From the IMG/VR virus record IMGVR_UViG_3300017716_001697, positions 128,001 through 192,000 of that record: 64,000 nt of DNA; one strand, 5' to 3'. The stretch comes from a virus. Taxonomy: Duplodnaviria; Caudoviricetes. Below the pieces are notes generated by a model, which worked only from the letters and a program-made list of their open reading frames with translations, had not been told where the DNA came from and ran no database searches. Of the stretch, positions 1 through 64,000 are shown piece after piece. The position numbers and the translations under genes are program-made. Numbering within the stretch: the first letter of the stretch is position 1; the number at the start of each line of letters is the position of its first letter.

Positions 1-567
1 GAACAAACCGCTCGCGGCGAACGTTCGTACGATTTGTATTCGCGCTTGATGAAGGAACGCATTGTGTTCTTTACGGGTGAAGTCGAAACCAATATGTGCA
101 ATGTGCTTATTGCACAGTTGCTATTCCTTGAAGCTGAAAATGCAGAACAGCCAATCGGCATGTATATCAACAGCCCGGGCGGCTCTGTGTATGATGGATT
201 AGGCGTATATGATGTTATGAATTACATCAAGTGCCCCGTGCATACATATGTGACAGGCATGGCAGCAAGTATGGGCAGTTTCATTGCACAAGCTGGAGAG
301 CCTGGGCACCGTTATTTGATGCCACGTTCGATTACAATGATTCACCAACCTAGTTCCGGTACACGTGGTAAGGTGTCTGACATGGAAATTGATTTGCTTG
401 AAAGTCTACGTATCAAGAAGGAAATGACTGAATTGTATGTTCAGCATAATTCGCGTGGCACGACATTCGAAAAGTTTGCCGAACTGATGGACCGCGATAA
501 GTGGTTGACAGCACCACAGGCTCTTGAATTGGGCCTTGCTGATCACATTGTCACAAAAAGAGTGTAA
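1..567 (+). CDS. clpP: ATP-dependent Clp protease proteolytic subunit (5' end outside window)
   Basis: Frame is open from base 1 ([20 protein letters not shown]); catalytic Ser (GMAASMG), His (MIHQP) and Asp (DRD) motifs are present. Confidence 0.97.
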
Positions 568-579
568 TTCTGGATGGTG

Positions 580-587
580 GATAAATA
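580..587 (+). promoter_or_regulatory. T4-late-like promoter GATAAATA
   Basis: Recurrent octamer in the short intergenic gap before the ATG at 612. Confidence 0.6.
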
Positions 588-611
588 AAGTTACTATATA
601 AAGGGTAACAT

Positions 612-1340
612 ATGAATCCACCATCGAAATTTCTTCTATTGTTAGAAGCAATAAGATCTATTTTCGAATATGGGCAGAGTATTATACTAAGCCTACCATT
701 GCAGTATATATCCCCTAAAGGCGATGGTCACCCTGTCATTATTTTGCCTGGCCTTGGTGCAGCAGATCAATCCACATACTTTATTAGAAATTTCTTATCT
801 AGCTTAGGGTATGTGGTTCATCCCTGGGGACTTGGGAGAAATTTGGGACCAAGAGAAGGGCTTGATAAGCTGACGTCAGCTATGATAGCTCGCATACGTG
901 CTGTGTCAGCAGAAAATAACGGAGCAAAGGTCAGTCTCATAGGATGGAGCCTTGGTGGCATATATGCTAGAGAAATAGCAAAAGCTGCACCCGATCTTAT
1001 TAGACAGGTTATCACAATCGGCACGCCGTTTAAGGGTGCAAAAGGTGGAACTAATGCAACAATGTTATATGAAATATTAAGTAAGGATAAGAGTCACCTT
1101 GATCCTAACATTGTTGATATGATTGCTATGAAACCCGATGTACCGTTCACATCAATCTACAGTAAGACCGATGGCGTGGTAGCATGGCAATGCTCGATTG
1201 AGGAAATCAGCGATATTTCCGAAAATATAGAAATTCCAGGCGCAAGTCATCTCGGGCTTGGACATAATCCTATATCGATGCATATTATTGCTGATAGGCT
1301 TTCTCAACCAGAATCTAACTGGTCACCTTACATACATTAA
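612..1340 (+). CDS. alpha/beta-fold serine hydrolase (esterase/lipase-like)
   Basis: GWSLGG nucleophile elbow, PGLG oxyanion region, DGVV (Asp) and SHLG (His). Confidence 0.85.
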   Translation: MNPPSKFLLLLEAIRSIFEYGQSIILSLPLQYISPKGDGHPVIILPGLGAADQSTYFIRNFLSSLGYVVHPWGLGRNLGPREGLDKLTSAMIARIRAVSAENNGAKVSLIGWSLGGIYAREIAKAAPDLIRQVITIGTPFKGAKGGTNATMLYEILSKDKSHLDPNIVDMIAMKPDVPFTSIYSKTDGVVAWQCSIEEISDISENIEIPGASHLGLGHNPISMHIIADRLSQPESNWSPYIH

Positions 1341-1356
1341 AAATGTCAACATATTC

Positions 1357-1385
1357 AAACCGGGCTTGCCCGGTTTCGTTGTTTT
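1357..1385 (+). terminator. intrinsic terminator
   Basis: AAACCGGG-CTTG-CCCGGTTT 8-bp stem followed by a T-rich tract. Confidence 0.75.
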
Positions 1386-1397
1386 ATTAACCATATT

Positions 1398-1426
1398 TTG
1401 ACTTGTACATCTGTACATGCTATACT
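1398..1426 (+). promoter_or_regulatory. sigma70-type promoter
   Basis: TTGACT-N17-TATACT with extended -10 TG. Confidence 0.85.
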
Positions 1427-1450
1427 GTATATTATAACACAGGGGATTGC

Positions 1451-1678
1451 ATGGAAAAACAAGATTTATATGTACCGATGAATGAATTAATAAGAGATAA
1501 AGAAACATCCTGGACATTTACAAATATAAATCTTCCATATTACGAAATTGCTAAACGTGGTATTGTTATGTGGTGTGTAGGAAATCTAGAAGGTCGTTGG
1601 ACCATGTTAGGTGGAAATAAATTCGGGTTCGAGGATGGTGCAGATGCAACTATCTTTCGTATGCAGTTTGGTTGGTAA
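1451..1678 (+). CDS. small protein, FxxxxDAxxFxLxW family
   Basis: Ends FGFEDGADATIFRMQFGW; ATG at 1451 after a GGGG/AGG RBS-like site. Confidence 0.7.
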   Translation: MEKQDLYVPMNELIRDKETSWTFTNINLPYYEIAKRGIVMWCVGNLEGRWTMLGGNKFGFEDGADATIFRMQFGW

Positions 1679-1691
1679 CAAAGGAAATATC

Positions 1692-1877
1692 ATGACAGAT
1701 AATGCAATTAAATTTAAAGATAAACTTCTAATTATTAAGAATGCTGATCTTGTTGATGCAAGAATTCTTGATACTAATTATGCACGACTAATTATTGCAG
1801 CAGTTAGTCACGACGAAAAGGAAAAGTTTCTTATCTTGCGCAAGAATACACAAGATAGGATTAAGGAACTATCCTAA
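1692..1877 (+). CDS. hypothetical protein
   Basis: AAGGA RBS; tightly packed in the operon. Confidence 0.6.
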   Translation: MTDNAIKFKDKLLIIKNADLVDARILDTNYARLIIAAVSHDEKEKFLILRKNTQDRIKELS

Positions 1878-2146
1878 TGCGAACCCCGCAGTACGACAGA
1901 GGTTTCATGGGACCGTATGGTGAGGTAACAGATGTAGCCGATTGCAGGTCAACCTCATATAGACGCATATACAGTGAAATGGTTGAGGTTGACCTCCGAT
2001 TTCGCGATCAGGTAACGTTCCGGCAGTTTAAAGAAGACCTATGGGCTGGCCGCAAGGCTAACGCAGAAGAATATATTCGAGAAAATAACCCAGCAGTTAA
2101 ACGAGCATGGGAAGAATACCAAATACTATTAAAACTATTAAAATAA
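1877..2146 (+). CDS. hypothetical protein (C-terminal NPAVxxAWxEY..KL motif)
   Basis: Start overlaps the previous stop; motif shared with 42425 and 57195. Confidence 0.7.
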   Translation: MRTPQYDRGFMGPYGEVTDVADCRSTSYRRIYSEMVEVDLRFRDQVTFRQFKEDLWAGRKANAEEYIRENNPAVKRAWEEYQILLKLLK

Positions 2147-3304
2147 ATGCTCAATATTTCAAAGAAAATTTACGTAGGGTGGGATGCAAAGGCAGTATAC
2201 AGTGATGTCCCTGAAGCAGAAATTGTACCCATTGGCGAGACAGCAGGCGAGAAGAGAAAAATAACAGGATTCGAGTCAAGGCATACTGCCTTACACGAAT
2301 ACGATAATTTGCCATTACCCGGATTCACACTCATTGATGTTAACAAGAAAAGCTATTCTGCACCAGATTCGTCGTGGCTTATTATAGACCCACGAGGATT
2401 CAAAGCTAGGATTAGCACAGCGAATTTATTCGAAATATTAAAGGTGACCGGCATCACTGAAGGGCTCGTGCAGCAAAAGTGTGTATGGGCTAGAGAGGAT
2501 GCTAAAACCTCAATGACATTGATACCTGTATCTGCTGATAAATTTACAGAAGCAGTTGATAACACAGAGCTTATTGAATCTAAGATAGATATGAGCGAAG
2601 TTAACATCGGTGATACAGTATTATTGCAGAATAAGAAACAAGGTGTGTATAAAGGTACACTCTCATTGTATTGTTCGATGCAAGAAAATTCATCCGGGAT
2701 TTCTAAACCGCAGTCTATGTTGCGTAGACAAATTATAGAAATTACACCTAACAAATATTATTATCATGCTGATGCTAAGATTTTAAAGGTGGTGAAGAAA
2801 TCAACGACAACAATAACTCCTGTCGAATCTGCGGCCGAACTGAACACAAGCATTAAAGATGGCTCAGCATTCTTTTCTTGCTACGACCGCATGGGTACTG
2901 CTTATTATGGAAGCCACGGTCGCGTCAGACTTGTATCAGCAAGTGCTGTAGCAAAAGTCAAAGTTCAGTTAGAAGAAATAGATATCGTAGAAGCAGAAAA
3001 ATTACTATCCGAATGTATTTCTTTCACAGATGCCGGGTGTCTAGTTGTGGAATTTGGTACAGGTGTGAAGAACATCATAAACTTTCCGTACTCAGCTAGA
3101 ACAAATCCTAATATACTTAATTCGTTTGAGGTTGAGAAGATTACATCAGTCGACGACCATAGTCTTACTATCGAGGTGCCAGTTCGTCAGTCATATTATG
3201 CTAGTTATAACTATAATAGCCAAACCAAAACTACTTACACACTTGACAAATTTGCGAAATTCTATAAAATAGTAAAATGTGTTAAGACTGACACATATAT
3301 TTAA
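2147..3304 (+). CDS. phage hypothetical protein (385 aa)
   Basis: Long ORF coupled to both neighbours; no motif recognised. Confidence 0.75.
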   Translation: MLNISKKIYVGWDAKAVYSDVPEAEIVPIGETAGEKRKITGFESRHTALHEYDNLPLPGFTLIDVNKKSYSAPDSSWLIIDPRGFKARISTANLFEILKVTGITEGLVQQKCVWAREDAKTSMTLIPVSADKFTEAVDNTELIESKIDMSEVNIGDTVLLQNKKQGVYKGTLSLYCSMQENSSGISKPQSMLRRQIIEITPNKYYYHADAKILKVVKKSTTTITPVESAAELNTSIKDGSAFFSCYDRMGTAYYGSHGRVRLVSASAVAKVKVQLEEIDIVEAEKLLSECISFTDAGCLVVEFGTGVKNIINFPYSARTNPNILNSFEVEKITSVDDHSLTIEVPVRQSYYASYNYNSQTKTTYTLDKFAKFYKIVKCVKTDTYI

Positions 3305-3312
3305 GGAATAGA

Positions 3313-3666
3313 ATGGAAGCAAAAAAATACGTAGAATTATCGGACAGAACATGTAAGCATATCGGCGAAGACGGCTTAGTTGTAGCGCCTGCACAATATG
3401 ATTTGATTCATGCTGCATTTGGCATTGCGGGCGAGTCGGGCGAGATTGTTGATGCGGTTAAGAAGCATGTATTTTACGGTAAGCCACTTGATGTCGCGAA
3501 TTTGCGTGAAGAAGTAGGTGATGTTATGTGGTACATTGCGTTAATGTGCCGTACATTGGGTGTTACTCTGGAAGAATTAATGCAAGAAAATATCAATAAG
3601 TTGACAGCACGCTATCCAGAAAAGTATTCGGACGAATTAGCTATCACACGCTTAGATAAGCAGTAA
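3313..3666 (+). CDS. MazG-like nucleotide pyrophosphohydrolase
   Basis: GIAGESGEIVD...EEVGDVMWY...NINKLTARYP all-alpha NTP-PPase signature. Confidence 0.9.
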   Translation: MEAKKYVELSDRTCKHIGEDGLVVAPAQYDLIHAAFGIAGESGEIVDAVKKHVFYGKPLDVANLREEVGDVMWYIALMCRTLGVTLEELMQENINKLTARYPEKYSDELAITRLDKQ

Positions 3667-3681
3667 ATATAGGGCCCGGCA

Positions 3682-3951
3682 GTGTATATAAGTTATTGGA
3701 AATATAGCGATGGTTGGCAAGAAGATTACGACATAGAGATTAAATCTCATGTACGCAGTTTTGAACCAACACGAATTGGGTGGACCTGCTGGGCTTACCC
3801 CGATGATCCTTATGGATTCGAAAGATGGATGCATGACAACATGACCGGGCCTTATAATTGTACACGCAGATTTAACAGCGGTAATCCAATGAACACAGTG
3901 TGGATAGCTACTGATCAGGATGCTACGTTGTTTAAACTTACATGGATGTAG
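3682..3951 (+). CDS. small protein, FxxxxDAxxFxLxW family
   Basis: Ends ATDQDATLFKLTWM. Confidence 0.7.
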   Translation: MYISYWKYSDGWQEDYDIEIKSHVRSFEPTRIGWTCWAYPDDPYGFERWMHDNMTGPYNCTRRFNSGNPMNTVWIATDQDATLFKLTWM

Positions 3952-3952
3952 T

Positions 3953-4150
3953 ATGCGACACTTGAAACGTGATACATGGCCGTATCAGATAATGATACGT
4001 AATGAAGTTGTTACCGATATATGTGATTGGTGCAGACAGTGTGCCGGTACACAAATGAAAGAATGGGTATGGTTTACTCGATACGACGATGCTGTATTTG
4101 CATTCAAGGACGAGTCTACTTATATAATGTTTAAATTAAGGTGGAAATAA
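3953..4150 (+). CDS. small protein, FxxxxDAxxFxLxW family
   Basis: Ends FAFKDESTYIMFKLRWK. Confidence 0.7.
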   Translation: MRHLKRDTWPYQIMIRNEVVTDICDWCRQCAGTQMKEWVWFTRYDDAVFAFKDESTYIMFKLRWK

Positions 4151-4151
4151 T

Positions 4152-4481
4152 ATGGGATATTTTAAAAGAACTATGAGATCGTTTATTAGGTGGTGTGTGG
4201 ATGATTCTGAAAGAATAGTTAGAGAAGAACCATCTAAGGCATATTATGCAAACAACGGTACAGGAATAAAGGCACTTGCAGGTTCTCATAATAACGTAGG
4301 CGATGGTATGAATGGGTTAAACTTTACAGTTTTCAGTGCAACAGGTGGTAAGGTAATCCAATTAAGAACATATAATCATCACAACGATACAGGTAGAACA
4401 TCTTTATACATCATTACTGATAAGGATGATTTCGGCGAAGAATTAGGAATGATTATCACAAGGGAATCATTATCGCAATGA
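4152..4481 (+). CDS. hypothetical protein
   Basis: ORF coupled to neighbours. Confidence 0.7.
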   Translation: MGYFKRTMRSFIRWCVDDSERIVREEPSKAYYANNGTGIKALAGSHNNVGDGMNGLNFTVFSATGGKVIQLRTYNHHNDTGRTSLYIITDKDDFGEELGMIITRESLSQ

Positions 4482-4687
4482 GCGTCATAGACGACATAAT
4501 TGATCAACATAGATTTGAATTTGCTGATACAATAACGTTGTTAGCAATTCAAAACTCAATAAGATACCACTGCCCCGGCGAATATGCATTACAGTGTTCC
4601 TTTGGTCCGCCTAATAACACTCTTAATGTATACATCACTTTCTTACACCCCGAAGACGCAGTAGTATTTAAATTAAAGTATCAATAA
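4478..4687 (+). CDS. small protein, FxxxxDAxxFxLxW family
   Basis: Ends ITFLHPEDAVVFKLKYQ. Confidence 0.7.
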   Translation: MSVIDDIIDQHRFEFADTITLLAIQNSIRYHCPGEYALQCSFGPPNNTLNVYITFLHPEDAVVFKLKYQ

Positions 4688-4688
4688 T

Positions 4689-5171
4689 ATGGATGTAACA
4701 AATAATAAATGGGCAGGCAGAATTTTAAAGATGGCAATCGAAGTTGCATCGTGGTCCAAAGATGAATCTACCAAAGTCGGTGCAGTTATAACTACTGCCG
4801 AAGGAGCACCGGTATCATGGGGATTCAATGGCATGCCTATGGGCATAGATGATACAATTCCAGAGAGACACGAACGACCACTCAAATATAAGTGGTTCTG
4901 CCATGCAGAGCGCAATGCATTAGATCTGGCACCACGCGATGTTAGCGGATGCGTGATGTTTGTTACATTTTCTCCATGTACAAACTGTGCTCAATCAATT
5001 ATTCAGCGTGGTATTAAGACAGTTGTAATCGATGCAAATTACACTGCCGACAAATCACCAGAAAGATGGCAAGAGGATATGTTTGTAGCATTGGAGATGA
5101 TGAAAGAGGCAGGTATAGACGTGCGCGGAGCATATCCACACGCACCGATTGATCTAGACAAGATGTTGTAG
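4689..5171 (+). CDS. dCMP deaminase
   Basis: Zn-deaminase motifs CHAERNA and SPCTNC; SKDESTKVGAVI. Confidence 0.93.
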   Translation: MDVTNNKWAGRILKMAIEVASWSKDESTKVGAVITTAEGAPVSWGFNGMPMGIDDTIPERHERPLKYKWFCHAERNALDLAPRDVSGCVMFVTFSPCTNCAQSIIQRGIKTVVIDANYTADKSPERWQEDMFVALEMMKEAGIDVRGAYPHAPIDLDKML

Positions 5172-5177
5172 TATAAT
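5149..5177 (+). promoter_or_regulatory. sigma70-type promoter
   Basis: TTGATC-N17-TATAAT. Confidence 0.65.
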
Positions 5178-5205
5178 TTAATAAACAAACTTTAGAAAGC
5201 GTAAT

Positions 5206-5469
5206 ATGAGTAAGCAAGAAACAAAAACTCTTCCAGTTAATCTTAAAGAGCAAAATGCATCCCATACCTTCCGTGTTGTGATTCGTGACCGCGAACACTT
5301 CTATAAGCTCGTAAAATGGCTGAACGAAAACGTGGGCAAGGGTGCTGATAAATGGACAATGGAGGGCCGCGTGCTGAAGCGGCTGAAGACTGGGACAGTG
5401 AATCCTAACATCTACATTTTCCCGCAAGATTTTGATCCAGCATCGGCTCTGTACCTTAGCCTAATTTGA
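5206..5469 (+). CDS. hypothetical protein
   Basis: First ORF after the promoter. Confidence 0.65.
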   Translation: MSKQETKTLPVNLKEQNASHTFRVVIRDREHFYKLVKWLNENVGKGADKWTMEGRVLKRLKTGTVNPNIYIFPQDFDPASALYLSLI

Positions 5470-5756
5470 TGTTCAAACCTGGCATTCTTGTATCCACTGA
5501 TGGGATGATTCTTGCAATCAAATACATCGAGGGTATAGAAGCGACCAAAGATGAAGCAGATGTTATCATAGACAAATTGTCAGATGACATCTGCTTCACT
5601 GTTATTATGGTTTCCGGTAAGACATATGCAGTCTCGACAAAATATCAGATGACAGTGTTTAAGAAGCAAGGCACACCTGCCACTGTTTCAGCAACACACG
5701 AAGAGATATTAGAAAAATGGGTGTATATGGTCAGTAGCACTAATATAACGTCTTGA
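5466..5756 (+). CDS. hypothetical protein (EADxIIDKL motif)
   Basis: ATGA overlap; KDEADVIIDKL matches the motif in 38783-39571. Confidence 0.65.
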   Translation: MMFKPGILVSTDGMILAIKYIEGIEATKDEADVIIDKLSDDICFTVIMVSGKTYAVSTKYQMTVFKKQGTPATVSATHEEILEKWVYMVSSTNITS

Positions 5757-5774
5757 TTTATTTACGGAGAACAA

Positions 5775-6017
5775 ATGAAACAACTAGGTCACGAAATTGT
5801 AGGTGATATTATTAAGGTTGACAGTTACACCAGCGACTGGGCTCAAGTGAGATTAAACCCGGGCGTGTTCTATCGTAGATACGAACAATTTATCAAGGGG
5901 TATAACTCAGTGAAAGGTTTGTACGTTGAGCTAGACATGGGTCAATTCATATCAATCCGTTTCTCCGATAAGAATGATGTGACAACATTTCACAGATTAC
6001 ATCACGAGTACATATGA
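5775..6017 (+). CDS. small protein, divergent FxxxxD..F family member
   Basis: GGAG RBS; IRFSDKNDVTTFHRL. Confidence 0.65.
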   Translation: MKQLGHEIVGDIIKVDSYTSDWAQVRLNPGVFYRRYEQFIKGYNSVKGLYVELDMGQFISIRFSDKNDVTTFHRLHHEYI

Positions 6018-6403
6018 AACAAAAGATGCATTTCGCATCCAAAATGTTTATATCTAACCCTTATGTTGTGCGAGTGGAGTACATGAAGGGCACCGGTGCA
6101 GACATGGATATAACAGAATTTCGCAAGATACTTAAAAAAGAACGATCGCTGATGCAAGCAACATGGGGTTACACTGATCCCGTATGGGAGAAGGTTTCGG
6201 TTAACGAAGAATCAAATCCAGTTGTTGTAGGTGCCAATTTTACATGGTATGTGCCCGAATTGTATCTCAGGTCATACTGGGTATTCTCAGACGACATGGA
6301 TGCATTACACTTTAGATTATCAGTGGGCGAAACAGCTAAACAGATGCACATTTGGCCCAAGAATTATAAATTCACGATGATCGAATTTATTGATGAGTTA
6401 TGA
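6014..6403 (+). CDS. hypothetical protein with FxxxxDAxxFxL motif
   Basis: VFSDDMDALHFRLSV; overlaps neighbours. Confidence 0.65.
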   Translation: MKQKMHFASKMFISNPYVVRVEYMKGTGADMDITEFRKILKKERSLMQATWGYTDPVWEKVSVNEESNPVVVGANFTWYVPELYLRSYWVFSDDMDALHFRLSVGETAKQMHIWPKNYKFTMIEFIDEL

Positions 6404-6641
6404 TATAAATTTGGCAAGAAACTGGCCACGCATTACCAGATATTATTACGATGTACTGTATGGTGATGGGCAGGAGCAGGATAGATCGATATGGGAATGG
6501 TTAGAAGAAGATTTCGGTGCACATCGTGTATACACACCACGCAAAGACGGCATAGGTGTTGTAGCCACAGCATTAAGATTCAGCACCACATCCGACATGA
6601 CTGCGTTCACATTAAAGTTCGGTAATCTACTGCGCTTATAA
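6390..6641 (+). CDS. small protein, FxxxxDAxxFxLxW family
   Basis: LRFSTTSDMTAFTLKFG. Confidence 0.65.
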   Translation: MMSYDINLARNWPRITRYYYDVLYGDGQEQDRSIWEWLEEDFGAHRVYTPRKDGIGVVATALRFSTTSDMTAFTLKFGNLLRL

Positions 6642-6644
6642 ATA
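6637..6644 (+). promoter_or_regulatory. T4-late-like promoter TATAAATA
   Basis: Exact T4 late consensus, 5 nt before the ATG at 6650. Confidence 0.6.
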
Positions 6645-6649
6645 TAGCT

Positions 6650-6919
6650 ATGCATCCATTTTTAAACGTACAAAAACTAACAGACGAAGAAATCATAGAA
6701 CGGTTGGGCAAGGCCTATACCTATATGAATGCTCATGTTGCGCTGGGCCATAATAGCACCGTGCAGAGCATAAAAGAAGTAATTCAGGATTTAGAAAACG
6801 AACGAAACGAACGAATGAGTAAACACATGGATCAAGAATATAAGAAAAAATATCCCGATGCTAATGCCCCACTCGAGATTGGAAAATTAGAAGAAATTAT
6901 AAGGAAGTCAATCGTATGA
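6650..6919 (+). CDS. hypothetical coiled-coil protein
   Basis: ORF; helical composition. Confidence 0.7.
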   Translation: MHPFLNVQKLTDEEIIERLGKAYTYMNAHVALGHNSTVQSIKEVIQDLENERNERMSKHMDQEYKKKYPDANAPLEIGKLEEIIRKSIV

Positions 6920-7629
6920 TGATAATCGGGAAACATCGTATTAAGAATCATATGACCATGGAATATGATTTTACGGGTATTCGAATTTTAAGTGGATGTC
7001 TGATACCTGTAGATTGGCACATTTCTGTTGATCTTGCTGCTTACGAAAAGAAAGGTAAATCCATTGAAGAGAATGAGTTTGATGCGACATTAGCATATCA
7101 AAAGATCTTCTTCTGGCTAGAAACAAATTTACCTAATGTTGCGATGGTCGATGTGAGCAATGAGGATGATCTCTACATTGCTAACTTATCAGCAAACATT
7201 ATGCTGTATTGTCCTACCGAACCGCACGACGATCTTATTGCGCAACTATTACATTCTAAAATTGCTACACTGGCTAGCGACAATTTGTTGCTTGGTTCCG
7301 TGCGAATTAAGGCAAGTGATGTTACAGTACAATATACATTTGACGCATCTGATGCAGGATATAATCTACCAGTAGAAACTGCCGAATATTACACATCGAG
7401 TAAAGTCCGTGATGAAATTCCGTGGTGGATGCGACCAGATGGATTTAGCTTCGAATTTATTAGGCCTGACGACAATGAGCTTAGTGACGAAGAGTTATAC
7501 AAAGATGTTATTGATCCATTAGATGGATTTGAAAGTGCAATGAAGGAAATGTCTGATAGGTTTATGGGTGCCACTCGTGAGCCAGCCCGCATTGTACAAG
7601 TTGAAAAGTGGAAACCTAAGAAAGTTTAA
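6916..7629 (+). CDS. phage hypothetical protein
   Basis: 237-aa ORF with ATGA overlap. Confidence 0.75.
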   Translation: MMIIGKHRIKNHMTMEYDFTGIRILSGCLIPVDWHISVDLAAYEKKGKSIEENEFDATLAYQKIFFWLETNLPNVAMVDVSNEDDLYIANLSANIMLYCPTEPHDDLIAQLLHSKIATLASDNLLLGSVRIKASDVTVQYTFDASDAGYNLPVETAEYYTSSKVRDEIPWWMRPDGFSFEFIRPDDNELSDEELYKDVIDPLDGFESAMKEMSDRFMGATREPARIVQVEKWKPKKV

Positions 7630-7631
7630 TA

Positions 7632-8147
7632 ATGAAGGTTAATATGTACGGACAGGCTATTCTGTCTAGTAATAATCTTAGAGAATTATTGTTGCAAGGG
7701 AAGAATATAGGTCATCTGAACGTAATAGAGGATGACGATATTCTGTTGTATAAGCAATTTCAAGACGAGTTGTTAAGGTACAATAATGTATTCCTAGATG
7801 CACCAGACGAATCACTATCGTTTGATGATTTTCATCTAGAGAGGTCAGATGAATGGCTCTTCCCTGTAGAATATCAACAAATCGATGTTCATAAATGGTT
7901 ACTTGCTAAATGCAAGACACAGATCGAGATAGACAGGGTAAATGAAGAAATTGCACTGTACATCGAACGTGATTTATTAATGTTGCTAAGGTTGTTTATT
8001 TTCTTAGTAAGTTATATGAGAGAAAACAAATTTATATGGGGTGTAGGTAGGGGCAGTAGTGTTTCATCTTACGTTCTATATCTTATCGGCGTTCACCGTG
8101 TCGACAGCTTAAAATACGGTTTTGATATTAAGGATTATTTAAAATGA
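7632..8147 (+). CDS. DNA polymerase III alpha (DnaE)-like fragment
   Basis: WGVGRGSSVSSYVLYLIGVHRVDSLKY matches the DnaE/PolC G-x-GRGS-x-x-x-SLV-x-Y-x-LGIT-x-VDP region; ends before the catalytic PDxD. Confidence 0.8.
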   Translation: MKVNMYGQAILSSNNLRELLLQGKNIGHLNVIEDDDILLYKQFQDELLRYNNVFLDAPDESLSFDDFHLERSDEWLFPVEYQQIDVHKWLLAKCKTQIEIDRVNEEIALYIERDLLMLLRLFIFLVSYMRENKFIWGVGRGSSVSSYVLYLIGVHRVDSLKYGFDIKDYLK

Positions 8148-8509
8148 GTAGACATACAAGCTATAGAGGTACAACCATTGATATGGACACAATGCGTCGT
8201 GAAAACGAAAAGGTAGTAGCATTGGGTAATATGCGAGTAAATGCCAAAGGTGATCAGCTAGGCAAGAATGGCACAATCACAAAGACAGCAGATCAGATTG
8301 CTAGGGAAAATCACCGTATCCCACAATCAATTGCACACACAGGTCTTAAGGGCCCGCTCAACGAAACTGGATTATCTGCTGAAGTCCCAAAGCCGACCGC
8401 AACAGCGACAACATCTGTTCCCGTGAAGCCTACAGCAAGAAAAACAAAAGAGACAGAATTGCCAAGTGGTGACATCATTGTTGAAGATGATGGAAGCAAC
8501 GATATCTAA
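8144..8509 (+). CDS. hypothetical protein
   Basis: ORF with a low-complexity C-terminus. Confidence 0.7.
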   Translation: MSRHTSYRGTTIDMDTMRRENEKVVALGNMRVNAKGDQLGKNGTITKTADQIARENHRIPQSIAHTGLKGPLNETGLSAEVPKPTATATTSVPVKPTARKTKETELPSGDIIVEDDGSNDI

Positions 8510-8521
8510 ATAAGGAAATAT

Positions 8522-8872
8522 ATGCAAGTTAAAGCAATGCCGGGTAAGGTACTGGTAACAGACCTAGAGCGGGGATCAAGAGTGATCGGCGGAATTATCT
8601 TGCCCGATGATAATGGTAAGAGCGAAGGCATCAGACCGCGGTGGGGTAAGGTATTCTCCGTAGGCGAAGGTGTGACAGAAATTACACCCGGCCAGTGGAT
8701 TCTTATCGAAAACGGCCGGTGGACACGCATGCTTAAGGTTAAACAAGAAGACAGCACTTATATTCAACTGTGGGGTGTGGAATGGCCGCAATCAGCTATG
8801 CTTGTATCCGATAATGACCCCGACGACGAAGTAAGAATTATGTCAGTGTTTTCTACAACTACTGCATTCTAA
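8522..8872 (+). CDS. groES: GroES-like co-chaperonin
   Basis: KAMPGKVLV...GGIILPD...GKVFSVGEG...GQWIL. Confidence 0.88.
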   Translation: MQVKAMPGKVLVTDLERGSRVIGGIILPDDNGKSEGIRPRWGKVFSVGEGVTEITPGQWILIENGRWTRMLKVKQEDSTYIQLWGVEWPQSAMLVSDNDPDDEVRIMSVFSTTTAF

Positions 8873-8883
8873 GAAAGACATAC

Positions 8884-9825
8884 ATGAAATATCTGTGGAC
8901 AGAGACATATCGCCCAAAGGGTCTAGACGGATACGTCTTTAAAGACCAAAAACAAAAATCGCAGATCGAAAAATGGATTAAGCAAGGTGCATTACCGCAC
9001 ATGCTCTTATCGGGCGCGCCTGGTACTGGCAAATCCACTTTGATAAAAGTGTTGTTACACGAACTTAATGTAGACCCATTTGACATCTTAGAAGTCAACG
9101 CTTCTAAAGACAACGGTGTAGATTTCATTAGGGATACTATTACACGATTCTCCGAAACGATGGGGTATGGTGATATGCGTTATATCTTCTTGGATGAGGC
9201 AGACGGATTATCTCCAGCTGCACAAGGTGTGCTACGTGGTACAATGGAGAAATACGCCAGTTCTGTTCGATTCTTGCTGACTTGCAATTATCCGCATAAG
9301 GTAATACAGGCAATTAAGTCTCGATGCGAAACTGGGAGAATGCACATTGAAAAGCTGGACACCAGCGAGTTCTTCATGAGATTGGTTGATGTGCTAGATA
9401 AAGAAAAAGTCGAAATTGATCCGGACGCGCTGGAGGCAATTGTTAAAGAAACCTACCCTGACCTACGTCGCGGAATTAGCATGATACAAGCTAATTCGTT
9501 TGATGGCAAATTGCAATCGCCGGACAAAGGTACTGAAGTGGTTGCTGATTATAAATTGGACATGATTGCATTATTCAGATCTAAAAAGTATACTGAGGCA
9601 CGCAAACTTATTTGCACACAAGTACAGCAAGAAGAATACGAAGACATGTACAGGTTCATGTATCAGAATGTTGATGTATGGGCAGATGGTGATGTCAATA
9701 AAGAAGATAGGGCTATTCTTGTTATTAGAGACGGACTTGTTAAGGATGTGTCTTGTGCTGATAGAGAAATTTGTCTTAGTGCGACACTTATTGAATTAGA
9801 AATGGTAGCTAAAGGAACATATTAA
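8884..9825 (+). CDS. clamp loader AAA+ subunit (RFC/gp44-like)
   Basis: WTETYRP, Walker A GAPGTGKS, Walker B FLDEAD, SRC motif. Confidence 0.93.
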   Translation: MKYLWTETYRPKGLDGYVFKDQKQKSQIEKWIKQGALPHMLLSGAPGTGKSTLIKVLLHELNVDPFDILEVNASKDNGVDFIRDTITRFSETMGYGDMRYIFLDEADGLSPAAQGVLRGTMEKYASSVRFLLTCNYPHKVIQAIKSRCETGRMHIEKLDTSEFFMRLVDVLDKEKVEIDPDALEAIVKETYPDLRRGISMIQANSFDGKLQSPDKGTEVVADYKLDMIALFRSKKYTEARKLICTQVQQEEYEDMYRFMYQNVDVWADGDVNKEDRAILVIRDGLVKDVSCADREICLSATLIELEMVAKGTY

Positions 9826-10199
9826 TGAAAAAAGAAAAAGTCTATATTGTCGTATCCCATAAACATAATCTCAAGGCCGGCAAGAATCCGGCAGGTGAGT
9901 GGGAAGTTGCTGAATCTGTTGAGTTTGTTAATCAGTTACGCAACAAACATTACACAACTTCGAGCGCCATCGGCGATTACATTAATCGCAAGATGATTAC
10001 AGGTAAACGCTTCGGAATGGAAGACTTTGCCAAATTTGAAAACTATATTCGCACTAAGTACGAAAAAGAATTAAGCCAATTAGATAGTGCATACAGTGAA
10101 GCTCGTATTCCTGCGCCCGTAGTACCTGTGTCTAATGAAATCGAAGACGAGTTTGGTAATATTCGCGAACGTAATATCTTCGACAAATCACCAGCATGA
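9825..10199 (+). CDS. hypothetical protein
   Basis: Coupled ORF. Confidence 0.7.
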   Translation: MKKEKVYIVVSHKHNLKAGKNPAGEWEVAESVEFVNQLRNKHYTTSSAIGDYINRKMITGKRFGMEDFAKFENYIRTKYEKELSQLDSAYSEARIPAPVVPVSNEIEDEFGNIRERNIFDKSPA

Positions 10200-10390
10200 A
10201 CGTACTTGTGCTATCAAGAAAACAGATAGAACAACTATCTGCATTAATGGCCGAATATACCGGTGAGGATAGCGTAACATTAGAGATCGACAGTGGTTCG
10301 GGTATAGGATGTCATGTTGCTGCAATTGTGAAATATGCATCAGGCAGCAGGCAAGACTATCGAGACATTACAGATCTCGATATGTGGTAA
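10196..10390 (+). CDS. hypothetical protein
   Basis: ATGA overlap. Confidence 0.6.
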   Translation: MNVLVLSRKQIEQLSALMAEYTGEDSVTLEIDSGSGIGCHVAAIVKYASGSRQDYRDITDLDMW

Positions 10391-10396
10391 TTACAT

Positions 10397-10996
10397 ATGG
10401 ATAAAATTATTCTAACTGACTGCGATGGCGTCCTATTAAAATGGGAAGAAGGCTTTGATTCCTTCATGATGTCAAACGCGCATGCACGATTACCAGAAAC
10501 ACGGTCAGAATATAGTATGGCCTTGCGTTATGGAATAACTGTTAAAAAAGCTCAAGATTACATTAAGTTGTATAACGAAGGCCCTGCTATAGCGTCACTA
10601 GAACCGTTCGCAGATTCGCGTGAATTTGTAGCTAAATTAGCACAAGACGGCTTTAGATTCATTGCTGTAACTAGCCTAAGCGATCATCCTGACGCACACA
10701 GATACAGGACACAAAATTTAAAGGCACTATTCGGCGATGTTTTTGACGAAGTTGTGTGTTTAGAGATGGGTGCAAGTAAAGCACATGTTCTTATGCGTTG
10801 GGCCGATAGTGGTTATTATTGGATAGAAGACCACATGCGCCAGGCCGAAGCTGGTCACGAGGCAGGTTTAAAGACTATCTTAATTAAACATCCGTATAAT
10901 AAGCACTATTATACTGACCTATTCCCTATCGTAAGTTACGAAACCCCGTGGGAAGAAATTTACAATATCATAACGGCTACTTACGCCACTGAATAA
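10397..10996 (+). CDS. HAD-superfamily phosphatase (5'-nucleotidase-like)
   Basis: Motif I LTDCDGVL, VTS, K, WIEDH. Confidence 0.85.
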   Translation: MDKIILTDCDGVLLKWEEGFDSFMMSNAHARLPETRSEYSMALRYGITVKKAQDYIKLYNEGPAIASLEPFADSREFVAKLAQDGFRFIAVTSLSDHPDAHRYRTQNLKALFGDVFDEVVCLEMGASKAHVLMRWADSGYYWIEDHMRQAEAGHEAGLKTILIKHPYNKHYYTDLFPIVSYETPWEEIYNIITATYATE

Positions 10997-11009
10997 ACAT
11001 ATAGAAGAT

Positions 11010-11460
11010 AATAGTTAGTGCTCTAAGACATTCAGCACCGGGACAAGTGGGCGCGAAGGCCACACCTATACCCAAAATATCTGAAATAGATATATCCCCC
11101 GAGCTTCTACGGGTGGTTGTAACGTTCCCCACATACATAGTTGTGGATCAGGACTCCCATTGGAGCGAAGATAGCGTTACAGTAAAAATTTATAAATTTG
11201 CTGCCGGTAAGTGAAAGTAAGGTATGCCCGGCAGGCTGCGCTATAAGTGACTGAAAACGAATAGCATATGCAGTGACTACGAAAGTAGCCCATCTATGAC
11301 GTCCGTAAGGATACAGTTGACATAATCAATCCAAAACTGTTTAAAGTTATATTTCAGTCTATATTGACGCTGTCAGAATAGTATGTGTTTAAATTCTGCA
11401 GAAATGCAGGTGTTAAACACATACCCTTTCTATATCTCTACCGTCAGTGTATATTCTAGT
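11010..11460 (+). ncRNA. candidate large structured non-coding RNA
   Basis: ORF-free gap between convergent genes with at least 10 predicted helices, several closed by GAAA/GTAA loops on the + strand. Confidence 0.55.
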
Positions 11461-11576
11461 CAAAAATAATATCTTTACACATATGCCATATTCTCTTAAA
11501 TATCTGCAAATAGCCAATAAAAAAGCTTGCACCCATTACAGATACAAGCTCGCTATATCTCTTAGATATTATCTAA

Positions 11577-12326
11577 TTAATCTTCTTCTCCATAGATCTC
11601 TAAGACATCTGCGACTATAGGATCGCGTTCAATATGCTCTCTACCGAACTTGCATACTTCCATGGACTCTGGTCTACGACCTGCAAGACGTTCTAAGAAG
11701 TCTTTAAGACCATTCTGCGAAAACCCACGATCATGCTGATGTAAGTCACCTGTGAGTACCATACTACTGCCTTCGCCGATACGTGTTAACAACATCTTCA
11801 TTTGATCAGGTGTTGCATTCTGCATTTCGTCAGCAATGATGTACGATCTCTTAAATGTACGACCACGCATAAAGCCTAACGGGGCAATCTCGATAGTACC
11901 TTCTTCTAACATCTTAGCAGTTTCCATTAATCCATAATATTCTTCAAATACATCGAAAATAGGGCGTGTCCAGGGCTCCATCTTTTCATTTAGTGTACCA
12001 GGTAAGAAGCCGTGTTTTTCATCAACACTTACTGCTGGTCTTGTTAATACAATCTTTGTAATCTCTTGCGAACGTAACGCCTGTATTGCTCTCAATACAG
12101 CTAACAATGTTTTGCCGGTGCCCGCTGGGCCAACTGCGAATACCATACGTTTTTCTAAAAGGGCTTCTACATACGTCTCCTGGGCCGTATTTCTTGGTAG
12201 TAATTCTACACGTCTATAATTTCTGTTCCCTAATTTTACGACATTATCAACTGATGCAACAGCAGGTTGATTACGTGTCGAACGCGATGGTGCCGATTTA
12301 ACGGCCATTTTACGATTTTTGCTCAA
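11577..12326 (-). CDS. phoH: PhoH-family ATPase
   Basis: GPAGTGKT, LTRPAV, GFLPG, RGRTF, DEMQN; likely TTG start at 12326 after an AGGAG RBS (track start 12458 is probably too long). Confidence 0.93.
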   Translation of the reverse strand: MSKNRKMAVKSAPSRSTRNQPAVASVDNVVKLGNRNYRRVELLPRNTAQETYVEALLEKRMVFAVGPAGTGKTLLAVLRAIQALRSQEITKIVLTRPAVSVDEKHGFLPGTLNEKMEPWTRPIFDVFEEYYGLMETAKMLEEGTIEIAPLGFMRGRTFKRSYIIADEMQNATPDQMKMLLTRIGEGSSMVLTGDLHQHDRGFSQNGLKDFLERLAGRRPESMEVCKFGREHIERDPIVADVLEIYGEED

Positions 12327-12509
12327 GGTGGAACTCCTTAGTGTGGTTATTTTTTCTGACGAGGGGATACTAGGCAAGACTTGCTCGCCTAAAGAGACTT
12401 CGATGGATCTATCGAATGTATGTTGCATACAGATATATTTATGCTTTATTGGATGCATGCGCAGTAATACGATAGCAAAACAAATCTATCACGAAACTTT
12501 AATAATATA

Positions 12510-12517
12510 GATAAATA
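12510..12517 (+). promoter_or_regulatory. T4-late-like promoter GATAAATA
   Basis: Precedes the ATG at 12536. Confidence 0.65.
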
Positions 12518-12535
12518 CTCGAAACGGGAACAAAA

Positions 12536-13111
12536 ATGACAACAGACTTAGATTCCATTAAGAACACATTAGTAAATATATCGAAAGGCAATTCTTTGCT
12601 CGATACATTGCTAGAGTTCGAACGCACTCTAGATAATGCAGAAATATTTGCATACAAGAACTGGATACTTGGCGAATTAGTTGAGGGTCCGGACATTAGT
12701 AGGTACTGGTATAAAACAGTGTGGATGTATCCGTATGCTATGATGCCAGATCCAAACGCTGGATTACGATTAACAAAGCTAGGCGCTAAAGTTAATTTTA
12801 GAAAAGGGACATTCAAGAAGCCGGTTAAGGTGCATGGCCCTGAAGATTGGGCAAATCCAGAGACCAAACGTGCTAAGATGGCTGAGCACGAAGTTTGGCT
12901 AGTTACTATTGATCTCCCATTAAAGTACATAAACAACGGCTTAGAGAAGGCAGACGATATTATTCAACAAGACATAGCTGCTACTAATGCAGAGATTGCT
13001 GATGCTTATGATGAACAGCCTGAAGATGATAGCATGGATATGACCGGTGGTGACGAAATGGCTCCGGACGAAGGAATGCCGACAGACGCGCCACCTGAGG
13101 AAGAACTATGA
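12536..13111 (+). CDS. phage hypothetical protein with acidic tail
   Basis: 191-aa ORF after a late-type promoter. Confidence 0.8.
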   Translation: MTTDLDSIKNTLVNISKGNSLLDTLLEFERTLDNAEIFAYKNWILGELVEGPDISRYWYKTVWMYPYAMMPDPNAGLRLTKLGAKVNFRKGTFKKPVKVHGPEDWANPETKRAKMAEHEVWLVTIDLPLKYINNGLEKADDIIQQDIAATNAEIADAYDEQPEDDSMDMTGGDEMAPDEGMPTDAPPEEEL

Positions 13112-13860
13112 GTTTAAAGAATGGGGATTTGGAAGGTACAATTCTTCCTATAGTATCGATTGATGAATTTGAACCGAAAGCAGGTGATGTACAAGATATC
13201 ATTGTTGTAGCCTTCTATCTAACTGATCAAGCACCTGCCGACGATCTTAACACATTTATTCAACGTGGTGTTATAGATACATTAGATGTATGCGTAAGCC
13301 CTAATACTGACGATGACGGTCGATATCTTGTGTTTGTTGAAATGGAGAGAAATGAGACATTTCAAGAAAAATTTCAGGCACTGTTAAAAGATGTAGATAA
13401 TGTGGCTGGTAAAACTGATTGGAAAATTAAAACATATCTGTCAGACGATAAAGAGTTTGATTATACCGATCCAACATTTTACAAATTTATTATTGTTAAC
13501 CCAGAAGAGTATGTATCAAAGGACGAATTTATGAAAGAATCAATGCAGGCTAACGTTAAAGAGTTCTTAAGTGATGCACATATAATGTATTGCAATTTTG
13601 AAGGCAACAACATAACAATCGGTGCAGGTCAACGCAAAATTGTCGCGGAAGTTGTTGATGTGGGCGATTACGATACTGTAATAGGCAGGAATTTTCTTGC
13701 TGAATCTGCGTTCAGGTTGACAAATAGGCCAATAGAAGCTACAGTACTAACAGGACTGCTAGGTGTCTACGATGTCATGCCAATAGGTAAATTCTTATGT
13801 GTTGGTAAAGATGACAAAGTGATGTTACTTAGAAACACTGAACTTAAATACAGAGGATAA
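13108..13860 (+). CDS. phage hypothetical protein
   Basis: 250-aa ORF with ATGA overlap. Confidence 0.8.
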   Translation: MSLKNGDLEGTILPIVSIDEFEPKAGDVQDIIVVAFYLTDQAPADDLNTFIQRGVIDTLDVCVSPNTDDDGRYLVFVEMERNETFQEKFQALLKDVDNVAGKTDWKIKTYLSDDKEFDYTDPTFYKFIIVNPEEYVSKDEFMKESMQANVKEFLSDAHIMYCNFEGNNITIGAGQRKIVAEVVDVGDYDTVIGRNFLAESAFRLTNRPIEATVLTGLLGVYDVMPIGKFLCVGKDDKVMLLRNTELKYRG

Positions 13861-13863
13861 AAC

Positions 13864-14079
13864 TTGGCTAAAGATGATGTTATTGTTACACGTGGTCGCA
13901 TTACAGATGCTGCACCCGGAGCGCGATTCAAGGTTACACTAGAAAACGGGCATATAATGAATGCAATCGTTAGTGGTAAGATTAGAAAGAATAATATCCA
14001 GATCATCCTTGATGACCTGGTAGAGGTAGAAATGTCAGTATACGACATGAACTTAGGTAGAATCACATACCGATTTTAA
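13864..14079 (+). CDS. infA: translation initiation factor IF-1
   Basis: MAKDDVI..G.I.DAAPGARFKV.LENGH..NA.VSGKIRKNNI.I...D.V.VEMS.YD...GRITYR; TTG start after GAGG. Confidence 0.95.
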   Translation: MAKDDVIVTRGRITDAAPGARFKVTLENGHIMNAIVSGKIRKNNIQIILDDLVEVEMSVYDMNLGRITYRF

Positions 14080-14091
14080 AGAAAGCTTAAA

Positions 14092-14925
14092 ATGAGCAAA
14101 CGGGATTATTACGATATCCTCGGCGTTGCTAAAGATGCATCCGACGATGACATTAAGAAAGCTTATCGCAAACTAGCAATGAAATATCACCCGGACAGAA
14201 ATGTCGACGGTGATAAGACTGCGGCCGAAGTCAAGTTCAAAGAACTACAAGAAGCATACGAGTGTCTGTCTGATCCAGTCAAACGAGATACGTATAACAG
14301 GCATGGTCATCAAACTCCCGGTGCCAGCCCTGGCGCTCGTTCGTACACACATTCATCGCACAATGTAGATATTAACGAAATATTTAGCAGCATGTTTGGC
14401 GGCGGCCGTAACCCGTTCGGTGATATGTTTGGCGGCGGACAAGCAAATGCTCATCGGCCGCAAATGCAACGCCACATACTGAAAATGCCGTTGGAAGATG
14501 CTTACACAGGCAAACAACTAAGATTACCCGCCGGTATAACGTTGAATATTCCGGCAGGCGCAAGATCGGGCACAAAGTTTGTCGCTGATAACGCAATTTA
14601 TCAATTAGAGATTCAACCTCATGCAAGATTTAAACGATCAGACGATGATTTATTAATTGATGTTGAAGTATCTGCAATTGAAGCCATGCTAAGTGTGGAG
14701 GCAACACTTGACCATTTAGATGGTAGTAAGTTACAATTTACTATACCTGCGGGTATACAAAACGGTCAGGTAGTTAGGTTGAGTGGGAAAGGTATGAAAA
14801 ATCCCGAGCACGACAGGATAGGTGATTTGATGATACGAATTACTGTTACTACACCCAGGAATCTAACTGATGAACAACAAGCATTCTTAAAAACAATGCA
14901 ACGCCGCGAAATGTTAAATATTTAA
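14092..14925 (+). CDS. dnaJ: DnaJ-class chaperone lacking the zinc finger (CbpA-like)
   Basis: J-domain with HPD, G/F-rich linker, C-terminal DnaJ_C; no CxxCxGxG repeats. Confidence 0.92.
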
Positions 14926-14933
14926 GGAATATA

Positions 14934-17150
14934 ATGAGTACCAAAAAAGTAGAGAAAATGATTGAACGTGCTGTCGTTATTGCTAATGACAACAATCACG
15001 AATATATAACATTGGAACATATCTTGCTTTCTCTGTTACATGAGAAAGACATTAACGAATTAATCTTAGGCATTGGTTCAGTTCCCGGTGTTGTGAAATC
15101 TGAAGTCATTACATTTCTTAATGACCCGGCATTGAAGAAGCCCGAGGCGTTGAAAGATGTACCGGCAAAACGTACGACTGTACTACAAAGAACAATGCAA
15201 CGTGCATTGACACAACTTGTTTTCAGTGGTCGCAACGAACTTACTACTGAAGCTGTGCTGATTAGCATCCTTAGTGAGGAGACAAGTCATGCATACTATT
15301 TCTTGGCTAAGAATGGTATCACACGTGAGAAACTTATCGCAATACTGAAGAAGAGTGATGAGAAAGCTGCAAATGCTGACGAAAGCCCACTTGCTTTGTA
15401 TGCACGTAATTTAAACAAAGAAGCAGCTGACGGCACGATTGATCCAGTCATTGGGCGGTCAAAAGAAGTTGCTGATACAATCGAAATCTTGGCCCGCCGC
15501 AAGAAGAATAATGTTGTATACGTAGGCGAGCCAGGCGTGGGTAAGACTGCACTTGCAGAAGGACTTGCACTAAAGATTACAGAGAAAGATGTACCTAAGT
15601 CATTGCATGACAAGGTAGTTTATAGTTTAGACATTGGTGCACTTATTGCCGGCACAAAATTCCGCGGTGATTTCGAAGAACGCCTTAAGGGTGTGCTCGA
15701 TGAAGTTAAGAAGCTCGGCAACGTAATTATGTTTATTGATGAGATTCACATGATTCTGGGTGCAGGTTCGTCGGGCAGCAGTACAATGGATGCTGGTAAT
15801 TTGCTTAAACCTATGTTAGCAAAGGGTCAGTTAATGTGTGTAGGTGCAACAACATACGACGAATTTCACGAACACTTTGAGAAAGATAAGGCACTGTTGC
15901 GCCGCTTCCAGAAGTACGATATCAACCAACCTAGTGCTGCTGAAACAAAATTAATTCTTGCAGGTTTGCAAAAACATTATGAAAAATTCCACGGCGTAAC
16001 CTACGACATGGGTTCTACAGATTTGTGTGTAGATTTGGCAGACAGGTATTTGAAGAATAAGTTCTTCCCTGATAAAGCATTAGACATCATGGATGCAGCA
16101 GGTGCAGTAACTAAACTTGCTGAAAATAAAACTGTATCAATGCATACTGTATTGGAGCAGGCATCTAAGATTGCTCGTATCCCATTGGACATGATGGATG
16201 TTAAGGCAAATGATGCATTGGCTAATCTTGAACCTAGATTGAAAAATAAGGTGTATGGTCAAGATAATGCATTGGTTGCACTTACTGAGGCAATTTATAT
16301 GGCCAAAGCGGGATTGCGCAAGCCTAACAAGCCAATCGGTAATTTCTTATTCACAGGTCCTACCGGCTCAGGTAAAACATATACGGCAGAGAAGCTTGCG
16401 GAACTGCTGGGTGTTAAACTAGTGCGGTTTGACATGTCGGAATATATGGAAAAACACACTGTTTCCAAACTGATTGGCGCTCCTCCCGGCTATGTAGGCC
16501 ACGGCGAAGGCAAGATGGGTGAAGGGCAACTTATTGCAGAAGTGGACGCCAATCCTAACTGTGTGTTATTGCTTGACGAAATCGAGAAGGCATCACCAGA
16601 TATCTTCGCTGTGCTATTGCAAGTTATGGATGCAGGTCGCTTAACTTCTAGCAAAGGTAAGACAGTTGATTTCTCTAATGTGGTTCTTATTATGTCTGCC
16701 AATGCAGGTGCATCGGATGCAGAAAAGAAACGTATCGGATTCGGAAATCAAGATAACAGCAGTGCCGTTGATGTTGAACTTAAACGTTTGTTTACTCCAG
16801 AGTTTAGAAATCGTTTAGATGCTGTAATTAAATTCAACAAGTTAGGCATTGAAGAAATGCGTATGATTGTTAATTCCGAAGTCGAGAAGACTGAAGCTAC
16901 ATTAGAAGTCAAGAACATCACACTAACAGTAACAGCACAGGCAAGGGACTGGTTGGCAACAAATGGATTAGATCCACAAATGGGTGCAAGGCCATTTGAA
17001 CGACTGTTCGAGACGAAAGTTAAGAAACCGCTATCTAAAGAAATTTTATTCGGTAAGTTGAAAGACGGTGGTCATGTTGTTGTTGATATTGTTAATGGCG
17101 AATTAGTTGTAAACACACATTCGCGTGCATTAGAACCAGTAGTCATCTAA
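14934..17150 (+). CDS. clpA: ClpA-type AAA+ unfoldase
   Basis: Clp N-domain, two NBDs (GEPGVGKT, GPTGSGKT), IGF ClpP-docking loop (KRIGFG), no ClpB middle coiled coil. Confidence 0.93.
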   Translation: MSTKKVEKMIERAVVIANDNNHEYITLEHILLSLLHEKDINELILGIGSVPGVVKSEVITFLNDPALKKPEALKDVPAKRTTVLQRTMQRALTQLVFSGRNELTTEAVLISILSEETSHAYYFLAKNGITREKLIAILKKSDEKAANADESPLALYARNLNKEAADGTIDPVIGRSKEVADTIEILARRKKNNVVYVGEPGVGKTALAEGLALKITEKDVPKSLHDKVVYSLDIGALIAGTKFRGDFEERLKGVLDEVKKLGNVIMFIDEIHMILGAGSSGSSTMDAGNLLKPMLAKGQLMCVGATTYDEFHEHFEKDKALLRRFQKYDINQPSAAETKLILAGLQKHYEKFHGVTYDMGSTDLCVDLADRYLKNKFFPDKALDIMDAAGAVTKLAENKTVSMHTVLEQASKIARIPLDMMDVKANDALANLEPRLKNKVYGQDNALVALTEAIYMAKAGLRKPNKPIGNFLFTGPTGSGKTYTAEKLAELLGVKLVRFDMSEYMEKHTVSKLIGAPPGYVGHGEGKMGEGQLIAEVDANPNCVLLLDEIEKASPDIFAVLLQVMDAGRLTSSKGKTVDFSNVVLIMSANAGASDAEKKRIGFGNQDNSSAVDVELKRLFTPEFRNRLDAVIKFNKLGIEEMRMIVNSEVEKTEATLEVKNITLTVTAQARDWLATNGLDPQMGARPFERLFETKVKKPLSKEILFGKLKDGGHVVVDIVNGELVVNTHSRALEPVVI

Positions 17151-17161
17151 TACTACTAACT

Positions 17162-17190
17162 TAGAAAAGGGGCATTTAGCCCCTTTTCTA
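17162..17190. terminator. intrinsic terminator (symmetric)
   Basis: TAGAAAAGGGGC-ATTTA-GCCCCTTTTCTA. Confidence 0.85.
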
Positions 17191-17216
17191 ATGGGCTAAA
17201 ATATCTTGTATGTCTT

Positions 17217-17224
17217 GATAAATA
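17217..17224 (+). promoter_or_regulatory. T4-late-like promoter GATAAATA
   Basis: Heads the structural block; GGAG RBS before ATG 17250. Confidence 0.7.
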
Positions 17225-17249
17225 ATGGTAACATTATTGGAGACATACT

Positions 17250-18278
17250 ATGGGCGTACAATTCGCAGGAAATATTTTAGTTCAATCAAACGGCGAACCC
17301 TTGCCAATCAGTATGGGCGGCACTGGTCAGTCGACAGCACCAACAGCAATCAATGCACTGGTACCAGTGCAATCAGGAAATACAGGCAAAGTCCTTACTA
17401 CTAATGGATCTGTTGTTTCTTGGCAAACTGGTGGTGGCGGTGGCACACCAGGTGGTGCTGACACACAAATTCAATTCAATGATGCTGGCACATTCGGCGG
17501 TAATGCAAATTTTACTATCAATAAGACAACTGGTGTGGTGTCGTATTCGGCAGGTACAGTTAGCACAGTATCCAATATATCGAGTACATCTGGCACAAAT
17601 CGTAGTGTAATATATCAAACATCTGGCAGTGATCGTTGGATACTTAAAGCCGACACTACCGCAGAAACAGGTTCTAATGTAGGATCTAACTTTGCATTAG
17701 TTGCTGTAGCCGATAATGGACTTACGCAGAACACAGCATTATCTATTTCTCGTGCAACACAGATTGTTGACTTTAAAGTTGCACCTACATTAAACGGAGT
17801 AGTTATAGGTTCTGCACCCGCCGCCGCCGGCGCGTTGACCGGTACTACCTTAGCAGCTAATGTGGTATCTTCCAGTTTAACTAGTGTCGGAACATTGGCT
17901 TCGCTAGCAGTAACTGGCGCCATAACAACCGGTGGCATAGAAGTCGGTACAAAGATTGTACCACAGAATATTCAATCTGCCGCCTACACATTAGTACTGG
18001 CTGATAGCAGTAAGTTTATATTTCATCCGTCTGCAGATACTACGGCTCGCACATACACTATTCCATCGAATGCTTCTGTACCATATCCGATTGGAACAGC
18101 ATTGATGTTTGTTAATCAAAATGCAGCAGGTGTTATAACTATTGCAATTAATGCAGATTCCCTACGACTTGCCGGCGCTGGTACACCAGGTGCCCGGACA
18201 TTAGCTGCCAACGGTATTGCTACAGCAATTAAAATTACAGCAACTGAGTGGATTATCTCCGGAACAGGATTGTCTTAA
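17250..18278 (+). CDS. fibre-like virion structural protein
   Basis: G/T/S/A-rich; GGTG..TA..AINAL.P.Q.GN.GK.LTTNG module; late promoter. Confidence 0.7.
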   Translation: MGVQFAGNILVQSNGEPLPISMGGTGQSTAPTAINALVPVQSGNTGKVLTTNGSVVSWQTGGGGGTPGGADTQIQFNDAGTFGGNANFTINKTTGVVSYSAGTVSTVSNISSTSGTNRSVIYQTSGSDRWILKADTTAETGSNVGSNFALVAVADNGLTQNTALSISRATQIVDFKVAPTLNGVVIGSAPAAAGALTGTTLAANVVSSSLTSVGTLASLAVTGAITTGGIEVGTKIVPQNIQSAAYTLVLADSSKFIFHPSADTTARTYTIPSNASVPYPIGTALMFVNQNAAGVITIAINADSLRLAGAGTPGARTLAANGIATAIKITATEWIISGTGLS

Positions 18279-18279
18279 T

Positions 18280-19137
18280 ATGAGCATTATATCAATGATA
18301 ACACTGGGTACAGTAGTTACAGCCACCCCTGTAATCGGTAATACCTTCGGCATATATGCCGGCCAGGGTTCCGCTACCACTAATAAATATTCGTGGGAGG
18401 GCGACGTGGTAACAGTAGCTACAAGTCTACCCGCCAATGTCCAGCCTAGCCGGGTAGGATTTGGGAATGTAGAAAGAGGGATCTTCACGCTGTCTGGTAA
18501 TACTACACTGACAGACAGCTATACATATAGTAACGATACAGTAACCGCAGCTGGCGCGTTGACATCAACATATTCGACGGCATATGCAACAGGCAACAGC
18601 ACTCTTGCAGTAATGGCACGTAGTGGTGGTGTCACTGGTAGTATGGTATACACATACTCTACGGATTCTACTGTGGTCGGATCACCGTTCTTGAATACAA
18701 TGGATTATAGAGCAGGTGCAGCAGGTAATGGTACACGTGGCATATTTGTACGTGGCGCCGCCTTCGGCCTGACTACATACAAATATACGTATTCTTCGAG
18801 CATTGTGACCGCGGCAGCTAATCTTACTGTTTATTCATATGTTACATGTGCGATGGGCTCCAGTACGCAAGGATTATTTATACGTGGATCAAATTCCTCA
18901 ACAACTACAAAATACCTATACTCTTCCGATACGGTATCGGCAGGAGCGGCCTTACCGGCTCTTGCATACTTCGGGACGGGAACCGGCACAGAAACTGCAG
19001 GTGTCTGTAGTATAGGCAATAGTACATCAGCTACAGCTAAATATACATATTCTAGCGACGTGGCAGTCACTGCTACTAGTGTCACAATGGCTACATATAA
19101 CTATGGTGCATCAACATCTAATACAAATATAGCATGA
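18280..19137 (+). CDS. repeat protein, probable beta-propeller virion accessory
   Basis: About six ~43-aa repeats with a KYTYSSDxV core; likely start 18280. Confidence 0.65.
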   Translation: MSIISMITLGTVVTATPVIGNTFGIYAGQGSATTNKYSWEGDVVTVATSLPANVQPSRVGFGNVERGIFTLSGNTTLTDSYTYSNDTVTAAGALTSTYSTAYATGNSTLAVMARSGGVTGSMVYTYSTDSTVVGSPFLNTMDYRAGAAGNGTRGIFVRGAAFGLTTYKYTYSSSIVTAAANLTVYSYVTCAMGSSTQGLFIRGSNSSTTTKYLYSSDTVSAGAALPALAYFGTGTGTETAGVCSIGNSTSATAKYTYSSDVAVTATSVTMATYNYGASTSNTNIA

Positions 19138-19733
19138 TTTCAAAACCACATAGACAAAATTCAGATTTCCAACTTAGGTATTTTATAGCAGGATCGTGCA
19201 AGACACCCGATGCTGCATACTGTATATTATATTCACAAATGATTGATGTAGAGTCGAAAGTTAAGAACAGTGAATCACAGGAAATAGATAGAGAGATCCG
19301 CAAGCTAAAAGCCGATCGTCTATTGCAATCCGATGATGCATTATCTAAATTAGAAGGCAAGAAAGAACTTCTAGATTTAGAATCATCAAAGTATATATGG
19401 GATATGAATATACTGGCAGCGAGGGCCGAACTAAAATGCATTAAAGACTTAATGGCTGAGTTAGAACCCATGCGTAAATATGCTCATTTATCGATATTAG
19501 ATGCGTCCGAAGCCTGCCAACGAGAAGAATGGTTATTAGAATTAAAAACTAGGGTCGAGAATAGTTTACTGTCCATCGGGTCTATACCAGCCGATCAATT
19601 AGACACGATGCGTATGCATCCCGATTTTCACACAGAAATAGCACCACACATATTAGGATTCTCAGAAACAATGCGTGTCACTGGCGCTGCTATCATGGCA
19701 GATATAAAACCGACATACTTACTAGGCAAATAA
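19134..19733 (+). CDS. helical/coiled-coil protein coupled to the repeat protein
   Basis: ATGA overlap; charged helical sequence unlike the flanking fibres. Confidence 0.75.
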   Translation: MISKPHRQNSDFQLRYFIAGSCKTPDAAYCILYSQMIDVESKVKNSESQEIDREIRKLKADRLLQSDDALSKLEGKKELLDLESSKYIWDMNILAARAELKCIKDLMAELEPMRKYAHLSILDASEACQREEWLLELKTRVENSLLSIGSIPADQLDTMRMHPDFHTEIAPHILGFSETMRVTGAAIMADIKPTYLLGK

Positions 19734-19758
19734 AGAAAAGGACTCCGGTCCTTTTCTT
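19733..19758. terminator. intrinsic terminator
   Basis: AAGAAAAGGAC-TCCG-GTCCTTTTCTT. Confidence 0.85.
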
Positions 19759-19784
19759 ATGGGTTTAAATTATGACTCCCTTCT

Positions 19785-19792
19785 GATAAATA
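19785..19792 (+). promoter_or_regulatory. T4-late-like promoter GATAAATA
   Basis: Precedes AAGGA RBS and ATG 19814. Confidence 0.7.
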
Positions 19793-19813
19793 CATACAAG
19801 AAGAAGGAATATC

Positions 19814-20251
19814 ATGGCAATTAGAAAATCTGTTTTTATGATGACGAACACGGGAACTAAGTGGAACGTTTTCGGCGAACCAGTGAGAGCTGACGCCTAC
19901 TATGGTTATACTGATGGTATCCACACAGTACAAGTTATCTATCAAAATTTCGTAGGCGGTTTTGGATTACAAGGCACATTAGCATTAGATCCACAACCCG
20001 AAGACTGGTTCTACATTAAGTTGAATCCGTGGGGCGATATCAACACACCATTTATTACATACCCGATTGACGCATTTGAACCAACAGGGGCAAACGGTGG
20101 TGACACAGGGTCTATGGCAACTACATTTATTGGTAATTTTGTGTTCTTAAGAGCAGTTCTTACAAGAGATTATATTCAGCCAGTGTCTGTCAATACAGCA
20201 TGGCAGAATTGGCAATGGGGCCAAATTGATTCCGTGTTGTTGAGCTTATAA
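19814..20251 (+). CDS. probable virion structural protein
   Basis: Late promoter; beta-rich sequence inside the structural block. Confidence 0.65.
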   Translation: MAIRKSVFMMTNTGTKWNVFGEPVRADAYYGYTDGIHTVQVIYQNFVGGFGLQGTLALDPQPEDWFYIKLNPWGDINTPFITYPIDAFEPTGANGGDTGSMATTFIGNFVFLRAVLTRDYIQPVSVNTAWQNWQWGQIDSVLLSL

Positions 20252-20260
20252 GGAAATAAT

Positions 20261-21289
20261 ATGATTGTTGGTCAAAACGCACTCTTAAATCAATATGTAC
20301 CTACGTTCTTTATTAAGAATATTAAAGACGGCCAAGGCCTTAAATATGATGCCGTAAGAAAAGCATATGTTAATGCTGATATCGGCGGCGGCACTGGCGG
20401 TGTTGACCGTTTAGGTGAATTGTTAGACGTTAGTGATAGCGTTGACAATCCACTTGCATTACAAAATGGACAAGCATTAGTCTATAACACATTCACTAGT
20501 CTGTGGGAAAACAAATTCACAGATTATAATACTCTGCTAAACAAGCCGACCAGTAGCAGTTTTAGTTTCGCCGGTCTAAGTGATACTGCCAAGCCTTCGC
20601 TCCCTGACGGTTATGTTAAATGGAATTCAACTGGCACACAGTTGGTCTATTCTACCACTATACCAGCCGCTAGCATTACGGGTCTTGCAACTGTAGCAAC
20701 AACTGGTGATTACAACAGCTTGATAAACAGACCGATCCTAAATACAGGTACGGTCACATCTGTGGGTATGTCCGGTGGTACAACAGGACTTACTACCTCG
20801 GGTGGTCCAATAACAACTGCTGGCACAATCACATTAGGCGGCATATTAGCTATTGCAAATGGTGGTACAGGTGCTGCAACCGCAGCAGATGCAATTAATG
20901 CATTAGTACCATCGCAAACCGGTAATGTTGGAATGTTCTTAACAACCAACGGTACAATAGTTTCGTGGGCGCCAGCGGGTGGTTCGGGTGGGACAATTAC
21001 ACTTACTGGTGATGTGACAGGTACTGGCACTAGCCCAGTTACCACAACACTTGCAACGGTAAATACAACACCAGGGACATATGCTGATTCACACTATGTT
21101 CCTACTATAACAGTAAACAATAAAGGTCTTGTTACTTCGATCACAACTCAACATGTGGATGAGTCCATAAGAGATTTAGTTGATCTAACAGAAACATTAG
21201 TAATAGAGACAAGGCATCAATATATAGTCACTGGTACATTAGAGGTATTAGGGCGTATAGAAAACAATGGGAGAATTGCAATATTATGA
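20261..21289 (+). CDS. fibre-like virion structural protein
   Basis: G/T-rich; shares the GTVTSV and AIANGGTG modules with neighbours. Confidence 0.7.
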   Translation: MIVGQNALLNQYVPTFFIKNIKDGQGLKYDAVRKAYVNADIGGGTGGVDRLGELLDVSDSVDNPLALQNGQALVYNTFTSLWENKFTDYNTLLNKPTSSSFSFAGLSDTAKPSLPDGYVKWNSTGTQLVYSTTIPAASITGLATVATTGDYNSLINRPILNTGTVTSVGMSGGTTGLTTSGGPITTAGTITLGGILAIANGGTGAATAADAINALVPSQTGNVGMFLTTNGTIVSWAPAGGSGGTITLTGDVTGTGTSPVTTTLATVNTTPGTYADSHYVPTITVNNKGLVTSITTQHVDESIRDLVDLTETLVIETRHQYIVTGTLEVLGRIENNGRIAIL

Positions 21290-22764
21290 GCAGACCAGCA
21301 GACATCTTACTTAAACAAGGTAATACAACACCAATTTGGCCAACATCGGGGCAAATTTCATTCTATGCTAAGGACAATGGTATATTCTATTCCTTAGATT
21401 CTAACGGTGTAGAGACACCATTTAGCAGTGGTTCGGGATCTGGCACAGTTACATCCGTTAGTGTTTTAGCTAACCCTAGCAGAATTACTGCTACTGGGAA
21501 TCCTATCACTACATCGGGCTCGATTAATATTGACTTAGCAACAACCACAGTGACAGCAGGTGCATACACCAGTGCTGATATAACAGTTGATGCATACGGT
21601 CGCATTACAGCAGCCAGCAGCGGCGTACTAACATCCGGGCAAGTAACAACAGCACTGGGATTTACGCCATATAACGCCACAAATCCATCAGGATATACAT
21701 CAAATACGGGCACTGTAACTAGTGTCGTAGTGTCTGGTGGTTCTACAGGATTATCGTTCGCTGGAACACCAATTACGACATCCGGTACAGCTACAATGAG
21801 TGGTACATTAGCAATTGCTAACGGTGGTACAGGACAAACAACAGCTTCGGCAGCAATCAATGCATTGATGCCATCCCAGACAGGTAATACAGGTAAGTTT
21901 TTAACTACTAACGGTAGCGTGCTATCTTGGGCTACAGTTTCTGGTACAGGTACTGTAACTTCTGTTTCGGCTACAGGTTCTTCAGATATCACAGTAGGTG
22001 GTTCGCCAATTACTACAAGTGGCACACTGACATTCGCATTAGCTAACACTACAGTGGTTGCCGGTGCTTATACAAATGCCAATGTGACAGTCGACAGCAA
22101 GGGCCGTGTCACTGCAATTAGCAATGGTACAGCAGGTGCAGGTACAGTAACTTCTGTTTCTGTTAACGGCACAGCAGGAAGAATTACATCTTCTGGTTCT
22201 CCTATTACTGCATCTGGTGCAATAACATTAGATTTAGCAACAACAGCAGTGACACCAGCAACATACGGTAGTGCAACCCAAGTTCCTGTATTCAGCGTCG
22301 ATTCATATGGTAGAGTTACAGGTGTAACAAATACAACGATCACCGGTGGCGGATCAAGTGCGCCAGAAATTGTTGTATTCCATTATAGTTCCGGCAACTC
22401 CGGCACATTTAATGTTGTTGATGCTATATTCTCTCAGACATCGGGTGTTACAGCTACAGTTATCGATGCTGCAAACTGCATAGCAACATATTCGTTCACA
22501 GGCAAGTCTAACCCACCTAAGTCAGTAACTATGTATGGTCAGAATTATGCAGCTAATACTTTCAGTGTTACAAGTTGGCCAGCTACGGGCGCAGCAGCAG
22601 CTAACTATAAAATTGCAGGAGGCGGCACAGCAGCATCCCCGGATCTGGCTAACGGTATCTTTACTGCATCTAACATAGTTACAATGCAGACAAGAATGTC
22701 TGATACGGGTGCATCATCAACAGTAGGTAATAGGGCATGGGCAATCATGGTGTTTGGATTCTAA
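21286..22764 (+). CDS. fibre-like virion structural protein with internal repeats
   Basis: Repeated GTVTSV...SG.I...LATT.VT.G.Y....VD..GR.T units. Confidence 0.75.
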   Translation: MSRPADILLKQGNTTPIWPTSGQISFYAKDNGIFYSLDSNGVETPFSSGSGSGTVTSVSVLANPSRITATGNPITTSGSINIDLATTTVTAGAYTSADITVDAYGRITAASSGVLTSGQVTTALGFTPYNATNPSGYTSNTGTVTSVVVSGGSTGLSFAGTPITTSGTATMSGTLAIANGGTGQTTASAAINALMPSQTGNTGKFLTTNGSVLSWATVSGTGTVTSVSATGSSDITVGGSPITTSGTLTFALANTTVVAGAYTNANVTVDSKGRVTAISNGTAGAGTVTSVSVNGTAGRITSSGSPITASGAITLDLATTAVTPATYGSATQVPVFSVDSYGRVTGVTNTTITGGGSSAPEIVVFHYSSGNSGTFNVVDAIFSQTSGVTATVIDAANCIATYSFTGKSNPPKSVTMYGQNYAANTFSVTSWPATGAAAANYKIAGGGTAASPDLANGIFTASNIVTMQTRMSDTGASSTVGNRAWAIMVFGF

Positions 22765-22767
22765 AAT

Positions 22768-24801
22768 ATGGCTTTCTTAAATATACCACTAAAGGCAATA
22801 CAGGGTAATATCACGTCGGTATCCGGGATTGCTACGATGCCTTGGTACAATCCATTGAGTTTTCCTGTAATACCCGGAGACCCACAACCTACGCCGCTAC
22901 AGAAAGATTTCAAGTGGCGTGTGACTATGGATATAGATATACAGACTCAGAGTTCATATCTTACACGCAAACCGGGATCGTATAATGGGCAAGACGTTAC
23001 GGTTGGTTTGTGGATGGCAAATGTAACAACCGGTCAAGCATGGCAAATCACATTAATAGAATCTAAAACTACTACGTCTGCTACCGTTATTCTACAGGAT
23101 ATCTATCGTTATAACACGTATAGGGATATGTCCGGTGGTGGCAACGGCGCACCCAATACTGGTGCATATATTATATTTAATATAGGTGATACAGGCGTAC
23201 CAGAGATTGATCCGGTTCCACCGGGTGGTGTATCGTCGACATTCGGTATAAACATTCAGAGTAGATTCGAATATATAAATCTACAGTATGATTATCCATT
23301 ATATCAGAGCGGCAACACATTCAATATTGGCGATGTTGTTGCAGTGGACACTACTACACACTCTTATGTAAAATCCGACTCATCTAGCAGGATTGTTGTT
23401 GGCCGTGTTACATCTATTTCCGACACAATACCTGGCTGGTTCACAATAAATCCAGTACAGAAAATCGTAGATAATCTTGATTATCTACCGGGATATGTCG
23501 GCGATATTATTTACTCTGATCTAACTATTCCTGGTGAAATTACTACCACTCCGGGCGGATCTCAGATATATGTTAAGTTGCGTAATAACACATCATCTAT
23601 ATCTATAAGCACTGTTAAAGATGGCTCAACAACCCCAGGTAATGTATTCCAATTAAACGGAATTGATGTTACAGTAGGTGGCACCGGTTCATTAAGTGAT
23701 GTTGCAGATGCCAGCAATTTACAGAGCCCACTAACAGACGTAGTTGCTTCTATTGTTATATCAGAAAATATAGTTCAGACTGACCCCTTGCTAATCAACC
23801 CAACATACGGTGAAGTATTATTATGGGCTGCAAGCCTATTTGCTACCGCACTCATTAATGGAGTACCTGTTGTATTTAATATATTATCAACAGACCCCGG
23901 GTATGAGAACTATGCAAGACCACAACAAATGGCGCAATCTATTAATGCTGCCAATATCCCTAATATTGTGGCTACAGTAATAGGTCAATCTTTAAGGATT
24001 ACAAATGTAGCAGGCGGTGCAATTACTATTGTTAATGGTGCCGCAGATTTAAATGGTATAGATTTTGCAGGTAATGCATCGGGCAGTGGTTTAGTATTAT
24101 CTACACCAGCAGTTTCCACATATCAGATAAAATTTATAACTGTTGATGCTCGTGCAATAAATTTCTTAGATGTAGTTGGCGCCACAGTCGACGATATAGG
24201 TCTTGTTTCCGTAGAAAACGGTGTAAAAGCTTGCGGACTTTATATTGAGGAAGGATTGCGTAATGCAATTTCTACAGTTGTATCGAATTTAGCAGCAATG
24301 TATGCATTATCACCATTGATTGGTGACCAAGCATATGTCATTGATAGTGCTGATGCACAAGGCAATAATGTAGGTGAATGGAGTTTATGGCTATTCAACG
24401 GAACTATATGGGTACAAACAAGTAACCAAGATAGTGCTACTACTGATGCGAAATCCATCGAATATACCGTTACAACGGCCAGCCCATCATCGATAAATAT
24501 TGGTAATATAAGTACAGGAAGACGTGTGACTCTTATTACAATTGAAGTAACTCAGGCATTTGATGCGCCAGCAGTATTAGCAATTGGATATGCAATTGAC
24601 AACCCAATTCCACCAACACCTGTACCAGATGGATTGATGATTTATGGATTGTCTGACTTGACAGTTGTGGGGACTTATACGACAAGCACAGACATACTAT
24701 TTGGAACAGATACAGTTCAGGGAGACGTAACAATTACTTCATTGTTTGTTGCGAATGGCTCAACCACAGGGTCGGCTCAAATCATTGTATCTTATGTGTA
24801 A
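22768..24801 (+). CDS. large virion structural protein
   Basis: 677 aa, beta-rich, within the late structural block. Confidence 0.7.
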   Translation: MAFLNIPLKAIQGNITSVSGIATMPWYNPLSFPVIPGDPQPTPLQKDFKWRVTMDIDIQTQSSYLTRKPGSYNGQDVTVGLWMANVTTGQAWQITLIESKTTTSATVILQDIYRYNTYRDMSGGGNGAPNTGAYIIFNIGDTGVPEIDPVPPGGVSSTFGINIQSRFEYINLQYDYPLYQSGNTFNIGDVVAVDTTTHSYVKSDSSSRIVVGRVTSISDTIPGWFTINPVQKIVDNLDYLPGYVGDIIYSDLTIPGEITTTPGGSQIYVKLRNNTSSISISTVKDGSTTPGNVFQLNGIDVTVGGTGSLSDVADASNLQSPLTDVVASIVISENIVQTDPLLINPTYGEVLLWAASLFATALINGVPVVFNILSTDPGYENYARPQQMAQSINAANIPNIVATVIGQSLRITNVAGGAITIVNGAADLNGIDFAGNASGSGLVLSTPAVSTYQIKFITVDARAINFLDVVGATVDDIGLVSVENGVKACGLYIEEGLRNAISTVVSNLAAMYALSPLIGDQAYVIDSADAQGNNVGEWSLWLFNGTIWVQTSNQDSATTDAKSIEYTVTTASPSSINIGNISTGRRVTLITIEVTQAFDAPAVLAIGYAIDNPIPPTPVPDGLMIYGLSDLTVVGTYTTSTDILFGTDTVQGDVTITSLFVANGSTTGSAQIIVSYV

Positions 24802-24815
24802 ATGGAAAGGGTATA

Positions 24816-24823
24816 GATAAATA
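24816..24823 (+). promoter_or_regulatory. T4-late-like promoter GATAAATA
   Basis: Precedes AGGAG RBS and ATG 24870. Confidence 0.7.
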
Positions 24824-24869
24824 AAGCGTTGAAGGCCATAGTGGCCTATAATTAGGAGAAATAAATAAA

Positions 24870-27800
24870 ATGGCTAATGTAAAAAATTTCGGTCTTATTG
24901 GCGTAGGTGCAGATCTACAGTTTGGTAAGGCTGGTACACGTCTTGTAAATAACGAAGGCGTATTTAACTTTAAGGCAGCAAATGGTTCGACAGACGTCGC
25001 ATTAACATCTGCTGGTATCACATCGTCTGCTGGTAATGTTACGTTAACAACTGGCAATGTAGTGTTGACAAGCGCATCCGGTGTCGTAAGCATCGGTGGC
25101 GATAATATGTTGCAAGCAGCAACTGGTGGTTATCCACAGTTGTCCGGTGTAGCATCCGTATTGATTCCTACAGGTGCTACCGCATCTCGTCCGGGTACAG
25201 GCGTTGCTGGTATGGTTCGTGTAAACAACGACACACCAACTGCATCTTATGTTGAATTCTTCAACGGTACAGCATGGGCTACACTTGCTACTGGTGGTTC
25301 CACTGGTGCTCTTCAGACAGAAATTGACAACATTGAAACTACATTAGGTACAATGATCAATACTGACGGTACATCGAATACAGCAGCAGCTCTAACAAGT
25401 TCGTTGTTCGGCGGTGCTTCCACATTGACAGCAGCATTGAACAACTTGGCATCTGGTATTTCTTCTAAAGATACACTTGATGAAATCGAGCCGGGCGAAG
25501 GCGCTGGTAAGGTATTGTACTTAGATGGTGGCAACACATGGCAACAAGCTCTTCCGGGTTCTACATCTGGTGTTCAGGCTTGGGACGCTGGTCTTGACGC
25601 ACTTTCTGCAAAGACATCCACAGGTATTATTGTTCAGACTGGTGCTGATACATACGGTACAGCTACAATCACAGGCCCAGCTAGCGGTATCTCCGTTACA
25701 AACGGTGACGGTGTTGCTGGTAACCCGACTCTTGCTCTTACTAACGACTTAGCAGCGTTAGAAAACTTGTCTGGTACAGGTTTTGCAGTTCGTTCTGCTG
25801 CTGATACATGGGTACAGCGTTCGTTAGTTGCTCCAGCAGCTGGCTTTACAATTACTGATCCTGCAGGTATTGCTGGTAACCCAACTTTTGCTCTTGCTAA
25901 TGACTTAGCAGCAGTGGAAGGTTTGACAACAGTCGGTTATATGGTTCGTACAGGTGACGGCACAGCAGCTACACGTACAATGAATGTTGTTTCTGGCGAT
26001 TTGGCTATCACAGGTGATGCTGACGGTCAATCCACAGATACTACATTTGGTTTGGCAACAGTTACACAAGCTGCAACAGGTTCTTTCGTTAAGGTTACAC
26101 TTGACACTAAGGGTCGTGTTACAGGTAATACAGCAGTAACAACATCTGATATCACAACATTAGTTGATGGTACATATGTTAATGTAACTGGCGATTCCAT
26201 GAGCGGTATCTTATCGTTTACTGGTGGTGCTACTGTTACAGGTCTTCCAACTCCAGTTAACGCAACTGATGCAGCTAACAAGTCTTATGTTGACAATGCT
26301 GTAGCTGGTATGACATGGAAAGCAGCAGCTAATTTACTTTCGGGTACTGATTTCCCATTGACAGGTACATGGGCAAGTATTACTGCTGGTATCGACGGTC
26401 ACCCACTTGATATTACTGATGTCGGTTACAGACTATTGCTTACTGGTCAGACAACTGATACAGAAAATGGTATCTGGACACTTACAAACATCGACGGTAC
26501 AAACTACTTGTTAGTACGTGCTTCGGATGCTGATACATATCAAGAACTTATTGGTGCTTCCATATTTGTTCAAGAAGGTACAGTATACGCTAATACAGGT
26601 TGGACACAATCTAACCATTACTTGACATCGTTTGCTGCTCAAAACTGGGTACAGTTCTCCGGCGCTGGCGCTTATTCCGGTGGTGTTGGTATTACAGTTT
26701 CTGGTACAATCATTAGTGCTAACTTAGGTGCTGGTGTTACTAACTTGCCATCTGGCGAAATTGGTTTAGATATCGTTTCCAACTTAGCTGTACAACTAAC
26801 TTCGACAGCCACAGGCGGTCAGTTAACATTAGTACTTGATACAGGCTCTGGTTTGTCTCAGTCGGCGACAGGTTTGAAGATTGCAGCAGCTGGCGTTACA
26901 AACGCAATGCTTGCTAACCCAGGCTTCACACTTAACGCTGATAGCGGTACAGATGCATCTGGTTTGCAACTTGGTGATACATTAATGATCAAGGGTACAT
27001 CTACACAGGGTATCGTAACTTCTGTGACAGAATCCCCAGCTGGTACATCGGAATTCACTATTACTGCTTCTAACGCTTCTTCTAGCCAGAAGGGTGTTGC
27101 TTCGTTTGATGCTACACAGTTCACAGTAACAGCTGGTAATGTTGTACTTGGTACAGTTCCAAATAGCGCACTTGCTAACAGCGTAATTACATTCACTGGT
27201 ACATCCGGTTCTGATGCAGTTGCTTTAGGTGAGTCTTTTGCAATTACTGGCACAGGTGGTATCACAACAGCAGTTACAGCAAATGCTATTACTGTTGATC
27301 TTGGTACAGTTGCAGTAAACCATGGTGGTACTGGCTTAACAACATTAGCAGTTAACCAGTTGTTGATTGGTAACGGTACAAGTCCAGTTGCACAATCCGC
27401 TAACCTTACATTCGCAGCTGATGTGTTGACAGTTGGTGGTGCATTACCATTGACATTCGACGGTGCGCTTGGTGCAATTTCTGCTACTGCTACAAACAGC
27501 GATTTAGTGCTTATGCCTAATGGTACTGGATCTGTAGTTGTTGGCCCAGTTGGTGCTGGTTTGATCCAGTCCGATGCAGCTACAGCATTGACAATCCGTG
27601 GTAACACAACGTTGACATTAGAATCTGGTACAGGCGATACAACAATGTTGTTGACAACTGGTACAGGCAGCAAAGTTACAGTTTCTGGTCCTACAGCAGC
27701 TGACTATGCAACAGGTCTTACAGCCAATGATCTTACCAACAAGCAATATGTTGATGATGCTATTCAATCTGGTGCAGCTTCTGGTTCTATCAAGGCTGTC

Positions 27801-28091
27801 AAGGTTGCATTGTCTGGTGCAGGAACAACAAACATCGGTGCAGCAATGCCAGCTGGTGCAACAGTTCTTTCTGTTAAGTTGCAAGTAACTGTTGCTGAAG
27901 CAACTGGTACAGTTTCTGTTGGTAAGACAGGAAGTGTTGCAGCATACATGACAACAGCAGAAAACGATCCATCTACAACTGGTTTGTACTTGGCTGAAAC
28001 ATATGTAACAGAAGCCGCTTCTGAGCAAGTAATTGCTACAGTTGCAGTTGGTGGTACATACAATGTTATCGTTGAATACCAAGTCGCTTAA
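24870..28091 (+). CDS. long fibre/whisker-like structural protein (1073 aa)
   Basis: G/T/A-rich; DAANKSYVD and LTNKQYVD fibre motifs; strongly biased codons (GCT/GGT/ACA) suggest high expression. Confidence 0.75.
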   Translation: MANVKNFGLIGVGADLQFGKAGTRLVNNEGVFNFKAANGSTDVALTSAGITSSAGNVTLTTGNVVLTSASGVVSIGGDNMLQAATGGYPQLSGVASVLIPTGATASRPGTGVAGMVRVNNDTPTASYVEFFNGTAWATLATGGSTGALQTEIDNIETTLGTMINTDGTSNTAAALTSSLFGGASTLTAALNNLASGISSKDTLDEIEPGEGAGKVLYLDGGNTWQQALPGSTSGVQAWDAGLDALSAKTSTGIIVQTGADTYGTATITGPASGISVTNGDGVAGNPTLALTNDLAALENLSGTGFAVRSAADTWVQRSLVAPAAGFTITDPAGIAGNPTFALANDLAAVEGLTTVGYMVRTGDGTAATRTMNVVSGDLAITGDADGQSTDTTFGLATVTQAATGSFVKVTLDTKGRVTGNTAVTTSDITTLVDGTYVNVTGDSMSGILSFTGGATVTGLPTPVNATDAANKSYVDNAVAGMTWKAAANLLSGTDFPLTGTWASITAGIDGHPLDITDVGYRLLLTGQTTDTENGIWTLTNIDGTNYLLVRASDADTYQELIGASIFVQEGTVYANTGWTQSNHYLTSFAAQNWVQFSGAGAYSGGVGITVSGTIISANLGAGVTNLPSGEIGLDIVSNLAVQLTSTATGGQLTLVLDTGSGLSQSATGLKIAAAGVTNAMLANPGFTLNADSGTDASGLQLGDTLMIKGTSTQGIVTSVTESPAGTSEFTITASNASSSQKGVASFDATQFTVTAGNVVLGTVPNSALANSVITFTGTSGSDAVALGESFAITGTGGITTAVTANAITVDLGTVAVNHGGTGLTTLAVNQLLIGNGTSPVAQSANLTFAADVLTVGGALPLTFDGALGAISATATNSDLVLMPNGTGSVVVGPVGAGLIQSDAATALTIRGNTTLTLESGTGDTTMLLTTGTGSKVTVSGPTAADYATGLTANDLTNKQYVDDAIQSGAASGSIKAVKVALSGAGTTNIGAAMPAGATVLSVKLQVTVAEATGTVSVGKTGSVAAYMTTAENDPSTTGLYLAETYVTEAASEQVIATVAVGGTYNVIVEYQVA

Positions 28092-28137
28092 TAGCTGACC
28101 AATAATAGCTACCCGAAAGAGTAGCTATACATAAATA

Positions 28138-28165
28138 AGGCCTCGGTTAACCCCGGGGCTTTTTT
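28138..28165 (+). terminator. intrinsic terminator
   Basis: AGGCCTCGG-TTAACC-CCGGGGCT followed by T5. Confidence 0.75.
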
Positions 28166-28175
28166 ACGGCTATAC

Positions 28176-28183
28176 GATAAATA
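28176..28183 (+). promoter_or_regulatory. T4-late-like promoter GATAAATA
   Basis: Precedes ATG 28203. Confidence 0.7.
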
Positions 28184-28202
28184 CAGTACAACAGGAAACA
28201 TT

Positions 28203-28493
28203 ATGAAAATACTTAAAATACTCGATGACTCGCTAAAAGATAACGCCACCGGACAATATTCACATGCACGTATAATTGCTATGTTGGTTGCATTCGCTGC
28301 TACAATTTTTATGTGGAAGCTTATTGTATTGGGTGGTATGAATATTGAATACTTTATCAGCTACCTTGCATATGGCACTGGCGCACAAACACTAAACAAA
28401 TTCTTAGATAACAGAGATCCTACACGCCCTGCAGTCGCTATACCGAAACCTGCTGTGGTTGATGAACTACCACCGAAACCGCCAAAACCTTAA
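28203..28493 (+). CDS. small membrane protein, possible holin
   Basis: 1-2 hydrophobic segments, Pro/Lys-rich C-terminus, late promoter. Confidence 0.5.
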   Translation: MKILKILDDSLKDNATGQYSHARIIAMLVAFAATIFMWKLIVLGGMNIEYFISYLAYGTGAQTLNKFLDNRDPTRPAVAIPKPAVVDELPPKPPKP

Positions 28494-28518
28494 TTTTTAC
28501 CACATATTAAGTGAATAA

Positions 28519-28547
28519 TTGCTGCACTGCAATAAATACGTTATACT
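28519..28547 (+). promoter_or_regulatory. sigma70-type promoter overlapped by a TGCACTGCA operator-like site
   Basis: TTGCTG-N17-TATACT; TGCACTGCA at 28523-28531. Confidence 0.55.
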
Positions 28548-28620
28548 AAAGACACTGTGCTCATGGTGAGGCAGTGAATTAGTACAAGTGGCCACAATGG
28601 CACAAAAGGAGATCATTATT

Positions 28621-29001
28621 ATGACAACAAATACATTCGCATCAATGCAAGATTTTTTCAAGACAACATCAGCTTCCACAATGGATGTGTTCAAAGCAAT
28701 TCCTAAGACACAAGACGAAGCTAAGGCAATGTTTGAAAAGGTTCAGGCAGTGTTTAAGGCCGAAGGTGAAAATGCACACGACATGTGGACAACATACTTC
28801 AAGGCAGCTAAGGGCGATGCTACACCAAACGAAATTGCATCAGCAAATAGCAAGGCAGTTGAAATGCTAAAGACAACAGCATTCGCTGGCATGTTGGCAG
28901 TCCCGGGCACTATTTTTGTATTACCTATGTTGGTAACAAAGGCTAAGGAATACAATGTAGATCTAGTCCCTAAATCTGTTTCAAAACAGTTTAGCATCTA
29001 A
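28621..29001 (+). CDS. amphipathic helical protein, LETM1-like C-terminus
   Basis: AAGGAG RBS; Y..A.KG.AT..E...AN......LKT....GMLAVPGTIFVLPML...K...VDLVP pattern recalled from bacterial LETM1-like proteins. Confidence 0.5.
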   Translation: MTTNTFASMQDFFKTTSASTMDVFKAIPKTQDEAKAMFEKVQAVFKAEGENAHDMWTTYFKAAKGDATPNEIASANSKAVEMLKTTAFAGMLAVPGTIFVLPMLVTKAKEYNVDLVPKSVSKQFSI

Positions 29002-29017
29002 TCACACATTGCTGATT

Positions 29018-29040
29018 AAAGGGTCTTCGGGCCCTTTCTT
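29018..29040 (+). terminator. intrinsic terminator with UUCG loop
   Basis: AAAGGGTC-TTCG-GGCCCTTT followed by CTTT. Confidence 0.8.
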
Positions 29041-29068
29041 TATGGCCGCAAGATTTGCCACAAAAGAA

Positions 29069-29076
29069 GATAAATA
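29069..29076 (+). promoter_or_regulatory. T4-late-like promoter GATAAATA
   Basis: 5 nt before the ATG at 29082. Confidence 0.7.
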
Positions 29077-29081
29077 CTACT

Positions 29082-29669
29082 ATGAAAATATTAGAAATAC
29101 TGCTACCTAAAGAGATAAACGATAAAAGTATCTCTAAGAAACATGCCACCAAGATTGATGTACTACAGAGACGTATGAATGCTTATGTAGATAAGATTGC
29201 CGATCCAAGCACATCAACTAAAGGTAAAGAGTTTCTTAAGGCTAAACTAAAGACTGATTATGACGAATTGCGTGATGTGATTCAAACAGTGTCAGAAGAG
29301 AGTAACACAACTGTGAATGAAGCGGTACATAAACTGCCATTAACTGATGCAGATTTCGATTTAGTGAAGGGCCTAATGGAACGGCCAATTCCGGCAGTTA
29401 TCGCACCTATCTATATAAGTGAAATTATTGATGACGATGAATTCACTAGCTTATTGCAAGAATTTGAAGAGAAGGACCCGGGCGCAGATATGAGGCCACA
29501 TATTGTAGATTGGATGAAACGTGTCATGCCGGACCAGATGCATAGATTCTATGGTGGTCAGACAACAAAACAACGCGCCGGCCAAACTTCGGTAATTCAC
29601 GGATATGACCCACAGATGTATCACGGGTCAAACGAGGCAACTACTGGTAATGCATACGGTAGGATATAA
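29082..29669 (+). CDS. late hypothetical protein (MKILEILL N-terminus)
   Basis: Probable start 29082 immediately after the late promoter. Confidence 0.75.
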   Translation: MKILEILLPKEINDKSISKKHATKIDVLQRRMNAYVDKIADPSTSTKGKEFLKAKLKTDYDELRDVIQTVSEESNTTVNEAVHKLPLTDADFDLVKGLMERPIPAVIAPIYISEIIDDDEFTSLLQEFEEKDPGADMRPHIVDWMKRVMPDQMHRFYGGQTTKQRAGQTSVIHGYDPQMYHGSNEATTGNAYGRI

Positions 29670-30259
29670 TGCGTTTATTTGAACTTATCTGTGAGAGTAG
29701 GAGTGCAGATTTGTATCACGGTACAAATATGACAAAATTGACAAGAATGTTGCACGATAATGTCTTGGTTGCACAAACACCAATTCATAATGAGAACATT
29801 CCGAAAGAATTCAAAGGATTGACGCGTACTGTTTCTTTAACAAGAAACGCTGGCATGGCTACTAATTTCGCAAGAAGTAAAGCAGGTGGCGAGCAAGGTA
29901 TTGACTCGATCCCTGTTGTTATTGTGTTAGACCAAGATAAATTACACAGAAAATTAGGTAGGCGCATTAGGCCGTATAACGATCTAGCTTCACTTGCTCA
30001 TTCAACTGAACGAGCAGCAGGTGGCGGCGAATACGAAGAAGTTGTATTTGGTAGCATAAACGATATAAATTCGTATATAAAGAATATAGTTGTTCACATT
30101 AACCCAAATGTGAAGAAAGAAAATATAAAAGATTTTAACAAGGCTAAGATGGTATTCGATGATCCACGTACCGTTGTTGTAGATTTTCTTAATAAGAATC
30201 TCACAGGCAAACAGTTTATGCAACTGACAGCACCAAAACAAGATGTTCCACCTATATAA
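29669..30259 (+). CDS. putative ADP-ribosyltransferase-fold protein
   Basis: LYHGT strand 1, VSLTRN...A.NFA, distal EYEEVV. Confidence 0.5.
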   Translation: MRLFELICESRSADLYHGTNMTKLTRMLHDNVLVAQTPIHNENIPKEFKGLTRTVSLTRNAGMATNFARSKAGGEQGIDSIPVVIVLDQDKLHRKLGRRIRPYNDLASLAHSTERAAGGGEYEEVVFGSINDINSYIKNIVVHINPNVKKENIKDFNKAKMVFDDPRTVVVDFLNKNLTGKQFMQLTAPKQDVPPI

Positions 30260-30812
30260 ACTATCAGCAATTATAGCCACCACCTTATTAGTTGGGTGTG
30301 GCACATTAGGCACAGCACCAGTTGCCCCTGATGCAGAAATACTCAAGAGTGTACCGACGAGATCCATTGTGCTCGAAACTCAGGCATTGCTGCCGCATGC
30401 CGAAATGGCTATGTCAGCAATGCCTTCCGAACCAATTGTTGAAAGAGTTGAGGTCACCGGGAGTAGATTATCATCGGAGTCTGTCAAGTCATTCATACCT
30501 ACAACCAAGAAAGCAGTTAAAGTAATTAAGGCCGTGAAGGATGCATTAGCTGACGAGACAGCACCTACCGCACCACCTAGCACAGCACCTACCGCTACAC
30601 CAACCGCACCCGGTCCTACTCCGCGCCCCGCACAGACAGGTGCTAAACTACAGGTATTAGGTATAGATTTAGAGTTCTGGGTAGGTAACGATGACAACTG
30701 GAGTACAGTTTGGAAATTAATTGTCCTTGTGCTATTTGTATATGGTGGATTACGATTTATCAACCTAATAGTGACATACCTCGGTTCAATAACTTTAAGA
30801 ACACAATCATGA
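30243..30812 (+). CDS. lipoprotein with TonB-box-like segment, Pro-rich linker and C-terminal TM helix
   Basis: Lipobox LVG-C; [11 protein letters not shown]; [18 protein letters not shown]; hydrophobic C-terminus. Confidence 0.65.
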
Positions 30813-31132
30813 TAACAATAACAGAAACAGCAGCAACAAGAATAATCGGCATATTGGCAGAAGAAAATAGCCCTACATCGAGATTAAGAATGTTTGTGCA
30901 GGGTGGCGGGTGTAGTGGATTCTCTTATGGATTTACAATAGATAATGTTGTTAACGAAGACGACACTGCGATCAACGAAAGCAATGTTCCGATAGTAATT
31001 GATTCGATGAGCTATCAGTACCTTGTAGGATGTACCCTTGACTACGAAGAAACATTAATGAATTCCCAATTTGTTATTAAAAATCCCAACAGCAGTTCCA
31101 CATGTGGTTGTGGTTCGAGTTTCTCAGTATAA
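30809..31132 (+). CDS. erpA: A-type Fe-S carrier (ErpA/IscA, HesB family)
   Basis: [17 protein letters not shown] and CGCGSSF; start at 30809. Confidence 0.93.
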
Positions 31133-31136
31133 CTTT

Positions 31137-31165
31137 TTGACTTTCGTAAACGTGCCTGCTATACT
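31137..31165 (+). promoter_or_regulatory. sigma70-type promoter
   Basis: TTGACT-N17-TATACT with TG extension. Confidence 0.85.
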
Positions 31166-31207
31166 AGCAGCTAATGCTAAGTATATCACTATAGTTCAGG
31201 AGTTAAA

Positions 31208-31459
31208 ATGGCACTTTCAGACGCAAATCTAATCAGATTAAAACAGCTAGTAAATGACGGAGTACAGGTACTTCAGGAATGTGAAGACCTTAAGACAGGT
31301 CTTAGCGAAACAGTAAAAGCAATTGCTGAAGAATTAGAGGTAAAGCCAGCACAGCTTAACAAGGTTATTAAGATTGCACATAAAGCAAATCTTAATAATG
31401 TACGTGCGGATTTTGAAGAGGTAGAAGACCTGCTTACACAACTTGGCAGGGGCATTTAA
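31208..31459 (+). CDS. T4 DsbA/GapR-like dsDNA-binding protein
   Basis: Helical 83 aa; ..LKTGLSETVKAIAEELEVKPAQLNKVIKIAHK; sits directly before the polymerase. Confidence 0.65.
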   Translation: MALSDANLIRLKQLVNDGVQVLQECEDLKTGLSETVKAIAEELEVKPAQLNKVIKIAHKANLNNVRADFEEVEDLLTQLGRGI

Positions 31460-31460
31460 G

Positions 31461-34406
31461 TTGTACGTAGACGCCCTTTTTAAAAAGGGTGGTGAAGCAG
31501 AAGTAATTAGGTTGGTAGAACGTGTAAACGGCCAACGTATTTACTCCGAGTACCCACCTGATTATCATTTCTATCTGAGCGACCCAAAGGGTTCGCATAA
31601 ATCTATATACGGCGATGTAGTTAAGAAAATTGCACCACGCACATATGTAGAAAAACAAAAACTACTAAAAACACTATCTTACAATTCTAAGAAGTGGGAA
31701 AGCGATGTTGATCCCATTTTTAGATGTTTGGAACAGAACTATGCATCTGGCGACGCGCCAGCATTGCATGTAGCATTCTTTGACATTGAAACCAGCTTTG
31801 ATAAGGATTCCGGCTGGTCTGATCCTGCAGATGCTAAAAATTACATAACTTCTGTTTCTATTCACTTACAGTGGATAGACGAAATTATATGTCTTGCTAT
31901 CCCACCAGACACAATGACGTGGGACGAAGCACAAGTGATTGCAACAGAAGTAGGTAATGTAGTCTTATTCGATAAAGAAGAAGACATGTTAAATGCATTC
32001 ATGGATGTCATTGAAGACGCTGATGTGCTAAGTGGTTGGAACAGCGAAGCATACGATATCCCTTATATTGTTAATCGTATTAAACGTGTCTTGGGTAAGC
32101 AGGAGACTAGACGTCTTTGCCTGTGGGATCAACAACCAAAAGTCCGTGAGTTTGAGCGCGGTGGCAAGACACAGCCTACATACGATTTAATTGGTCGTGT
32201 ACACGTTGATTACATGCAATTATATAAGAAGTATAACTACGAAGAACGCCACAGTTATGCACTGAATGCAATTGCAGAAGCCGAATTAGGCGAGAGCAAG
32301 TTGCAGTACGAAGGTACATTAGACGAATTGTATAACGACGATTTTAAAACATTCTTAGAATATAACATTCAAGACACACGTTTGTTAGACAGATTAGACA
32401 AGAAGTTACAATTTATTGACTTAGCTAATTCTATCGCACATTCGAGCTGTGTGCTAATTCAGACGACAATGGGTGCAGTGGCAGTAACTGACCAGAATGT
32501 CTTAATGGAAGCACATCACCGTAATCAAGTGTGCCCTGATAAGAAACACGGCAAGGACAGTGAGGACAACCGTGCAGCGGGTGGCTGGGTGGCAACACCA
32601 CGACGCGGGTTACATAAGTGGCTAGGAAGCACCGACATGAAGTCGCTGTATCCATCTGTTATTAGAACGCTTAATATGAGTCCCGAAACAATTGTGGGAC
32701 AGATTAGGCTTGATCGTACTAATGCTGCAATTGCTGCACACGAAGCCAAAGGTGGCAAATACACATTTGCATCTTGGTGGAACGATAGATTCCATGTGTT
32801 AGAGATGGAAGATTTCTATAATGACGATATTGCTAACAAGCTAACGCTAGAAATGGAGAACGGTGATGTGTTTGAAGTCACTGGTGCCGAATTACGGGAG
32901 TTGATTTTTAACGGTGGTAGACCTTGGTGCATAAGTGCAAACGGCACCATCTTCAGAACTGACGTTGATGGTGTAATTCCATCTCTGCTTACTCGTTGGT
33001 ATAATGAGCGTAAGACCCTACAGGGTATTATGACTAATTACACCTTCATTGAAGATAATCCTAAAATCGAAGGCGTTAAAATACCTGAAGATTTGTTCAC
33101 TTTAGCAGACATCAGCGATGTAGAAGCTAAAGCTAACCCATACCTAGAATCAGAGTCATTTAAACCTAAGAAATTGGCGGAATTAGTGACTGACGGGCAC
33201 AAAAAACGTGTGGTTCAATATATGAATCAGCACAATTTGACAGTGAAGGATGGCAAAGCAATTAGCAGAGATCAACCACTGTTAAAGCGCATTATTGGAT
33301 TCTGGGATAAACGTCAGCTTGTTAAGAAAATTAATCTTAACTCTGCTTATGGCGCTTTACTGAATGCAGGAAGCAGGTTCTTTGATCAACGACTTGGTCA
33401 ATCAACTACGCTTACCGGCCGCACAATTACAAAACATATGGCCGCCAAGACCAACGAAATGATTGTAGGGACGTATGACCACTACGGTGATTCAATTATC
33501 TATGGTGATACAGACTCGTGTTATTTCTCAGCATACCCCATGTTGAAGAGTGAAATTGATCGTGGTGAGATTATATGGACTAAGGAAAGCATTGTTGATT
33601 TGTATAACGACCTGGCTAAATCAGTGTCAGCTACATTTCCAGACTTCTTATTGAAGGCGCTAAATGTACCTGTTAAACGCTCAACCGGTGTTATTGCAAG
33701 TTCGCGTGAAGTTGTTGCTGAGAGTGGTCTATACATTGTTAAGAAACGTTACGCCGTATTGATGTATGAAAAAGATGGTATTAGACTAGACGTAGGTGGT
33801 AAGCCAGGCAAAGTAAAAGCAATGGGCCTGGACTTAAAGCGTGCTGATACTCCTAAGTTTGTGCAGAAATTCTTGTCTGACATTTTGATGGATACGCTAA
33901 CTGACAAGGGCGAGAATTACGTTGTAGATAAGATTCGTATATTCAAGCAACAGTTTGAAGATATGAAACCCTGGCAACAAGGTACACCACGTGCAGTTAA
34001 CAAGCTATCTCATTATAGAGAAAAATTGGCAGATGCAGGTATTAAGAAATTGCAAGGTATTAAGGTTGGCAATTTACATGTACCGGGCCACGTGACAGCA
34101 AGTTTAGCATGGAATCATTTGAAATCATTAAATCACGATCAGCACGCAATGAGTATTGTTGACGGTCAGAAAGTTGTTATCTGTAAACTAAAAGAAACTA
34201 CAGAAAACAGACTGACCAGCATAGCCTATCCTGTTGATGAAGCACATTTGCCAGATTGGTTCTTGAGTTTGCCATTTGACAGTGAAGGAATGCAAGACGG
34301 TATTGTTGACAAGAAAGTTGAGAACTTAGTGGGTTGTTTGAATTGGGATCTTAGCAGAACTCAGAAAGAACATGCACACTTGGCAACACTGTTTGACTTC
34401 AGCTGA
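31461..34406 (+). CDS. family B DNA polymerase
   Basis: Exo I FFDIET; motif A DMKSLYPS, motif B KINLNSAYG, motif C YGDTDS; likely TTG start at 31461. Confidence 0.97.
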   Translation: MYVDALFKKGGEAEVIRLVERVNGQRIYSEYPPDYHFYLSDPKGSHKSIYGDVVKKIAPRTYVEKQKLLKTLSYNSKKWESDVDPIFRCLEQNYASGDAPALHVAFFDIETSFDKDSGWSDPADAKNYITSVSIHLQWIDEIICLAIPPDTMTWDEAQVIATEVGNVVLFDKEEDMLNAFMDVIEDADVLSGWNSEAYDIPYIVNRIKRVLGKQETRRLCLWDQQPKVREFERGGKTQPTYDLIGRVHVDYMQLYKKYNYEERHSYALNAIAEAELGESKLQYEGTLDELYNDDFKTFLEYNIQDTRLLDRLDKKLQFIDLANSIAHSSCVLIQTTMGAVAVTDQNVLMEAHHRNQVCPDKKHGKDSEDNRAAGGWVATPRRGLHKWLGSTDMKSLYPSVIRTLNMSPETIVGQIRLDRTNAAIAAHEAKGGKYTFASWWNDRFHVLEMEDFYNDDIANKLTLEMENGDVFEVTGAELRELIFNGGRPWCISANGTIFRTDVDGVIPSLLTRWYNERKTLQGIMTNYTFIEDNPKIEGVKIPEDLFTLADISDVEAKANPYLESESFKPKKLAELVTDGHKKRVVQYMNQHNLTVKDGKAISRDQPLLKRIIGFWDKRQLVKKINLNSAYGALLNAGSRFFDQRLGQSTTLTGRTITKHMAAKTNEMIVGTYDHYGDSIIYGDTDSCYFSAYPMLKSEIDRGEIIWTKESIVDLYNDLAKSVSATFPDFLLKALNVPVKRSTGVIASSREVVAESGLYIVKKRYAVLMYEKDGIRLDVGGKPGKVKAMGLDLKRADTPKFVQKFLSDILMDTLTDKGENYVVDKIRIFKQQFEDMKPWQQGTPRAVNKLSHYREKLADAGIKKLQGIKVGNLHVPGHVTASLAWNHLKSLNHDQHAMSIVDGQKVVICKLKETTENRLTSIAYPVDEAHLPDWFLSLPFDSEGMQDGIVDKKVENLVGCLNWDLSRTQKEHAHLATLFDFS

Positions 34407-34411
34407 AGTCC

Positions 34412-34440
34412 TTGACTTTCGTGGTATGCTAAGTTATACT
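34412..34440 (+). promoter_or_regulatory. sigma70-type promoter
   Basis: TTGACT-N17-TATACT. Confidence 0.8.
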
Positions 34441-34479
34441 GCATGTTATAAGAACCCCTGATAAAATAAAGGAACAAAA

Positions 34480-35211
34480 ATGTTATTAGACGCACTAAAA
34501 GATATTGTAAAACATACTCACACATTGGGTATTATTGAGATGGTTAAGGTAGTAGGATCTACAGCTGACCTAAAGATCGAAACCAAAGATGCAGATAATA
34601 CTGTTATTATCTACGGCAGCATGTATCAGCCAGTTGCAGGGCTCGAGTCCACTACAGGTTTTTCGCAATTAGCAGTGCTTAAAGGATTCATCGGTATGCA
34701 TGATGGTTCTGATGTAAGCCTTGAATCAGAGACACGCAATAATACGAGCACACTATCGTCTATCAAGTTCGACGATAAGGCAGAATTTATTTCGTCTTAT
34801 CGTCTTATGTCAGAGACAATGATTAACGAACAGGTTAAGGTGCCACCATTTAAGGGTGCAACATGGGACGTCACACTTACGCCAACAAAGGCAGCAGTTA
34901 CTCGTCTAAGCGAATGTTCGGGTATCATTGGTGGATTCGAAAAACGATTCACTGTGAGTGTAGACAAAGGTACATTGAAGTTTAGCGTAGGTACCGGCCC
35001 GACCAATACCACTGTGGTGCCGTTCGCAACAAACATTACAGGTACGTTAAAACATCAGTGGACATATCCATTGGCACAAGTGCTTAGTATCTTAAAGTTA
35101 ACTGAGACATCAACTGCTACAATGAGCTTTTCTGATATGGGCGCATTGAAGATTGATATCGACAGTGGTATCGGTAAGTACAGCTACATCTTACCAGCAG
35201 GCAAGTCCTAA
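34480..35211 (+). CDS. probable sliding clamp (gp45/PCNA-like)
   Basis: 243 aa, alternating beta/alpha pattern, ends YSYILPA, follows PolB; a clamp loader is in the window. Confidence 0.55.
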   Translation: MLLDALKDIVKHTHTLGIIEMVKVVGSTADLKIETKDADNTVIIYGSMYQPVAGLESTTGFSQLAVLKGFIGMHDGSDVSLESETRNNTSTLSSIKFDDKAEFISSYRLMSETMINEQVKVPPFKGATWDVTLTPTKAAVTRLSECSGIIGGFEKRFTVSVDKGTLKFSVGTGPTNTTVVPFATNITGTLKHQWTYPLAQVLSILKLTETSTATMSFSDMGALKIDIDSGIGKYSYILPAGKS

Positions 35212-35483
35212 TGAGCGGCGCACTCGAACCCGGGTGCCTTGCTGTCATCATACAGTCAGTGGATGGCCATTCTACAGGCATGGTTGTACAATGTGTACGT
35301 ATAGCCGGCGAACATTTAAAGTTTGGTACAGTCTGGCATGTTCGCTGCCGCGACAAACTGATTACAGAATATGGAGCAGTAGGCAACGAAGCTGACGTGC
35401 CGGCAATTTGGCTTAAGAAAATAGAGCCCGGCAGTGACCTACTTGTAACAATAAAAGACATACTAAAAACCGAGAAGATCTAA
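35211..35483 (+). CDS. hypothetical protein
   Basis: Coupled ORF. Confidence 0.65.
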   Translation: MSGALEPGCLAVIIQSVDGHSTGMVVQCVRIAGEHLKFGTVWHVRCRDKLITEYGAVGNEADVPAIWLKKIEPGSDLLVTIKDILKTEKI

Positions 35484-35490
35484 ATACAAT

Positions 35491-37086
35491 ATGACAAACA
35501 ACAGAACAAACTTTACGGAACGACACCTACACGGCGGTTGGGCAAAGTATCTTCCAGCAATTAGTGGATTTTACACAACACATTTAGGTAAGGATTTAGC
35601 CGATCCTGAATTCATCCCTGATTCTCGCGTACCTAAGGGATTTGAATTCGGTATGCAAGGACTGAACTTCTTTAAAGAAGACAATAATTATTTTAATTAC
35701 AAATTTGGTCTATTTTCAGCAGGTCATGCAGAAAGAAATCTTGCTAAGTGTAATGCCCGCGAACCGATGATTCACGATCGCGATCGTGAGAAGACGATCT
35801 TAATTGGTGACTCGGGTGGATTTCAAATTGCTACAGGTGTCATTAAAGTTGACTGGGCTACAGTGCAAACCCCGGCAGGTGATAAGTTGCGTGAAGAAAT
35901 TCTACGATATCTAGAGCATACATCGGATTGGTCGATGACATTAGACGTGCCGGCGTTCGCGGCAGAGCCACCGCTTAGTGCAAAAACTGGGTTAACAAAA
36001 TTCTCTGATTGTTTAGATGTTACTATGTATAATCTAGTATACTTCATGGAGAATCGTATCCCAGGTAAGACAAAGTTTTTGAATGTATTATCGGGTTCCG
36101 ACGCCGATAATTCCAAAGAGTGGTATGACTCGGTAAAAGTGTTTAGTCAACCACACATGGTCGAAGCGATGGGTTACACAAAAGACCGTACATTCGAAGG
36201 CTGGGCATTCGCTGGTATCAACATGAAACATATGCCGTCAGTGCTTAATCGTCTCTTAAACTTGCGCGATGACGGGCTATTAGCAGACAAAGATTGGATT
36301 CACTTCCTGGGCATTGGTCGACTAGATTGGGCATGTTATTTGACTTCTATTGAACGTGTATTAAGGAAACATTACAATCCCGATATCAATATTAGCTTCG
36401 ATGCAGCATCTCCCTTCGTTGCCGCTGGCGGCTATGCGTTATCGTATAACTATAACAAATTCAGCCCAGGCCAATTAACATATGCAATGGGCCGCGGAAT
36501 CGATGATAAGGGCGAGAAGGGTTCTACAGCAGCTATGCCGTTTCAGAGCCCCATTTATGATCGATTAACAGTTGGCGATATGTGTGTAATGGGGCCTAAT
36601 GATGCAAATAAACACGGCAAGATAGGAAACACAAGTTGGGATACAACGTCGTATGCATTGGTAATGGCACACAATGTTTACAATCATATTCAAGCTATAC
36701 AAGAAGTTAATAGACTTGCTGACGTCGAGTATGCCACAACTGCTAACCAAGATTTTAGACAATGGTTTGCACATCGTGGCAAGAAGATGAAGGCGCAGGA
36801 TACCAACAAAAGTGACTTTATCCCTAACGAAATAATCTTTATGAATAATTTCATTGAAGAACTGTTTGATCCTTCCACAAAAGATCCATACGGTATGATT
36901 GTTACTTATGCTGAATTATTAGAAAAGGTCAGTTTCACTAAGTTGGTAACTAAAAATAAATTAGACAGTAAACTATTTGAACTTGATGTATTTAACGGAA
37001 ATATCAATATACCCGATATTGACCAATTAGCAGTTTCAGATGATACACACTTAGTTGATAAATTAGCAGAAGACGATGAAACATGA
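35491..37086 (+). CDS. TGT-fold guanine transglycosylase (DpdA-like)
   Basis: GDSGGFQ, MTLDVP, FLNVLSG, GWAFAG, HFLG, SFDAASP (both catalytic Asp positions), AHN; no CxCxxC zinc motif. Confidence 0.8.
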   Translation: MTNNRTNFTERHLHGGWAKYLPAISGFYTTHLGKDLADPEFIPDSRVPKGFEFGMQGLNFFKEDNNYFNYKFGLFSAGHAERNLAKCNAREPMIHDRDREKTILIGDSGGFQIATGVIKVDWATVQTPAGDKLREEILRYLEHTSDWSMTLDVPAFAAEPPLSAKTGLTKFSDCLDVTMYNLVYFMENRIPGKTKFLNVLSGSDADNSKEWYDSVKVFSQPHMVEAMGYTKDRTFEGWAFAGINMKHMPSVLNRLLNLRDDGLLADKDWIHFLGIGRLDWACYLTSIERVLRKHYNPDINISFDAASPFVAAGGYALSYNYNKFSPGQLTYAMGRGIDDKGEKGSTAAMPFQSPIYDRLTVGDMCVMGPNDANKHGKIGNTSWDTTSYALVMAHNVYNHIQAIQEVNRLADVEYATTANQDFRQWFAHRGKKMKAQDTNKSDFIPNEIIFMNNFIEELFDPSTKDPYGMIVTYAELLEKVSFTKLVTKNKLDSKLFELDVFNGNINIPDIDQLAVSDDTHLVDKLAEDDET

Positions 37087-37291
37087 TTTACAATCCAGGA
37101 TAGACTCTGTTGAGAATATGATGCGTATTCAACAGAGTTGCTTGGAGCGTGGATATATGCACGGCATGATGAATGGGCTTATATGTGCCCATGCTGCATT
37201 TACTAATACAGATCCGGAGTTTGTTAAAATGCCGCACCGGAAGGTACAGATAAGGCACAAAGCAAGGAAATTACCTTCACGTAATGATTAA
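37076..37291 (+). CDS. hypothetical protein
   Basis: Overlapping ORF. Confidence 0.6.
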   Translation: MKHDLQSRIDSVENMMRIQQSCLERGYMHGMMNGLICAHAAFTNTDPEFVKMPHRKVQIRHKARKLPSRND

Positions 37292-37342
37292 ATTCTTATT
37301 AGGTGTCTTGTTTTCCACATTAATATAAGCTATAGTCACTAA

Positions 37343-37783
37343 ATGACAAAATACGCAACAAACACTAAGGAACCATCGGAGATGTTTCTTAATTCTATAA
37401 CATCGGGCGGTGGCTCACATTACATGGTCTGCGGCAACTGTGGCCGGACACATTATTGCCCTGATTCGGTTGCTGTAGGAGACGACGGATCTGATACCGA
37501 TGAAGACGATGTATACAAAAATTATCTTCAAGAGGCCCTACTTGACCAAAAGAACGACCCCGACGGTGTAGTGATACATCACGGGGTTGATTTCGTTGCT
37601 ACAAAAGATCTCCGTGGCATAGCTTTTGTATTAGAGTGTCCGTGTAATGGGCTAACAAAATACGAAGAGTTTATTTGGGACAACAAGGATCCTATTCGTC
37701 GATATTTGAAGGCACGGATTGATCAGGAACATGCATGGGCATTAGAACAGTTAACATTAAACAAACTAGCAGGAATAAAATGA
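37343..37783 (+). CDS. Cys-containing hypothetical protein
   Basis: CxxC..THYC and CPC motifs. Confidence 0.7.
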   Translation: MTKYATNTKEPSEMFLNSITSGGGSHYMVCGNCGRTHYCPDSVAVGDDGSDTDEDDVYKNYLQEALLDQKNDPDGVVIHHGVDFVATKDLRGIAFVLECPCNGLTKYEEFIWDNKDPIRRYLKARIDQEHAWALEQLTLNKLAGIK

Positions 37784-38169
37784 CTAAACAAAAAGTATGG
37801 CCAACACCCGAAACAGCAGCACGTAAGTTTACGGATGAACAATTGAAAGATATGGTGGAAAGCATGACTACACCGAAGAAACATTTATTCATTGTGGATA
37901 CAATTTCCACATTCCGTCTGCGTTATGTTATCGAGGCAGAGAGTCTGGAACATGCATATGACGAAGTTACAATGGTCGACTCTGGTTGCCCTGAAGATGC
38001 ATTTGATGAAGTGACTCAGTTGCACGTAGGCGAGCAAATTATTGATGGTAGAAAAATTTCTAAGAAGAAGTTCGATAAGATGCTTGTAGAATTAGCAGCC
38101 GATGAACGAGAAAGTTGCTCGCACTGGATGGGCGATAAATTAATCCGCAAAATCGACTATACCCGTTAA
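37780..38169 (+). CDS. hypothetical protein
   Basis: Start at 37780 by ATGA overlap. Confidence 0.7.
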   Translation: MTKQKVWPTPETAARKFTDEQLKDMVESMTTPKKHLFIVDTISTFRLRYVIEAESLEHAYDEVTMVDSGCPEDAFDEVTQLHVGEQIIDGRKISKKKFDKMLVELAADERESCSHWMGDKLIRKIDYTR

Positions 38170-38170
38170 T

Positions 38171-38554
38171 ATGCAATTTGAAGATTTAAACCTTAAAGAA
38201 CGTCAGGCGTATGTAAAACACCGTACGCAGGCTAATATGCACATGCTACAGAGCAAGAAGGCTAAGAGCTCGCGTAGCAAATTTCACCTTAACATGGCAC
38301 AATTTCACAAGAACGCAATGTGTGAATTGTTACAACTGTTTGAAGCTGATCAAATAATTGCAAAATTACAAAGCGTAGGTGATAAGCCGAAACCAGATCC
38401 TGATTCATGGTGGTCTGCCCCAGCCGGCTTCACTGTTTTAAAACAACAGGTAATAGCACACTCCCGGACGTTGCGTGCGCAGTGGTTTTTAGAACCGACA
38501 TTAGATATAGAAATAATAGGCACATATGGGACTATAGTATGGCCAAAGAAATAA
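38171..38554 (+). CDS. hypothetical protein
   Basis: Coupled ORF. Confidence 0.6.
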   Translation: MQFEDLNLKERQAYVKHRTQANMHMLQSKKAKSSRSKFHLNMAQFHKNAMCELLQLFEADQIIAKLQSVGDKPKPDPDSWWSAPAGFTVLKQQVIAHSRTLRAQWFLEPTLDIEIIGTYGTIVWPKK

Positions 38555-38790
38555 TATCTCACAAAGATAAATTAGGGCAACCTATTGAAGAAGGAATGCA
38601 CGTTGTAGCATGCCATAGAAATTCTATCTACATATGCAAGGTAACAAAAGTACACCCTAAACAACTCCGAATACACAATGTATCGAAGAAAGGCTATGGC
38701 AGTGACTCGGATGGATGGTTGGTTTACCCCTTCGAAACTGTTATACTTAGTGGTCCAGATGCACTGGCCTATATTCTAAAATATGCATAA
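38539..38790 (+). CDS. small SH3/KOW-like beta-barrel protein
   Basis: DKLGQPIEEGMHVV...CKVTKVHPKQLRI pattern. Confidence 0.55.
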   Translation: MAKEIISHKDKLGQPIEEGMHVVACHRNSIYICKVTKVHPKQLRIHNVSKKGYGSDSDGWLVYPFETVILSGPDALAYILKYA

Positions 38791-39043
38791 TTCTATAACA
38801 AGAAAACTAACAGCAACATGGACCATCGACGAGGTGGATGTGTTCCCTGTTAGACTAACACCGGCAGAAATCAGTGAATTGTCTGAAGAAGAACAGGCTG
38901 ATCTTATTATAGATAAGCTTACAAATCCGCCTGTGAAGAAAACACTTATGGAAGAAATTGCAGACAGGATTGCAGATCAGATGGCAGCAGATATAGATAA
39001 GGCTGTAATGGATGAACTTATGGGCAATTTAGATGACGTATGA
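38783..39043 (+). CDS. small protein, EADxIIDKL family
   Basis: EEEQADLIIDKLTNPPVKKTL. Confidence 0.65.
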   Translation: MHNSITRKLTATWTIDEVDVFPVRLTPAEISELSEEEQADLIIDKLTNPPVKKTLMEEIADRIADQMAADIDKAVMDELMGNLDDV

Positions 39044-39230
39044 AGAAGAAGCCGATGCGATAATCGATAAGTTAAGATATGCACCTATAAAGCCTATCCC
39101 ACCTTACTTGTCATTTTCGCATTTTTCGAACACACCACCGGTAAATCCTATTGCAGGTAATTTGTGGCTCGATACAGTGTCTTATGTGACTAAAATTTAT
39201 AATGGACGCACATGGGTAATATTGTCGTGA
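39033..39230 (+). CDS. small protein, EADxIIDKL family
   Basis: EEEADAIIDKLRYAP. Confidence 0.6.
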   Translation: MTYEEEADAIIDKLRYAPIKPIPPYLSFSHFSNTPPVNPIAGNLWLDTVSYVTKIYNGRTWVILS

Positions 39231-39571
39231 ACACGGTATTAACAGAAGAACAAGAGGCTGACGAAATTGTAAGAAGATTACAAACAGCTGGCAGAATAGA
39301 TAACAATGTCCTTACCGCGGAAATTTATATATACCCGGTAAAGCGCATAAGACAGGTACCGATTTATATCATGAGTGAAGCTGAAGCCGAAGCCGAAGCC
39401 GATAAGATAATTGAAAAATTAAAGGCCCCACCAAAAAAGACATTACGCACATTGGGTAGGGAATGGGGTTTTGAGATAACAGACACTATAGAATACTGCG
39501 TTGACTTCGATGCAGAAAAAGAATTAACAGCTATATTGCAAGAAGAAATTTTAAAGGGAATATTGGAATGA
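39212..39571 (+). CDS. small protein with two EADxIIxKL motifs
   Basis: EQEADEIVRRL and EAEADKIIEKLKAPPKKTL. Confidence 0.65.
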   Translation: MGNIVVNTVLTEEQEADEIVRRLQTAGRIDNNVLTAEIYIYPVKRIRQVPIYIMSEAEAEAEADKIIEKLKAPPKKTLRTLGREWGFEITDTIEYCVDFDAEKELTAILQEEILKGILE

Positions 39572-40746
39572 GAAAACTATTTTATATGGGTCTTGAAAGT
39601 TATGAAGCAAGATACACCTTGCAATTACAAGATTGGAATGAACGTGTATTCAAGCGTCGTGGCATTGAATATGAACTTGTAACAGGTTCAGAATTAACAA
39701 CAGACAAGAAGATTGTGACAGGTAGCGTGCTCGATGCACATGGCCGTACTTATTACAGTATGATGCAGATGGCCAATCTAATTAAACTGATGAAAGAAGG
39801 CAAGGTTACATGTAACGATATTATCTTCTTTGAAGACATGTTTACACCCGGCATCGAATCGCTGCCTTACATTATGGATCAGATTCCTGTAGAATTTAGA
39901 CCACATGTATATGTGCGTTGCCTAGCTCAGAGTATTGACCCAGACGACTTTGTTAATCGCGAAGGCATGCTGCGGTGGATGCGCCCGTTTGAAAAGATGA
40001 TCGACGCATTTGTTGCAGGTATACTTGTAGCAAGTGAAGAAATGGCAGCACACCTGCGTATTGCAGGTTTCAATGCACGGATATTTGTTACCGGACTACC
40101 ATTTGGCAAAGAAGAAGTAGCTGAGCGAATTCCCGATGTTAAACCAATTGCTGATCGCACTCGTAGAGTAGGTTTTGCAGCCCGCTGGGACGACGAAAAA
40201 CAACCCGATTTTTACATGGATTTAGCTGAACATATGTACACTGTTGATCCTAGTATAGAGTTTGCTATATTCTGCGGGCATCCGGAGTTAAAGAGTAACA
40301 ATCCACGTTATGTTGAGAGAGCAAATAGCCTCGTATCTTCTGGTAAGGCAAACTTCAAGATCTATACAGGTTTGAAGAAGAATGATTATTATGCATTGCT
40401 TGCTGATAGTACCGTTTTATTTAACTGTGCGCTGCAAGACTGGGTAAGTAATACAGTTAGCGAAGCTGACACCTTTGGTACACTTACTTTGTATCCTGCA
40501 TATAGAAGCTTTCCCGAAGTGTTTGCCAATAATGCAGCCAACATGTATATTCCGTGGAGCATCAACGATGCTGCATCTAGATTAGCATCGATGTTCGCAA
40601 GACCCACCGAATACACAACAGGTGCAGTTAGCGACTGGCAGAATGGTACAATCGACAGAACGCTAGATGTGTTTGAGGGTAAAGGTGCACAGTGGGCCCG
40701 CAACACAAACGATTACAGAAAATACGTAGCAACAGCAAAATACTAG
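39568..40746 (+). CDS. GT-B fold glycosyltransferase (GT4-like)
   Basis: VGFAARWDDEKQP and NCALQDWVSNTVSEAD...P.YRSFPEV donor-binding domain patterns. Confidence 0.8.
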   Translation: MRKLFYMGLESYEARYTLQLQDWNERVFKRRGIEYELVTGSELTTDKKIVTGSVLDAHGRTYYSMMQMANLIKLMKEGKVTCNDIIFFEDMFTPGIESLPYIMDQIPVEFRPHVYVRCLAQSIDPDDFVNREGMLRWMRPFEKMIDAFVAGILVASEEMAAHLRIAGFNARIFVTGLPFGKEEVAERIPDVKPIADRTRRVGFAARWDDEKQPDFYMDLAEHMYTVDPSIEFAIFCGHPELKSNNPRYVERANSLVSSGKANFKIYTGLKKNDYYALLADSTVLFNCALQDWVSNTVSEADTFGTLTLYPAYRSFPEVFANNAANMYIPWSINDAASRLASMFARPTEYTTGAVSDWQNGTIDRTLDVFEGKGAQWARNTNDYRKYVATAKY

Positions 40747-40753
40747 GAGCAGC

Positions 40754-40912
40754 ATGAAACAACCAGATCCAAAATTACATCAACGAATTAGTTTCGTTAA
40801 GAGCGGTTTAAGAATTTTAGCAGGTGGCGCATTCATTATGAGCACACTGTGGTTAGGCGGAGTCTTAATCATTGTTGCTGAAATTTTAGGTATTGTAGAA
40901 GAATTAGTATAA
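40754..40912 (+). CDS. small membrane protein (52 aa, not in the ORF track)
   Basis: AGGAG RBS; MKQPDPKLHQRISFVKSGLRILAGGAFIMSTLWLGGVLIIVAEILGIVEELV. Confidence 0.75.
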   Translation: MKQPDPKLHQRISFVKSGLRILAGGAFIMSTLWLGGVLIIVAEILGIVEELV

Positions 40913-41049
40913 TGGAGAATACACCAAAACCGTTGCCACCACCAAGCAGGTATGTGTGCGATATGTGCGGTGTATTAGCATCCCCGGATAAGCACAGAAA
41001 TTGGTTCTGTAGATTTTTTAAATGGATAGATAGTAAAGGAAAAATATGA
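40912..41049 (+). CDS. small Zn-finger-like protein (45 aa, not in the ORF track)
   Basis: YVCDMCG...HRNWFC; TAATG and ATGA coupling on both sides. Confidence 0.6.
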   Translation: MENTPKPLPPPSRYVCDMCGVLASPDKHRNWFCRFFKWIDSKGKI

Positions 41050-41852
41050 ACAGAGACGGACATAACAACGTGGCATTTTTTATCGGCCCAGAAGTAGAGA
41101 AGACACCAGCATTCGCTAAACGGACATTGTTTGTTGTAGGTAGACAAGGCAGTGCAGACATTGAAAAACAAGCCCGCGATAATAAGACACCACACATCTT
41201 TATGGGTGCAAATCATTCATTTGACATTGACCCACGCCACCCTGACGACACAGTAAAAGTTTACTGGGACAAGACAATCACAGCATTGCTAGACAAGGGA
41301 TTCTGGGTAACACTAGATTATGAAGCACACCTGCACGAAATGATGCTTACGATGCTAAATCCGGGTATTTGGCAATCTCGCTTATTTGTACCACTGTTAA
41401 GTGTACGTATTCCTAAGATTGAATCTTCTAGCCCTAACTTAACAGTTAAGATTGATGATGTAGATTTTAAAGCGACTAACCCAGGTGTTTGGTGTATGCA
41501 CTTTAAGGAAGTAACTGATAGCAACAGGTTCACTGACTGGAATGAATACGAATCTGATTCAGTTCTTGCAGAAGCGACAGCAGCGGTTGCCACAGTGGCT
41601 AAGGCACCGGCTCCTGTGCCAGCTAAGCCAGTTATTGAGGCACCGGCTCCTGTGAGCACAGTAGCAGTAAATGATACAGAACTGGGACTAGATGTTGTGC
41701 CGACAACAGCATTGAAGCCAGATGTGGTAGAAACAGTTGTAGCAGATGCAATTAAGACTCCGGAAGATGCGGCAGACGCATACGCCGAAGGTGCAAAAGT
41801 TGACCCACTAGGTGCAGAAGCATCTAAGAAGCCAAAGGCTGGTAAGAAATGA
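41046..41852 (+). CDS. uncharacterised enzyme-like protein with an Ala/Pro-rich tail
   Basis: Globular ~170-aa domain (FFIGPEVE, GANHSF, KIDDVDFKATNPGVWC) plus a low-complexity tail. Confidence 0.7.
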   Translation: MNRDGHNNVAFFIGPEVEKTPAFAKRTLFVVGRQGSADIEKQARDNKTPHIFMGANHSFDIDPRHPDDTVKVYWDKTITALLDKGFWVTLDYEAHLHEMMLTMLNPGIWQSRLFVPLLSVRIPKIESSSPNLTVKIDDVDFKATNPGVWCMHFKEVTDSNRFTDWNEYESDSVLAEATAAVATVAKAPAPVPAKPVIEAPAPVSTVAVNDTELGLDVVPTTALKPDVVETVVADAIKTPEDAADAYAEGAKVDPLGAEASKKPKAGKK

Positions 41853-42247
41853 GCAATGTAAAGATGATATGGGTAACTTTCCAGAAAGAAGGTATCCATA
41901 AATATCCGGCCGCATTAACTGACCCAAATCTAAATAAGGGTACAGGCGGGCCTGATAGTTGGCTTGATGTTAGCTTTCTGGGCTATCCACATAGACACAT
42001 GTTTAAATTTAAAGTGTGGATAGCAGTTACGCACGATGATCGTGATATTGAATTTATTCAGTTTAAACGGTGGCTTGAGAATTTATATACACAGTCTATT
42101 CTTGAGTTAGATTATAAGAGCTGTGAAATGATGAGTAACGACTTGTATGATGCAATATCTAAAGAATATCCTAACAGGGAAATTTGGATTGAAGTATCCG
42201 AAGACGGAGAAAATGGTTCATACACAGAGTATAGCACCGGTATTTGA
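41849..42247 (+). CDS. T-fold (QueD/PTPS-like) protein
   Basis: EGIHKYP...HRHMFKFKV...RDIEF..FK...SCEMM...EVSEDGENG resembles the 6-pyruvoyltetrahydropterin synthase fold. Confidence 0.6.
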   Translation: MSNVKMIWVTFQKEGIHKYPAALTDPNLNKGTGGPDSWLDVSFLGYPHRHMFKFKVWIAVTHDDRDIEFIQFKRWLENLYTQSILELDYKSCEMMSNDLYDAISKEYPNREIWIEVSEDGENGSYTEYSTGI

Positions 42248-42428
42248 TCCTAGATACAAGGCCGTGGTATTTGTTCCACCCAGTGATACTCCGTATTATG
42301 AAAGAGTAGACTGGGTGAGCAATAATACGTCGACTCGCATGGTGGATGTTAAATTCGAAAATCACGGAATGTATATAGCATTTGAAGACGAAAACGATGC
42401 ACTAATTTTTAAGATAAAATTCCTATGA
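42213..42428 (+). CDS. small protein, FxxxxDAxxFxLxW family
   Basis: IAFEDENDALIFKIKFL. Confidence 0.7.
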   Translation: MVHTQSIAPVFDPRYKAVVFVPPSDTPYYERVDWVSNNTSTRMVDVKFENHGMYIAFEDENDALIFKIKFL

Positions 42429-42673
42429 CACTAAGAACACTAAAGACATCATTCTGTAAAGAAACACAGGATTGGTCGGAGGCTTACCGCAATATGTGTG
42501 TTAGCGAAGTTATACCAGTGATGGATATAGAGGACAGGTTACGTGTTGTAGAAGAGCGACTACTTATAGTAAATCCACCGGCTGGCAAATTTACTATGTA
42601 TCCTGCATTAGCAGAAGCATATAAAGAGTACAAACTAATAGAAAAACTAACATTAGGAAATAATGAAACATAA
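42425..42673 (+). CDS. hypothetical protein (YPALAEAYKEY..KL motif)
   Basis: Motif shared with 1877 and 57195. Confidence 0.7.
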   Translation: MTLRTLKTSFCKETQDWSEAYRNMCVSEVIPVMDIEDRLRVVEERLLIVNPPAGKFTMYPALAEAYKEYKLIEKLTLGNNET

Positions 42674-43631
42674 TATTCTAATCACAGGTGGTAGTGGGTT
42701 CGTAGGATCACAGGTAGCATCGGCATTGACTGATGAAGGACACACAATTACCATTGTAGATCGTGTCGATAAGAAACCGGGTGTCCCCGGTAATATTATT
42801 GTACGTGATTATCAAGAATTCTTTGCGCATAACAGAATACAGTATGATACAGTCATTCATTTAGCAGCCGAGCACCTAGTAGAACAGAGTGTGTCTGAAC
42901 CTGCAAAATATTACGTAAATAACGTGGTAAAAATGAAGGAAATGCTTGATTCTATGGTAGCTACTGGCATCAAGAATATTATGTTCAGCTCTAGCGGTAA
43001 TGTGTATGGCCGCCAAGGTGCTGCAGGATTCCCACTAAAAGAAGACATGTATTACGATCCCGAAAATGCATATGCATCTACTAAAGTTGCAGGCGAAATG
43101 TTAATTAAAGACTATTCGCGTGCATATGGATTAAACTATGTAAACTTTAGATACTTCAATGCAGCAGGTGCAGATCCATTATGCAGGTTTGGATATACCC
43201 AGCGCCCTGCAACCCATGTTATTCCTATCTTGTGCAATAAGATAATGAATAAACAGCCATTTACAATCTTCGGTGACGATTATCACACATTCGATCATAC
43301 GTGTGTTCGTGATTACGTAAACGTCTTTGACTTAGCTCAAGCACATGTTCTTGCCATTGATTTTCTAAACCGTGGCGGCAAAAATGAAACATTTAATGTA
43401 GGAGCCGGCAGTGGCGGTGTAAGTGTAAAGCAATTGGTAGATTGTGCAGGATTTGTATTAGGTGTTACGCCTGTAGTAGAATATGCACCACGCCGCGCCG
43501 GCGATCCAGCGATACTAATAGCAGATATTTCAAAAGCAGAGAAATTGCTTGGATGGAAACCACGATACACAATTAGTGATTCTATTAGACATGCATGGGC
43601 CTGGGAACATAAATTTGGAGGCACACCGTGA
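42663..43631 (+). CDS. galE: UDP-glucose 4-epimerase-like SDR
   Basis: GGSGFVG, HLAA, FSSS, YASTK, FRYFNAAGA, CVRDY. Confidence 0.93.
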   Translation: MKHNILITGGSGFVGSQVASALTDEGHTITIVDRVDKKPGVPGNIIVRDYQEFFAHNRIQYDTVIHLAAEHLVEQSVSEPAKYYVNNVVKMKEMLDSMVATGIKNIMFSSSGNVYGRQGAAGFPLKEDMYYDPENAYASTKVAGEMLIKDYSRAYGLNYVNFRYFNAAGADPLCRFGYTQRPATHVIPILCNKIMNKQPFTIFGDDYHTFDHTCVRDYVNVFDLAQAHVLAIDFLNRGGKNETFNVGAGSGGVSVKQLVDCAGFVLGVTPVVEYAPRRAGDPAILIADISKAEKLLGWKPRYTISDSIRHAWAWEHKFGGTP

Positions 43632-44161
43632 GCATATTTAACGGAAAGTTAACGGCCGCAGCCAGTGCTCCGGTCTATACGACAACAGCCAACACTATGG
43701 CTACCACTTTATACGGTGCTGGTGGCGGCGGAAGCTACATTACAGGTGCTGGTGGCTCAGCGAGTAACTTTACAGGAAATATCGGTACTGTCGGGACCGC
43801 TGGCCAATATATGATCTCAAACGGTACTACCGCGGCGTGGGCCAATAGCAATTATAGAGTATCGCCACTAGTGATTCATGGCAAAGATAATAAGGAGATC
43901 GTCCGGCTAAACGATGACGGCACCGTCACGTGGGCTAATGATATTGATGTCGACGAGGCCGCATTTGCGCTGGGACAATCACTGACACTTAACGTAGAAA
44001 ATTCAGCAGGCTTAACATATGCTGTAAAACAGCGTATGCGTGATACAGTGTTTGAAGAAATGATTTCTATGGCGAAAGAAAAGGGTGGCCTTACAGCCGA
44101 CGACTTGACTTATCTACATCAGGCTGCTAAAATAATGGACAAGCTCAAGGGCAAAGAATGA
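43628..44161 (+). CDS. hypothetical protein with low-complexity N-terminus
   Basis: GTGA overlap; G/T/A-rich N-half. Confidence 0.7.
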   Translation: MSIFNGKLTAAASAPVYTTTANTMATTLYGAGGGGSYITGAGGSASNFTGNIGTVGTAGQYMISNGTTAAWANSNYRVSPLVIHGKDNKEIVRLNDDGTVTWANDIDVDEAAFALGQSLTLNVENSAGLTYAVKQRMRDTVFEEMISMAKEKGGLTADDLTYLHQAAKIMDKLKGKE

Positions 44162-44364
44162 TAGACAAATTAATATCTGTAAATAGTAGATGGATAGATA
44201 ATGATACCGAACGTGCTACCCGTTGCATTATCGTGCGAGAGATTATATCCGAAGATGGCGAGCTATGGATAAAGTATAGTTCTCATGCACAAGATACTAT
44301 CTACGGTAGTACATACGATGCATTTCTTAAAAGATTCAAACAGGCAGGCAACAATGAAATTTAA
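44158..44364 (+). CDS. hypothetical protein
   Basis: Coupled ORF. Confidence 0.6.
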   Translation: MIDKLISVNSRWIDNDTERATRCIIVREIISEDGELWIKYSSHAQDTIYGSTYDAFLKRFKQAGNNEI

Positions 44365-44387
44365 TCAAACACAGTTAGAGGCCAAAA

Positions 44388-44591
44388 ATGTTAAAAGATA
44401 GACGAGTCCTTATCGAGCAGGAAATTAAAAAAGCTCACAATCAGGCAGCTAATATGTATCTAGATATTGTTGTCAGTGGTACCGATGATGATGCACACAG
44501 TCCAGAATACCAAGCGTTAAAGGATAAAATCATAAGTTTGCAGGTTGACCTTGATGTAATCAATACGCTAATCTCCAAAGGTTACGAATGA
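44388..44591 (+). CDS. hypothetical protein
   Basis: GAGG RBS. Confidence 0.65.
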   Translation: MLKDRRVLIEQEIKKAHNQAANMYLDIVVSGTDDDAHSPEYQALKDKIISLQVDLDVINTLISKGYE

Positions 44592-44845
44592 ACGAGGAAA
44601 CAATTAAAGATCTAGCCATGCAAGCTGGATTCACGGTAACCCGAAATATGCAAGGACCGGTTGATGTTATAGAAGGTCGTGCAGTAGAAGCACGATCAGA
44701 ATGGGTACAAAACATGACATTAGCCCGATTTGTACAATACAGGTCACGATTTACACACTTTACTTTCTATACAATGGCCGCCGGCGTAGATTATACTTTC
44801 GTCCGTTCTGCTATGTTTACCCCTTGCCAAACGGAGACACAATGA
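44588..44845 (+). CDS. hypothetical protein (MNE..I..LA..A start)
   Basis: N-terminus resembles the MNERI family. Confidence 0.6.
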   Translation: MNEETIKDLAMQAGFTVTRNMQGPVDVIEGRAVEARSEWVQNMTLARFVQYRSRFTHFTFYTMAAGVDYTFVRSAMFTPCQTETQ

Positions 44846-45003
44846 TTCTAACATACGAAGAATGGATTAAGAATCACACAATAACGGTGAACCAAGAATT
44901 GTGTGATGATATGAAAAGATTACTAGGTATTGATGCCATGGCTGAAGCCGAAAGAGCACTGCGTCACGAATACCAGCTATACTTGGAACAACAAAATGTT
45001 TAA
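44842..45003 (+). CDS. hypothetical protein
   Basis: GGAG RBS before ATG 44842. Confidence 0.6.
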   Translation: MILTYEEWIKNHTITVNQELCDDMKRLLGIDAMAEAERALRHEYQLYLEQQNV

Positions 45004-45193
45004 ACCTGATCCAAAATTTGGCTGGCATATATATTGGATTGCCCCATTGTTAATAATCGGTGGCATAATCGGCAAGCCATTACACTATCTTGAAAAACGT
45101 AGGCAACGTAAGCATATGGAAAAGATTATGCAGGATCCGGAGATTGTTGAATTGGCTAGACTCGCAGGATTAGTTGAACGTAAACGAAAATAA
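44996..45193 (+). CDS. small membrane protein
   Basis: One hydrophobic segment (IYWIAPLLIIGGIIG). Confidence 0.6.
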   Translation: MFKPDPKFGWHIYWIAPLLIIGGIIGKPLHYLEKRRQRKHMEKIMQDPEIVELARLAGLVERKRK

Positions 45194-45202
45194 TGCTATA
45201 AT
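45174..45202 (+). promoter_or_regulatory. sigma70-type promoter, probable leaderless transcript
   Basis: TTGAAC-N17-TATAAT, 5 nt before ATG 45208. Confidence 0.65.
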
Positions 45203-45207
45203 ATAAT

Positions 45208-45423
45208 ATGAATGAACGAATTGAAGAACTCGCCAGACATGCATTTGTGGCAGGTCTAGATACAGACCCAATTCTGTATTACGAAATAGAAAAATTTGCC
45301 GAATTACTCATTAAAGAATGCGCTTTTCAAGCATGTAATGATTTCGGCAGCGGCGGACAGTTCTATGAGGGTGCTAAGTTTGCAGCAACCCAGATTAAAG
45401 AACACTTCGGAATTAAGGAATAA
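45208..45423 (+). CDS. small protein, MNERI...KFAELxIxEC...HFGIKE family
   Basis: Direct motif match to 46860, 60732 and 61186. Confidence 0.75.
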   Translation: MNERIEELARHAFVAGLDTDPILYYEIEKFAELLIKECAFQACNDFGSGGQFYEGAKFAATQIKEHFGIKE

Positions 45424-45576
45424 CAATGAACAATATTAATCAGCCTTGGCGCCTGTTGCCAAATCATATTAAACAGTGGGTTAGAGATAATGGATATGTT
45501 ATCCACGAATCCAGCAGTGGCGCAACGTATTACCCAGAGTGGCGCTGTGAATATATAAAATCAGTGGAGAATTAAA

Positions 45577-46467
45577 TTGTTTGGAACTAACGAAATTATC
45601 GGTAAGAAGTATTTTAAAGACGCACCAAAGGACAGCTTGTTTGTTACAAGCATGTTCTTCACGCTCCAGGGCGAAGGCCCCTATGCCGGTATGCCTGCAT
45701 TGTTCATCCGCCTAGCAAAGTGTAATCTGACTTGTTCATTCTGTGACACCTTCTTTGATGACGGCGAGTGGATGACGTTTGACCAAATTGACAATAAAAT
45801 GTTCGACACCATCCGTGAGTATTGGGTCAATCAGGGCAAAGAGGTACCTGAATGGGCTATTCCTAGATTCGACCGGCCCCAACCTAGGTTCAGCTTTCCG
45901 AATATTGTGCTGGTGATGACGGGCGGCGAACCGTTGTTGCAAGAAAACATCACGTCATTCATGCATGACCAACTAAAGACCTTCAAGGCAGTCCAAGTTG
46001 AAAGCAACGGTATCCCTGACACAGAAGTGCCATATGGTGTTACTCTCGTCTGTAGCCCAAAGTGTCTGGAAAAAGATGGCAAGGCAGTAAAGTATCTGGC
46101 GCCATCTAAGACTATCCTTCAACGTGCGGACTGTCTGAAATTTGTGATGACCGCAGAAGAAGGCAATCCATACCACACCGTACCTGATTGGGCACTTGAT
46201 TGGAAGTTTAATACTGGTCGAGAAATCTATTGCTCTCCGATGAATGTGTACAATGACTTTCCACAACAGATTAAATTGTTACGTGCTGAAAAGGGCGTAA
46301 TCACAATGGCAGAGCGCAGCACAGTTGATGAGGTTATCTCGTGGTGGGAAAAGGATTTGCTTAACATGCCAAAGAATGAAGATAATCATAAGTACGTCGG
46401 TCAATATTGTATGCAACACGGTCTGCGCATGCAGATGCAAATGCACCTTTTTGCGAGTTTAGCATGA
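45577..46467 (+). CDS. queE: 7-carboxy-7-deazaguanine synthase (radical SAM)
   Basis: FFTLQGEG...G.PA.FIRLAKCNLTCSFCDT, TGGEP, ESNG, CSPK, QMHLF; TTG start after GGAG. Confidence 0.92.
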   Translation: MFGTNEIIGKKYFKDAPKDSLFVTSMFFTLQGEGPYAGMPALFIRLAKCNLTCSFCDTFFDDGEWMTFDQIDNKMFDTIREYWVNQGKEVPEWAIPRFDRPQPRFSFPNIVLVMTGGEPLLQENITSFMHDQLKTFKAVQVESNGIPDTEVPYGVTLVCSPKCLEKDGKAVKYLAPSKTILQRADCLKFVMTAEEGNPYHTVPDWALDWKFNTGREIYCSPMNVYNDFPQQIKLLRAEKGVITMAERSTVDEVISWWEKDLLNMPKNEDNHKYVGQYCMQHGLRMQMQMHLFASLA

Positions 46468-46703
46468 AACTTAATTATACATACGGCCCCGGTACACTAA
46501 CAATTACTAAAATTTTTGAGCCGGGTGAAAAATATATCAGTGCTTATCTATGGGATCGTAAAGATGGCCGAGCAACCAAAGAGTTGGTCGAAAGTATGCT
46601 GCCAGGGTGTAAATTTGTAGGTGTACAACACGGCAGAGTGGCTAGCCCTATAACACTTGCACCTACGTCATGGACTAAGGTATTAGTTGAACGGACGGAG
46701 TAG
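46464..46703 (+). CDS. hypothetical protein
   Basis: ATGA overlap. Confidence 0.55.
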   Translation: MKLNYTYGPGTLTITKIFEPGEKYISAYLWDRKDGRATKELVESMLPGCKFVGVQHGRVASPITLAPTSWTKVLVERTE

Positions 46704-46859
46704 AAGTATGAAATCAAGAATCTACGGACACTTTGGGTCTTATAGCGCAGCATACGAAGCAGTTGGTGAGAAGTTTAAGGAAAGTAGAAACTTTTCTATT
46801 CAGCGCAGCACTGACTATCGTATGTATCCTTATGTGTTAATCTATTACGGAAATTTTGT

Positions 46860-47051
46860 ATGAACGAACGACTTGCAGAACTTATTGAAAAGGCAGATAG
46901 TAAATTTGTGCGTAGAGGCGTACATCTAGTCGAGGTCGTTGATCAGGAAAAATTTGCCGAGACACTCATTCACGAATGTTTGCAGCATCTAACCAACATC
47001 GGTCAGGATTATGCCCGCGAACAATTAGAGAAACACTTTGGAATAAAATAA
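46860..47051 (+). CDS. small protein, MNERI family
   Basis: MNERLAELI...EKFAETLIHEC...HFGIK. Confidence 0.75.
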   Translation: MNERLAELIEKADSKFVRRGVHLVEVVDQEKFAETLIHECLQHLTNIGQDYAREQLEKHFGIK

Positions 47052-47242
47052 TGGAACCTGATGCTAAAGACGAAAAGATATTTGAACTACAAGAAGAAAA
47101 CAGATATCTCCGTGGTCAGATAACTTATCTACAAGAACAGCTATCGAGCGCAGAAGACGAGATGGATAGAAAGGTTTTACGATTAGAAGATAAGATTGCA
47201 GACCTAGAAGAACGCCTAGGAGACGCATTATATGGAAGCTAA
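47051..47242 (+). CDS. small coiled-coil protein
   Basis: Heptad pattern; TAATG coupling. Confidence 0.65.
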   Translation: MEPDAKDEKIFELQEENRYLRGQITYLQEQLSSAEDEMDRKVLRLEDKIADLEERLGDALYGS

Positions 47243-47247
47243 GGTTA

Positions 47248-47463
47248 ATGTTAAAATACGATCTAGTTGAATGGATAAATGTAATACAACCAGAAATATT
47301 GCGACAGGGTTACACCGATATTCCTAATTGCAAATGCGCTAAAATTGCAGGTAACTTCGAACGTGAATTCCACGTAGAGTTCTTATCGCAAGAAGATGAA
47401 GTTTGTTTTGTCTTATTGTTTGGTCGTGGAGTAACAATGGTAAGAACAGATGAAGTTCTATAA
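47248..47463 (+). CDS. small protein, FxxxxDAxxFxLxW family
   Basis: VEFLSQEDEVCFVLLFG. Confidence 0.65.
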   Translation: MLKYDLVEWINVIQPEILRQGYTDIPNCKCAKIAGNFEREFHVEFLSQEDEVCFVLLFGRGVTMVRTDEVL

Positions 47464-47665
47464 TAAAAATCCTAAGTTACGCGATACGTGGGTTAAGGTA
47501 AAATTCCGATTGCCCTGGCCATTCGTACTTAAAGATGACATGAAGTCGTGGGCTCAACGCCATCCCAGCACAGGCAGATTCTACGGTAAATATAATAGTT
47601 GGCAATTCGAAAACGAGGCTGATGCATTGCTTTTCAAACTTAGATGGGGTTATAATACAGCATGA
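47450..47665 (+). CDS. small protein, FxxxxDAxxFxLxW family
   Basis: WQFENEADALLFKLRWG. Confidence 0.75.
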   Translation: MKFYNKNPKLRDTWVKVKFRLPWPFVLKDDMKSWAQRHPSTGRFYGKYNSWQFENEADALLFKLRWGYNTA

Positions 47666-47877
47666 GCTATCCAGATGAATTTATACACCGAGTTTACAAA
47701 ACTCAGGCTCGAGTTTTATTTAGTATACCAAAACGTCTCGATGAGATTGTTAAATCAGAACCGGATTCTTACATAGACGTTATATACGAAAATCTGAGAC
47801 CAATAATTGTGATTGTCTTTCCTACACAAGAAGACTGTCTAGCTTTTACACTTAAAAATGGAAACAAATATGTTTAA
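47662..47877 (+). CDS. small protein, FxxxxDAxxFxLxW family
   Basis: IVFPTQEDCLAFTLKNG. Confidence 0.7.
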   Translation: MSYPDEFIHRVYKTQARVLFSIPKRLDEIVKSEPDSYIDVIYENLRPIIVIVFPTQEDCLAFTLKNGNKYV

Positions 47878-48499
47878 AATGAAATATGGTTGGCTACCTG
47901 CACACTGGGGTCTTAAGGGCAAGACACGGGAAGTTGCTAAGGCTGAATATGAGTTAGCGGGATACGATCTTGAATATCGTCTTCTAGAAATTAAGAAAGA
48001 TGAACTTTCTGAAAATGATTATGCACAGAAGCAAATCGATCTTTCGTTTAAACATGGTAAGATTACCAAGGCTGAGCAGATGCGTATGCTTGTTGCCCGC
48101 ATTACCGACGAAGGACAGAAGGCATTAGCATCTTTAGAACTTGATTACAAAGAAGGTTTCATAACAGACACCGAATATCAGAAACAAGCTGCTACACTCA
48201 AAGGCGAGCCGTGGGTAACAGTAATTAGTATGGACTTCGGTGGTCGTCAATCTCTAGAAGGTAGTTTTGAATTAGACTGGAATGATTTCTTTGTTGCAAA
48301 CTTAATTAAGGATGGCTACCAGGGCCCAACACCAGACAACATTGTGAACCAGTGGTTCATGACTGTATGCAAGAATGTCGCGCTAGAGGAATTCGACGGC
48401 ACGGGCAATTTCAACGCTGACGCGGATGCCAATTTCGAAACTATGAAACGTTGGAACTCTACGGAATCCTTAGACGGTGTTAGAAAAGGTTATAAATAA
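47858..48499 (+). CDS. phage hypothetical protein
   Basis: 213-aa ORF (start may be 47870). Confidence 0.75.
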   Translation: METNMFKMKYGWLPAHWGLKGKTREVAKAEYELAGYDLEYRLLEIKKDELSENDYAQKQIDLSFKHGKITKAEQMRMLVARITDEGQKALASLELDYKEGFITDTEYQKQAATLKGEPWVTVISMDFGGRQSLEGSFELDWNDFFVANLIKDGYQGPTPDNIVNQWFMTVCKNVALEEFDGTGNFNADADANFETMKRWNSTESLDGVRKGYK

Positions 48500-48759
48500 T
48501 GTGTCATATTCAAACATATTACACTATGAAACGTCGTCGCGGTGGCGAAACCCTAACACCGCGCAATAAGTTGCTATGGCATAGAATGCATTCCTGCCCC
48601 GGCAATGTACACCATAAAGTTCCGCGTGCAAAAATCATTTTCAATCGCCGAGTCAAATATGGTCATGCGTGTTACGTCATGTACTGGCGTTCACACCACG
48701 GGGAGTATCTAGCAATGAAATCCTTTACCGCTAGACCTAGAGTTAAAACTGTAGTATAA
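48499..48759 (+). CDS. basic hypothetical protein
   Basis: TAATG coupling; Arg/His-rich. Confidence 0.5.
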   Translation: MCHIQTYYTMKRRRGGETLTPRNKLLWHRMHSCPGNVHHKVPRAKIIFNRRVKYGHACYVMYWRSHHGEYLAMKSFTARPRVKTVV

Positions 48760-48771
48760 TTACAACATAAG

Positions 48772-49818
48772 ATGACAAAACCACATACATTTATTCACAC
48801 TGACGGACAGAATTTATTTCATCGTCAAATTAATATGACTAATCCAGCGTTAGGATTAGACAGTGCTATCGGAATGGCACTTCATATGATTCTGTATAGC
48901 ATGAAAAAGGAGTGGAATAGATTCGGTGGAACCCACTGTGTATTCTATATGGAAGGGTATTCATGGCGTAAGCATGTGTATCCACCATACAAGGCAAATC
49001 GTGTCGTAGCTGCGCAATCACTTACAGAACAGGAACAGGAAAATAAAGAAATCCTGCAAGGTGCATTCGATGATCTGGTATCCTTTATTAACGAAGGTAC
49101 CAATATTACTGTTCTAAGGAATCCTAAGGCCGAAGCTGATGATATGATTGCAATTTTCATCGAAGCTCACCCCGATGATAATCATGTCCTGATTAGTTCA
49201 GACTCTGATTTCTATCAACTGTTGCGCTTTCCTAATCTTACAATCTATGATCCGGTGAAAGATATCAGAATTACTCGCGACGGAATCCATGACGATCACG
49301 GTAAACGTCTTGCGTTTGCTGTTGATTCCACAGCTAAGATTAAGGTAGGTAAACCAGATCCCAATTTCACTGTTGATCCGGATTGGTACAATTATGCACT
49401 ATTTCTAAAATGTGTGCGTGGTGATAAGACTGATAATATCTTTAGCGCATATCCTGGTGTTCGTGAAAAAGGTACTAAATCATCAGTGGGCATTCGTGAA
49501 TGCTACAACGACACAAACAAGGGCTATGCATGGAACAACTTCATGCGTCAGAAATGGGTAGACGAGAATTCAATTGAACAGGAAGTGAAAAATTGTTACG
49601 AACGTAACAAGCTTCTTATTGATCTTTCCCAAATTCCCACAGACGTGAAAGAAGAGTGTCTAACTGTCATTGCAGAAACAACTGATCGAAAAAATGTTCC
49701 GGCACTCACAATAGGTACTGGTTTTATGAAATTCTGCGGACGTTGGGCACTAAAGAAGATCGGCGACAATTCAGCAGATTTCATGCCAATGTTGAAATCA
49801 AAATACAGTAACGAATAA
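48772..49818 (+). CDS. 5'-3' exonuclease / T4 RNase H-like flap nuclease
   Basis: DGQNLFHR, EADDMIA, SSDSDFYQL, GDKTDNI acidic motifs. Confidence 0.92.
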   Translation: MTKPHTFIHTDGQNLFHRQINMTNPALGLDSAIGMALHMILYSMKKEWNRFGGTHCVFYMEGYSWRKHVYPPYKANRVVAAQSLTEQEQENKEILQGAFDDLVSFINEGTNITVLRNPKAEADDMIAIFIEAHPDDNHVLISSDSDFYQLLRFPNLTIYDPVKDIRITRDGIHDDHGKRLAFAVDSTAKIKVGKPDPNFTVDPDWYNYALFLKCVRGDKTDNIFSAYPGVREKGTKSSVGIRECYNDTNKGYAWNNFMRQKWVDENSIEQEVKNCYERNKLLIDLSQIPTDVKEECLTVIAETTDRKNVPALTIGTGFMKFCGRWALKKIGDNSADFMPMLKSKYSNE

Positions 49819-49819
49819 A

Positions 49820-50065
49820 ATGACAACACTAAAATGGATATGCTGCTGGTTATTCTTTTATTCTGGTGACATTGCATCACGAATAATGGTGCGGCGCGCC
49901 GATGATGAGAAATGGTGCGACTTCTGGTATCAAATATATAATGAATGTATGTTGTTATCCAGCAACATACAGGATGATGCCGGTCGAGATCCAAACAAAT
50001 GTGCTGATGTCACGGGCTGGCCGTGGTCGCTGATTAACGAAAAAAAGGAAAATGAATGTCCGTGA
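49820..50065 (+). CDS. hypothetical protein
   Basis: Coupled ORF. Confidence 0.6.
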   Translation: MTTLKWICCWLFFYSGDIASRIMVRRADDEKWCDFWYQIYNECMLLSSNIQDDAGRDPNKCADVTGWPWSLINEKKENECP

Positions 50066-50553
50066 AATTAAAACCTATTACCGAAACATCGTGGCTTGTT
50101 ATCGGGGACACTGACGAAATCCGTATCGGATTGTTAACTGAAATTAGAAATCAGTATGTGTTAATGGTAGCTGGCGCAAAACAACAATTCCTTGACAGGA
50201 AGGCAGTAAACAAATACTTCGAAGAAGATGTATTTGGGAATATTGCAGAACCGGTTGCTCAGACAGATACTAAGAAAGATTATTTTATTAACGGTTATCC
50301 AGTTGACTTTGATAACCCTAGTGAAGTGCTAATCAAAGGTAATACGTTACCACTGTTTAGTAAGAAATCAACCAGCGATGTATATTACAGTGCCGGGTAT
50401 TATTGCCTAAACTTCCCTAAGAATTGGATGCCTGCATATTGCCCTAAGTTGTCTACTCTAGGTACATATGAATATGCAGGGCCATTTAAAACTGAAATTG
50501 AAATGCGCTCAAGTCTTACTCGCCTACGGAAAGATAAGAATTTAAAGAAATGA
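50056..50553 (+). CDS. phage hypothetical protein
   Basis: AAGGA RBS; 165 aa. Confidence 0.75.
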   Translation: MSVKLKPITETSWLVIGDTDEIRIGLLTEIRNQYVLMVAGAKQQFLDRKAVNKYFEEDVFGNIAEPVAQTDTKKDYFINGYPVDFDNPSEVLIKGNTLPLFSKKSTSDVYYSAGYYCLNFPKNWMPAYCPKLSTLGTYEYAGPFKTEIEMRSSLTRLRKDKNLKK

Positions 50554-50753
50554 GTGAAATTGCTAAACTACGACAACGCTTATCAAATGTAAATAAGCGA
50601 GTCACTGAATATAGGATGACAGTCGATGAAGCTAAAGCTTTGTTGAAGGAAATTGATACTGTCACTGAAGAACAAAAACAAGAACCACCTCAAGTGGTTG
50701 TCAATGAACCCGCTATTATAACTAGAATAATGGATGGCGGCGCTTTTGAATAA
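50550..50753 (+). CDS. hypothetical protein
   Basis: ATGA overlap. Confidence 0.65.
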   Translation: MSEIAKLRQRLSNVNKRVTEYRMTVDEAKALLKEIDTVTEEQKQEPPQVVVNEPAIITRIMDGGAFE

Positions 50754-50775
50754 GCCCTTCGGGGCTTATTTTTTG
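50749..50775. terminator. terminator between convergent genes, UUCG loop
   Basis: AATAAGCCC-TTCG-GGGCTTATT followed by T5. Confidence 0.85.
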
Positions 50776-51017
50776 GCCGGTAAAACGCTTATAGAAAGTT
50801 TAGGTCTACTCTTGTGCAAGCTGTTTGCTGCAATCAATGCTGACTTTTCTGTAGCAAATGGTTTAATCTTACCACCAGATTTCCATGGATTACCGTTAAT
50901 GGTAATGTAGTAGTTAAGCGGTATCTCTGCAACAGTTGGTTTAACTTCAGCACGATTATCTTGCTGGTCTAGCCATAGCTGATTTACCCTACCTTCGGTT
51001 ATTTCTGTTAATTTCAT
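50766..51017 (-). CDS. late small protein (MKLTEITE N-terminus)
   Basis: Minus-strand GATAAATA lies 5 nt upstream of the ATG. Confidence 0.75.
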   Translation of the reverse strand: MKLTEITEGRVNQLWLDQQDNRAEVKPTVAEIPLNYYITINGNPWKSGGKIKPFATEKSALIAANSLHKSRPKLSISVLPAKK

Positions 51018-51022
51018 AGTAG

Positions 51023-51062
51023 TATTTATCTCAATTCAATAAACTGGTATATTTGATAAATA
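51023..51062. promoter_or_regulatory. back-to-back GATAAATA late-type promoters
   Basis: Minus-strand copy at 51023-51030, plus-strand copy at 51055-51062. Confidence 0.7.
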
Positions 51063-51089
51063 TATGTATACTTATTGGAGATACAGTAA

Positions 51090-51380
51090 ATGGCGCGTCC
51101 AAAACCCACAATAATCCTTGAACACGTTGATTCAAAGACATACAAGGCTGAACAAATTCTCGAAGCTGAATCAGTCTATGCTGTATTCTACCAGGGTAAA
51201 CCTATCAACCTACGTACACTGAGTCATCTTATTTCTTACCCTGGCCCAAAGTACAAGAAGGTCAGTTTTTCTAATTCCGGGCACGCATTTAATTTGGCAG
51301 ATCGCCTAAATAAACAATTCAAAACTGATGAATTCAAAGTATTTAGGCTTGATGTAGGTACACTGTGTATTGAGAATTAA
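51090..51380 (+). CDS. phage hypothetical protein
   Basis: Late promoter and GGAG RBS. Confidence 0.8.
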   Translation: MARPKPTIILEHVDSKTYKAEQILEAESVYAVFYQGKPINLRTLSHLISYPGPKYKKVSFSNSGHAFNLADRLNKQFKTDEFKVFRLDVGTLCIEN

Positions 51381-52573
51381 TTATCAACTAGTATTAATTG
51401 ATAGCTGCATGTTATGATGGTGTTGTTTGCATCTGCGAAGCAGCGTACATCGATATCCCCGCGTGCCGGAATAGCTAACGGCACGTTAAAATCATTCCTA
51501 TAATGACCGTTTACTACTTCGGCAACATGCACACCTACAAATGGTCCATTATACTGGCGTACATACATTCTTATCTGTGTACCTATATTACCTGACCCAC
51601 TGCGGAAACTAGTAGCATCGCCAAATAATATATAACCAGTCTTATTTCTAGGTATGGTATATTGACTTAATTTAGTCATTCCCATATTAGGTGCAATGTG
51701 TGCAACAACTGTTCCGCCTGCCGACGATATACGAAATAATATATCACCAATGTTGGCAACAGTGGTTACTGAACTAGTGATAACTCCCGAATATATTCTT
51801 ATCCAAGATTTAGTAGTTACTACGGTGCTAGTACCATTTAGTATGATTGTTTCTGATTGCATGTCGTAATTGGCATCTAAACCCTGTATGACAATATTTT
51901 GACTAATATCAGCGACATTATTACTTGCTATATATAACGGTGAAGCCACAGTCCATGCACCAAATGGATATAGTCCCCCTTCTACCCATATGCTTGTTTC
52001 TACATCCTGGTTTACATCGGGATTATAACCGTTTCGTGTAACGATTGCCTGTCCAGTTAGTATACCACGTGCTAGATTCATTTCATAGTCACTGTCTGCA
52101 ATTATTAAATCTGTTGTAGAACTTGCTACTGTCCACGGTCCGGATTGAGTTACTGCGAGTGTACCATTTACTGTTTGGGTGGCAGGAAAATTACTTACTG
52201 ATACCGCTCCACTAATGGGCTGTGTTGCTTGCCAGAATGTACCAGTGACTGCTTGGGTAGCAGGGAAATTGCTTATCGATAGTGCCCCATTTACTGTCTG
52301 TGTAGCAGGGAAATTGCTTATCGATACTGATCCACCGATAGGCATATATGGGACAGCCAATATTCCACTTGTACCTATCTCACTAACATGAGTATGTACA
52401 GGATTAGTAGGTGTGCTTTCAACTTGAACTACTGTGCCTACATTGACACTGCCCGTAATGGTAATGGCATCACTACCCAGATTGACACGTAATTCTGGCT
52501 CCCCTGTTGTTACATTAAATTGTAATGCACTATGTATATTATCGGGGCGGTTAAATGTAGGCGATGTTGCCAT
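51377..52573 (-). CDS. probable virion structural protein with SISNFPATQ repeats
   Basis: Three SxSNFPATQ(T/A)V repeats; 25-nt direct repeat at 52257-52281 and 52302-52326. Confidence 0.7.
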   Translation of the reverse strand: MATSPTFNRPDNIHSALQFNVTTGEPELRVNLGSDAITITGSVNVGTVVQVESTPTNPVHTHVSEIGTSGILAVPYMPIGGSVSISNFPATQTVNGALSISNFPATQAVTGTFWQATQPISGAVSVSNFPATQTVNGTLAVTQSGPWTVASSTTDLIIADSDYEMNLARGILTGQAIVTRNGYNPDVNQDVETSIWVEGGLYPFGAWTVASPLYIASNNVADISQNIVIQGLDANYDMQSETIILNGTSTVVTTKSWIRIYSGVITSSVTTVANIGDILFRISSAGGTVVAHIAPNMGMTKLSQYTIPRNKTGYILFGDATSFRSGSGNIGTQIRMYVRQYNGPFVGVHVAEVVNGHYRNDFNVPLAIPARGDIDVRCFADANNTIITCSYQLILVDN

Positions 52574-52582
52574 GCTATTCTC

Positions 52583-52936
52583 CTAGAGTGTAAAACATTC
52601 CGGATGGGCCTTCCCGAAGCGTCTCATAATCACGCCAGCTATCGCATTGGCTTGATTTTCTGTCTCGGATCCGTCTGATCCATCCATTTCTTGATTTTCT
52701 AATCTTTGTTTCCAGTGCACAAGTTCGTGGGCAAGTGTTCTGTAGATATCCATTGGGTGCCTGCCTGCAGTTACTACCTGCAAGGAATCGCCTGCAAATT
52801 CACCAAAAGATGATCCGCCACCAACTGGCTCGCTAACAAACTCAATGGACGGTAATTCGTTGATGTCTAACTCGTCCTTGCACAGTTCAAGGAATCGTGA
52901 TGTCATATTTTCTAATAGTACTTCTTTTAATTTCAT
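52583..52936 (-). CDS. HExxH zinc metallopeptidase-like late protein
   Basis: RTLAHELVHWKQ...E.QANA; MKLKEVLLE N-terminus; GATAAATA 5 nt upstream (52942-52949). Confidence 0.75.
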   Translation of the reverse strand: MKLKEVLLENMTSRFLELCKDELDINELPSIEFVSEPVGGGSSFGEFAGDSLQVVTAGRHPMDIYRTLAHELVHWKQRLENQEMDGSDGSETENQANAIAGVIMRRFGKAHPECFTL

Positions 52937-52962
52937 ACACGTATTTATCCTAAATTTGATTA

Positions 52963-52991
52963 TTGACTTGTATTTTGTAACATGCTATACT
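52963..52991 (+). promoter_or_regulatory. sigma70-type promoter, probable leaderless transcript
   Basis: TTGACT-N17-TATACT, 5 nt before ATG 52997. Confidence 0.8.
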
Positions 52992-52996
52992 ACAGC

Positions 52997-53221
52997 ATGA
53001 GTATATTCTTAGAGCAGGTTTCATTTTTTGGTGCAATAATAGGTTCTTTGTTGATAGCACTGAACTTGCCTATTAGTGGATGGGCATTCGTCCCATTTAT
53101 GTTATCCAATGTAGCATCTATAATTATTTTGAAGAGTACAGATGCACCAAAGGTAATAACATATCAGGCCTGGTGGTTTGTAGTGATTAACTGTGTCGGT
53201 ATATTTCGATGGCTGGTATAA
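52997..53221 (+). CDS. small three-TM membrane protein
   Basis: Hydrophobic throughout; start set downstream of the -10 box. Confidence 0.7.
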   Translation: MSIFLEQVSFFGAIIGSLLIALNLPISGWAFVPFMLSNVASIIILKSTDAPKVITYQAWWFVVINCVGIFRWLV

Positions 53222-53228
53222 ATAACAT

Positions 53229-53579
53229 ATGGGATCGCTAAAAGCTGCTATATTTGACGAAGTCAGGGCGCATCACGAAAAGTCTGCGAACCATACTGAT
53301 GAGCAACTTAATCAGTTGATATTTCATCATGGTAGTGGTTTAAGATTAACATTCCCTGGCTTCTTAATTTTAAAGAATATATTTACTGTCTATAGCTTTG
53401 AGATGGACTGTGAATTAAAGGCTAGGCACCAAATTGGTATGTCCAAAATGGAATATCCATATTATATGACTTCGAAGCGTTTAATATTGTTTTCAGAAAT
53501 GGATTCAATGGTTATAAAATTGCACGGTGGCATAAAAGGATTCTTAGAGACATGTTTTAACATGGATAGAGATGAGTAA
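53229..53579 (+). CDS. phage hypothetical protein
   Basis: TATAAATA at 53217-53224, 4 nt upstream. Confidence 0.75.
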   Translation: MGSLKAAIFDEVRAHHEKSANHTDEQLNQLIFHHGSGLRLTFPGFLILKNIFTVYSFEMDCELKARHQIGMSKMEYPYYMTSKRLILFSEMDSMVIKLHGGIKGFLETCFNMDRDE

Positions 53580-54027
53580 AGAAGACACACGCGACATTGA
53601 TAGATTTTACGAAGCACTTACGGAGAATAAACAATATGTTCATCACCGTGGCCCACCTACGCTATCGCGGTATGGGAAGACTGTACAATCTAACTGGTAC
53701 TGTGCCTATAGAAAGACTGGTCAGGATATTGAATACAGAAATGCCGAGGGTGAATTACACAGAATATATGGCCCTGCTTATATCGGTGTGGCGTACAAAT
53801 TTGAAGAATGGTACAAAGACGGCGAATATCATAGAGAAGGTGGCCCAGCAGTAACCACAACAGATGCGCAGTATTGGTTCTATGAAGGCAATTTTCATAG
53901 ACTAGATGGACCTGCGGTTGTTAAGAAAGGTCATCCTAAATTATTCTTCATCCACGGGCAGAAATTATCACCTAAAGAATACAAGAAAGAAATTGACCGC
54001 AGAAGGCGGCGTGGCTTAATTAAATGA
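53572..54027 (+). CDS. HRxxGPA-repeat protein
   Basis: LHRIYGPA, YHREGGPA, FHRLDGPA repeats. Confidence 0.8.
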   Translation: MSKEDTRDIDRFYEALTENKQYVHHRGPPTLSRYGKTVQSNWYCAYRKTGQDIEYRNAEGELHRIYGPAYIGVAYKFEEWYKDGEYHREGGPAVTTTDAQYWFYEGNFHRLDGPAVVKKGHPKLFFIHGQKLSPKEYKKEIDRRRRRGLIK

Positions 54028-54242
54028 TTAACGAAGAAATGACCGTGATGGGACTGAAATACAATGTTAGAAAGAATTTCCACGGGTATACGTACTTCAA
54101 GGACAGCGGCTGGAGAATGATTGCAATGTATGATGAATATGGTCAGCCTGTCCCGGAAGACCTGTGGAACAGCATAATGACAGCATCAATAATTGCATCT
54201 CAGTCAGCATATCAACAAAAGAAGAATGAAAAATTCACTTAA
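54024..54242 (+). CDS. hypothetical protein
   Basis: ATGA overlap. Confidence 0.6.
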   Translation: MINEEMTVMGLKYNVRKNFHGYTYFKDSGWRMIAMYDEYGQPVPEDLWNSIMTASIIASQSAYQQKKNEKFT

Positions 54243-55158
54243 AACATTAGAACCAAATTTAGTTGGCAGAGATTTTGTCATAGGCGATCTTCACGGCTGC
54301 TTTTCTGCATTTAAAAATCTGACCAGGAACCTTAATTTTAATCCTGAGGTTGACCGCATTATTTCTGTAGGTGATTTAGTTGATAGAGGGCACGATAGTG
54401 TGAGTTGTTTATCGCTTATACGCGAGCCATGGTTTCATTCTGTGTTGGCCAATCACGAAATGATGATGCTTGACTGTTTCTTCGGTGATGGTTCCAATGG
54501 CGGCGATATGTGGTTTTCCAATGGCGGCGATTGGGCAATGGAGGCACACAATGATTACCAATCTACATATGTAACACGTAATGGCAGAATACCCACAGAC
54601 AAGAGCATGGAGATAATTGATCTACTACCGCTTGTGAATCAATTACCATATCTCATCACAGTTAATACTAAGTCTGGGAAAAAGTTTCATATCATCCATG
54701 CTGAATTTATGCCAACAGCAACAATAACTGATGAATTACTAACGGATCCTGCACAGGTTATAAAATTTGCAAACATGGTAGATATAGAGGGGCCGTGTAT
54801 ATTGTGGGCAAGGAAGATGTTTGACGCATTCAATTACGAAAATCTTCAAGAAACAAAGTGGATTAAACGTGTGGTAAAGCGGACACCACATCCGTATAAC
54901 GATAAACTATCACATATTATTTCGGGACACACTATATTGCAGCGGCCAATGACCATTTTGGGTCAAACCAATATAGATACAGCAGCAACAGATTCGTACT
55001 GGGGTCCTATAATCCCGTACGGTCGGAATCGTACAAAACCACGCAACTGGGCAGCATTAACATGTGTGGAACTCGATACATGGAAATTCTATCAGGCCAC
55101 AGAAACTACGTTTAAAGAAGTGGAACCACTTGTAATTAACGAAGAAGATATAGTATGA
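54226..55158 (+). CDS. calcineurin-like metallophosphoesterase (lambda NinI-type Ser/Thr phosphatase-like)
   Basis: GDLHG, GDLVDRG, ANHE (GNHE variant), HAE, SGHT. Confidence 0.9.
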   Translation: MKNSLKTLEPNLVGRDFVIGDLHGCFSAFKNLTRNLNFNPEVDRIISVGDLVDRGHDSVSCLSLIREPWFHSVLANHEMMMLDCFFGDGSNGGDMWFSNGGDWAMEAHNDYQSTYVTRNGRIPTDKSMEIIDLLPLVNQLPYLITVNTKSGKKFHIIHAEFMPTATITDELLTDPAQVIKFANMVDIEGPCILWARKMFDAFNYENLQETKWIKRVVKRTPHPYNDKLSHIISGHTILQRPMTILGQTNIDTAATDSYWGPIIPYGRNRTKPRNWAALTCVELDTWKFYQATETTFKEVEPLVINEEDIV

Positions 55159-55370
55159 CGGAATCCATGGTGACCGATTATGTTCATATAGGTTTTACAG
55201 GTACCTTGTATCATCCTCTATATCTGCGTACTCCTGGTGCGTGGGTTCTTGCCAACGCAGAAGATCCCGAAATACACCTCTCCGGTTTCTATACCACTGA
55301 CCAGATGGCAAGAATATGTAAAATTGATGACGAAGAGCTTGTTTTCATTAAGTTAAAATATAGCTGCTAA
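55155..55370 (+). CDS. small protein, divergent F/IKLKY family member
   Basis: DDEELVFIKLKY. Confidence 0.6.
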   Translation: MTESMVTDYVHIGFTGTLYHPLYLRTPGAWVLANAEDPEIHLSGFYTTDQMARICKIDDEELVFIKLKYSC

Positions 55371-55374
55371 CCTG

Positions 55375-55402
55375 TTGACTGTATCCCTGCACCTGTTATA
55401 AT
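55375..55402 (+). promoter_or_regulatory. sigma70-type promoter
   Basis: TTGACT-N16-TATAAT with TG extension; AGGAG RBS follows. Confidence 0.75.
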
Positions 55403-55419
55403 ACAGTATAGGAGCATAT

Positions 55420-55626
55420 ATGCAAGTAGATAAAGTCCGTGGTGTGCAGGTTGCCGAAGTAACTCCTGTGCATGTCATTCATAAATTAGCAACAAACGAT
55501 CCACGCGATGAATGGAAGAAGGCGCTGAGTCTCCCCGTCATTCATCCAAAGATTGTACACGACGATTTCTACGGACCAAACGGCAAATTAATTCGTACCT
55601 CATCTTCATTTAGCGTAACTGTATAG
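55420..55626 (+). CDS. hypothetical protein
   Basis: AGGAG RBS. Confidence 0.65.
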   Translation: MQVDKVRGVQVAEVTPVHVIHKLATNDPRDEWKKALSLPVIHPKIVHDDFYGPNGKLIRTSSSFSVTV

Positions 55627-55633
55627 GAATATC

Positions 55634-56596
55634 ATGATCTGGGAAAATGTAAAGGTAGTGCAGAGCACTGATGAAAATGTAAAGAAGTTTATCTTTACGA
55701 ATGAACTTAATGACAAAGGCGTCGCAGAAGCGGTGCTGTACAAGTATCCTACATATGCAGACCGCACTGTAATTTGTTGCAGCACACAATCCGGCTGTCC
55801 TGTCGGATGTCGTTTCTGCGGCACCGGCAACTTTTTCATCCGCTCACTGACAGCAGATGAAATTGTAGACCAAGTTAAAACATTAATGGATACAACTGGT
55901 GTCAAATCCGAAGATATGGGTCGCCTGCAAATCATGTTCATGAGCATGGGTGAACCACTGTTGAATAAACAAGGGCTCGTAGGGGCACTGCGCCAACTGC
56001 ATGCCTTGTACCCAACCGCGGCATTGTTAATTAGTACATCAGCACCAGATGTCGACTATTCATGGGTACGTCGTATTTCGGCAGAGATTCCTACAGTCGG
56101 ATTACAATTCAGTGTTCACGAGAGCACAGATGCCGCTCGTGACGAACTGGTCCCATTCAAGGCTAAACTCAATCTTGAGCAAATTGCTGAAGAAGGTGAT
56201 TTGTGGTATGGCGCAACCGGTCGTCAACCATTCTTCAATTACTGCGCACACGACAAAAATACATCCGACGAAGATGCACTGCGTTTAGTTGAATTGTTTG
56301 ACCCAAAGATTTGGCAAGCAACAGTTTCTGTTATCTGTGAGCAGGACGAATCCGTTGCCGCAGCAAATCAGCGCCAACGAGAACTTGCCAACACATTCAT
56401 GGGAAAATTGTTGAATCATGGATTCTCAGTTCGTTGTTTTGACCCGGCAGGGCAAGATGACATTGGTGGTGGTTGCGGACAACTGTGGTATGTGCAAGAC
56501 TACGCTAAAAATCACCCGGAAATCACTAAGAAATCGTGTGGCTCGGGTAAGAATAAGGTGCATGCACCACGTGTTATCGAGATTGTACCGGTGTAG
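55634..56596 (+). CDS. RlmN/Cfr-family radical SAM RNA methyltransferase-like protein
   Basis: ICCSTQSGCPVGCRFC, FMSMGEP, QFSVH, DIGGGCGQL. Confidence 0.88.
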   Translation: MIWENVKVVQSTDENVKKFIFTNELNDKGVAEAVLYKYPTYADRTVICCSTQSGCPVGCRFCGTGNFFIRSLTADEIVDQVKTLMDTTGVKSEDMGRLQIMFMSMGEPLLNKQGLVGALRQLHALYPTAALLISTSAPDVDYSWVRRISAEIPTVGLQFSVHESTDAARDELVPFKAKLNLEQIAEEGDLWYGATGRQPFFNYCAHDKNTSDEDALRLVELFDPKIWQATVSVICEQDESVAAANQRQRELANTFMGKLLNHGFSVRCFDPAGQDDIGGGCGQLWYVQDYAKNHPEITKKSCGSGKNKVHAPRVIEIVPV

Positions 56597-56597
56597 C

Positions 56598-56855
56598 ATG
56601 ACATATTATGTCTATATAGTTAAAGCGACACGCAAACCGTATCTGGTAAAGGAGGTTAATCCAGCGGATAACCCACATGCAGAAGCAGATAAAGTATATG
56701 CATCGTATAAGCTAATGTATGATGCAGGTATGGCAGTACCCGGTGTATCCGTTCAACTCATTACAGATGAGCATATCGAGCGTGTTAAGAATATAACAGT
56801 GGGTGGATTTGAAATTCACGGTATTAAAGTTATATACCAATGTGGAGGATGGTAA
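56598..56855 (+). CDS. hypothetical protein
   Basis: Start follows the previous stop. Confidence 0.6.
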   Translation: MTYYVYIVKATRKPYLVKEVNPADNPHAEADKVYASYKLMYDAGMAVPGVSVQLITDEHIERVKNITVGGFEIHGIKVIYQCGGW

Positions 56856-56856
56856 C

Positions 56857-57198
56857 ATGACAATAGGCTATCAATCAATTCTACGCATTCGCAGAGTAGA
56901 AGAGCATGCAAATAAATTAGGATTTAGATTCGCATATTGCAGACACGGATCCAGGGAAAATGATGTGATTGCATTGTATCCCAAGGATGATGCAATGCCA
57001 GATTACCACCGAGATGCCGAATTGTTTATAGGCGATTTAGATAACGTGGAATCATTTTTGCGCGGTATGGATTTTACGACAAATTATTATAAGATACTTC
57101 GCGTAGTGTCTGATAAGAAAGTAACACATGCGGAAAATTTAACACGGCAGCGACAGTTAATCGATAAGCTAAAAGGCGAAGAACCTAAGGTAATATGA
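56857..57198 (+). CDS. hypothetical protein
   Basis: GGAGG RBS before ATG 56857. Confidence 0.7.
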   Translation: MTIGYQSILRIRRVEEHANKLGFRFAYCRHGSRENDVIALYPKDDAMPDYHRDAELFIGDLDNVESFLRGMDFTTNYYKILRVVSDKKVTHAENLTRQRQLIDKLKGEEPKVI

Positions 57199-57647
57199 AG
57201 ACTATTTTCTATAAGAAGGATGGTAGGAAATATATTCCTGTCTCTGAATACGACTCCAAGTTTCCTGACAGCTATAGATACGGAAGCTATCTTGTATCAT
57301 CTTCTCCAAATTCATTATCACGTCGCCAGGTTGACCCGGCGTTTGTATTAATGTATGCTGCGACATATTATAGCGAAGATGCAATTGCTAAGGTATTGCG
57401 TGATGCATCAGCTGTAAGACCGAACCGTGCTCCTTTGACACAAGAACAATTAGATGCGTGGAATGCACTAAATGCAGCATTCGGCGAAGATGCCCAAGCT
57501 CTAACATGGCCTGCCGCATATGATGCCGTACGTGCAGCAGGTGACGAAATGGTTAAACAGGCCACTGAAATGTTAGAAAATCCGGCAGTTAAGAATGCGT
57601 ACGACGAATTTATGTTAATATGTAAACTAGTAAAGGAAACAAAATGA
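57195..57647 (+). CDS. hypothetical protein (C-terminal ENPAVKNAYDEF..KL)
   Basis: Motif shared with 1877 and 42425. Confidence 0.75.
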   Translation: MKTIFYKKDGRKYIPVSEYDSKFPDSYRYGSYLVSSSPNSLSRRQVDPAFVLMYAATYYSEDAIAKVLRDASAVRPNRAPLTQEQLDAWNALNAAFGEDAQALTWPAAYDAVRAAGDEMVKQATEMLENPAVKNAYDEFMLICKLVKETK

Positions 57648-57832
57648 TTACAGCAGAAATTAAAATGGGTAAAGAGCACTCGACCCAAGTTCACGGCAAG
57701 ACAATCAATGAAGTACTGAAGAAAATTCAGGAGTTTCATACCATGTCTGAATTTGAACGTGAGCATTACGACAAGAAGGGCTCACTGGCAAAACAGTTGC
57801 GCACCGGTTGGTATTACAAGGAAACAAAATGA
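57644..57832 (+). CDS. hypothetical protein
   Basis: ATGA overlaps on both sides. Confidence 0.6.
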   Translation: MITAEIKMGKEHSTQVHGKTINEVLKKIQEFHTMSEFEREHYDKKGSLAKQLRTGWYYKETK

Positions 57833-58350
57833 CAATTACAGTTAAAGACTTCATGGAATGCACTCAGCATAGAATTTCTGAGACAGCAAAATATATGTGG
57901 GCATGCTACGGCAACCACGCACAACACATGGATTATTGGAATGGTAAGCATGATGAAACAGGCTTCAGTATCAGCATCGTGTATGATACTGTTACTCAGG
58001 TAGTCTACGAAATGGAAGCATGGGACTACCGGCACGAACGTGAATATCGTTGGATCAATCCTGATTATGCTAAGTTGGCAAAGAAAGAAGCCAAGTCCCG
58101 CGTAGTTAAGTATAAACAATCAGCAGATGGTCGCAAATACATTGATCTCGATGTTGCAGGTGATATGCTTAAGAAAGCAACAGCTATTGTTTTGGGCGAA
58201 GAATACGACGACCGTGTGGAAGTTGAGCTCGATCTCGAAGAAGCCCTGTTATTCGAAATGATGAAAATGGCTCACACCAAGGACATGACTCTCAATCAAT
58301 TTGTTGAGTATATTCTTGTACAGGCAATTGCACAACACAAAGTCGATTGA
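57829..58350 (+). CDS. hypothetical protein with possible C-terminal ribbon-helix-helix-like segment
   Basis: Ends LFEMMKMAHTKDMTLNQFVEYIL. Confidence 0.7.
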   Translation: MTITVKDFMECTQHRISETAKYMWACYGNHAQHMDYWNGKHDETGFSISIVYDTVTQVVYEMEAWDYRHEREYRWINPDYAKLAKKEAKSRVVKYKQSADGRKYIDLDVAGDMLKKATAIVLGEEYDDRVEVELDLEEALLFEMMKMAHTKDMTLNQFVEYILVQAIAQHKVD

Positions 58351-58375
58351 TCTATATAGGATTATATAGTATAAT
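58347..58375 (+). promoter_or_regulatory. sigma70-type promoter, probable leaderless transcript
   Basis: TTGATC-N17-TATAAT, 5 nt before ATG 58381. Confidence 0.7.
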
Positions 58376-58380
58376 AAGTT

Positions 58381-59022
58381 ATGGACAACATACATAACTT
58401 CACAAATCGCACCATGTGCGAGTATGCCAGCATATTTCCTACTGTTGCCTCTGTATTAGACCATCAGTTGTTTACAATAGGTAACGGTTTCGAAATGCAT
58501 GCAGGAATGCCGAAAGAATCTGACGCCATCCACACAATTGACCGTAATGCCGTTATGGATGATAAGGCATGGGGTGAATTGCTAAATCATTGTAAGGAAA
58601 AAGAGCGTAAATGGCAACAGCAGAGCGGCATCGAAAATAATGCCGCTCTGCAAGAGAAATGCAAGAAGTATCGCAGAATCGATGTCGCTGATGCAGACTT
58701 TTCTGAAGCCTCATTGTATAACGATTTACTAAACATGAAGGCAACGTCGAATGAAACATTTGGTGAGGATTGTTTCTTTGTAAGGCCTTATCCCCTAAGT
58801 ATTCAATACAGTAAGATTTATAAGCTCGATAAAGTCACACCACAGTGGTTTATACAGATTGCAATTAATGTGTGTAATGCATGGATTCGATTTTTGTCTG
58901 AATCCATTGATATAGGATATGTTAGCAGTGAACCGGGGTGGGAAGACAAAGAGCATACTGCTAAACATCGCGATATGCTCATTGAGCAGGTTAAGCATTT
59001 ACGCGGAATACATGCTACGTAA
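58381..59022 (+). CDS. hypothetical protein
   Basis: 213-aa ORF. Confidence 0.75.
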   Translation: MDNIHNFTNRTMCEYASIFPTVASVLDHQLFTIGNGFEMHAGMPKESDAIHTIDRNAVMDDKAWGELLNHCKEKERKWQQQSGIENNAALQEKCKKYRRIDVADADFSEASLYNDLLNMKATSNETFGEDCFFVRPYPLSIQYSKIYKLDKVTPQWFIQIAINVCNAWIRFLSESIDIGYVSSEPGWEDKEHTAKHRDMLIEQVKHLRGIHAT

Positions 59023-59072
59023 TGTGGCATGTCATAAATAGTATTACATTATTATACTCACGGAGACCACAC

Positions 59073-59807
59073 ATGAAAACAGTATCCATTCTTCTAGCAT
59101 CATTGCTAGTATTAGCAGGCTGTGCTAATACCGAATATTCACAATATGTCGAAGCACAGTCGAAAATTGAAGCACAGATTGCAACAGTTAAATCGAACGA
59201 AGCAGTAGCAAGATACAATGCCGAGGCGGCAAAATACAAGGCAATGGCTGATATCGCAGCATCGGGCACCGAAAGTGCAAAAGTTGCCGCAGTAATGGCA
59301 TTGGCGCTAGGTGGCCAACAAAATTCGGCACCAGTGACTGCACCACGTACACAATTGCAAGCACCACCACCAAACCAAGCCTTGGCCTGGGCTAGCGTAT
59401 TAGTACCTAGTACCGTTCAATTGTTTGGTATAGCAGCTAATGCTCGTGTCGCTATGTCGCAGAGCGACAATGCTAGAGATGTTGCATTATCCACTAACAA
59501 TACATTCGCAGGGATGGGCAATAGTATCCAAGCTGCAGGCACTGCAGGGTTAACATCTACAGAGAATGTGGCAATCGCCGGTTTAACATCTAATCAAACA
59601 ATCGCTAATTATGGGTTGACGGCAACGCAGAACACGGCTACAGCCGGCTTGACAGCAACGCAGAATACGGCAACAGCTGGTTTGGCTGCAACACAGGCAG
59701 TAGCAACAACTGGAATGTCATCGTTAGTGACTGTGGCTAATGCACCACCTCAAACTGCTAAGATTTGCTCTGTTAATCCAGTCACAAGTGTAATGACTTG
59801 TAATTAA
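59073..59807 (+). CDS. lipoprotein with 11-residue repeats
   Basis: GGAG RBS; lipobox LAG-C; (T/I)AGLT(A/S)TQNTA-type repeats. Confidence 0.8.
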   Translation: MKTVSILLASLLVLAGCANTEYSQYVEAQSKIEAQIATVKSNEAVARYNAEAAKYKAMADIAASGTESAKVAAVMALALGGQQNSAPVTAPRTQLQAPPPNQALAWASVLVPSTVQLFGIAANARVAMSQSDNARDVALSTNNTFAGMGNSIQAAGTAGLTSTENVAIAGLTSNQTIANYGLTATQNTATAGLTATQNTATAGLAATQAVATTGMSSLVTVANAPPQTAKICSVNPVTSVMTCN

Positions 59808-59820
59808 GCACCACAATATC

Positions 59821-59847
59821 AAAAAACCCCGCGTGTCGGGGTTTTTT
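59821..59847. terminator. intrinsic terminator (symmetric)
   Basis: AAAAAACCCCG-CGTGT-CGGGGTTTTTT. Confidence 0.85.
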
Positions 59848-59848
59848 G

Positions 59849-59877
59849 TTGACTTTTTAATCAGGATATGTTATAAT
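59849..59877 (+). promoter_or_regulatory. sigma70-type promoter
   Basis: TTGACT-N17-TATAAT with TG extension. Confidence 0.85.
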
Positions 59878-59897
59878 ATAGTAAGAAAGTAACTAAT

Positions 59898-60197
59898 ATG
59901 CCTAAATTGGAAATTCTTACTGTTGCAGAAAATAGATACAACTCTGACGAATATGCTGCTAAATGGGATGGCAGTGATAGTAAGTGGCGACCTCAATCTC
60001 TACAAGTAAGTATAGGTAAGGATCGCACTTTAAAATTGACGCCCGGAAATCACAGCATGAGTCAGATCAGGATTGAGCGATTTGATATTGATTCAATTGA
60101 TTCGCTAATAGAATATCTGCAAGAAGCTAAGGTATTTCTAAGAGAGCAGGATTTGGTAGATATGTTGACACACGGTAAACGAACTAGGGCATGGTAA
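59898..60197 (+). CDS. hypothetical protein
   Basis: First ORF after the promoter. Confidence 0.7.
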   Translation: MPKLEILTVAENRYNSDEYAAKWDGSDSKWRPQSLQVSIGKDRTLKLTPGNHSMSQIRIERFDIDSIDSLIEYLQEAKVFLREQDLVDMLTHGKRTRAW

Positions 60198-60421
60198 TGG
60201 CAGTACACTTTGATTTTATCGTCGACGATGTTGATGCCGAAAATATCTTCTTCTCTATCCGTAATGATGCACTCCGTAATGATGAACGCATTATGGATCT
60301 CATGACTCAGAAAGATATATCAGATGATTATCGTGCGGCAATGATCGCCGCATGTGAGCGAAGTAAAGAATACACCCTGAGTCTTCTGGAATTAATGAAG
60401 AACACACAAGTGAAGGAATAA
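60191..60421 (+). CDS. hypothetical protein
   Basis: Overlapping ORF. Confidence 0.65.
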   Translation: MVMAVHFDFIVDDVDAENIFFSIRNDALRNDERIMDLMTQKDISDDYRAAMIAACERSKEYTLSLLELMKNTQVKE

Positions 60422-60423
60422 AA

Positions 60424-60735
60424 ATGGCAGTAAATCGTGAACGTAAAATGGTTCCTAAAGAAGTTTCTACCTTAGATGTAAGCTATACTAATTTGGGATC
60501 ACTACTGAAAGAAGTATCGGAACTGATTGAAGAATATGGCAAAGATGCCGCTGTCAACAAGCAGACGTATCAATATGACGATGGGGAGTATATTGCAGTG
60601 ACTATTATGGTGCCAGAGACTGACACGCAATATGCTGCACGGTTGGCATATGAAGAGAAGTGGGCAAAAGAAGCCGAAGATCGTGACACAGCAGAGTTTA
60701 AACGGTTGCAAGCAAAATTCGGAGCAGCAAGGTGA
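60424..60735 (+). CDS. hypothetical protein
   Basis: AAGGA RBS. Confidence 0.75.
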   Translation: MAVNRERKMVPKEVSTLDVSYTNLGSLLKEVSELIEEYGKDAAVNKQTYQYDDGEYIAVTIMVPETDTQYAARLAYEEKWAKEAEDRDTAEFKRLQAKFGAAR

Positions 60736-61025
60736 ACGAAGAACGAATTAGGGCTATTGCTAATGCAGCATCGGAGCATGCAGAAAGCACGGTATCGTAT
60801 TACAACGATACTGACGATGGATTAGATTATCCTGCTAAAATGCTTAAGGTAAGAGACTTGAAGTTTGCAGAATTGCTGGTGCGTGAATGCACTGAAGTTA
60901 TTCAACGAGAAGTTAGCTTGAAATATAAAGACGGAGTAGGCGAGACAGAAGAATTTATGGGCGGGCATTATGCAGGTTCTGTGTTGTCACGCGTCAAAAT
61001 CAAAACACATTTTGGAGTTGAATGA
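60732..61025 (+). CDS. small protein, MNERI family
   Basis: MNEERIRAIA...LKFAELLVREC...THFGVE. Confidence 0.75.
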   Translation: MNEERIRAIANAASEHAESTVSYYNDTDDGLDYPAKMLKVRDLKFAELLVRECTEVIQREVSLKYKDGVGETEEFMGGHYAGSVLSRVKIKTHFGVE

Positions 61026-61185
61026 TGATCGAATCTTTAGAGAGACAAAAGTATAATCGCCCAAGTGACTTTAGCCCTGAGTGGATTACTTTTGGATTTT
61101 ATGAAAATGCTCGGGCCGCAAAACAAATTGGATACGGACATTATCCGATAGCATTTTACGAAGAACTATTAATGAGTAATTAATT

Positions 61186-61431
61186 ATGAACGAACGAATT
61201 AAAGAATTTTTAGAACAGGCTATCAGTGACGTTGACTACATACGGTTTACTGACAGTGGCGAAATTGATGAATTGCTAAATGATGAGTTATCAAATATGT
61301 ACATTCCGAATTGTTTCGCTGAAAAGTTTGCCGAGCTAATTGTAAAGGAATGTCTTAGTGTGCAGAATAAGTGCCCGCATGATATTGCTGTTGGCAAATT
61401 TGTTAGAGACCATTTCGGCATAGAAAAATGA
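61186..61431 (+). CDS. small protein, MNERI family
   Basis: MNERIKEFLEQA...EKFAELIVKEC...DHFGIEK. Confidence 0.75.
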   Translation: MNERIKEFLEQAISDVDYIRFTDSGEIDELLNDELSNMYIPNCFAEKFAELIVKECLSVQNKCPHDIAVGKFVRDHFGIEK

Positions 61432-61634
61432 CTGGATTTCCGTTTTGCTCTTTATTACCTACACGCCCTGATACAAGGGCTGAGCATAAAATATGGGTAG
61501 ATGCATATATGTCTATGTCAATATGGTGTGCGAAGAATATTGTAGACCATTGGGGAGCAGATGACAAGTCTTTCTACTTTTCGTTTGAGAACGATTTAAA
61601 CCGATTTAATAAACACTTTGGGATCAAGGAATGA
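61428..61634 (+). CDS. small protein, apparent hybrid of two families
   Basis: W..DDKSFYFSFENDLNRF plus a KHFGIKE end. Confidence 0.65.
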   Translation: MTGFPFCSLLPTRPDTRAEHKIWVDAYMSMSIWCAKNIVDHWGADDKSFYFSFENDLNRFNKHFGIKE

Positions 61635-61861
61635 GAGACGCATACAATCCGTATAATCCATACGCTACTACACAATTTCCACCAATCGACCTATTGTGTG
61701 GCAATGTAGCATACTTTGATCACGAAAGTGGGATGAGCCACCGCTGTAATTACTGTGGCGCTGTCCTGCACAGTATTGGCATGCCAAAGCGTTGCAAAGA
61801 TCTATACGATATGGAAGATGTAGTTAAGAAGTTAAAAGGCACGGTGGATTGGGATGACTGA
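61631..61861 (+). CDS. small Zn-ribbon protein
   Basis: LLCG...HRCNYCG...RC. Confidence 0.7.
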   Translation: MRDAYNPYNPYATTQFPPIDLLCGNVAYFDHESGMSHRCNYCGAVLHSIGMPKRCKDLYDMEDVVKKLKGTVDWDD

Positions 61862-62060
61862 ATCTGAAATTACCCAATTGCGGCTTGCATTAAACACTGC
61901 TATACTTGCATTAGACGACTGGACAAACACATACGCATCGGATTTTTGCGACGAACAACGTGTAGTCGAGGCGTGGAAACGTATAAAAGATAACGGTGGA
62001 ACAGTTGCATATATTTGCGATGCTGTAACACAATGTAAAGAAGCAAGGGATTTATTATGA
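61854..62060 (+). CDS. hypothetical protein
   Basis: Overlapping ORF. Confidence 0.65.
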   Translation: MTESEITQLRLALNTAILALDDWTNTYASDFCDEQRVVEAWKRIKDNGGTVAYICDAVTQCKEARDLL

Positions 62061-62284
62061 CATATTTTGTAATTCATGTATCGGACAATGGCGCGTCAAT
62101 TAGCTCAATGTGCAAAGAGGAATTGGAGCAAAGCCTGGTCGAGGGATATTGGGGTGGCTCTAACGAAGTATTTAATAAGATGCCTTGCTCCGACATTTCT
62201 GAATGGCCAGAGGGTATGCTGATTATCAGAGGCGATGTTGTAGTTCCTAGAGTAGTCGAAGTAGCAACAAAGTACGAACTATGA
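62057..62284 (+). CDS. hypothetical protein
   Basis: ATGA overlap. Confidence 0.65.
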   Translation: MTYFVIHVSDNGASISSMCKEELEQSLVEGYWGGSNEVFNKMPCSDISEWPEGMLIIRGDVVVPRVVEVATKYEL

Positions 62285-62469
62285 ACAAATTTAACATCGG
62301 TGATGTCGTTGCTTTACATAGCACATCCGATCTAGAGCTCGACAGGGCAACAGGTACTGTCGAGGGTTTCCATGACAAAGATGGCGTAATTGTTACGTTC
62401 TTGCCGCCTAGGCCATTAGGCTATAATCCGGCCATTGTAATCACACAATATTGTATTAAGAAAGTTTAA
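62281..62469 (+). CDS. small SH3-like protein
   Basis: KFNIGDVV...TGTVEG...VIVTF. Confidence 0.65.
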   Translation: MNKFNIGDVVALHSTSDLELDRATGTVEGFHDKDGVIVTFLPPRPLGYNPAIVITQYCIKKV

Positions 62470-62470
62470 A

Positions 62471-62929
62471 ATGAAAATCGTAACTAAAGTTGGTAACTTG
62501 CTCAATGTGAAGCGAGGACACATTGTACATGGATGCAATGCACAAGGGGTAATGGGCAGTGGTGTAGCACTTGCTGTCAAAAACATGTATCCAGCAGCAT
62601 TCGAAGATTACAGAGGTATCTTCGAAGACGAGGGACTTGAGCTCGGTTGGGCATATCCTTTTATGCCAGATACGGAACCGTTAGTAATATGGAATGCAAT
62701 TACGCAAGAAGGATTTGGCCAACCAACCCGCAATTGTAGTTACGATGCCATTCAGACATGTTTTCAACAAATCAACGAAGCTGTGGCAAACACGGCAGAT
62801 TTGGGTATTCCGCAGGAGATTCATATTCCTGCTATCGGTGCAGGACTTGGCGGTGGTAACTGGGAAATTATCCGCGAGATTATTGAACAGACAGTCACCT
62901 TCCCAACTACTTTGTGGGTTTTGCAATAG
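62471..62929 (+). CDS. macrodomain (ADP-ribose hydrolase/binding) protein
   Basis: GNLL, IVHGCNAQGVMGSGVALA, PAIGAGLGGGNW. Confidence 0.92.
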   Translation: MKIVTKVGNLLNVKRGHIVHGCNAQGVMGSGVALAVKNMYPAAFEDYRGIFEDEGLELGWAYPFMPDTEPLVIWNAITQEGFGQPTRNCSYDAIQTCFQQINEAVANTADLGIPQEIHIPAIGAGLGGGNWEIIREIIEQTVTFPTTLWVLQ

Positions 62930-62941
62930 AGATAGATTTCT

Positions 62942-63145
62942 ATGTACGATCGACCATATTATGTTAGTCCGGCGGATATACGTATATTAGATGTCGGACA
63001 GCTCCTTACAGAGGAAATTAAAACTTGGTGTAACGAAACATATGGTCCGGATAACTGGTATGGATCAAATGAATGGAATTCAGCAAGATATATTTTTAAT
63101 AACGAAGAAGATTTAATAATTTTTAAATTAAGATGGCCAACATGA
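62942..63145 (+). CDS. small protein, FxxxxDAxxFxLxW family
   Basis: WCNETYG...YIFNNEEDLIIFKLRWP. Confidence 0.75.
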   Translation: MYDRPYYVSPADIRILDVGQLLTEEIKTWCNETYGPDNWYGSNEWNSARYIFNNEEDLIIFKLRWPT

Positions 63146-63384
63146 ATACAATCTATACACCTAAACTTACCGAGCTAAAGGCTAAGAAGCGTAAGTTTGG
63201 TTTCAAGCTAGACGGTATCGGTATGGGCAGCTTCATCTTTATGGGTGAAGTTATGAAGTTCCTGCAAAATGTACCCGATGACGAATATATTGCTGAAATG
63301 GTCGGATACGGAAGTAGTCACGATTTCCGTCTCTATACAGATGTTGAGGAATTGGCAACACACATCCGCACAAAGTTCTGCTAA
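63133..63384 (+). CDS. hypothetical protein
   Basis: Overlapping ORF. Confidence 0.65.
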   Translation: MANMNTIYTPKLTELKAKKRKFGFKLDGIGMGSFIFMGEVMKFLQNVPDDEYIAEMVGYGSSHDFRLYTDVEELATHIRTKFC

Positions 63385-63389
63385 ACATC

Positions 63390-63695
63390 ATGCGAATCAA
63401 CCTCAATAATCGGTGGTCAACTAACAGCGATACAGATAAACGCCTTATGTACTCGCTTATAGTTGAAATGTTAACAGATTGGAATATCAAACACGAGTCG
63501 ACTGCGGTTAGTAGTTTGATAGAGGGTGTTGCTACCACAGAGTTTCTATCCTGGTTACTAGAGAAGAAAAAGATAACAGCTAAGTATTATAAGATAGAAA
63601 CAATATTTGTTGGCTTTGATGTCGTTGAGGATGAGAATCTGACAGCATATAAGTTGTCAGTTGATTTATCTAATCCAGTTCAATTCTACAAATAA
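63390..63695 (+). CDS. hypothetical protein
   Basis: ORF of 101 aa. Confidence 0.65.
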   Translation: MRINLNNRWSTNSDTDKRLMYSLIVEMLTDWNIKHESTAVSSLIEGVATTEFLSWLLEKKKITAKYYKIETIFVGFDVVEDENLTAYKLSVDLSNPVQFYK

Positions 63696-63755
63696 TCCTG
63701 TTGTATTATGTTGTGCCATACTGTACAATTGCAACACATTAACTAAAGGACTAAC

Positions 63756-64000
63756 ATGTTTCGTAAACTACTCGCAGGAGTAATCCTGTCTGTCTGCGCA
63801 ATGACAGCAATCGCTGGTACAACAGTAATTGACACAAAAGGCCTTAGTGAGGCACAAGTGGCTGAATTGAAGTCTATTGCAGCAAAGGCAGTAGCCGATG
63901 TTGCTAAAACCGCCGAAGTACCTATTGTTCCATCAACACCATCTGCTGTAATGACAATTGCTGCTACGTGGGGTACACAGGCCGCACAAGCTGCCGAAGG
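63756..64000 (+). CDS. exported protein with signal peptide (runs off the window)
   Basis: AAGGA RBS; MFRKLLAGVILSVCAMTAIA signal-like N-terminus; no stop before 64000. Confidence 0.7.
   Translation, partial: MFRKLLAGVILSVCAMTAIAGTTVIDTKGLSEAQVAELKSIAAKAVADVAKTAEVPIVPSTPSAVMTIAATWGTQAAQAAE

What the first reader, a model, noticed from the sequence alone, without database searches (positions are those of the whole stretch)
11010..11460. Candidate large, ornate non-coding RNA between convergent HAD and phoH genes
Seen: ~580 nt with no ORF in an otherwise packed genome, between convergent genes, so not a promoter region. Helices read by eye on the + strand: GTGCT/AGCAC (11018-38); GTGG..GCGAA..CCAC (11047-63); ATATCT/AGATAT (11077-93); GTAACG (11119-24)/CGTTAC (11175-80) enclosing CCACA/TGTGG and CTCC/GGAG (multiway junction); CTGCCGG/CCGGCAG (11201-34); CTGC-GCTAT/ATAGC-GCAG (11236-73); CTAC-GAAA-GTAG; GTCC-GTAA-GGAT; ACAGTT/AACTGT (11313-40); and a 12-bp GTATGTGTTTAA/TTAAACACATAC stem capped by CTGCA-GAAA-TGCAG (11381-11424). 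GNRA loops fall on one strand, which points to function as RNA. I see no tRNA, tmRNA, RNase P or group I/II core motifs. Established: phages carry large ornate RNAs such as ROOL and GOLLD; this could be one of those or a new class.
Basis: partly seen in the sequence, partly recalled or inferred. Interest (0 to 1): 0.82.

Follow-up and report, generated by a model that had tools for sequence, protein, structure and literature searches.

The report
New large structured RNA in jumbo phages
The gap between two convergent genes of a 365-kb phage holds a roughly 450-nt, intricately folded non-coding RNA that matches no known RNA family, is conserved in about 35 related uncultivated jumbo phages, and has a second, ancient copy elsewhere in the same genome.

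Summary
Observation confirmed, interpretation supported. Window about 11000-11447 (+ strand) is a conserved, structured non-coding RNA.

- **Homologues:** 12 distinct copies ("type 1") lie in the same slot, NT5C/HAD-like gene -> RNA <- PhoH. They are in uncultivated jumbo phage contigs from freshwater, peat and wastewater.
- **Structure:** in the central domain, 96% of cells pair across 36 sequences. 31 of 38 pairs show changes on both sides, against 12-18 when partners are slid. The 5' domain gives 22 of 26 pairs, against 2-8.
- **Strand:** in the 12-sequence alignment, G-U pairs outnumber A-C by 27 to 1, so the + strand is the functional one.
- **Pseudoknot:** the P8 loop pairs with the segment after P10, and the two sides covary.
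- **Known families:** Rfam 15 gives no match, even at E<=10. The RNA is not ROOL, GOLLD, tmRNA, RNase P or an intron.
- **Second copy:** a covariance model found a divergent paralogue ("type 2", 63% identical in the core) about 193 kb away in the same genome. It lies between a GH108 lysozyme-like gene and a baseplate module. Type 2 is syntenic in about 24 further contigs and in all four complete genomes tested.
- **Expression:** the only evidence is one 247-nt metatranscriptome contig.
- **Function:** unknown.

The scan had already flagged this same stretch in an overlapping window, and the paralogue at its own locus in this genome. It had nothing from other genomes.

The parts
10999..11007 (+). 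Possible 5' strand of a closing helix P1 (ATATAGAAG), pairing with 11427-11435. The true 5' end of the RNA is near here.
   Evidence: Complementary in the window (9 bp), L171 (8 bp) and L160 (7 bp). Over the family the support is weak: mean z = -0.7 against shuffled flanks. Sequences resembling a -10 box sit right before GAAG in several copies. Tentative.
11018..11038 (+). P2 hairpin (GTGCT/AGCAC).
   Evidence: Helix 1 of model R2: 4 of 6 pairs change on both sides. Also.
11040..11073 (+). P3: outer GGG/CCC enclosing a hairpin at 11047-11065 with a 6-nt loop (GCGAAG; CUGAAA or GGAAUG in others).
   Evidence: Helices 2 and 3 of R2: all 6 pairs change on both sides, 98% of cells paired.
11077..11093 (+). 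P4, a variable hairpin.
   Evidence: A hairpin forms here from unrelated sequences in 11 of 12 type-1 copies. It is absent in L024.
11096..11116 (+). P5 hairpin (CCCCCG...CGGG-GG).
   Evidence: Helices 4 and 5 of R2: 4 of 6 pairs change on both sides.
11119..11180 (+). P6 three-way junction: GTAACG/CGTTAC enclosing P6a (11129-33/11142-46) and P6b (11154-57/11162-65).
   Evidence: Helix 6 of R2: all 8 pairs change on both sides. The inner hairpins form in most single-sequence folds but many of their cells are broken in the alignment. Type-2 copies have only a simple hairpin here.
11201..11234 (+). P7 (CTGCCGG/CCGGCAG), with a nearly invariant apical module GGUAUGUGAAA..AGGUAUGSCC.
   Evidence: Helix 1 of R1: 7 of 7 pairs change on both sides over 36 sequences, 100% of cells paired.
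11236..11273 (+). P8 (CTGC-GCTAT/ATAGC-GCAG). Its loop carries the 5' strand of the pseudoknot, GACTGAA at 11249-11255.
   Evidence: Helices 3-5 of R1. Pseudoknot.
11277..11288 (+). P9 hairpin (CTAC GAAA GTAG).
   Evidence: Kept through changes on both sides in 5 sequences at each of its three pairs in the 13-row MAFFT alignment A3 (12 distinct copies; L068 repeats L171). The loop is not conserved.
11295..11351 (+). P10 (TATGAC/GTTATA) enclosing P10a (11301-12) and P10b (11313-17/11336-40). The P10b loop holds the motif GAYATAATCAAYCC (11319-11332), kept in every copy found.
   Evidence: Helices 6-8 of R1. The loop is the same in all 36 sequences, but both search patterns required it.
11353..11359 (+). 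3' strand of the pseudoknot (TTCAGTC), pairing with 11249-11255.
   Evidence: The two strands covary: AUCUGAA/UUCAGAU (L338), UUCUGAA/UUCAGAA (L336), CGUUGAA/UUCAACG (L316), and GUUAUA/UAUAAC in a five-member subclade.
11365..11375 (+). H11, a short hairpin (TGAC GCT GTCA). Most relatives have UGRY-N6-GUCA.
   Evidence: Its 3' arm changes in the same sense as the 3' tail motif; this is unexplained.
11381..11424 (+). P12, a long hairpin (12 bp + 5 bp) followed by the conserved motif ATACCCTTTCTAT.
   Evidence: Each type-1 copy forms it from a different sequence. Model R3, built on this domain, also finds all 12 type-2 copies tested. In type 2 it is short, except in this genome's own copy 2.
11440..11447 (+). 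Conserved 3' tail (ACCGTCAG). Conservation ends here.
   Evidence: Alignments.
11523..11551 (-). Intrinsic terminator of PhoH. Not part of the RNA.

Best explanation
Window about 11000-11447 (+) is the gene for a roughly 450-nt non-coding RNA of a previously undescribed family. It acts as a folded RNA, not as DNA and not as a message.

Shown:
- It has three domains: P2-P6, P7-P10, and H11-P12 plus a tail. A loop-to-strand pseudoknot (P8 loop with the segment after P10) ties the centre to the 3' domain.
- Helices are kept by compensatory changes, while two loop modules are the same in every copy found. These are the 14-nt P10b loop (which the search patterns required) and the P7 apex.
- The family has two ancient paralogues. 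This copy is type 1, present in a subset of genomes. Type 2 was found in all four complete genomes tested.

Inferred:
- It is a stand-alone, trans-acting RNA. Its three-dimensional fold presents the constant loops to a partner, which could be a phage or host protein, another RNA, or further copies of itself.
- It would then work as a scaffold or assembly during infection, in the manner proposed for the phage-borne ornate RNAs ROOL and GOLLD.
- The paired, same-sense changes in the two GUCA motifs of the 3' domain fit a common binding partner.

My odds: a real structured RNA family, at least 0.9. The scaffold or partner-binding mechanism in particular, about 0.3.
For: - **Homology and synteny:** 12 distinct type-1 copies lie between HAD and PhoH.
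- **Covariation:** RNAalifold gives 52 of 88 pairs with changes on both sides.
  - Central domain, 36 sequences: 96.1% of cells paired, against 77% when shuffled and 31-52% when slid. 31 of 38 pairs change on both sides, against 12-18 when slid. 253 cells change on both sides, against 26-41.
  - 5' domain: 91.7% of cells paired and 22 of 26 pairs, against 2-8 when slid.
- **Strand:** 27 G-U/U-G against 1 A-C/C-A.
- **Pseudoknot:** the two strands covary.
- **Non-coding:** no conserved open frame.
- **Paralogue and wider family:**. The tree splits the two types with 100/100 support.
- **Own transcription unit at the type-2 locus:** the lysozyme-like gene's terminator is followed by TTGACG-18-TAAAAT in this genome, and by the like in L347. 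The TAAAAT motif is present in nearly all of the 21 type-2 loci aligned.
- **Transcription at type-1 loci:** terminator-like hairpins (read by eye) sit directly upstream of the RNA in L025, L069 and L078.
- **Expression:** metatranscriptome run X22 holds a 247-nt contig equal to 11194-11440 (5 mismatches) and no matching contig on either flanking gene.
Against: - Expression rests on one short, low-depth contig (2.2x) from an assembled RNA library. Neither ends nor strand are visible, and nothing from X22 lies on the type-2 locus.
- No canonical terminator follows the RNA in the window.
- The 5' end and helix P1 are uncertain.
- No partner is identified, and no self-complementary loop is conserved, so oligomerisation is only an analogy.
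- Part of the apparent invariance of the P10b loop is imposed by the search patterns used to collect homologues.
Confidence: 0.7

Rival explanations
1. It is a cis-acting transcript-end element. The structure would belong to the 3' UTR of the upstream gene and would protect the mRNA from 3' exonucleases, or insulate or terminate transcription where two convergent units meet.
For: Both paralogues always lie between convergent genes. In the window the conserved RNA starts 3-20 nt after the HAD stop codon. P12 followed by CCCUUUCUAU looks like a weak terminator, and in copy 2 of this genome it is a 16-bp stem followed by a U-rich run (UUUUUCU).
Against: A 450-nt fold with a pseudoknot and constant loops is far more than end protection needs. 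The RNA keeps its sequence while the upstream neighbour changes: an extra ORF sits between HAD and the RNA in L015, and gaps of 480-540 nt do so in L021, L026 and L069. At type-2 loci a terminator and a promoter-like site separate it from the upstream gene. Close relatives do without it in the HAD-PhoH slot.
Confidence: 0.12
2. It is a ribozyme. The conserved core (P7-P10, the pseudoknot and the constant loops) would form an active site for self-cleavage, ligation or processing of another RNA. The genome's 45 phage tRNA precursors are one possible substrate.
For: The pattern is that of large ribozymes: a pseudoknotted core, strictly conserved unpaired nucleotides and variable peripheral helices. 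The genome carries 45 tRNAs and a tmRNA.
Against: There is no match to any ribozyme model in Rfam, including RNase P, group I and II introns and the small self-cleavers. No conserved cleavage-site context was seen. The RNA lies more than 70 kb from the nearest tRNA gene.
Confidence: 0.12
3. It is a divergent member of a known RNA class (ROOL, GOLLD, tmRNA, RNase P RNA or an intron) that the Rfam models miss.
For: It is phage-borne, large and ornate like ROOL and GOLLD. The source is a freshwater metagenome, and GOLLD was first found in lake data (from memory). The 3' tail ...CUCCACC... of some copies resembles a tmRNA end.
Against: cmscan with permissive filters finds nothing related on either paralogue at E<=10. 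ARAGORN finds no tRNA or tmRNA in the window, and a separate tmRNA elsewhere in the genome. The flanking genes are intact, so it is not an intron. The CCACC tail is not conserved.
Confidence: 0.03
4. It is a DNA-level element: a replication origin, a packaging site, or cruciforms or operators bound by a protein.
For: Both strands fold better than shuffles, and the - strand more so. The element contains TTGACA-like and TGAC..GTCA motifs.
Against: The 27:1 excess of G-U over A-C in paired positions is expected for one RNA strand, not for duplex DNA. A pseudoknot and long-range helices have no meaning in duplex DNA. There are no iterons or AT-rich repeats in the region.
Confidence: 0.02

Closest known systems
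ROOL RNA (Rumen-Originating, Ornate, Large)
   Same: A large (about 580 nt), multi-helix, pseudoknotted RNA that is often phage- or prophage-borne and has no dedicated protein gene beside it. Its function is unknown. Cryo-EM shows RNA-only homo-oligomers (PMC12286853). The type-2 transcript here may be of similar size, about 600 nt, if its conserved 5' extension is part of the RNA.
   Different: The Rfam model gives no match on either paralogue. The hosts and phages differ: these are uncultivated jumbo phages distantly related to Pseudomonas phage PA5oct. The RNA is not next to tRNA genes. There are two paralogues per genome. Oligomerisation is untested.
[quoted passage not shown]
   Same: A phage-associated, very ornate RNA found in freshwater metagenomes, with a better conserved 3' half. 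Here too the 3' two-thirds is better conserved than the 5' domain.
   Different: GOLLD is about 800 nt against about 450 nt here. The Rfam model gives no match. The helix layout is different.
Large ribozymes (RNase P RNA, group I introns)
   Same: A conserved pseudoknotted core, peripheral helices that come and go between lineages (P4, P6, P12), and invariant unpaired nucleotides.
   Different: None of their models match, there are no flanking exons, and none of their conserved core sequences is present.
phi29 pRNA (packaging RNA)
   Same: A phage-encoded structured RNA that acts in trans as part of a phage machine, through loop-loop multimerisation (from memory).
   Different: pRNA is about 174 nt and belongs to small podoviruses. 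There is no sequence or structure similarity, and no evidence links this RNA to the packaging motor.

Membership tests
ROOL | Scores at or above the gathering threshold of the Rfam covariance model. | tested here: not met
   No hit at gathering score in the window or in 12 type-2 loci, and none at E<=10 on either copy.
ROOL | Typical context: prophages and phages of Firmicutes or rumen bacteria, often beside tRNA genes (from memory). | tested here: not met
   The nearest cultured relatives are PA5oct-like Pseudomonas phages. The nearest tRNA gene is more than 70 kb from either copy.
GOLLD | Scores at or above the gathering threshold of the Rfam covariance model. | tested here: not met
tmRNA | A tRNA-like domain formed by the 5' and 3' ends, plus a tag reading frame. 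| tested here: not met
   ARAGORN finds none in the window. It finds a separate permuted tmRNA at genome positions 30533-30892. There is no Rfam tmRNA hit.
RNase P RNA | Match to the bacterial, archaeal or minimal RNase P models, with the conserved P4 regions. | tested here: not met
   No hit at E<=10.
Group I / group II intron | The intron core model matches and the element interrupts a host gene. | tested here: not met
   No Rfam hit. Pfam profiles cover the flanking NT5C/HAD-like and PhoH genes nearly end to end.
Structured non-coding RNA gene (generic) | Secondary structure conserved through compensatory substitutions, beyond controls. | tested here: met
Structured non-coding RNA gene (generic) | One functional strand (G-U asymmetry) and no conserved reading frame. 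| tested here: met
Structured non-coding RNA gene (generic) | Transcribed as a discrete RNA. | tested here: inconclusive
   One 247-nt contig in a metatranscriptome covers 11194-11440 and nothing from that run matches the flanking genes. Only assembled contigs are held, so strand and ends cannot be read. Nothing from that run lies on the type-2 locus.

The most novel reading that the evidence does not exclude
This is the founding example of a new class of large ornate phage RNAs in which two ancient paralogues (type 1 and type 2), kept side by side in several of the genomes, work together. They could form a hetero-oligomeric RNA assembly, or be two specialised versions of one RNA machine (catalytic or scaffold), expressed from different regions of a jumbo phage genome.
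Probability: 0.12. Interest if true: 0.92.

Novelty: categorically new. Interest (0 to 1): 0.82.

Why it matters
Very few large (over 400 nt), highly structured bacterial or phage RNAs of unknown function are known: OLE, GOLLD, ROOL, raiA, HEARO. Each has led to new biology, and cryo-EM has recently shown RNA-only homo-oligomeric complexes for three of them.

This one has a well-supported fold, a covarying pseudoknot and loops that are the same in every copy found. It has a defined phage clade and two paralogues that serve as natural structure-function comparisons. The RNA is small enough to transcribe in vitro, so structure probing, cryo-EM, oligomerisation and ribozyme assays are directly feasible.

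It also shows that jumbo phages, already known for large tRNA sets, carry conserved RNA genes that protein-centred annotation misses.

Tried and rejected
- **Rfam:** at gathering score and at E<=10, only chance miRNA, snoRNA and CRISPR-repeat matches far below threshold.
- **GenBank phages:** blastn of both copies found nothing related. tblastn of the type-2 neighbour u189 found nothing.
- **PA5oct genome:** scanned with model R1, no hit.
- **Pattern scans:** of 110 hits in bacterial and archaeal genomes, none is a family member by nhmmer. Four of the 15 viral hits to the first pattern were chance matches in coding sequence.
- **Divergent copies in the HAD-PhoH slot:** I looked in 14 PhoH-encoding relatives without a hit. 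None of the RNA's motifs occur in the right arrangement. The eight slots checked for frames hold small ORFs, 108-115 aa in the five shortest slots.
- **Closing helix P1:** tested by duplex energies, with weak support only.
- **Partner for the constant P10b loop:** I looked for a complementary site within the RNA by eye and in the genome by search, and found none.
- **General promoter motif:** TATAGGTT and TAAAATAG are not enriched in the genome.
- **Second read-laying run:** gave no RNA evidence at the type-2 locus.
- **Literature searches:** found no description of this RNA.
- **Third model, R3:** its alifold structure captured only 9 bp, so it served for homology only.

Full report
**Setting.** The window is positions 128001-192000 of a 364,576-bp virus record with direct terminal repeats, rated complete. 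The best DNA holder is a freshwater metagenome run. The nearest cultured relatives are the PA5oct group of Pseudomonas jumbo phages (Arenbergviridae). Their clamp loader is 50% identical in amino acids, and the local gene order is the same: GroES, clamp loader, a structural protein, an HAD-like gene, then PhoH on the opposite strand. The gap in question, 10997-11576, lies between an NT5C/HAD-like gene (10397-10996, +) and PhoH (11577-12458, -; Pfam E = 2e-69). PhoH has its own intrinsic terminator at 11551-11523 on the - strand.

**Checking the observation.** The minimum-energy fold of 11000-11460 recovers them. It is better than 100 dinucleotide shuffles on both strands, with z = -3.5 (+) and z = -5.2 (-). 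Folding energy shows structure but not the strand. ARAGORN finds no tRNA or tmRNA in the window.

**Relatives and synteny.**
- PhoH-guided and pattern-guided scans of IMG/VR and of metagenome contigs, followed by nhmmer, gave 12 distinct homologues of the gap sequence. Besides the window these are L015, L021, L024, L025, L026, L044, L069, L171, L160, L077 and L078.
- In every case where the flanks are on the contig, the order is HAD -> RNA <- PhoH.
- The spacing varies. L015 has an extra ORF between HAD and the RNA, and gaps of 480-540 nt separate them in L021, L026 and L069. Six loci have 440-650 nt of extra sequence between the RNA and PhoH. The RNA therefore behaves as a separate module.
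- Other phages with PhoH 67-85% identical lack the RNA. The eight slots checked for frames hold small ORFs instead (108-115 aa in the five shortest slots), and in L040 only about 53 nt separate the two genes. PA5oct has only 82 nt there.
- No stop-free frame is conserved across the homologues.

**Structure and covariation.**
- RNAalifold on seven sequences predicted 88 pairs, 52 of them with changes on both sides in at least one sequence.
- R1 covers the central domain, window 11195-11355, with 38 pairs.
  - On 12 type-1 sequences, 96.5% of cells pair, against 83% when shuffled and 28-41% when slid. 25 of 38 pairs change on both sides, against 2-9 when slid.
  - On 36 sequences of both types, 96.1% of cells pair. 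31 of 38 pairs and 253 cells change on both sides, against 12-18 pairs and 26-41 cells when slid.
- R2 covers the 5' domain, window 11013-11184, with 26 pairs. 91.7% of cells pair, and 22 of 26 pairs change on both sides, against 2-8 when slid.
- Hairpins P4 (11077-93) and P12 (11381-11424) are rebuilt from unrelated sequences in each homologue.
- These alignments were fitted to the models, which favours the structures. The slid-partner controls and the earlier MAFFT-only alignments point the same way.

**Strand.** In the R1 pairs of the 12-sequence alignment there are 27 G-U/U-G cells and 1 A-C/C-A cell. On the opposite strand the G-U cells would be mismatches. The RNA is therefore read from the + strand, in the same direction as HAD.

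**Pseudoknot.**
- The P8 loop, GACUGAA (11249-55), is complementary to UUCAGUC (11353-59), which lies directly 3' of P10.
- Across the family the two sides change together: AUCUGAA/UUCAGAU (L338), UUCUGAA/UUCAGAA (L336), CGUUGAA/UUCAACG (L316), and GUUAUA/UAUAAC in a five-member subclade.
- In type 2 a neighbouring UUUCGG offers an alternative register. The GUUAUA/UAUAAC lineage fixes the partner at the position given here.

**Constant modules.** Two unpaired or apical elements hardly change.
- The first is the 14-nt P10b loop GAYAUAAUCAAYCC (11319-32). It is the same in all 36 sequences, but both search patterns required it.
- The second is the P7 apex GGUAUGUGAAA..AGGUAUGSCC.

**Ends.**
- Conservation begins at about 11000-11010 and stops after ACCGTCAG (11440-47).
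- A closing helix, 10999-11007 with 11427-35, is possible in the window, L171 and L160. It is not supported family-wide.
- Hexamers resembling a -10 box precede GAAG in several type-1 copies. Terminator-like hairpins (read by eye) sit just upstream of the RNA in L025, L069 and L078. That suggests the RNA has its own start.
- No canonical terminator follows the RNA.

**A second paralogue and a wider family.**
- Searching the whole genome with R1 found a second full-length match at 331902-332081 (+), scoring 91 bits. Models R2 and R3 also hit its flanks, so all three domains are shared. It has a simple hairpin in place of the P6 junction.
- This copy lies between a GH108 lysozyme-like gene with a peptidoglycan-binding domain (+) and an unknown 189-aa gene (-), which is followed by a T4-baseplate-like gene.
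- The same "type 2" copy is present in the three other complete relatives tested (385, 369 and 363 kb). One of these lacks type 1.
- A broader pattern scan added about 24 distinct type-2 copies, all in the same lysozyme -> RNA <- u189 <- baseplate context.
- The neighbouring proteins are only 44-69% identical. The RNA core averages 70% nucleotide identity within each type and 61% between types.
- A tree of the core splits the two types with 100/100 support. Pairs from the same genome are 59-65% identical, so the duplication is old and the copies are not being homogenised.

**The type-2 upstream region.**
- Type-2 loci carry a further conserved stretch of about 190 nt after the lysozyme-like gene's terminator. 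It includes the motif TAAAATAG, present in nearly all of the 21 loci aligned.
- In this genome the motif reads TTGACG-18-TAAAAT, and in L347 it reads TTAACT-18-TAAAAT.
- The stretch also holds two hairpins, one of which covaries: CGGG/CCCG, CAGG/CCUG, CAAGG/CCUUG.
- This is either a promoter plus a structured leader, or more RNA. If it is RNA, type 2 would be about 600 nt long.

**Known families.** Rfam 15 (4227 models) gives nothing at gathering score in the window or in 12 type-2 loci. At E<=10 it gives only chance hits on either copy. This excludes ROOL, GOLLD, OLE, raiA, HEARO, tmRNA, RNase P, introns and the known ribozymes, as far as those models reach. The genome has its own tmRNA and 45 tRNAs elsewhere. 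GenBank phages hold no homologue. None of the 110 pattern hits in bacterial and archaeal genomes is a member. Three literature searches found no description.

**Expression.** Only assembled contigs of public runs were available. A freshwater-sediment metatranscriptome (X22) contains a 247-nt contig that matches 11194-11440 end to end with 5 mismatches. Nothing from that run matches HAD, and on PhoH there is only a 35-nt piece of an otherwise unlike contig. Nothing from it lies on the type-2 locus. This is suggestive only.

**What it most likely is.** The data establish a new family of large structured RNA genes in a clade of uncultivated jumbo phages. The window copy is one of two ancient paralogues. 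How it works is inferred. The combination of a rigid, pseudoknotted scaffold, constant exposed loops and variable peripheral helices fits an RNA that binds a partner or assembles into a larger particle. A ribozyme is the main mechanistic alternative, and a cis-acting transcript-end element is the main ordinary alternative.

**An unexplained clue.** The 3' arms of two look-alike elements in the 3' domain (..YGUCARG) change together in the same sense in at least five lineages: GGCA, GGUG, CCCA, GUCC and GUCG. There is no Watson-Crick compensation. That is what a shared external partner, or alternative pairings, would produce.

**Earlier notes of this scan.** The same stretch was flagged from an overlapping window (e1-5367127). 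The type-2 copy was flagged independently as a roughly 560-nt RNA with the TTGACG-18-TAAAAT promoter and a terminal hairpin (e1-5374383, e1-5374376). Nobody had connected the two. Nothing was on record from other genomes.

Noticed in passing
Own genome G000:C1:331740-332190 (= L308:1340-1790, + strand), outside the window: A second, divergent paralogue of the RNA (63% identical in the core). It lies between a GH108 lysozyme-like gene and an unknown 189-aa gene next to a baseplate-like gene. The same locus is conserved in about 24 other contigs.
   Followed up: yes
L308:1168-1355 and the equivalent stretch in type-2 loci: A conserved extension of about 190 nt upstream of the type-2 RNA. It holds the motif TAAAATAGTGTAACAG (kept in nearly all loci), a variable palindromic hairpin, a covarying hairpin with the loop ACUGACGCGC, and GCGTATAGGTTT. 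It is either a promoter plus leader or part of the RNA.
   Followed up: partly
window 11365-11375 and 11440-11447; for relatives: The two ..YGUCARG segments of the 3' domain change in the same sense in several lineages (GGCA, GGUG, CCCA, GUCC, GUCG) without compensation in their pairing partners. Unexplained.
   Followed up: partly
L044:2642-4540 (IMGVR_UViG_3300047994_000119): The PhoH homologue is split. Residues 11-116 and 114-293 are separated by about 1 kb, which suggests an inserted element such as an intron, intein or homing endonuclease.
   Followed up: no
Own genome, positions 3.8-56 kb, 211.7 kb and 215.3 kb: ARAGORN finds 45 tRNA genes. One carries a CUA anticodon (a suppressor type, labelled tRNA-Pyl) at 33705-33780. 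It also finds a permuted tmRNA at 30533-30892 with the tag ANADTFALVA.
   Followed up: no
L031, L035, L036, L038, L043 (HAD-PhoH interval): Relatives without the type-1 RNA carry ORFs of 108-115 aa in the same slot. The slot is a variable insertion site.
   Followed up: partly
window 11523-11551 (- strand): A clear intrinsic terminator for PhoH: a 13-pair stem followed by a T run.
   Followed up: yes

Follow-up and report, generated by a model that had tools for sequence, protein, structure and literature searches.

An N-terminal tag resembling the capsid-targeting sequence of T4 on candidate head-packaged proteins of an uncultured freshwater phage

The occurrence of nearly the same short N-terminus on several unrelated genes of a large phage raises the question of whether this peptide is an address that directs proteins into the phage head, in the manner of the capsid-targeting sequence (CTS) of T4, or whether it has another origin. 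The genes in question lie in a window of 64,000 nucleotides (positions 128,001 to 192,000 of the IMG/VR record IMGVR_UViG_3300017716_001697) from an uncultured freshwater phage with T4-type head genes, of which the whole genome of 364,576 bp, with about 692 predicted proteins, was scanned. An earlier note on this DNA had reported four such starts, at 29082, 29669, 51017 (minus strand), and 52936 (minus strand), and had read them as the tags of injected proteins. All four were found as described (Table 1). Three of the genes do lie 5 nt behind the sequence GATAAATA, while the ATG of the fourth, at 29669, overlaps the P0001 stop codon, and P0002 is, judging by this TAATG overlap, translationally coupled to P0001. 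The description of the genes as mostly stand-alone holds for 51017-50766 but not for the others, given that 29082-30812 is a three-gene operon and 52936-51377 a two-gene unit.

Table 1. Tagged genes, neighbouring genes, and copies of GATAAATA in the window (slash, end of the tag).
Feature	Position	Strand	Length (aa)	N-terminus	Remarks
Borderline tagged gene	28203-28493	+	96	MKILKILDDS	GATAAATA at 28176; 19-nt SD-type leader
GATAAATA	29069-29076	+			5 nt before ATG 29082
P0001	29082-29669	+	195	MKILEILLPKE	tagged; first gene of three-gene operon
P0002	29669-30259	+	196	MRLFELICE/S	tagged; ATG overlaps P0001 stop as TAATG
Third operon gene	30243-30812	+	189	lipoprotein-signal-like (…LLVGC)	untagged
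P0003	51017-50766	-	83	MKLTEITE/G	tagged; pI 9.9; sole stand-alone gene of the four
GATAAATA	51030-51023	-			5 nt before ATG 51017
GATAAATA	51055-51062	+			back to back with the minus-strand copy at 51030-51023
96-aa gene	51090-51380	+	96		untagged late gene; about 80% identical across relatives; conserved neighbour between P0004 and P0003
398-aa gene	52573-51377	-	398		untagged; downstream of P0004; three S-x-S-N-F-P-A-T-Q repeats; phrog_8198 C-terminus
P0004	52936-52583	-	117	MKLKEVLLE/N	tagged; small HExxH zincin-like protein (gluzincin-type)
GATAAATA	52949-52942	-			5 nt before ATG 52936

The tag is 8-10 residues long, with the consensus Met, Lys/Arg, Ile/Leu, x, Glu/Asp, hydrophobic, hydrophobic, x, Glu. 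A genome-wide scan of the kind suggested by the earlier note recovered the N-terminus M[KR][IL]x[ED][ILVF] in 11 of the 692 predicted proteins, against a chance expectation of 0.93 +/- 0.96 (maximum 5 in 2000 column shuffles), and the same pattern is found at only one of 2494 internal Met positions. The anticipated association with GATAAATA was also recovered, in that this sequence lies no more than 40 nt from seven of the 11 tagged genes and from 38 of the 681 other genes (Fisher p = 8e-7). Eight of the 11 tagged proteins have a second site, [LIVMF]xE, whose Glu falls at residue 8 or 9, compared with 30 of 678 others (p = 6e-9), and Leu/Ile-x-Glu ending at this point is the cleavage motif of the T4 protease gp21.

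By comparison of the tagged proteins, the tag is portable, with the same N-terminus standing on otherwise unrelated proteins. The bodies of these proteins are mutually dissimilar (no match below E 0.01 in an all-against-all BLAST), the Pfam domains begin after the tag, with KTSC at residue 13 and DUF5661 at residue 18, and the cargo is of different kinds, including an ADP-ribosyltransferase (ART) fold, a zincin-like protein, KTSC, DUF5661, and proteins without a family. The tag is kept in homologues of P0001, P0002, and P0004.

The ART-like cargo proposed in the earlier note is P0002, which is, by modelled fold and by motif, a member of the ART superfamily and a predicted enzyme. In its AlphaFold model (pLDDT 76), residues 1-12 are below 50 and unpacked. 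The best Foldseek matches are to DarT (E 2e-4 to 7e-4), followed by Tpt1/KptA and the cholera and pertussis toxin A chains, and nearly all of the top 50 matches, pierisin included, belong to the ART superfamily. The tag is kept in the 18 homologues (19 sequences), among which E9, R11, G18, T19, S56, E121, and E123 are invariant and H17 nearly so, and these residues include the ART features H17-G18-T19, Ser S56, and the E-x-E of E121/E123. The match to DarT, the DNA ADP-ribosyltransferase toxin of DarTG, spans the whole 196 residues, with the invariant G-T, Ser, and E-x-E and the nearly invariant His preceding the G-T, although the TM-scores are only 0.43-0.49 and the identity 16-17%. P0002 also differs from DarT in its N-terminal tag, and in having no DarG-like macrodomain partner.

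The HExxH protease of the earlier note, P0004, is a less clear case, in which the motif stands firm but the fold and profile evidence is weak. Across 36 sequences of a family with more than 365 homologues, residues H70, E71, H74, and E93 do not vary. The fold matches are all zincins, the best being the minimal zincins abylysin, IrrE/PprI, and SPRTN/Wss1, but they are weak (E 0.02, TM 0.52-0.54), and the Pfam matches to MPTase-PolyVal, Tox-MPTase3, and M78 all fall below the curated cut-off. In the P0004 model (pLDDT 87), the first 10 residues average 61, and the long first helix (residues 3-23) has its beginning in the tag, which is conserved about as strongly as the residues that follow and could be part of the fold. 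In 25 related contigs, no 398-aa gene lies beside the P0004 orthologue, which directly adjoins the conserved 96-aa gene, and the 398-aa gene is, on this comparison, an insertion specific to this phage.

Family searches gave no match for P0001, P0003, or the 189-aa gene that closes the operon, and the view that the cargo consists of enzymes may hold for the two of the four tagged proteins that have an enzyme-like domain, but not for P0001 and P0003. The P0001 family has conserved N- and C-terminal modules around a central insert that varies among relatives, and its start, M[RK]I[LVI]EILLPK, hardly varies among the best 120 of 195 homologues, with E5, L7, L8, and P9 invariant in an alignment of 25 sequences. 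The borderline protein upstream of the operon is without a Glu site.

[quoted passage not shown] This phage, like T4, has gp21-, gp22-, and gp23-type genes. Its prohead protease matches Peptidase_S77 (PF03420, E 7e-26) and is 34% identical to T4 gp21, with which it shares the motifs GEL(D/N)HP and GVSSRG; the genome also encodes a capsid protein of the gp23 family and, in the interval that separates the portal gene from the capsid gene, a scaffold-like protein and an acidic core-like protein. In T4, gp21 cleaves behind L/I-X-E, packaging requires no more than the first 10 residues of IPIII, and CTS residues 4 and 7 matter in targeting, with residues 8 and 10 important in processing (PMC9026906). 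The T4 N-termini compared were gp22 MLKEQLIAE, gp24 MAKINELLRE, and IPII/IPIII MKTYQEFIAE. With the central Glu as the anchor of the alignment, positions 4, 7, and 8 of the CTS correspond to hydrophobic residues of the tag, and position 10 to a Glu. The likeness to the CTS claimed by the earlier note is thus upheld, on unrelated cargo, with P0002, P0003, and P0004 fitting the pattern at an offset of -1 from MKTYQEFIAE. The proposed cleavage site after Glu is found, as a gp21 motif at the end of the tag, in three of the four proteins. P0001 fits only the targeting half of the CTS model, and not the processing half, because an invariant Pro at position 9 replaces the final Glu and there is no second Glu site; it may be targeted but not processed at the Pro.

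The resemblance to T4 extends from a tag of about 10 residues on unrelated and here putatively late proteins, with its L/I-x-E end, to the ART fold of one cargo, given that T4 Alt is a packaged ADP-ribosyltransferase behind a short propeptide (PMC9026906). The tag described here is, however, one residue shorter than that of T4, with the consensus M-K/R-I/L-x-E/D-I/L-L-x-E, and is found on 11-15 genes rather than about four; many of these genes have GATAAATA 5 nt from the ATG, whereas T4 ipII and ipIII have SD leaders, and the final Glu has given way to Pro in the P0001 family. Packaging in T4 was shown by experiment, while the tag of this phage is known from sequence alone. The internal proteins of T4 are basic, whereas several of the tagged proteins here are acidic rather than basic, which speaks against the CTS reading. 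In phiKZ and SPN3US, the propeptide cleavage motif is A/S/G-x-E. These propeptides, mostly of more than 100 residues, differ from the present tag of 8-10 residues with its T4-type L/I-x-E. They are N-terminal parts of ejection proteins of these giant phages, are processed behind Glu by a protease related to gp21, and are thought to be head-targeting (PMC5694885).

A cultured relative, the Pseudomonas jumbo phage PA5oct, provides evidence from virions, taken from the record notes "structural protein, ESI-MS/MS" (Lood et al. 2020, PMC7318152). Seven of its nine annotated CDS with a tag start are virion proteins by ESI-MS/MS, compared with 93 of 461 overall (hypergeometric p = 2.8e-4), an enrichment that is partly confounded by the position of the tagged genes in late/structural blocks, where about half of the inspected neighbours are also MS-positive. 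The virion ESI-MS/MS did not detect the products of two tagged PA5oct genes (64 and 99 aa) or the P0004-like EST35_0271, nor did it detect a PA5oct homologue of any of P0001-P0004. Two other tagged proteins of this phage have PA5oct virion homologues (G000 96263-96580, EST35_0238; and 48276-49040, EST35_0380). PA5oct resembles this phage in its tags, such as (V)KIKDILVES, MKINDIITEG, MKILEFNLTE, and MRLDEIQSK, in its T4-type head genes, and in having at least one gene, EST35_0271, with GATAAATA, 5 nt, and ATG, but the two are distant kin, with homologues 26-38% identical. The PA5oct paper makes no mention of a tag, a capsid-targeting signal, or leaderless late genes (PMC7318152).

Given this, the tag is, with reasonable likelihood, a variant of the T4 CTS, which would direct some 11-15 putatively late proteins to the head and then be cleaved. 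With a tag built like the head-loading tag of T4, about a dozen proteins are probably packaged with the DNA. The course of events that we infer, from targeting and cleavage to packaging, ejection, and activity in the newly infected cell, would begin with the late synthesis of the tagged proteins. The tag, as an amphipathic helix, would associate with the gp22-type scaffolding core during prohead assembly, and would be removed by the gp21-type protease after Leu/Ile-x-Glu, so that the mature protein would remain in the head beside the DNA. In the newly infected cell, the DarT-like ADP-ribosyltransferase and the small zincin would then be active, as T4 Alt and IPI* are.

The tag may also lead to the prohead core without any ejection, if the proteins are assembly or structural accessories (core, scaffold, or inner body) that are degraded or retained, which appears improbable on balance. 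The K-L-x-E core of the tag recurs at the N-termini of the scaffold-like protein (MAKKLDELLSE), the capsid protein (MATKLFES…ALLEG…HLSE), and the protease (…KLYEFLS), the tagged EST35_0150 of PA5oct comes directly after the portal gene, in the T4 position of the core protein gp67, and the lack of an enzyme-like domain in P0001 and P0003 would suit such a role. The ART and zincin-like folds would, however, be unexpected in scaffold parts, and the tagged genes are scattered and variable between relatives, unlike core head genes.

The arrangement of the genes behind GATAAATA has a bearing on a further reading. This sequence is enriched in the genome (60 + 16 copies, against 19 + 6 for the reversed control) and is found before head and tail genes, a late-promoter role being read from the sequence. 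Its distance to the ATG is bimodal genome-wide, at 4-6 nt in nine genes and 14-31 nt in 36. The spacing is 5 nt in 15 of 21 P0004 orthologues that match the tag in related contigs, and 4 nt in two, and the mis-called "MINSxMK…" starts of metagenome proteins homologous to P0004 represent the same arrangement. With the 5-nt geometry, a leaderless mRNA would result, and the transcripts of this class probably begin with the A of the ATG or with a nucleotide adjacent to it. A literature search found no description of a fixed 5-nt promoter-to-ATG spacing.

The shared N-terminus might, then, be a constraint of translation initiation on leaderless or short-leader mRNAs, which would need an A/U-rich, unstructured start, with the peptide itself having no function. 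The tag is indeed present in five of the nine genes of the 4-6 nt class, and the other four also begin with A/T-rich codons (MI…), but this reading is quite unlikely. To judge from its codons and contexts, selection on the tag acts on the peptide and not on the nucleotides: position 2 alternates between Lys (AAA/AAG) and Arg (CGT/CGA/CGG), which are unrelated codons, those for Leu, Ile, Val, and Phe vary, and the acidic and hydrophobic positions survive synonymous or conservative changes. The peptide is kept in tagged genes with SD leaders of 17-22 nt or translational coupling, and in orthologues that use an SD leader in place of the 5-nt promoter context, such as those of P0003 in related contigs (17-19 nt, SD type). 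The second Glu site is, furthermore, enriched at a fixed residue position.

It is very unlikely that the tag is instead a signal for another shared partner, such as a chaperone, a localisation factor, or the AAA+ protease of the phage (window 14934-17150), a 738-aa ATP-dependent protease homologue (phrog_4871, E 3e-243). A ClpP gene adjoins a tagged gene in PA5oct, but seven of the nine tagged PA5oct proteins are stable enough to be detected in purified virions, and the motif matches the gp21 site; to our knowledge, no known degron matches it. Chance or composition could also make a generic amphipathic helix recur at N-termini, but as an account of the tag this is scarcely credible, even for a short motif of a common helix-forming type, against the excess of the tag over expectation, its rarity at internal Met, its link to the late-promoter-like GATAAATA, and its conservation over more than 100 homologues.

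A broader version of the capsid-targeting reading can be offered only tentatively, and is rather doubtful as a whole. In T4-related jumbo phages, a compact cassette made up of GATAAATA at a distance of exactly 5 nt from the ATG, with a leaderless mRNA as the product, and a tag of 8-10 residues may turn acquired genes into head-packaged, injected cargo, in a kit readable from the sequence that would include a DarT-like ADP-ribosyltransferase hitting host nucleic acid or protein at infection, with the scaffold, protease, and capsid sharing the same address. Leaderless late mRNAs, if real, would be a novelty in T4-type late transcription. Provided that the tag works as it does in T4, one could predict from the sequences of uncultured genomes which proteins the giant T4-related phages deliver along with their DNA. 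Such proteins precede all others in acting against the defences and the transcription of the host, and the list of candidates in this phage includes a DarT-like ADP-ribosyltransferase and a mini-zincin.

The earlier note had read a set of genes with N-termini resembling the T4 capsid-targeting sequence as packaged, ejected effectors, and the genome-wide scan that it had called for upholds the tag itself, through enrichment over shuffled N-termini and association with the late-promoter-like motif GATAAATA. In a simple gene call (692 genes, 91% of the genome covered), the pattern M[KR][IL]x[ED][ILVF] begins 11 of the 692 predicted proteins, against an expectation of 0.93 ± 0.96 when the columns are shuffled among the N-termini (no more than 5 in any of 2000 shuffles), and it follows internal methionines in only 1 of 2494 cases. 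The motif lies within 40 nt of seven of the 11 tagged genes, compared with 38 of 681 others (Fisher p = 8e-7), an eighth being translationally coupled, while a second [LIVMF]-x-E site, its Glu being residue 8 or 9, occurs in eight of the 11 tagged proteins and 30 of 678 others (p = 6e-9). The four N-termini originally described, those of P0001 to P0004, are all present, and GATAAATA ends exactly 5 nt before the ATG at 29082, 51017 (-), and 52936 (-), while the fourth ATG, at 29669, shares bases with the stop codon of the gene before it, to which it is coupled. A few looser members of the set also occur (MRAKEILYED, MILQELFETT, and MKILKILDDS), and BLAST finds no relationship among the protein bodies that follow the tags.

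In the T4 record, the exact coding sequence of MKTYQEFIAE is present in two places, where ipII and ipIII begin. For packaging, 10 residues from the start of IPIII are enough, and the gp21 protease cleaves after L/I-X-E. Residues 4 and 7 are important for targeting, and processing depends on residues 8 and 10, being blocked by Asp at position 10, which leaves targeting intact (PMC9026906). With the central Glu as the anchor of the alignment, the phage tag carries Ile/Leu where T4 has position 4, a hydrophobic residue at each of the counterparts of 7 and 8, and a Glu matching position 10. It corresponds to the T4 pattern minus one residue. The T4 proteins gp22 and gp24 begin with MLKEQLIAE and MAKINELLRE, respectively.

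The 364,576-bp virus record, which has direct terminal repeats and originates from a freshwater metagenome, encodes a family B DNA polymerase with approximately 40% identity to the enzymes of Rak2-like, Atu_ph07-like, and other jumbo phages. A megablast search against a phage collection found no nucleotide-level match for positions 29000-33000, and a search of sequencing runs listed no RNA run containing this phage, only the probable source metagenome and three DNA runs in which its share is small. The head module is of the T4 type, and its protease is 34% identical to T4 gp21, retaining the GEL(D/N)HP and GVSSRG motifs. The scaffold-like protein begins with MAKKLDELLSE and the capsid protein with MATKLFES, followed by ALLE at residue 19 and HLSE at residue 42, directly ahead of the conserved core, and KLYEFLS is found near the start of the protease. 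A single N-terminal theme is thus common to the head-core and tagged proteins, as in T4. A predicted complex of the protease with residues 1-40 of P0002 scored 0.00 without controls, and is evidence neither way.

The tag was also examined in PA5oct, a cultured Pseudomonas jumbo phage (MK797984.1) with T4-type head genes, whose virions were found to contain the products of 93 of its 461 coding regions (PMC7318152). The whole PA5oct record was searched with the back-translated tag, and every match was checked against the annotation. Nine matches are annotated CDS starts, and seven of these CDS (EST35_0150, 0175, 0205, 0230, 0238, 0380, and 0381) encode virion proteins by mass spectrometry, while EST35_0075 and EST35_0382, both small, do not. 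The excess over the genome-wide rate (hypergeometric p = 2.8e-4) is modest relative to the local background, because the genes with the tag are located in late blocks in which roughly half of the neighbors viewed are also positive. In nearly all of the PA5oct tags, [L/I/M]-x-E ends at residues 8-11. Proteins bearing the tag are, then, physically present in PA5oct particles, and one of them, EST35_0380, is homologous to a tagged protein of the present phage (genome positions 48276-49040). A looser member (genome positions 96263-96580) has a PA5oct homologue that begins with (V)KIKDILVES and is annotated as “structural protein, ESI-MS/MS”. In a tenth gene, EST35_0271, GATAAATA is followed by 5 nt, an ATG, and the peptide MKIKEIILEN. 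The present phage has a tagged homologue of it in which the spacing is also 5 nt. The EST35_0271 product was not detected in PA5oct virions. The annotated start of EST35_0271 is an ATG within GATAAATA itself, and the true start is likely to be five codons downstream.

The motif GATAAATA occurs 76 times in the genome, in comparison with 25 times for the reversed control, and is found ahead of head, neck, tail, and fiber genes, placed as a late promoter would be. In the gene call, its distances to the start codon form two classes, one of 14-31 nt (36 genes), which leaves room for a Shine-Dalgarno site, and the other of 4-6 nt (nine genes), which leaves none. The late transcripts of T4 begin approximately 6 nt after TATAAATA, and under a T4-like start of this kind, a 5-nt spacer would therefore place the first transcribed base at the A of the ATG. 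Among the P0004 orthologues, the sequence of the spacer varies, while its length is 5 nt in 15 of the 21 that match the tag, and 4 nt in two. The 5-nt spacing recurs in PA5oct, and the mis-called “MINSxMK…” starts in many public metagenome gene calls of the P0004 family reflect the same arrangement and the same error as EST35_0271. Judging from these sequence features, the nine late genes of the 4-6 nt class are probably expressed as leaderless mRNAs, unlike T4 ipII and ipIII, which have Shine-Dalgarno leaders. A literature search found no paper linking leaderless mRNAs with a TATAAATA-type promoter.

The conserved stretch might also be read as a signal in the nucleic acid. The 5-nt promoter context is indeed retained in most of the P0004 orthologues, from 25 related viral contigs, yet four that lack it still begin with MKIKDFLLE, MKIHDVILE, MRLREAVLE, and MKIKEAILE, and the orthologues of P0003, an 83-aa gene, keep the tag behind Shine-Dalgarno-type leaders of 17-19 nt. 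The same peptide is encoded by tagged genes that have ordinary 17-22 nt leaders or are translationally coupled, and within the tag, Lys (AAA/AAG) alternates with Arg (CGT, CGA, CGG) at position 2, and several different codons are used at the hydrophobic and acidic positions. A nucleotide-level signal is ruled out by this codon variation and by the orthologues without the promoter context, and selection acts on the peptide, since the codons vary and the peptide survives changes of leader. The peptide also stands apart from its cargo to differing degrees. Two tagged proteins encoded elsewhere in the genome have Pfam domains that begin behind the tag, at residue 13 for KTSC and at residue 18 for DUF5661. 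In the P0002 model, pLDDT stays below 50 over residues 1-12, and the core begins with a strand at residue 14. In the model of P0004, the tag forms the poorly placed start (mean pLDDT 61) of a long first helix, and is less clearly separate from the cargo.

The earlier description of the genes as mostly stand-alone holds only for P0003, which is small and basic, given that P0004 is followed by a 398-aa gene, and P0001 and P0002 form one operon with a lipoprotein-like gene. The P0001 family comprises at least 195 proteins with an almost invariant N-terminus, M[RK]I[LVI]EILLPK, in which Pro replaces the second Glu. Conserved N-terminal (~72 aa) and C-terminal (~115 aa) modules lie on either side of a hypervariable insert (0-200 aa), which is not the same from one relative to the next, and the family looks like a carrier with a swappable middle cargo. 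One P0001 homologue has Pfam matches to sigma-70 region 4. No family was found in Pfam or PHROGs for P0001, P0003, the lipoprotein-like gene, or a 96-aa neighbor, and nothing usable on P0001 or P0003 came from the ESM Atlas. The tag is present in all 18 metagenomic homologues of P0002, with Glu 9 invariant. The model of P0002 (pLDDT 76) best matches DarT (E 2e-4, TM 0.43-0.49), followed by Tpt1/KptA and the cholera and pertussis toxin A chains, and G18, T19, S56, E121, and E123 are invariant in the family, with H17 nearly so. These residues agree with the motifs for NAD binding and catalysis in the ART superfamily, and together with the fold match they confirm, in fold and motifs, the ART-like cargo domain proposed earlier.

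The candidate protease-like HExxH cargo is P0004, for which more than 365 homologues were found, many of them located on contigs of 360-390 kb. The HExxH and Glu 93 are invariant in the family, and the predicted fold matches, while weak, are uniformly zincins. In the T4-like cyanophage B23, the homologue of P0004 begins with MNYKQFLRES, and TATAAATA lies approximately 50 nt upstream of the gene that precedes and overlaps it. A role for P0004 in serving the downstream 398-aa gene is ruled out, as this gene is absent beside P0004 in the 25 related contigs, being an insertion, specific to this phage, between P0004 and the conserved 96-aa gene.

Coordinates of the tagged genes, the head module, and neighboring features
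Feature	Position	Strand	Description
P0001	window 29082-29669	+	tagged protein
P0002	window 29669-30259	+	tagged protein
Third operon gene	window 30243-30812	+	189 aa; N-terminus lipoprotein-signal-like (…TLLVGC)
P0003	window 51017-50766	-	tagged protein
P0004	window 52936-52583	-	tagged protein
398-aa gene	window 51377-52573	-	three tandem S-x-S-N-F-P-A-T-Q-x-V-x-G repeats; phrog_8198 C-terminal domain
Pair of GATAAATA motifs	window 51023-51062	both	back to back, 24 bp apart; would drive P0003 (-) and the 96-aa gene (+), the latter ~80% identical across relatives
ATP-dependent protease homologue	window 14934-17150		738 aa; AAA+ regions; phrog_4871, E 3e-243; downstream of GATAAATA at 12510
Seven small paralogues	window 45208-45423, 46860-47051, 61186-61431; four at genome 208476-248423		63-89 aa; start MN(E/K/T/N)R(I/L)xEL; KFAELIIKEC-like central motif in all, HFGI(K/E) end in most; early-looking gene arrays without late promoter
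Tagged DUF5661 protein (L015)	genome 56063-56290		MRLDEIDLMG; no GATAAATA nearby; sequence like the 3' end of a tRNA gene (…TTCGATTCTC…CCGCCA) directly ahead of the start
Peptidase_S77 (gp21-type) protease	genome 339389-340030		PF03420, E 7e-26
Portal gene	head module
Acidic core-like protein	head module
Helical scaffold-like protein	head module
Major capsid protein	head module		Gp23-family
EST35_0271 (L071)	MK797984.1 179881-180267	-	PA5oct gene

Overall, the tag is best explained as a T4-type capsid-targeting and propeptide tag, a reading that can be held with moderate confidence, and the tagged proteins may be packaged, for which the support is indirect. Their ejection and any effector role would be further, hypothetical steps. 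A literature search on capsid-targeting sequences in jumbo phages recovered only phiKZ/SPN3US-type work and reviews of T4. The principle of such a tag is already known from T4, but, as far as could be found, the variant consensus, the number of cargoes, the likely coupling to a leaderless promoter, and the link to the PA5oct/Rak2-type jumbo phages have no earlier description.

Follow-up and report, generated by a model that had tools for sequence, protein, structure and literature searches.

A jumbo phage lipoprotein that carries a TonB-box segment between two predicted membrane anchors: a possible decoy for host TonB

The gene described here lies in a window of 64,000 nucleotides (the whole stretch of DNA that was analysed), which is part of a complete virus genome of 364,576 bp with terminal repeats and a GC content of 41.6%, recorded from a freshwater metagenome. 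The phage is a jumbo T4-like virus, and its kinship to the Pseudomonas PA5oct group, judged at the DNA polymerase locus, is only distant. An earlier note, made from the letters of the window, had reported an open reading frame for a lipoprotein with a C-terminal transmembrane (TM) helix, and this frame is real, with its start (M-x-x-x-[HY]-K-[LI]-S) kept in the homologues (Table 1). The TGA stop codon of the gene overlaps the ATG of an IscA-like Fe-S carrier gene (ATGA), which indicates translational coupling, and dsbA and then a family B DNA polymerase gene follow downstream. On the other side, the frame that runs into the start of the target gave no match above threshold in a Pfam scan, and its slot is filled by differing genes in related contigs; the target is preceded, at a distance of 2.1 kb, by a 1073-aa tail-fibre gene. 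This synteny was stable down to a family member of 19% identity, in the order tail fibre, small membrane protein, protein of ~130 aa, variable slot, target, sometimes IscA, dsbA and DNA polymerase. The IscA-like gene also adjoins the most distant family member (L135) and is absent beside closer relatives. The order of the two small membrane proteins of 96 and 137 aa was kept in all related contigs, a function search with them gave only a weak match to phrog_1322 ('membrane protein'), and the 96-aa protein was dropped as a holin candidate with no supporting match. A sigma-70/terminator scan and a T4 late-promoter search gave no timing for the expression of the target gene, and no RNA dataset with the target was listed among the sequencing runs, of which only the probable source sample contained it in full. 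Elsewhere in the window, positions 59073-59807 encode a predicted lipoprotein of 244 aa with no Pfam or PHROG match; its lipobox is LAGC, and its mature part is rich in Ala, Lys and Glu and resembles a coiled coil.

Table 1. Target gene, parts of its product, neighbouring genes and spanin candidates; coordinates are those of the window unless the genome is named
Feature	Coordinates	Strand	Description or basis
96-aa membrane protein	28203..28493	+	Directly 3' of the 1073-aa tail-fibre gene; same place in related contigs
137-aa protein with C-terminal hydrophobic segment	28588-29001		Near the tail-fibre gene
Upstream ORF, 196 aa	29669..30259	+	17-nt overlap with the target start
Target gene	30243..30812	+	189-aa lipoprotein with C-terminal TM
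Lipoprotein signal peptide, residues 1-19	30243..30299	+	Lipobox L-V-G-C; AF2 helix 3-17
Linker before the box, residues 20-66	30300..30440	+	Fast-evolving, predicted disordered (pLDDT <50 over 20-62)
TonB box ERVEVTGSR, residues 67-75	30441..30467	+	Identity with receptor consensus; purifying selection
Cationic amphipathic helix, residues 85-103	30495..30551	+	KKxVKVxKAVKxAL; family-wide
Pro/Thr/Ala-rich spacer, residues 104-131	30552..30635	+	AF2, composition
Predicted beta-hairpin, residues 132-147	30636..30683	+	AF2, alignment
C-terminal TM helix, ~residues 153-178	30699..30776	+	Hydropathy, alignment, AF2
IscA-like Fe-S carrier gene	30809..31132	+	Pfam Fe-S_biosyn, E = 1e-18
i-spanin candidate	genome 29346-29783		145 aa, N-terminal TM, coiled coil
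o-spanin candidate	genome 29773-30045		90-aa Cys-containing lipoprotein

The layout of the product was derived from hydropathy, the family alignment and an AF2 model (mean pLDDT 59), all of which agreed. At its N-terminus lies the lipobox proposed before, with Cys19 followed by Gly20 at +2; Gly18 and Cys19 do not vary among the 16 aligned relatives, none of which has Asp at +2. Gly at this position predicts targeting to the outer membrane. At the other end, the C-terminal TM helix was borne out by a hydropathy peak of 2.36 at residues 159-177 and by an AF2 helix over residues 153-188. Its invariant residues are K158, Y167-G168-G169 and I173-N174, and the tail past it is basic in the homologues, which by the positive-inside rule would make it cytoplasmic. 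No Cys is present in residues 20-152. These signals suggest a topology with the lipid anchor in the outer membrane, the helix in the inner membrane and ~133 Cys-free, mostly disordered residues across the periplasm. The disordered linker extends over residues 20-84 overall, and the stretch that had been likened to a TonB box (30438-30470) corresponds to residues 66-76, with the core ERVEVTGSR at 67-75. This core lies ~48 residues from the outer-membrane lipid anchor, in a segment of pLDDT <50 to which AF2 assigned no structure, and it is predicted to be exposed in the periplasm. It is followed by the amphipathic helix (net charge +4, hydrophobic moment ~0.5), by a spacer that is as rich in Pro and Thr as had been described (9 Pro, 7 Thr and 6 Ala per 28 residues) and by the hairpin, which forms the best-conserved part of the family together with the Trp-rich membrane-adjacent stretch that reaches to residue 152.

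To identify the box, we scanned 185,579 species, one genome each, for DNA encoding E-R-V-E-V-T-G-x-x. In 61 of 80 loci among the matches listed, the downstream frame was homologous to the plug domain of TonB-dependent receptors, and in these receptor loci the motif was located 30-200 residues from the start of a long frame, right behind the signal peptide; Plug and the TonB_dep_Rec barrel were confirmed by Pfam in three of the receptors. Across the 61 loci, again among the matches listed, the consensus was [LIV]-E-R-V-E-V-T-G-S-[RS]-I-[KR]-R, and the phage segment ERVEVTGSR agrees with it at 9 of 9 positions, which upholds the resemblance to a TonB box that had been proposed, with the caveat that the host's own dialect may differ. 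A Pseudoalteromonas receptor (L053) was identical to the phage box region at 10 of 10 positions. The remaining 19 of the 80 listed matches fell outside the plug-verified receptor set, and one of these (L067) looks like another receptor subtype. Carriers among the matches listed were mostly freshwater Burkholderiales (Roseateles, Pelomonas, Paucibacter, Inhella, Rubrivivax, Ideonella), with further carriers in Pseudoalteromonas, Shewanella (Alteromonadales) and Lysobacterales. Single bacterial genomes held 4-6 such boxes, compared to 0 for a reversed-pattern control, and an exchange of V for I was also present among the boxes within single genomes. The dialect LERVEVTGS[RS]IKR was concentrated in the Roseateles/Pelomonas/Paucibacter/Inhella group with several copies per genome, as counted among the matches listed, in which taxon shares are not quantitative. 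The 364.6-kb phage genome contains the pattern once, and 2.9 million IMG/VR contigs outside this genome contained it once, in a cytoplasmic protein, as a chance match. A search of the phage genome for homologues of TonB, ExbB or Plug found none. Co-folding of target residues 45-95 with the TonB C-terminal domain from the ExbB-ExbD-TonB operon of Pseudoalteromonas rhizosphaerae gave ipSAE values of 0.00 and 0.01 in runs without controls, and these values count neither way.

Relatives of the protein were sought by two word-indexed searches and one exhaustive HMMER search, which yielded a family of ~20 relatives, all metagenomic. Seventeen members were full-length (16 in the alignment A2, and P0023, inspected separately). 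In A2 the cationic helix is kept in kind, and the hairpin and TM are very strongly conserved; the database entry for one member (P0004) was called too short, and its true start brings back the lipobox. Two distant relatives of 112-121 aa (P0018 and P0020; loci L131-L134) hold the same hairpin/TM module with an N-terminal TM in place of the lipobox, which implies that the module can work with both ends in the inner membrane. No relatives were found in IMG/VR or JGI metagenome contigs, nor in GenBank phages by tblastn. The target itself had no match in Pfam and nothing above noise in NCBIfam and PADLOC; a PHROGs scan returned only a weak signal-peptide match (phrog_10987, E = 0.007), neither the family profile nor the box segment brought up a meaningful match in the PDB by sequence, and an ESM Atlas look-up returned only generic lipoprotein clusters, below 0.9. 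A word search for longer proteins that share the box region produced 8 candidates, none of them scoring. The protein belongs to a small, previously undescribed family of predicted envelope-spanning proteins with a fixed position in a jumbo T4-like phage lineage.

Whether the segment VTGSR is conserved in homologues had been put forward by the earlier note as a check on the whole idea, and the outcome was divided, with conservation under purifying selection in the four closest homologues and absence from the other 13 full-length members. In the four, the box reads E-[RK]-[VI]-E-[VI]-T-G-S-R, and in the three motif-bearing relatives of the target it has the form EK[VI]EITGSR. Pairwise comparisons in a codon alignment of the four box-bearing genes gave 14 identical, 31 synonymous and 9 non-synonymous counts for the box (residues 67-75), the non-synonymous ones being all R/K or V/I, compared to 54, 52 and 152 for the linker before it (residues 20-66) and 10, 11 and 33 for the linker after it (residues 76-84). 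The flanks together thus held 63 synonymous versus 185 non-synonymous changes, and the difference between box and flanks had a Fisher P = 3.9e-10, which is indicative only, as the pairs are not independent. The synonymous to non-synonymous ratio of the box was close to those of the hairpin (58:6) and the TM (54:14). Invariant residues made up 6 of the 9 box positions but 8 of the other 56 linker positions (P = 0.002), and the box was the only conserved island ahead of the amphipathic helix. These codon comparisons show purifying selection on the box within this group of four. In the other 13 of the 17 full-length members, a TonB box was missing even when the loose pattern [IVLM]-x-[IV]-[TSV]-[AG] was applied, and only the lipobox, helix, hairpin and TM were retained. 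The core function of the family therefore cannot be TonB mimicry, and the restriction of the box to one subclade marks it as a derived addition to an older scaffold, whose original function is independent of the box. Since the scaffold is kept without the box, it must have some other task, which the box, too, could serve.

One candidate for such a function is lysis. The main alternative raised before was a unimolecular spanin (u-spanin), and in this reading the protein would be a u-spanin-like lysis protein or an outer-membrane disruptor, in which the box is a structural strand unrelated to TonB. The part of this proposal that stood is the layout, as the target and T1 gp11 have in common a lipobox, a Cys-free periplasmic chain, a membrane-adjacent Trp, a C-terminal TM and a basic tail, and the lack of periplasmic Cys is among the described features of the T1 gp11 u-spanin (PMC6139136). 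The cationic amphipathic helix, present throughout the family, and the Trp-rich hairpin have a membrane-active look; the scaffold persists in members that lack the box and keeps a fixed genomic position, and lysis genes are scattered in this genome, with a GH108 endolysin alone at genome 330936-331523. However, a canonical i-/o-spanin pair of overlapped genes is already present (genome 29346-30045). Its 90-aa lipoprotein matched the PHROG 'Rz-like spanin' (E = 3e-5), with Pfam LysC below threshold, and has 116 phage homologues, one of which is annotated as an outer-membrane spanin component in Xanthomonas phage Rb1, where it stands in a lysis cassette, beside a DUF2570 protein and downstream of the endolysin. 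A survey of spanins put every phage under one spanin type only (PMC6139136), and given the two-component pair a second, unimolecular spanin is therefore not needed. Moreover, an hhalign comparison with T1 gp11 gave a probability of 2% and aligned only the lipobox, no spanin PHROG matched the target, and the periplasmic part is predicted to be mostly disordered and not beta-rich (disorder, one helix and one hairpin in the AF2 model, at a mean pLDDT of only 59). The distant relatives P0018 and P0020 lack the lipobox, having the N-terminal TM instead, and the 9 of 9 match to the receptor motif is left unexplained. The target sits between the tail-fibre gene and dsbA/DNA polymerase, outside any lysis cassette. 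With the two-component spanin elsewhere and no homology to T1 gp11, the u-spanin proposal is weakened, and we consider it unlikely. The spanin pair (locus L008, 1346-2045) stands alone, far from the endolysin. A Phage_lysozyme match elsewhere in the genome was set aside, as it lies inside an 829-aa virion-type protein, and a search of the phage genome for SLT and Rz (PF03245) found neither.

The scaffold may also have another envelope function, such as exclusion of incoming DNA or regulation via an inner-membrane partner, with the likeness to a TonB box coincidental and its residues kept for an unrelated contact. That conservation is strongest in the hairpin and TM, with K158, YGG and IN, suggests a specific intramembrane contact, and the 19 of 80 listed matches outside the receptor set mean that the peptide arises by chance. 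A coincidence would nevertheless have to account for an exact identity of 9-10 residues to the receptor consensus, for its occurrence in the right compartment within a disordered stretch near the outer-membrane anchor, and for the rarity of the pattern in viral DNA. It would also have to account for the fact that only the conservative exchanges R/K and V/I are seen in the box, the latter being found within single bacterial genomes too. We therefore hold this explanation to be rather improbable, while giving it some weight.

The box identity and the selection on it are in keeping with a double-membrane-anchored phage protein with an authentic TonB box, which would titrate host TonB or harness its pulling force, and we rate this reading at only slightly short of an even chance. 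Its more specific form, a doubly anchored periplasmic TonB-box decoy, is our tentative preference and a plausible one, at somewhat less than even probability. The localisation, the binding of TonB and the physiological outcome are steps that we infer as follows. The protein would be exported by Sec and then lipidated at Cys19; with Gly at +2, its N-terminus would go to the inner leaflet of the outer membrane, while the C-terminal helix would stay in the inner membrane with the short tail in the cytoplasm. ERVEVTGSR would then be displayed ~48 residues below the outer-membrane anchor, where the C-terminal domain of host TonB could bind the box strand by beta-augmentation, as it does with a ligand-loaded receptor. 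Being always exposed, the box would compete with receptors for the limited TonB pool. The outcome would be a shutdown of TonB-dependent uptake in the infected cell, with exclusion of TonB-dependent phages and bacteriocins and a stop to receptor-mediated import as the consequence. The amphipathic helix, hairpin and TM module are older than the box and would carry the role that the family had at first, independently of TonB, e.g., anchoring, oligomerising or docking on an inner-membrane partner.

Several observations count for a decoy. The phage comes from a freshwater sample, and the dialect of its box occurs mostly in receptors of freshwater Burkholderiales; the pattern is rare in viral DNA, and the box is probably accessible in its disordered segment. 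TonB boxes lie within disordered regions in group B colicins and pyocins as well, and T5 Llp and Cor, two exclusion lipoproteins, have their genes close to those for receptor binding; the target gene is found 2.1 kb downstream of the long tail-fibre gene. In Pseudomonas aeruginosa, growth is inhibited by TonB-box peptides that are brought into the periplasm (Peukert et al. 2022, PMC9841981). Against a decoy, the second membrane anchor and the strongly conserved hairpin and TM would be needless for a simple one, the place that the gene keeps throughout the lineage would suit a core function better than an add-on exclusion gene, and no TonB, ExbB or Plug domain is encoded by the phage as a further tie. 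The second anchor would be better explained by a hijack of TonB, in which the box recruits energised TonB, and pulling driven by the proton-motive force stretches or switches the hairpin-TM module or lets the protein sense the energy state of the membrane. This variant draws on the same box-identity and selection evidence as the decoy, and force transmission would make sense of both the double anchoring and the conserved inner-membrane module. However, it is purely inferential, most relatives work without a box, and a TonB client of such a kind inside the cell has no precedent that we know of; we consider it very unlikely.

TonB drives the import of iron, vitamin B12 and many carbohydrates, and many phages and bacteriocins enter by way of it. 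Full-text literature searches for a phage-encoded TonB box or a TonB decoy found no paper on either. If a reading as decoy or hijacker is true, no natural inhibitor or client of TonB would have preceded this protein in acting by molecular mimicry from inside the infected cell, and it would represent a new strategy of host takeover or exclusion, in which the docking tag of all receptors is mimicked and not one receptor. It would also offer a natural template for TonB inhibition, and the mimicked box dialect could serve as a host clue for uncultured phages, here pointing to freshwater Burkholderiales. Takeover or exclusion by mimicry and a u-spanin-like topology are known kinds; the protein family itself is undescribed.

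Compared with known systems, the target has the same box sequence as TonB-dependent receptors, [LIV]ERVEVTGS[RS]I, but differs from them in having no plug or barrel after the box (no Pfam match) and in reading L-S-S after it instead of I-[KR]-R. In group B colicins and pyocins the box likewise lies in a disordered stretch, whereas the target is made by the phage inside the cell and is predicted to be anchored in both membranes. It resembles T1 gp11 in its outer-membrane lipoprotein signal, in the Cys-free chain and in the short basic tail that follows a C-terminal TM; in contrast to T1 gp11, it is longer (189 aa versus 133), mostly disordered and without homology to it, and its genome has a two-component spanin as well. 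T5 Llp and Cor, lipoproteins of the outer membrane that phages encode, are directed at TonB-dependent uptake. Both act on one receptor, FhuA, and have neither a TM anchor nor a TonB box, and no homology of the target to them appeared in the PHROGs scan. The genome also encodes, at 199462-199704 (locus L009, 1462-1704), another lipoprotein of 80 aa with a C-terminal TM and a weak PHROG match to Cor (E = 5e-4), and, with ~29 aa, its periplasmic part seems too short to reach across the envelope. Finally, synthetic TonB-box inhibitors (PMC9841981) work on the same principle, in that a free periplasmic box competes for TonB; these are man-made siderophore conjugates, whereas the target would be a natural, genetically encoded and membrane-tethered counterpart.
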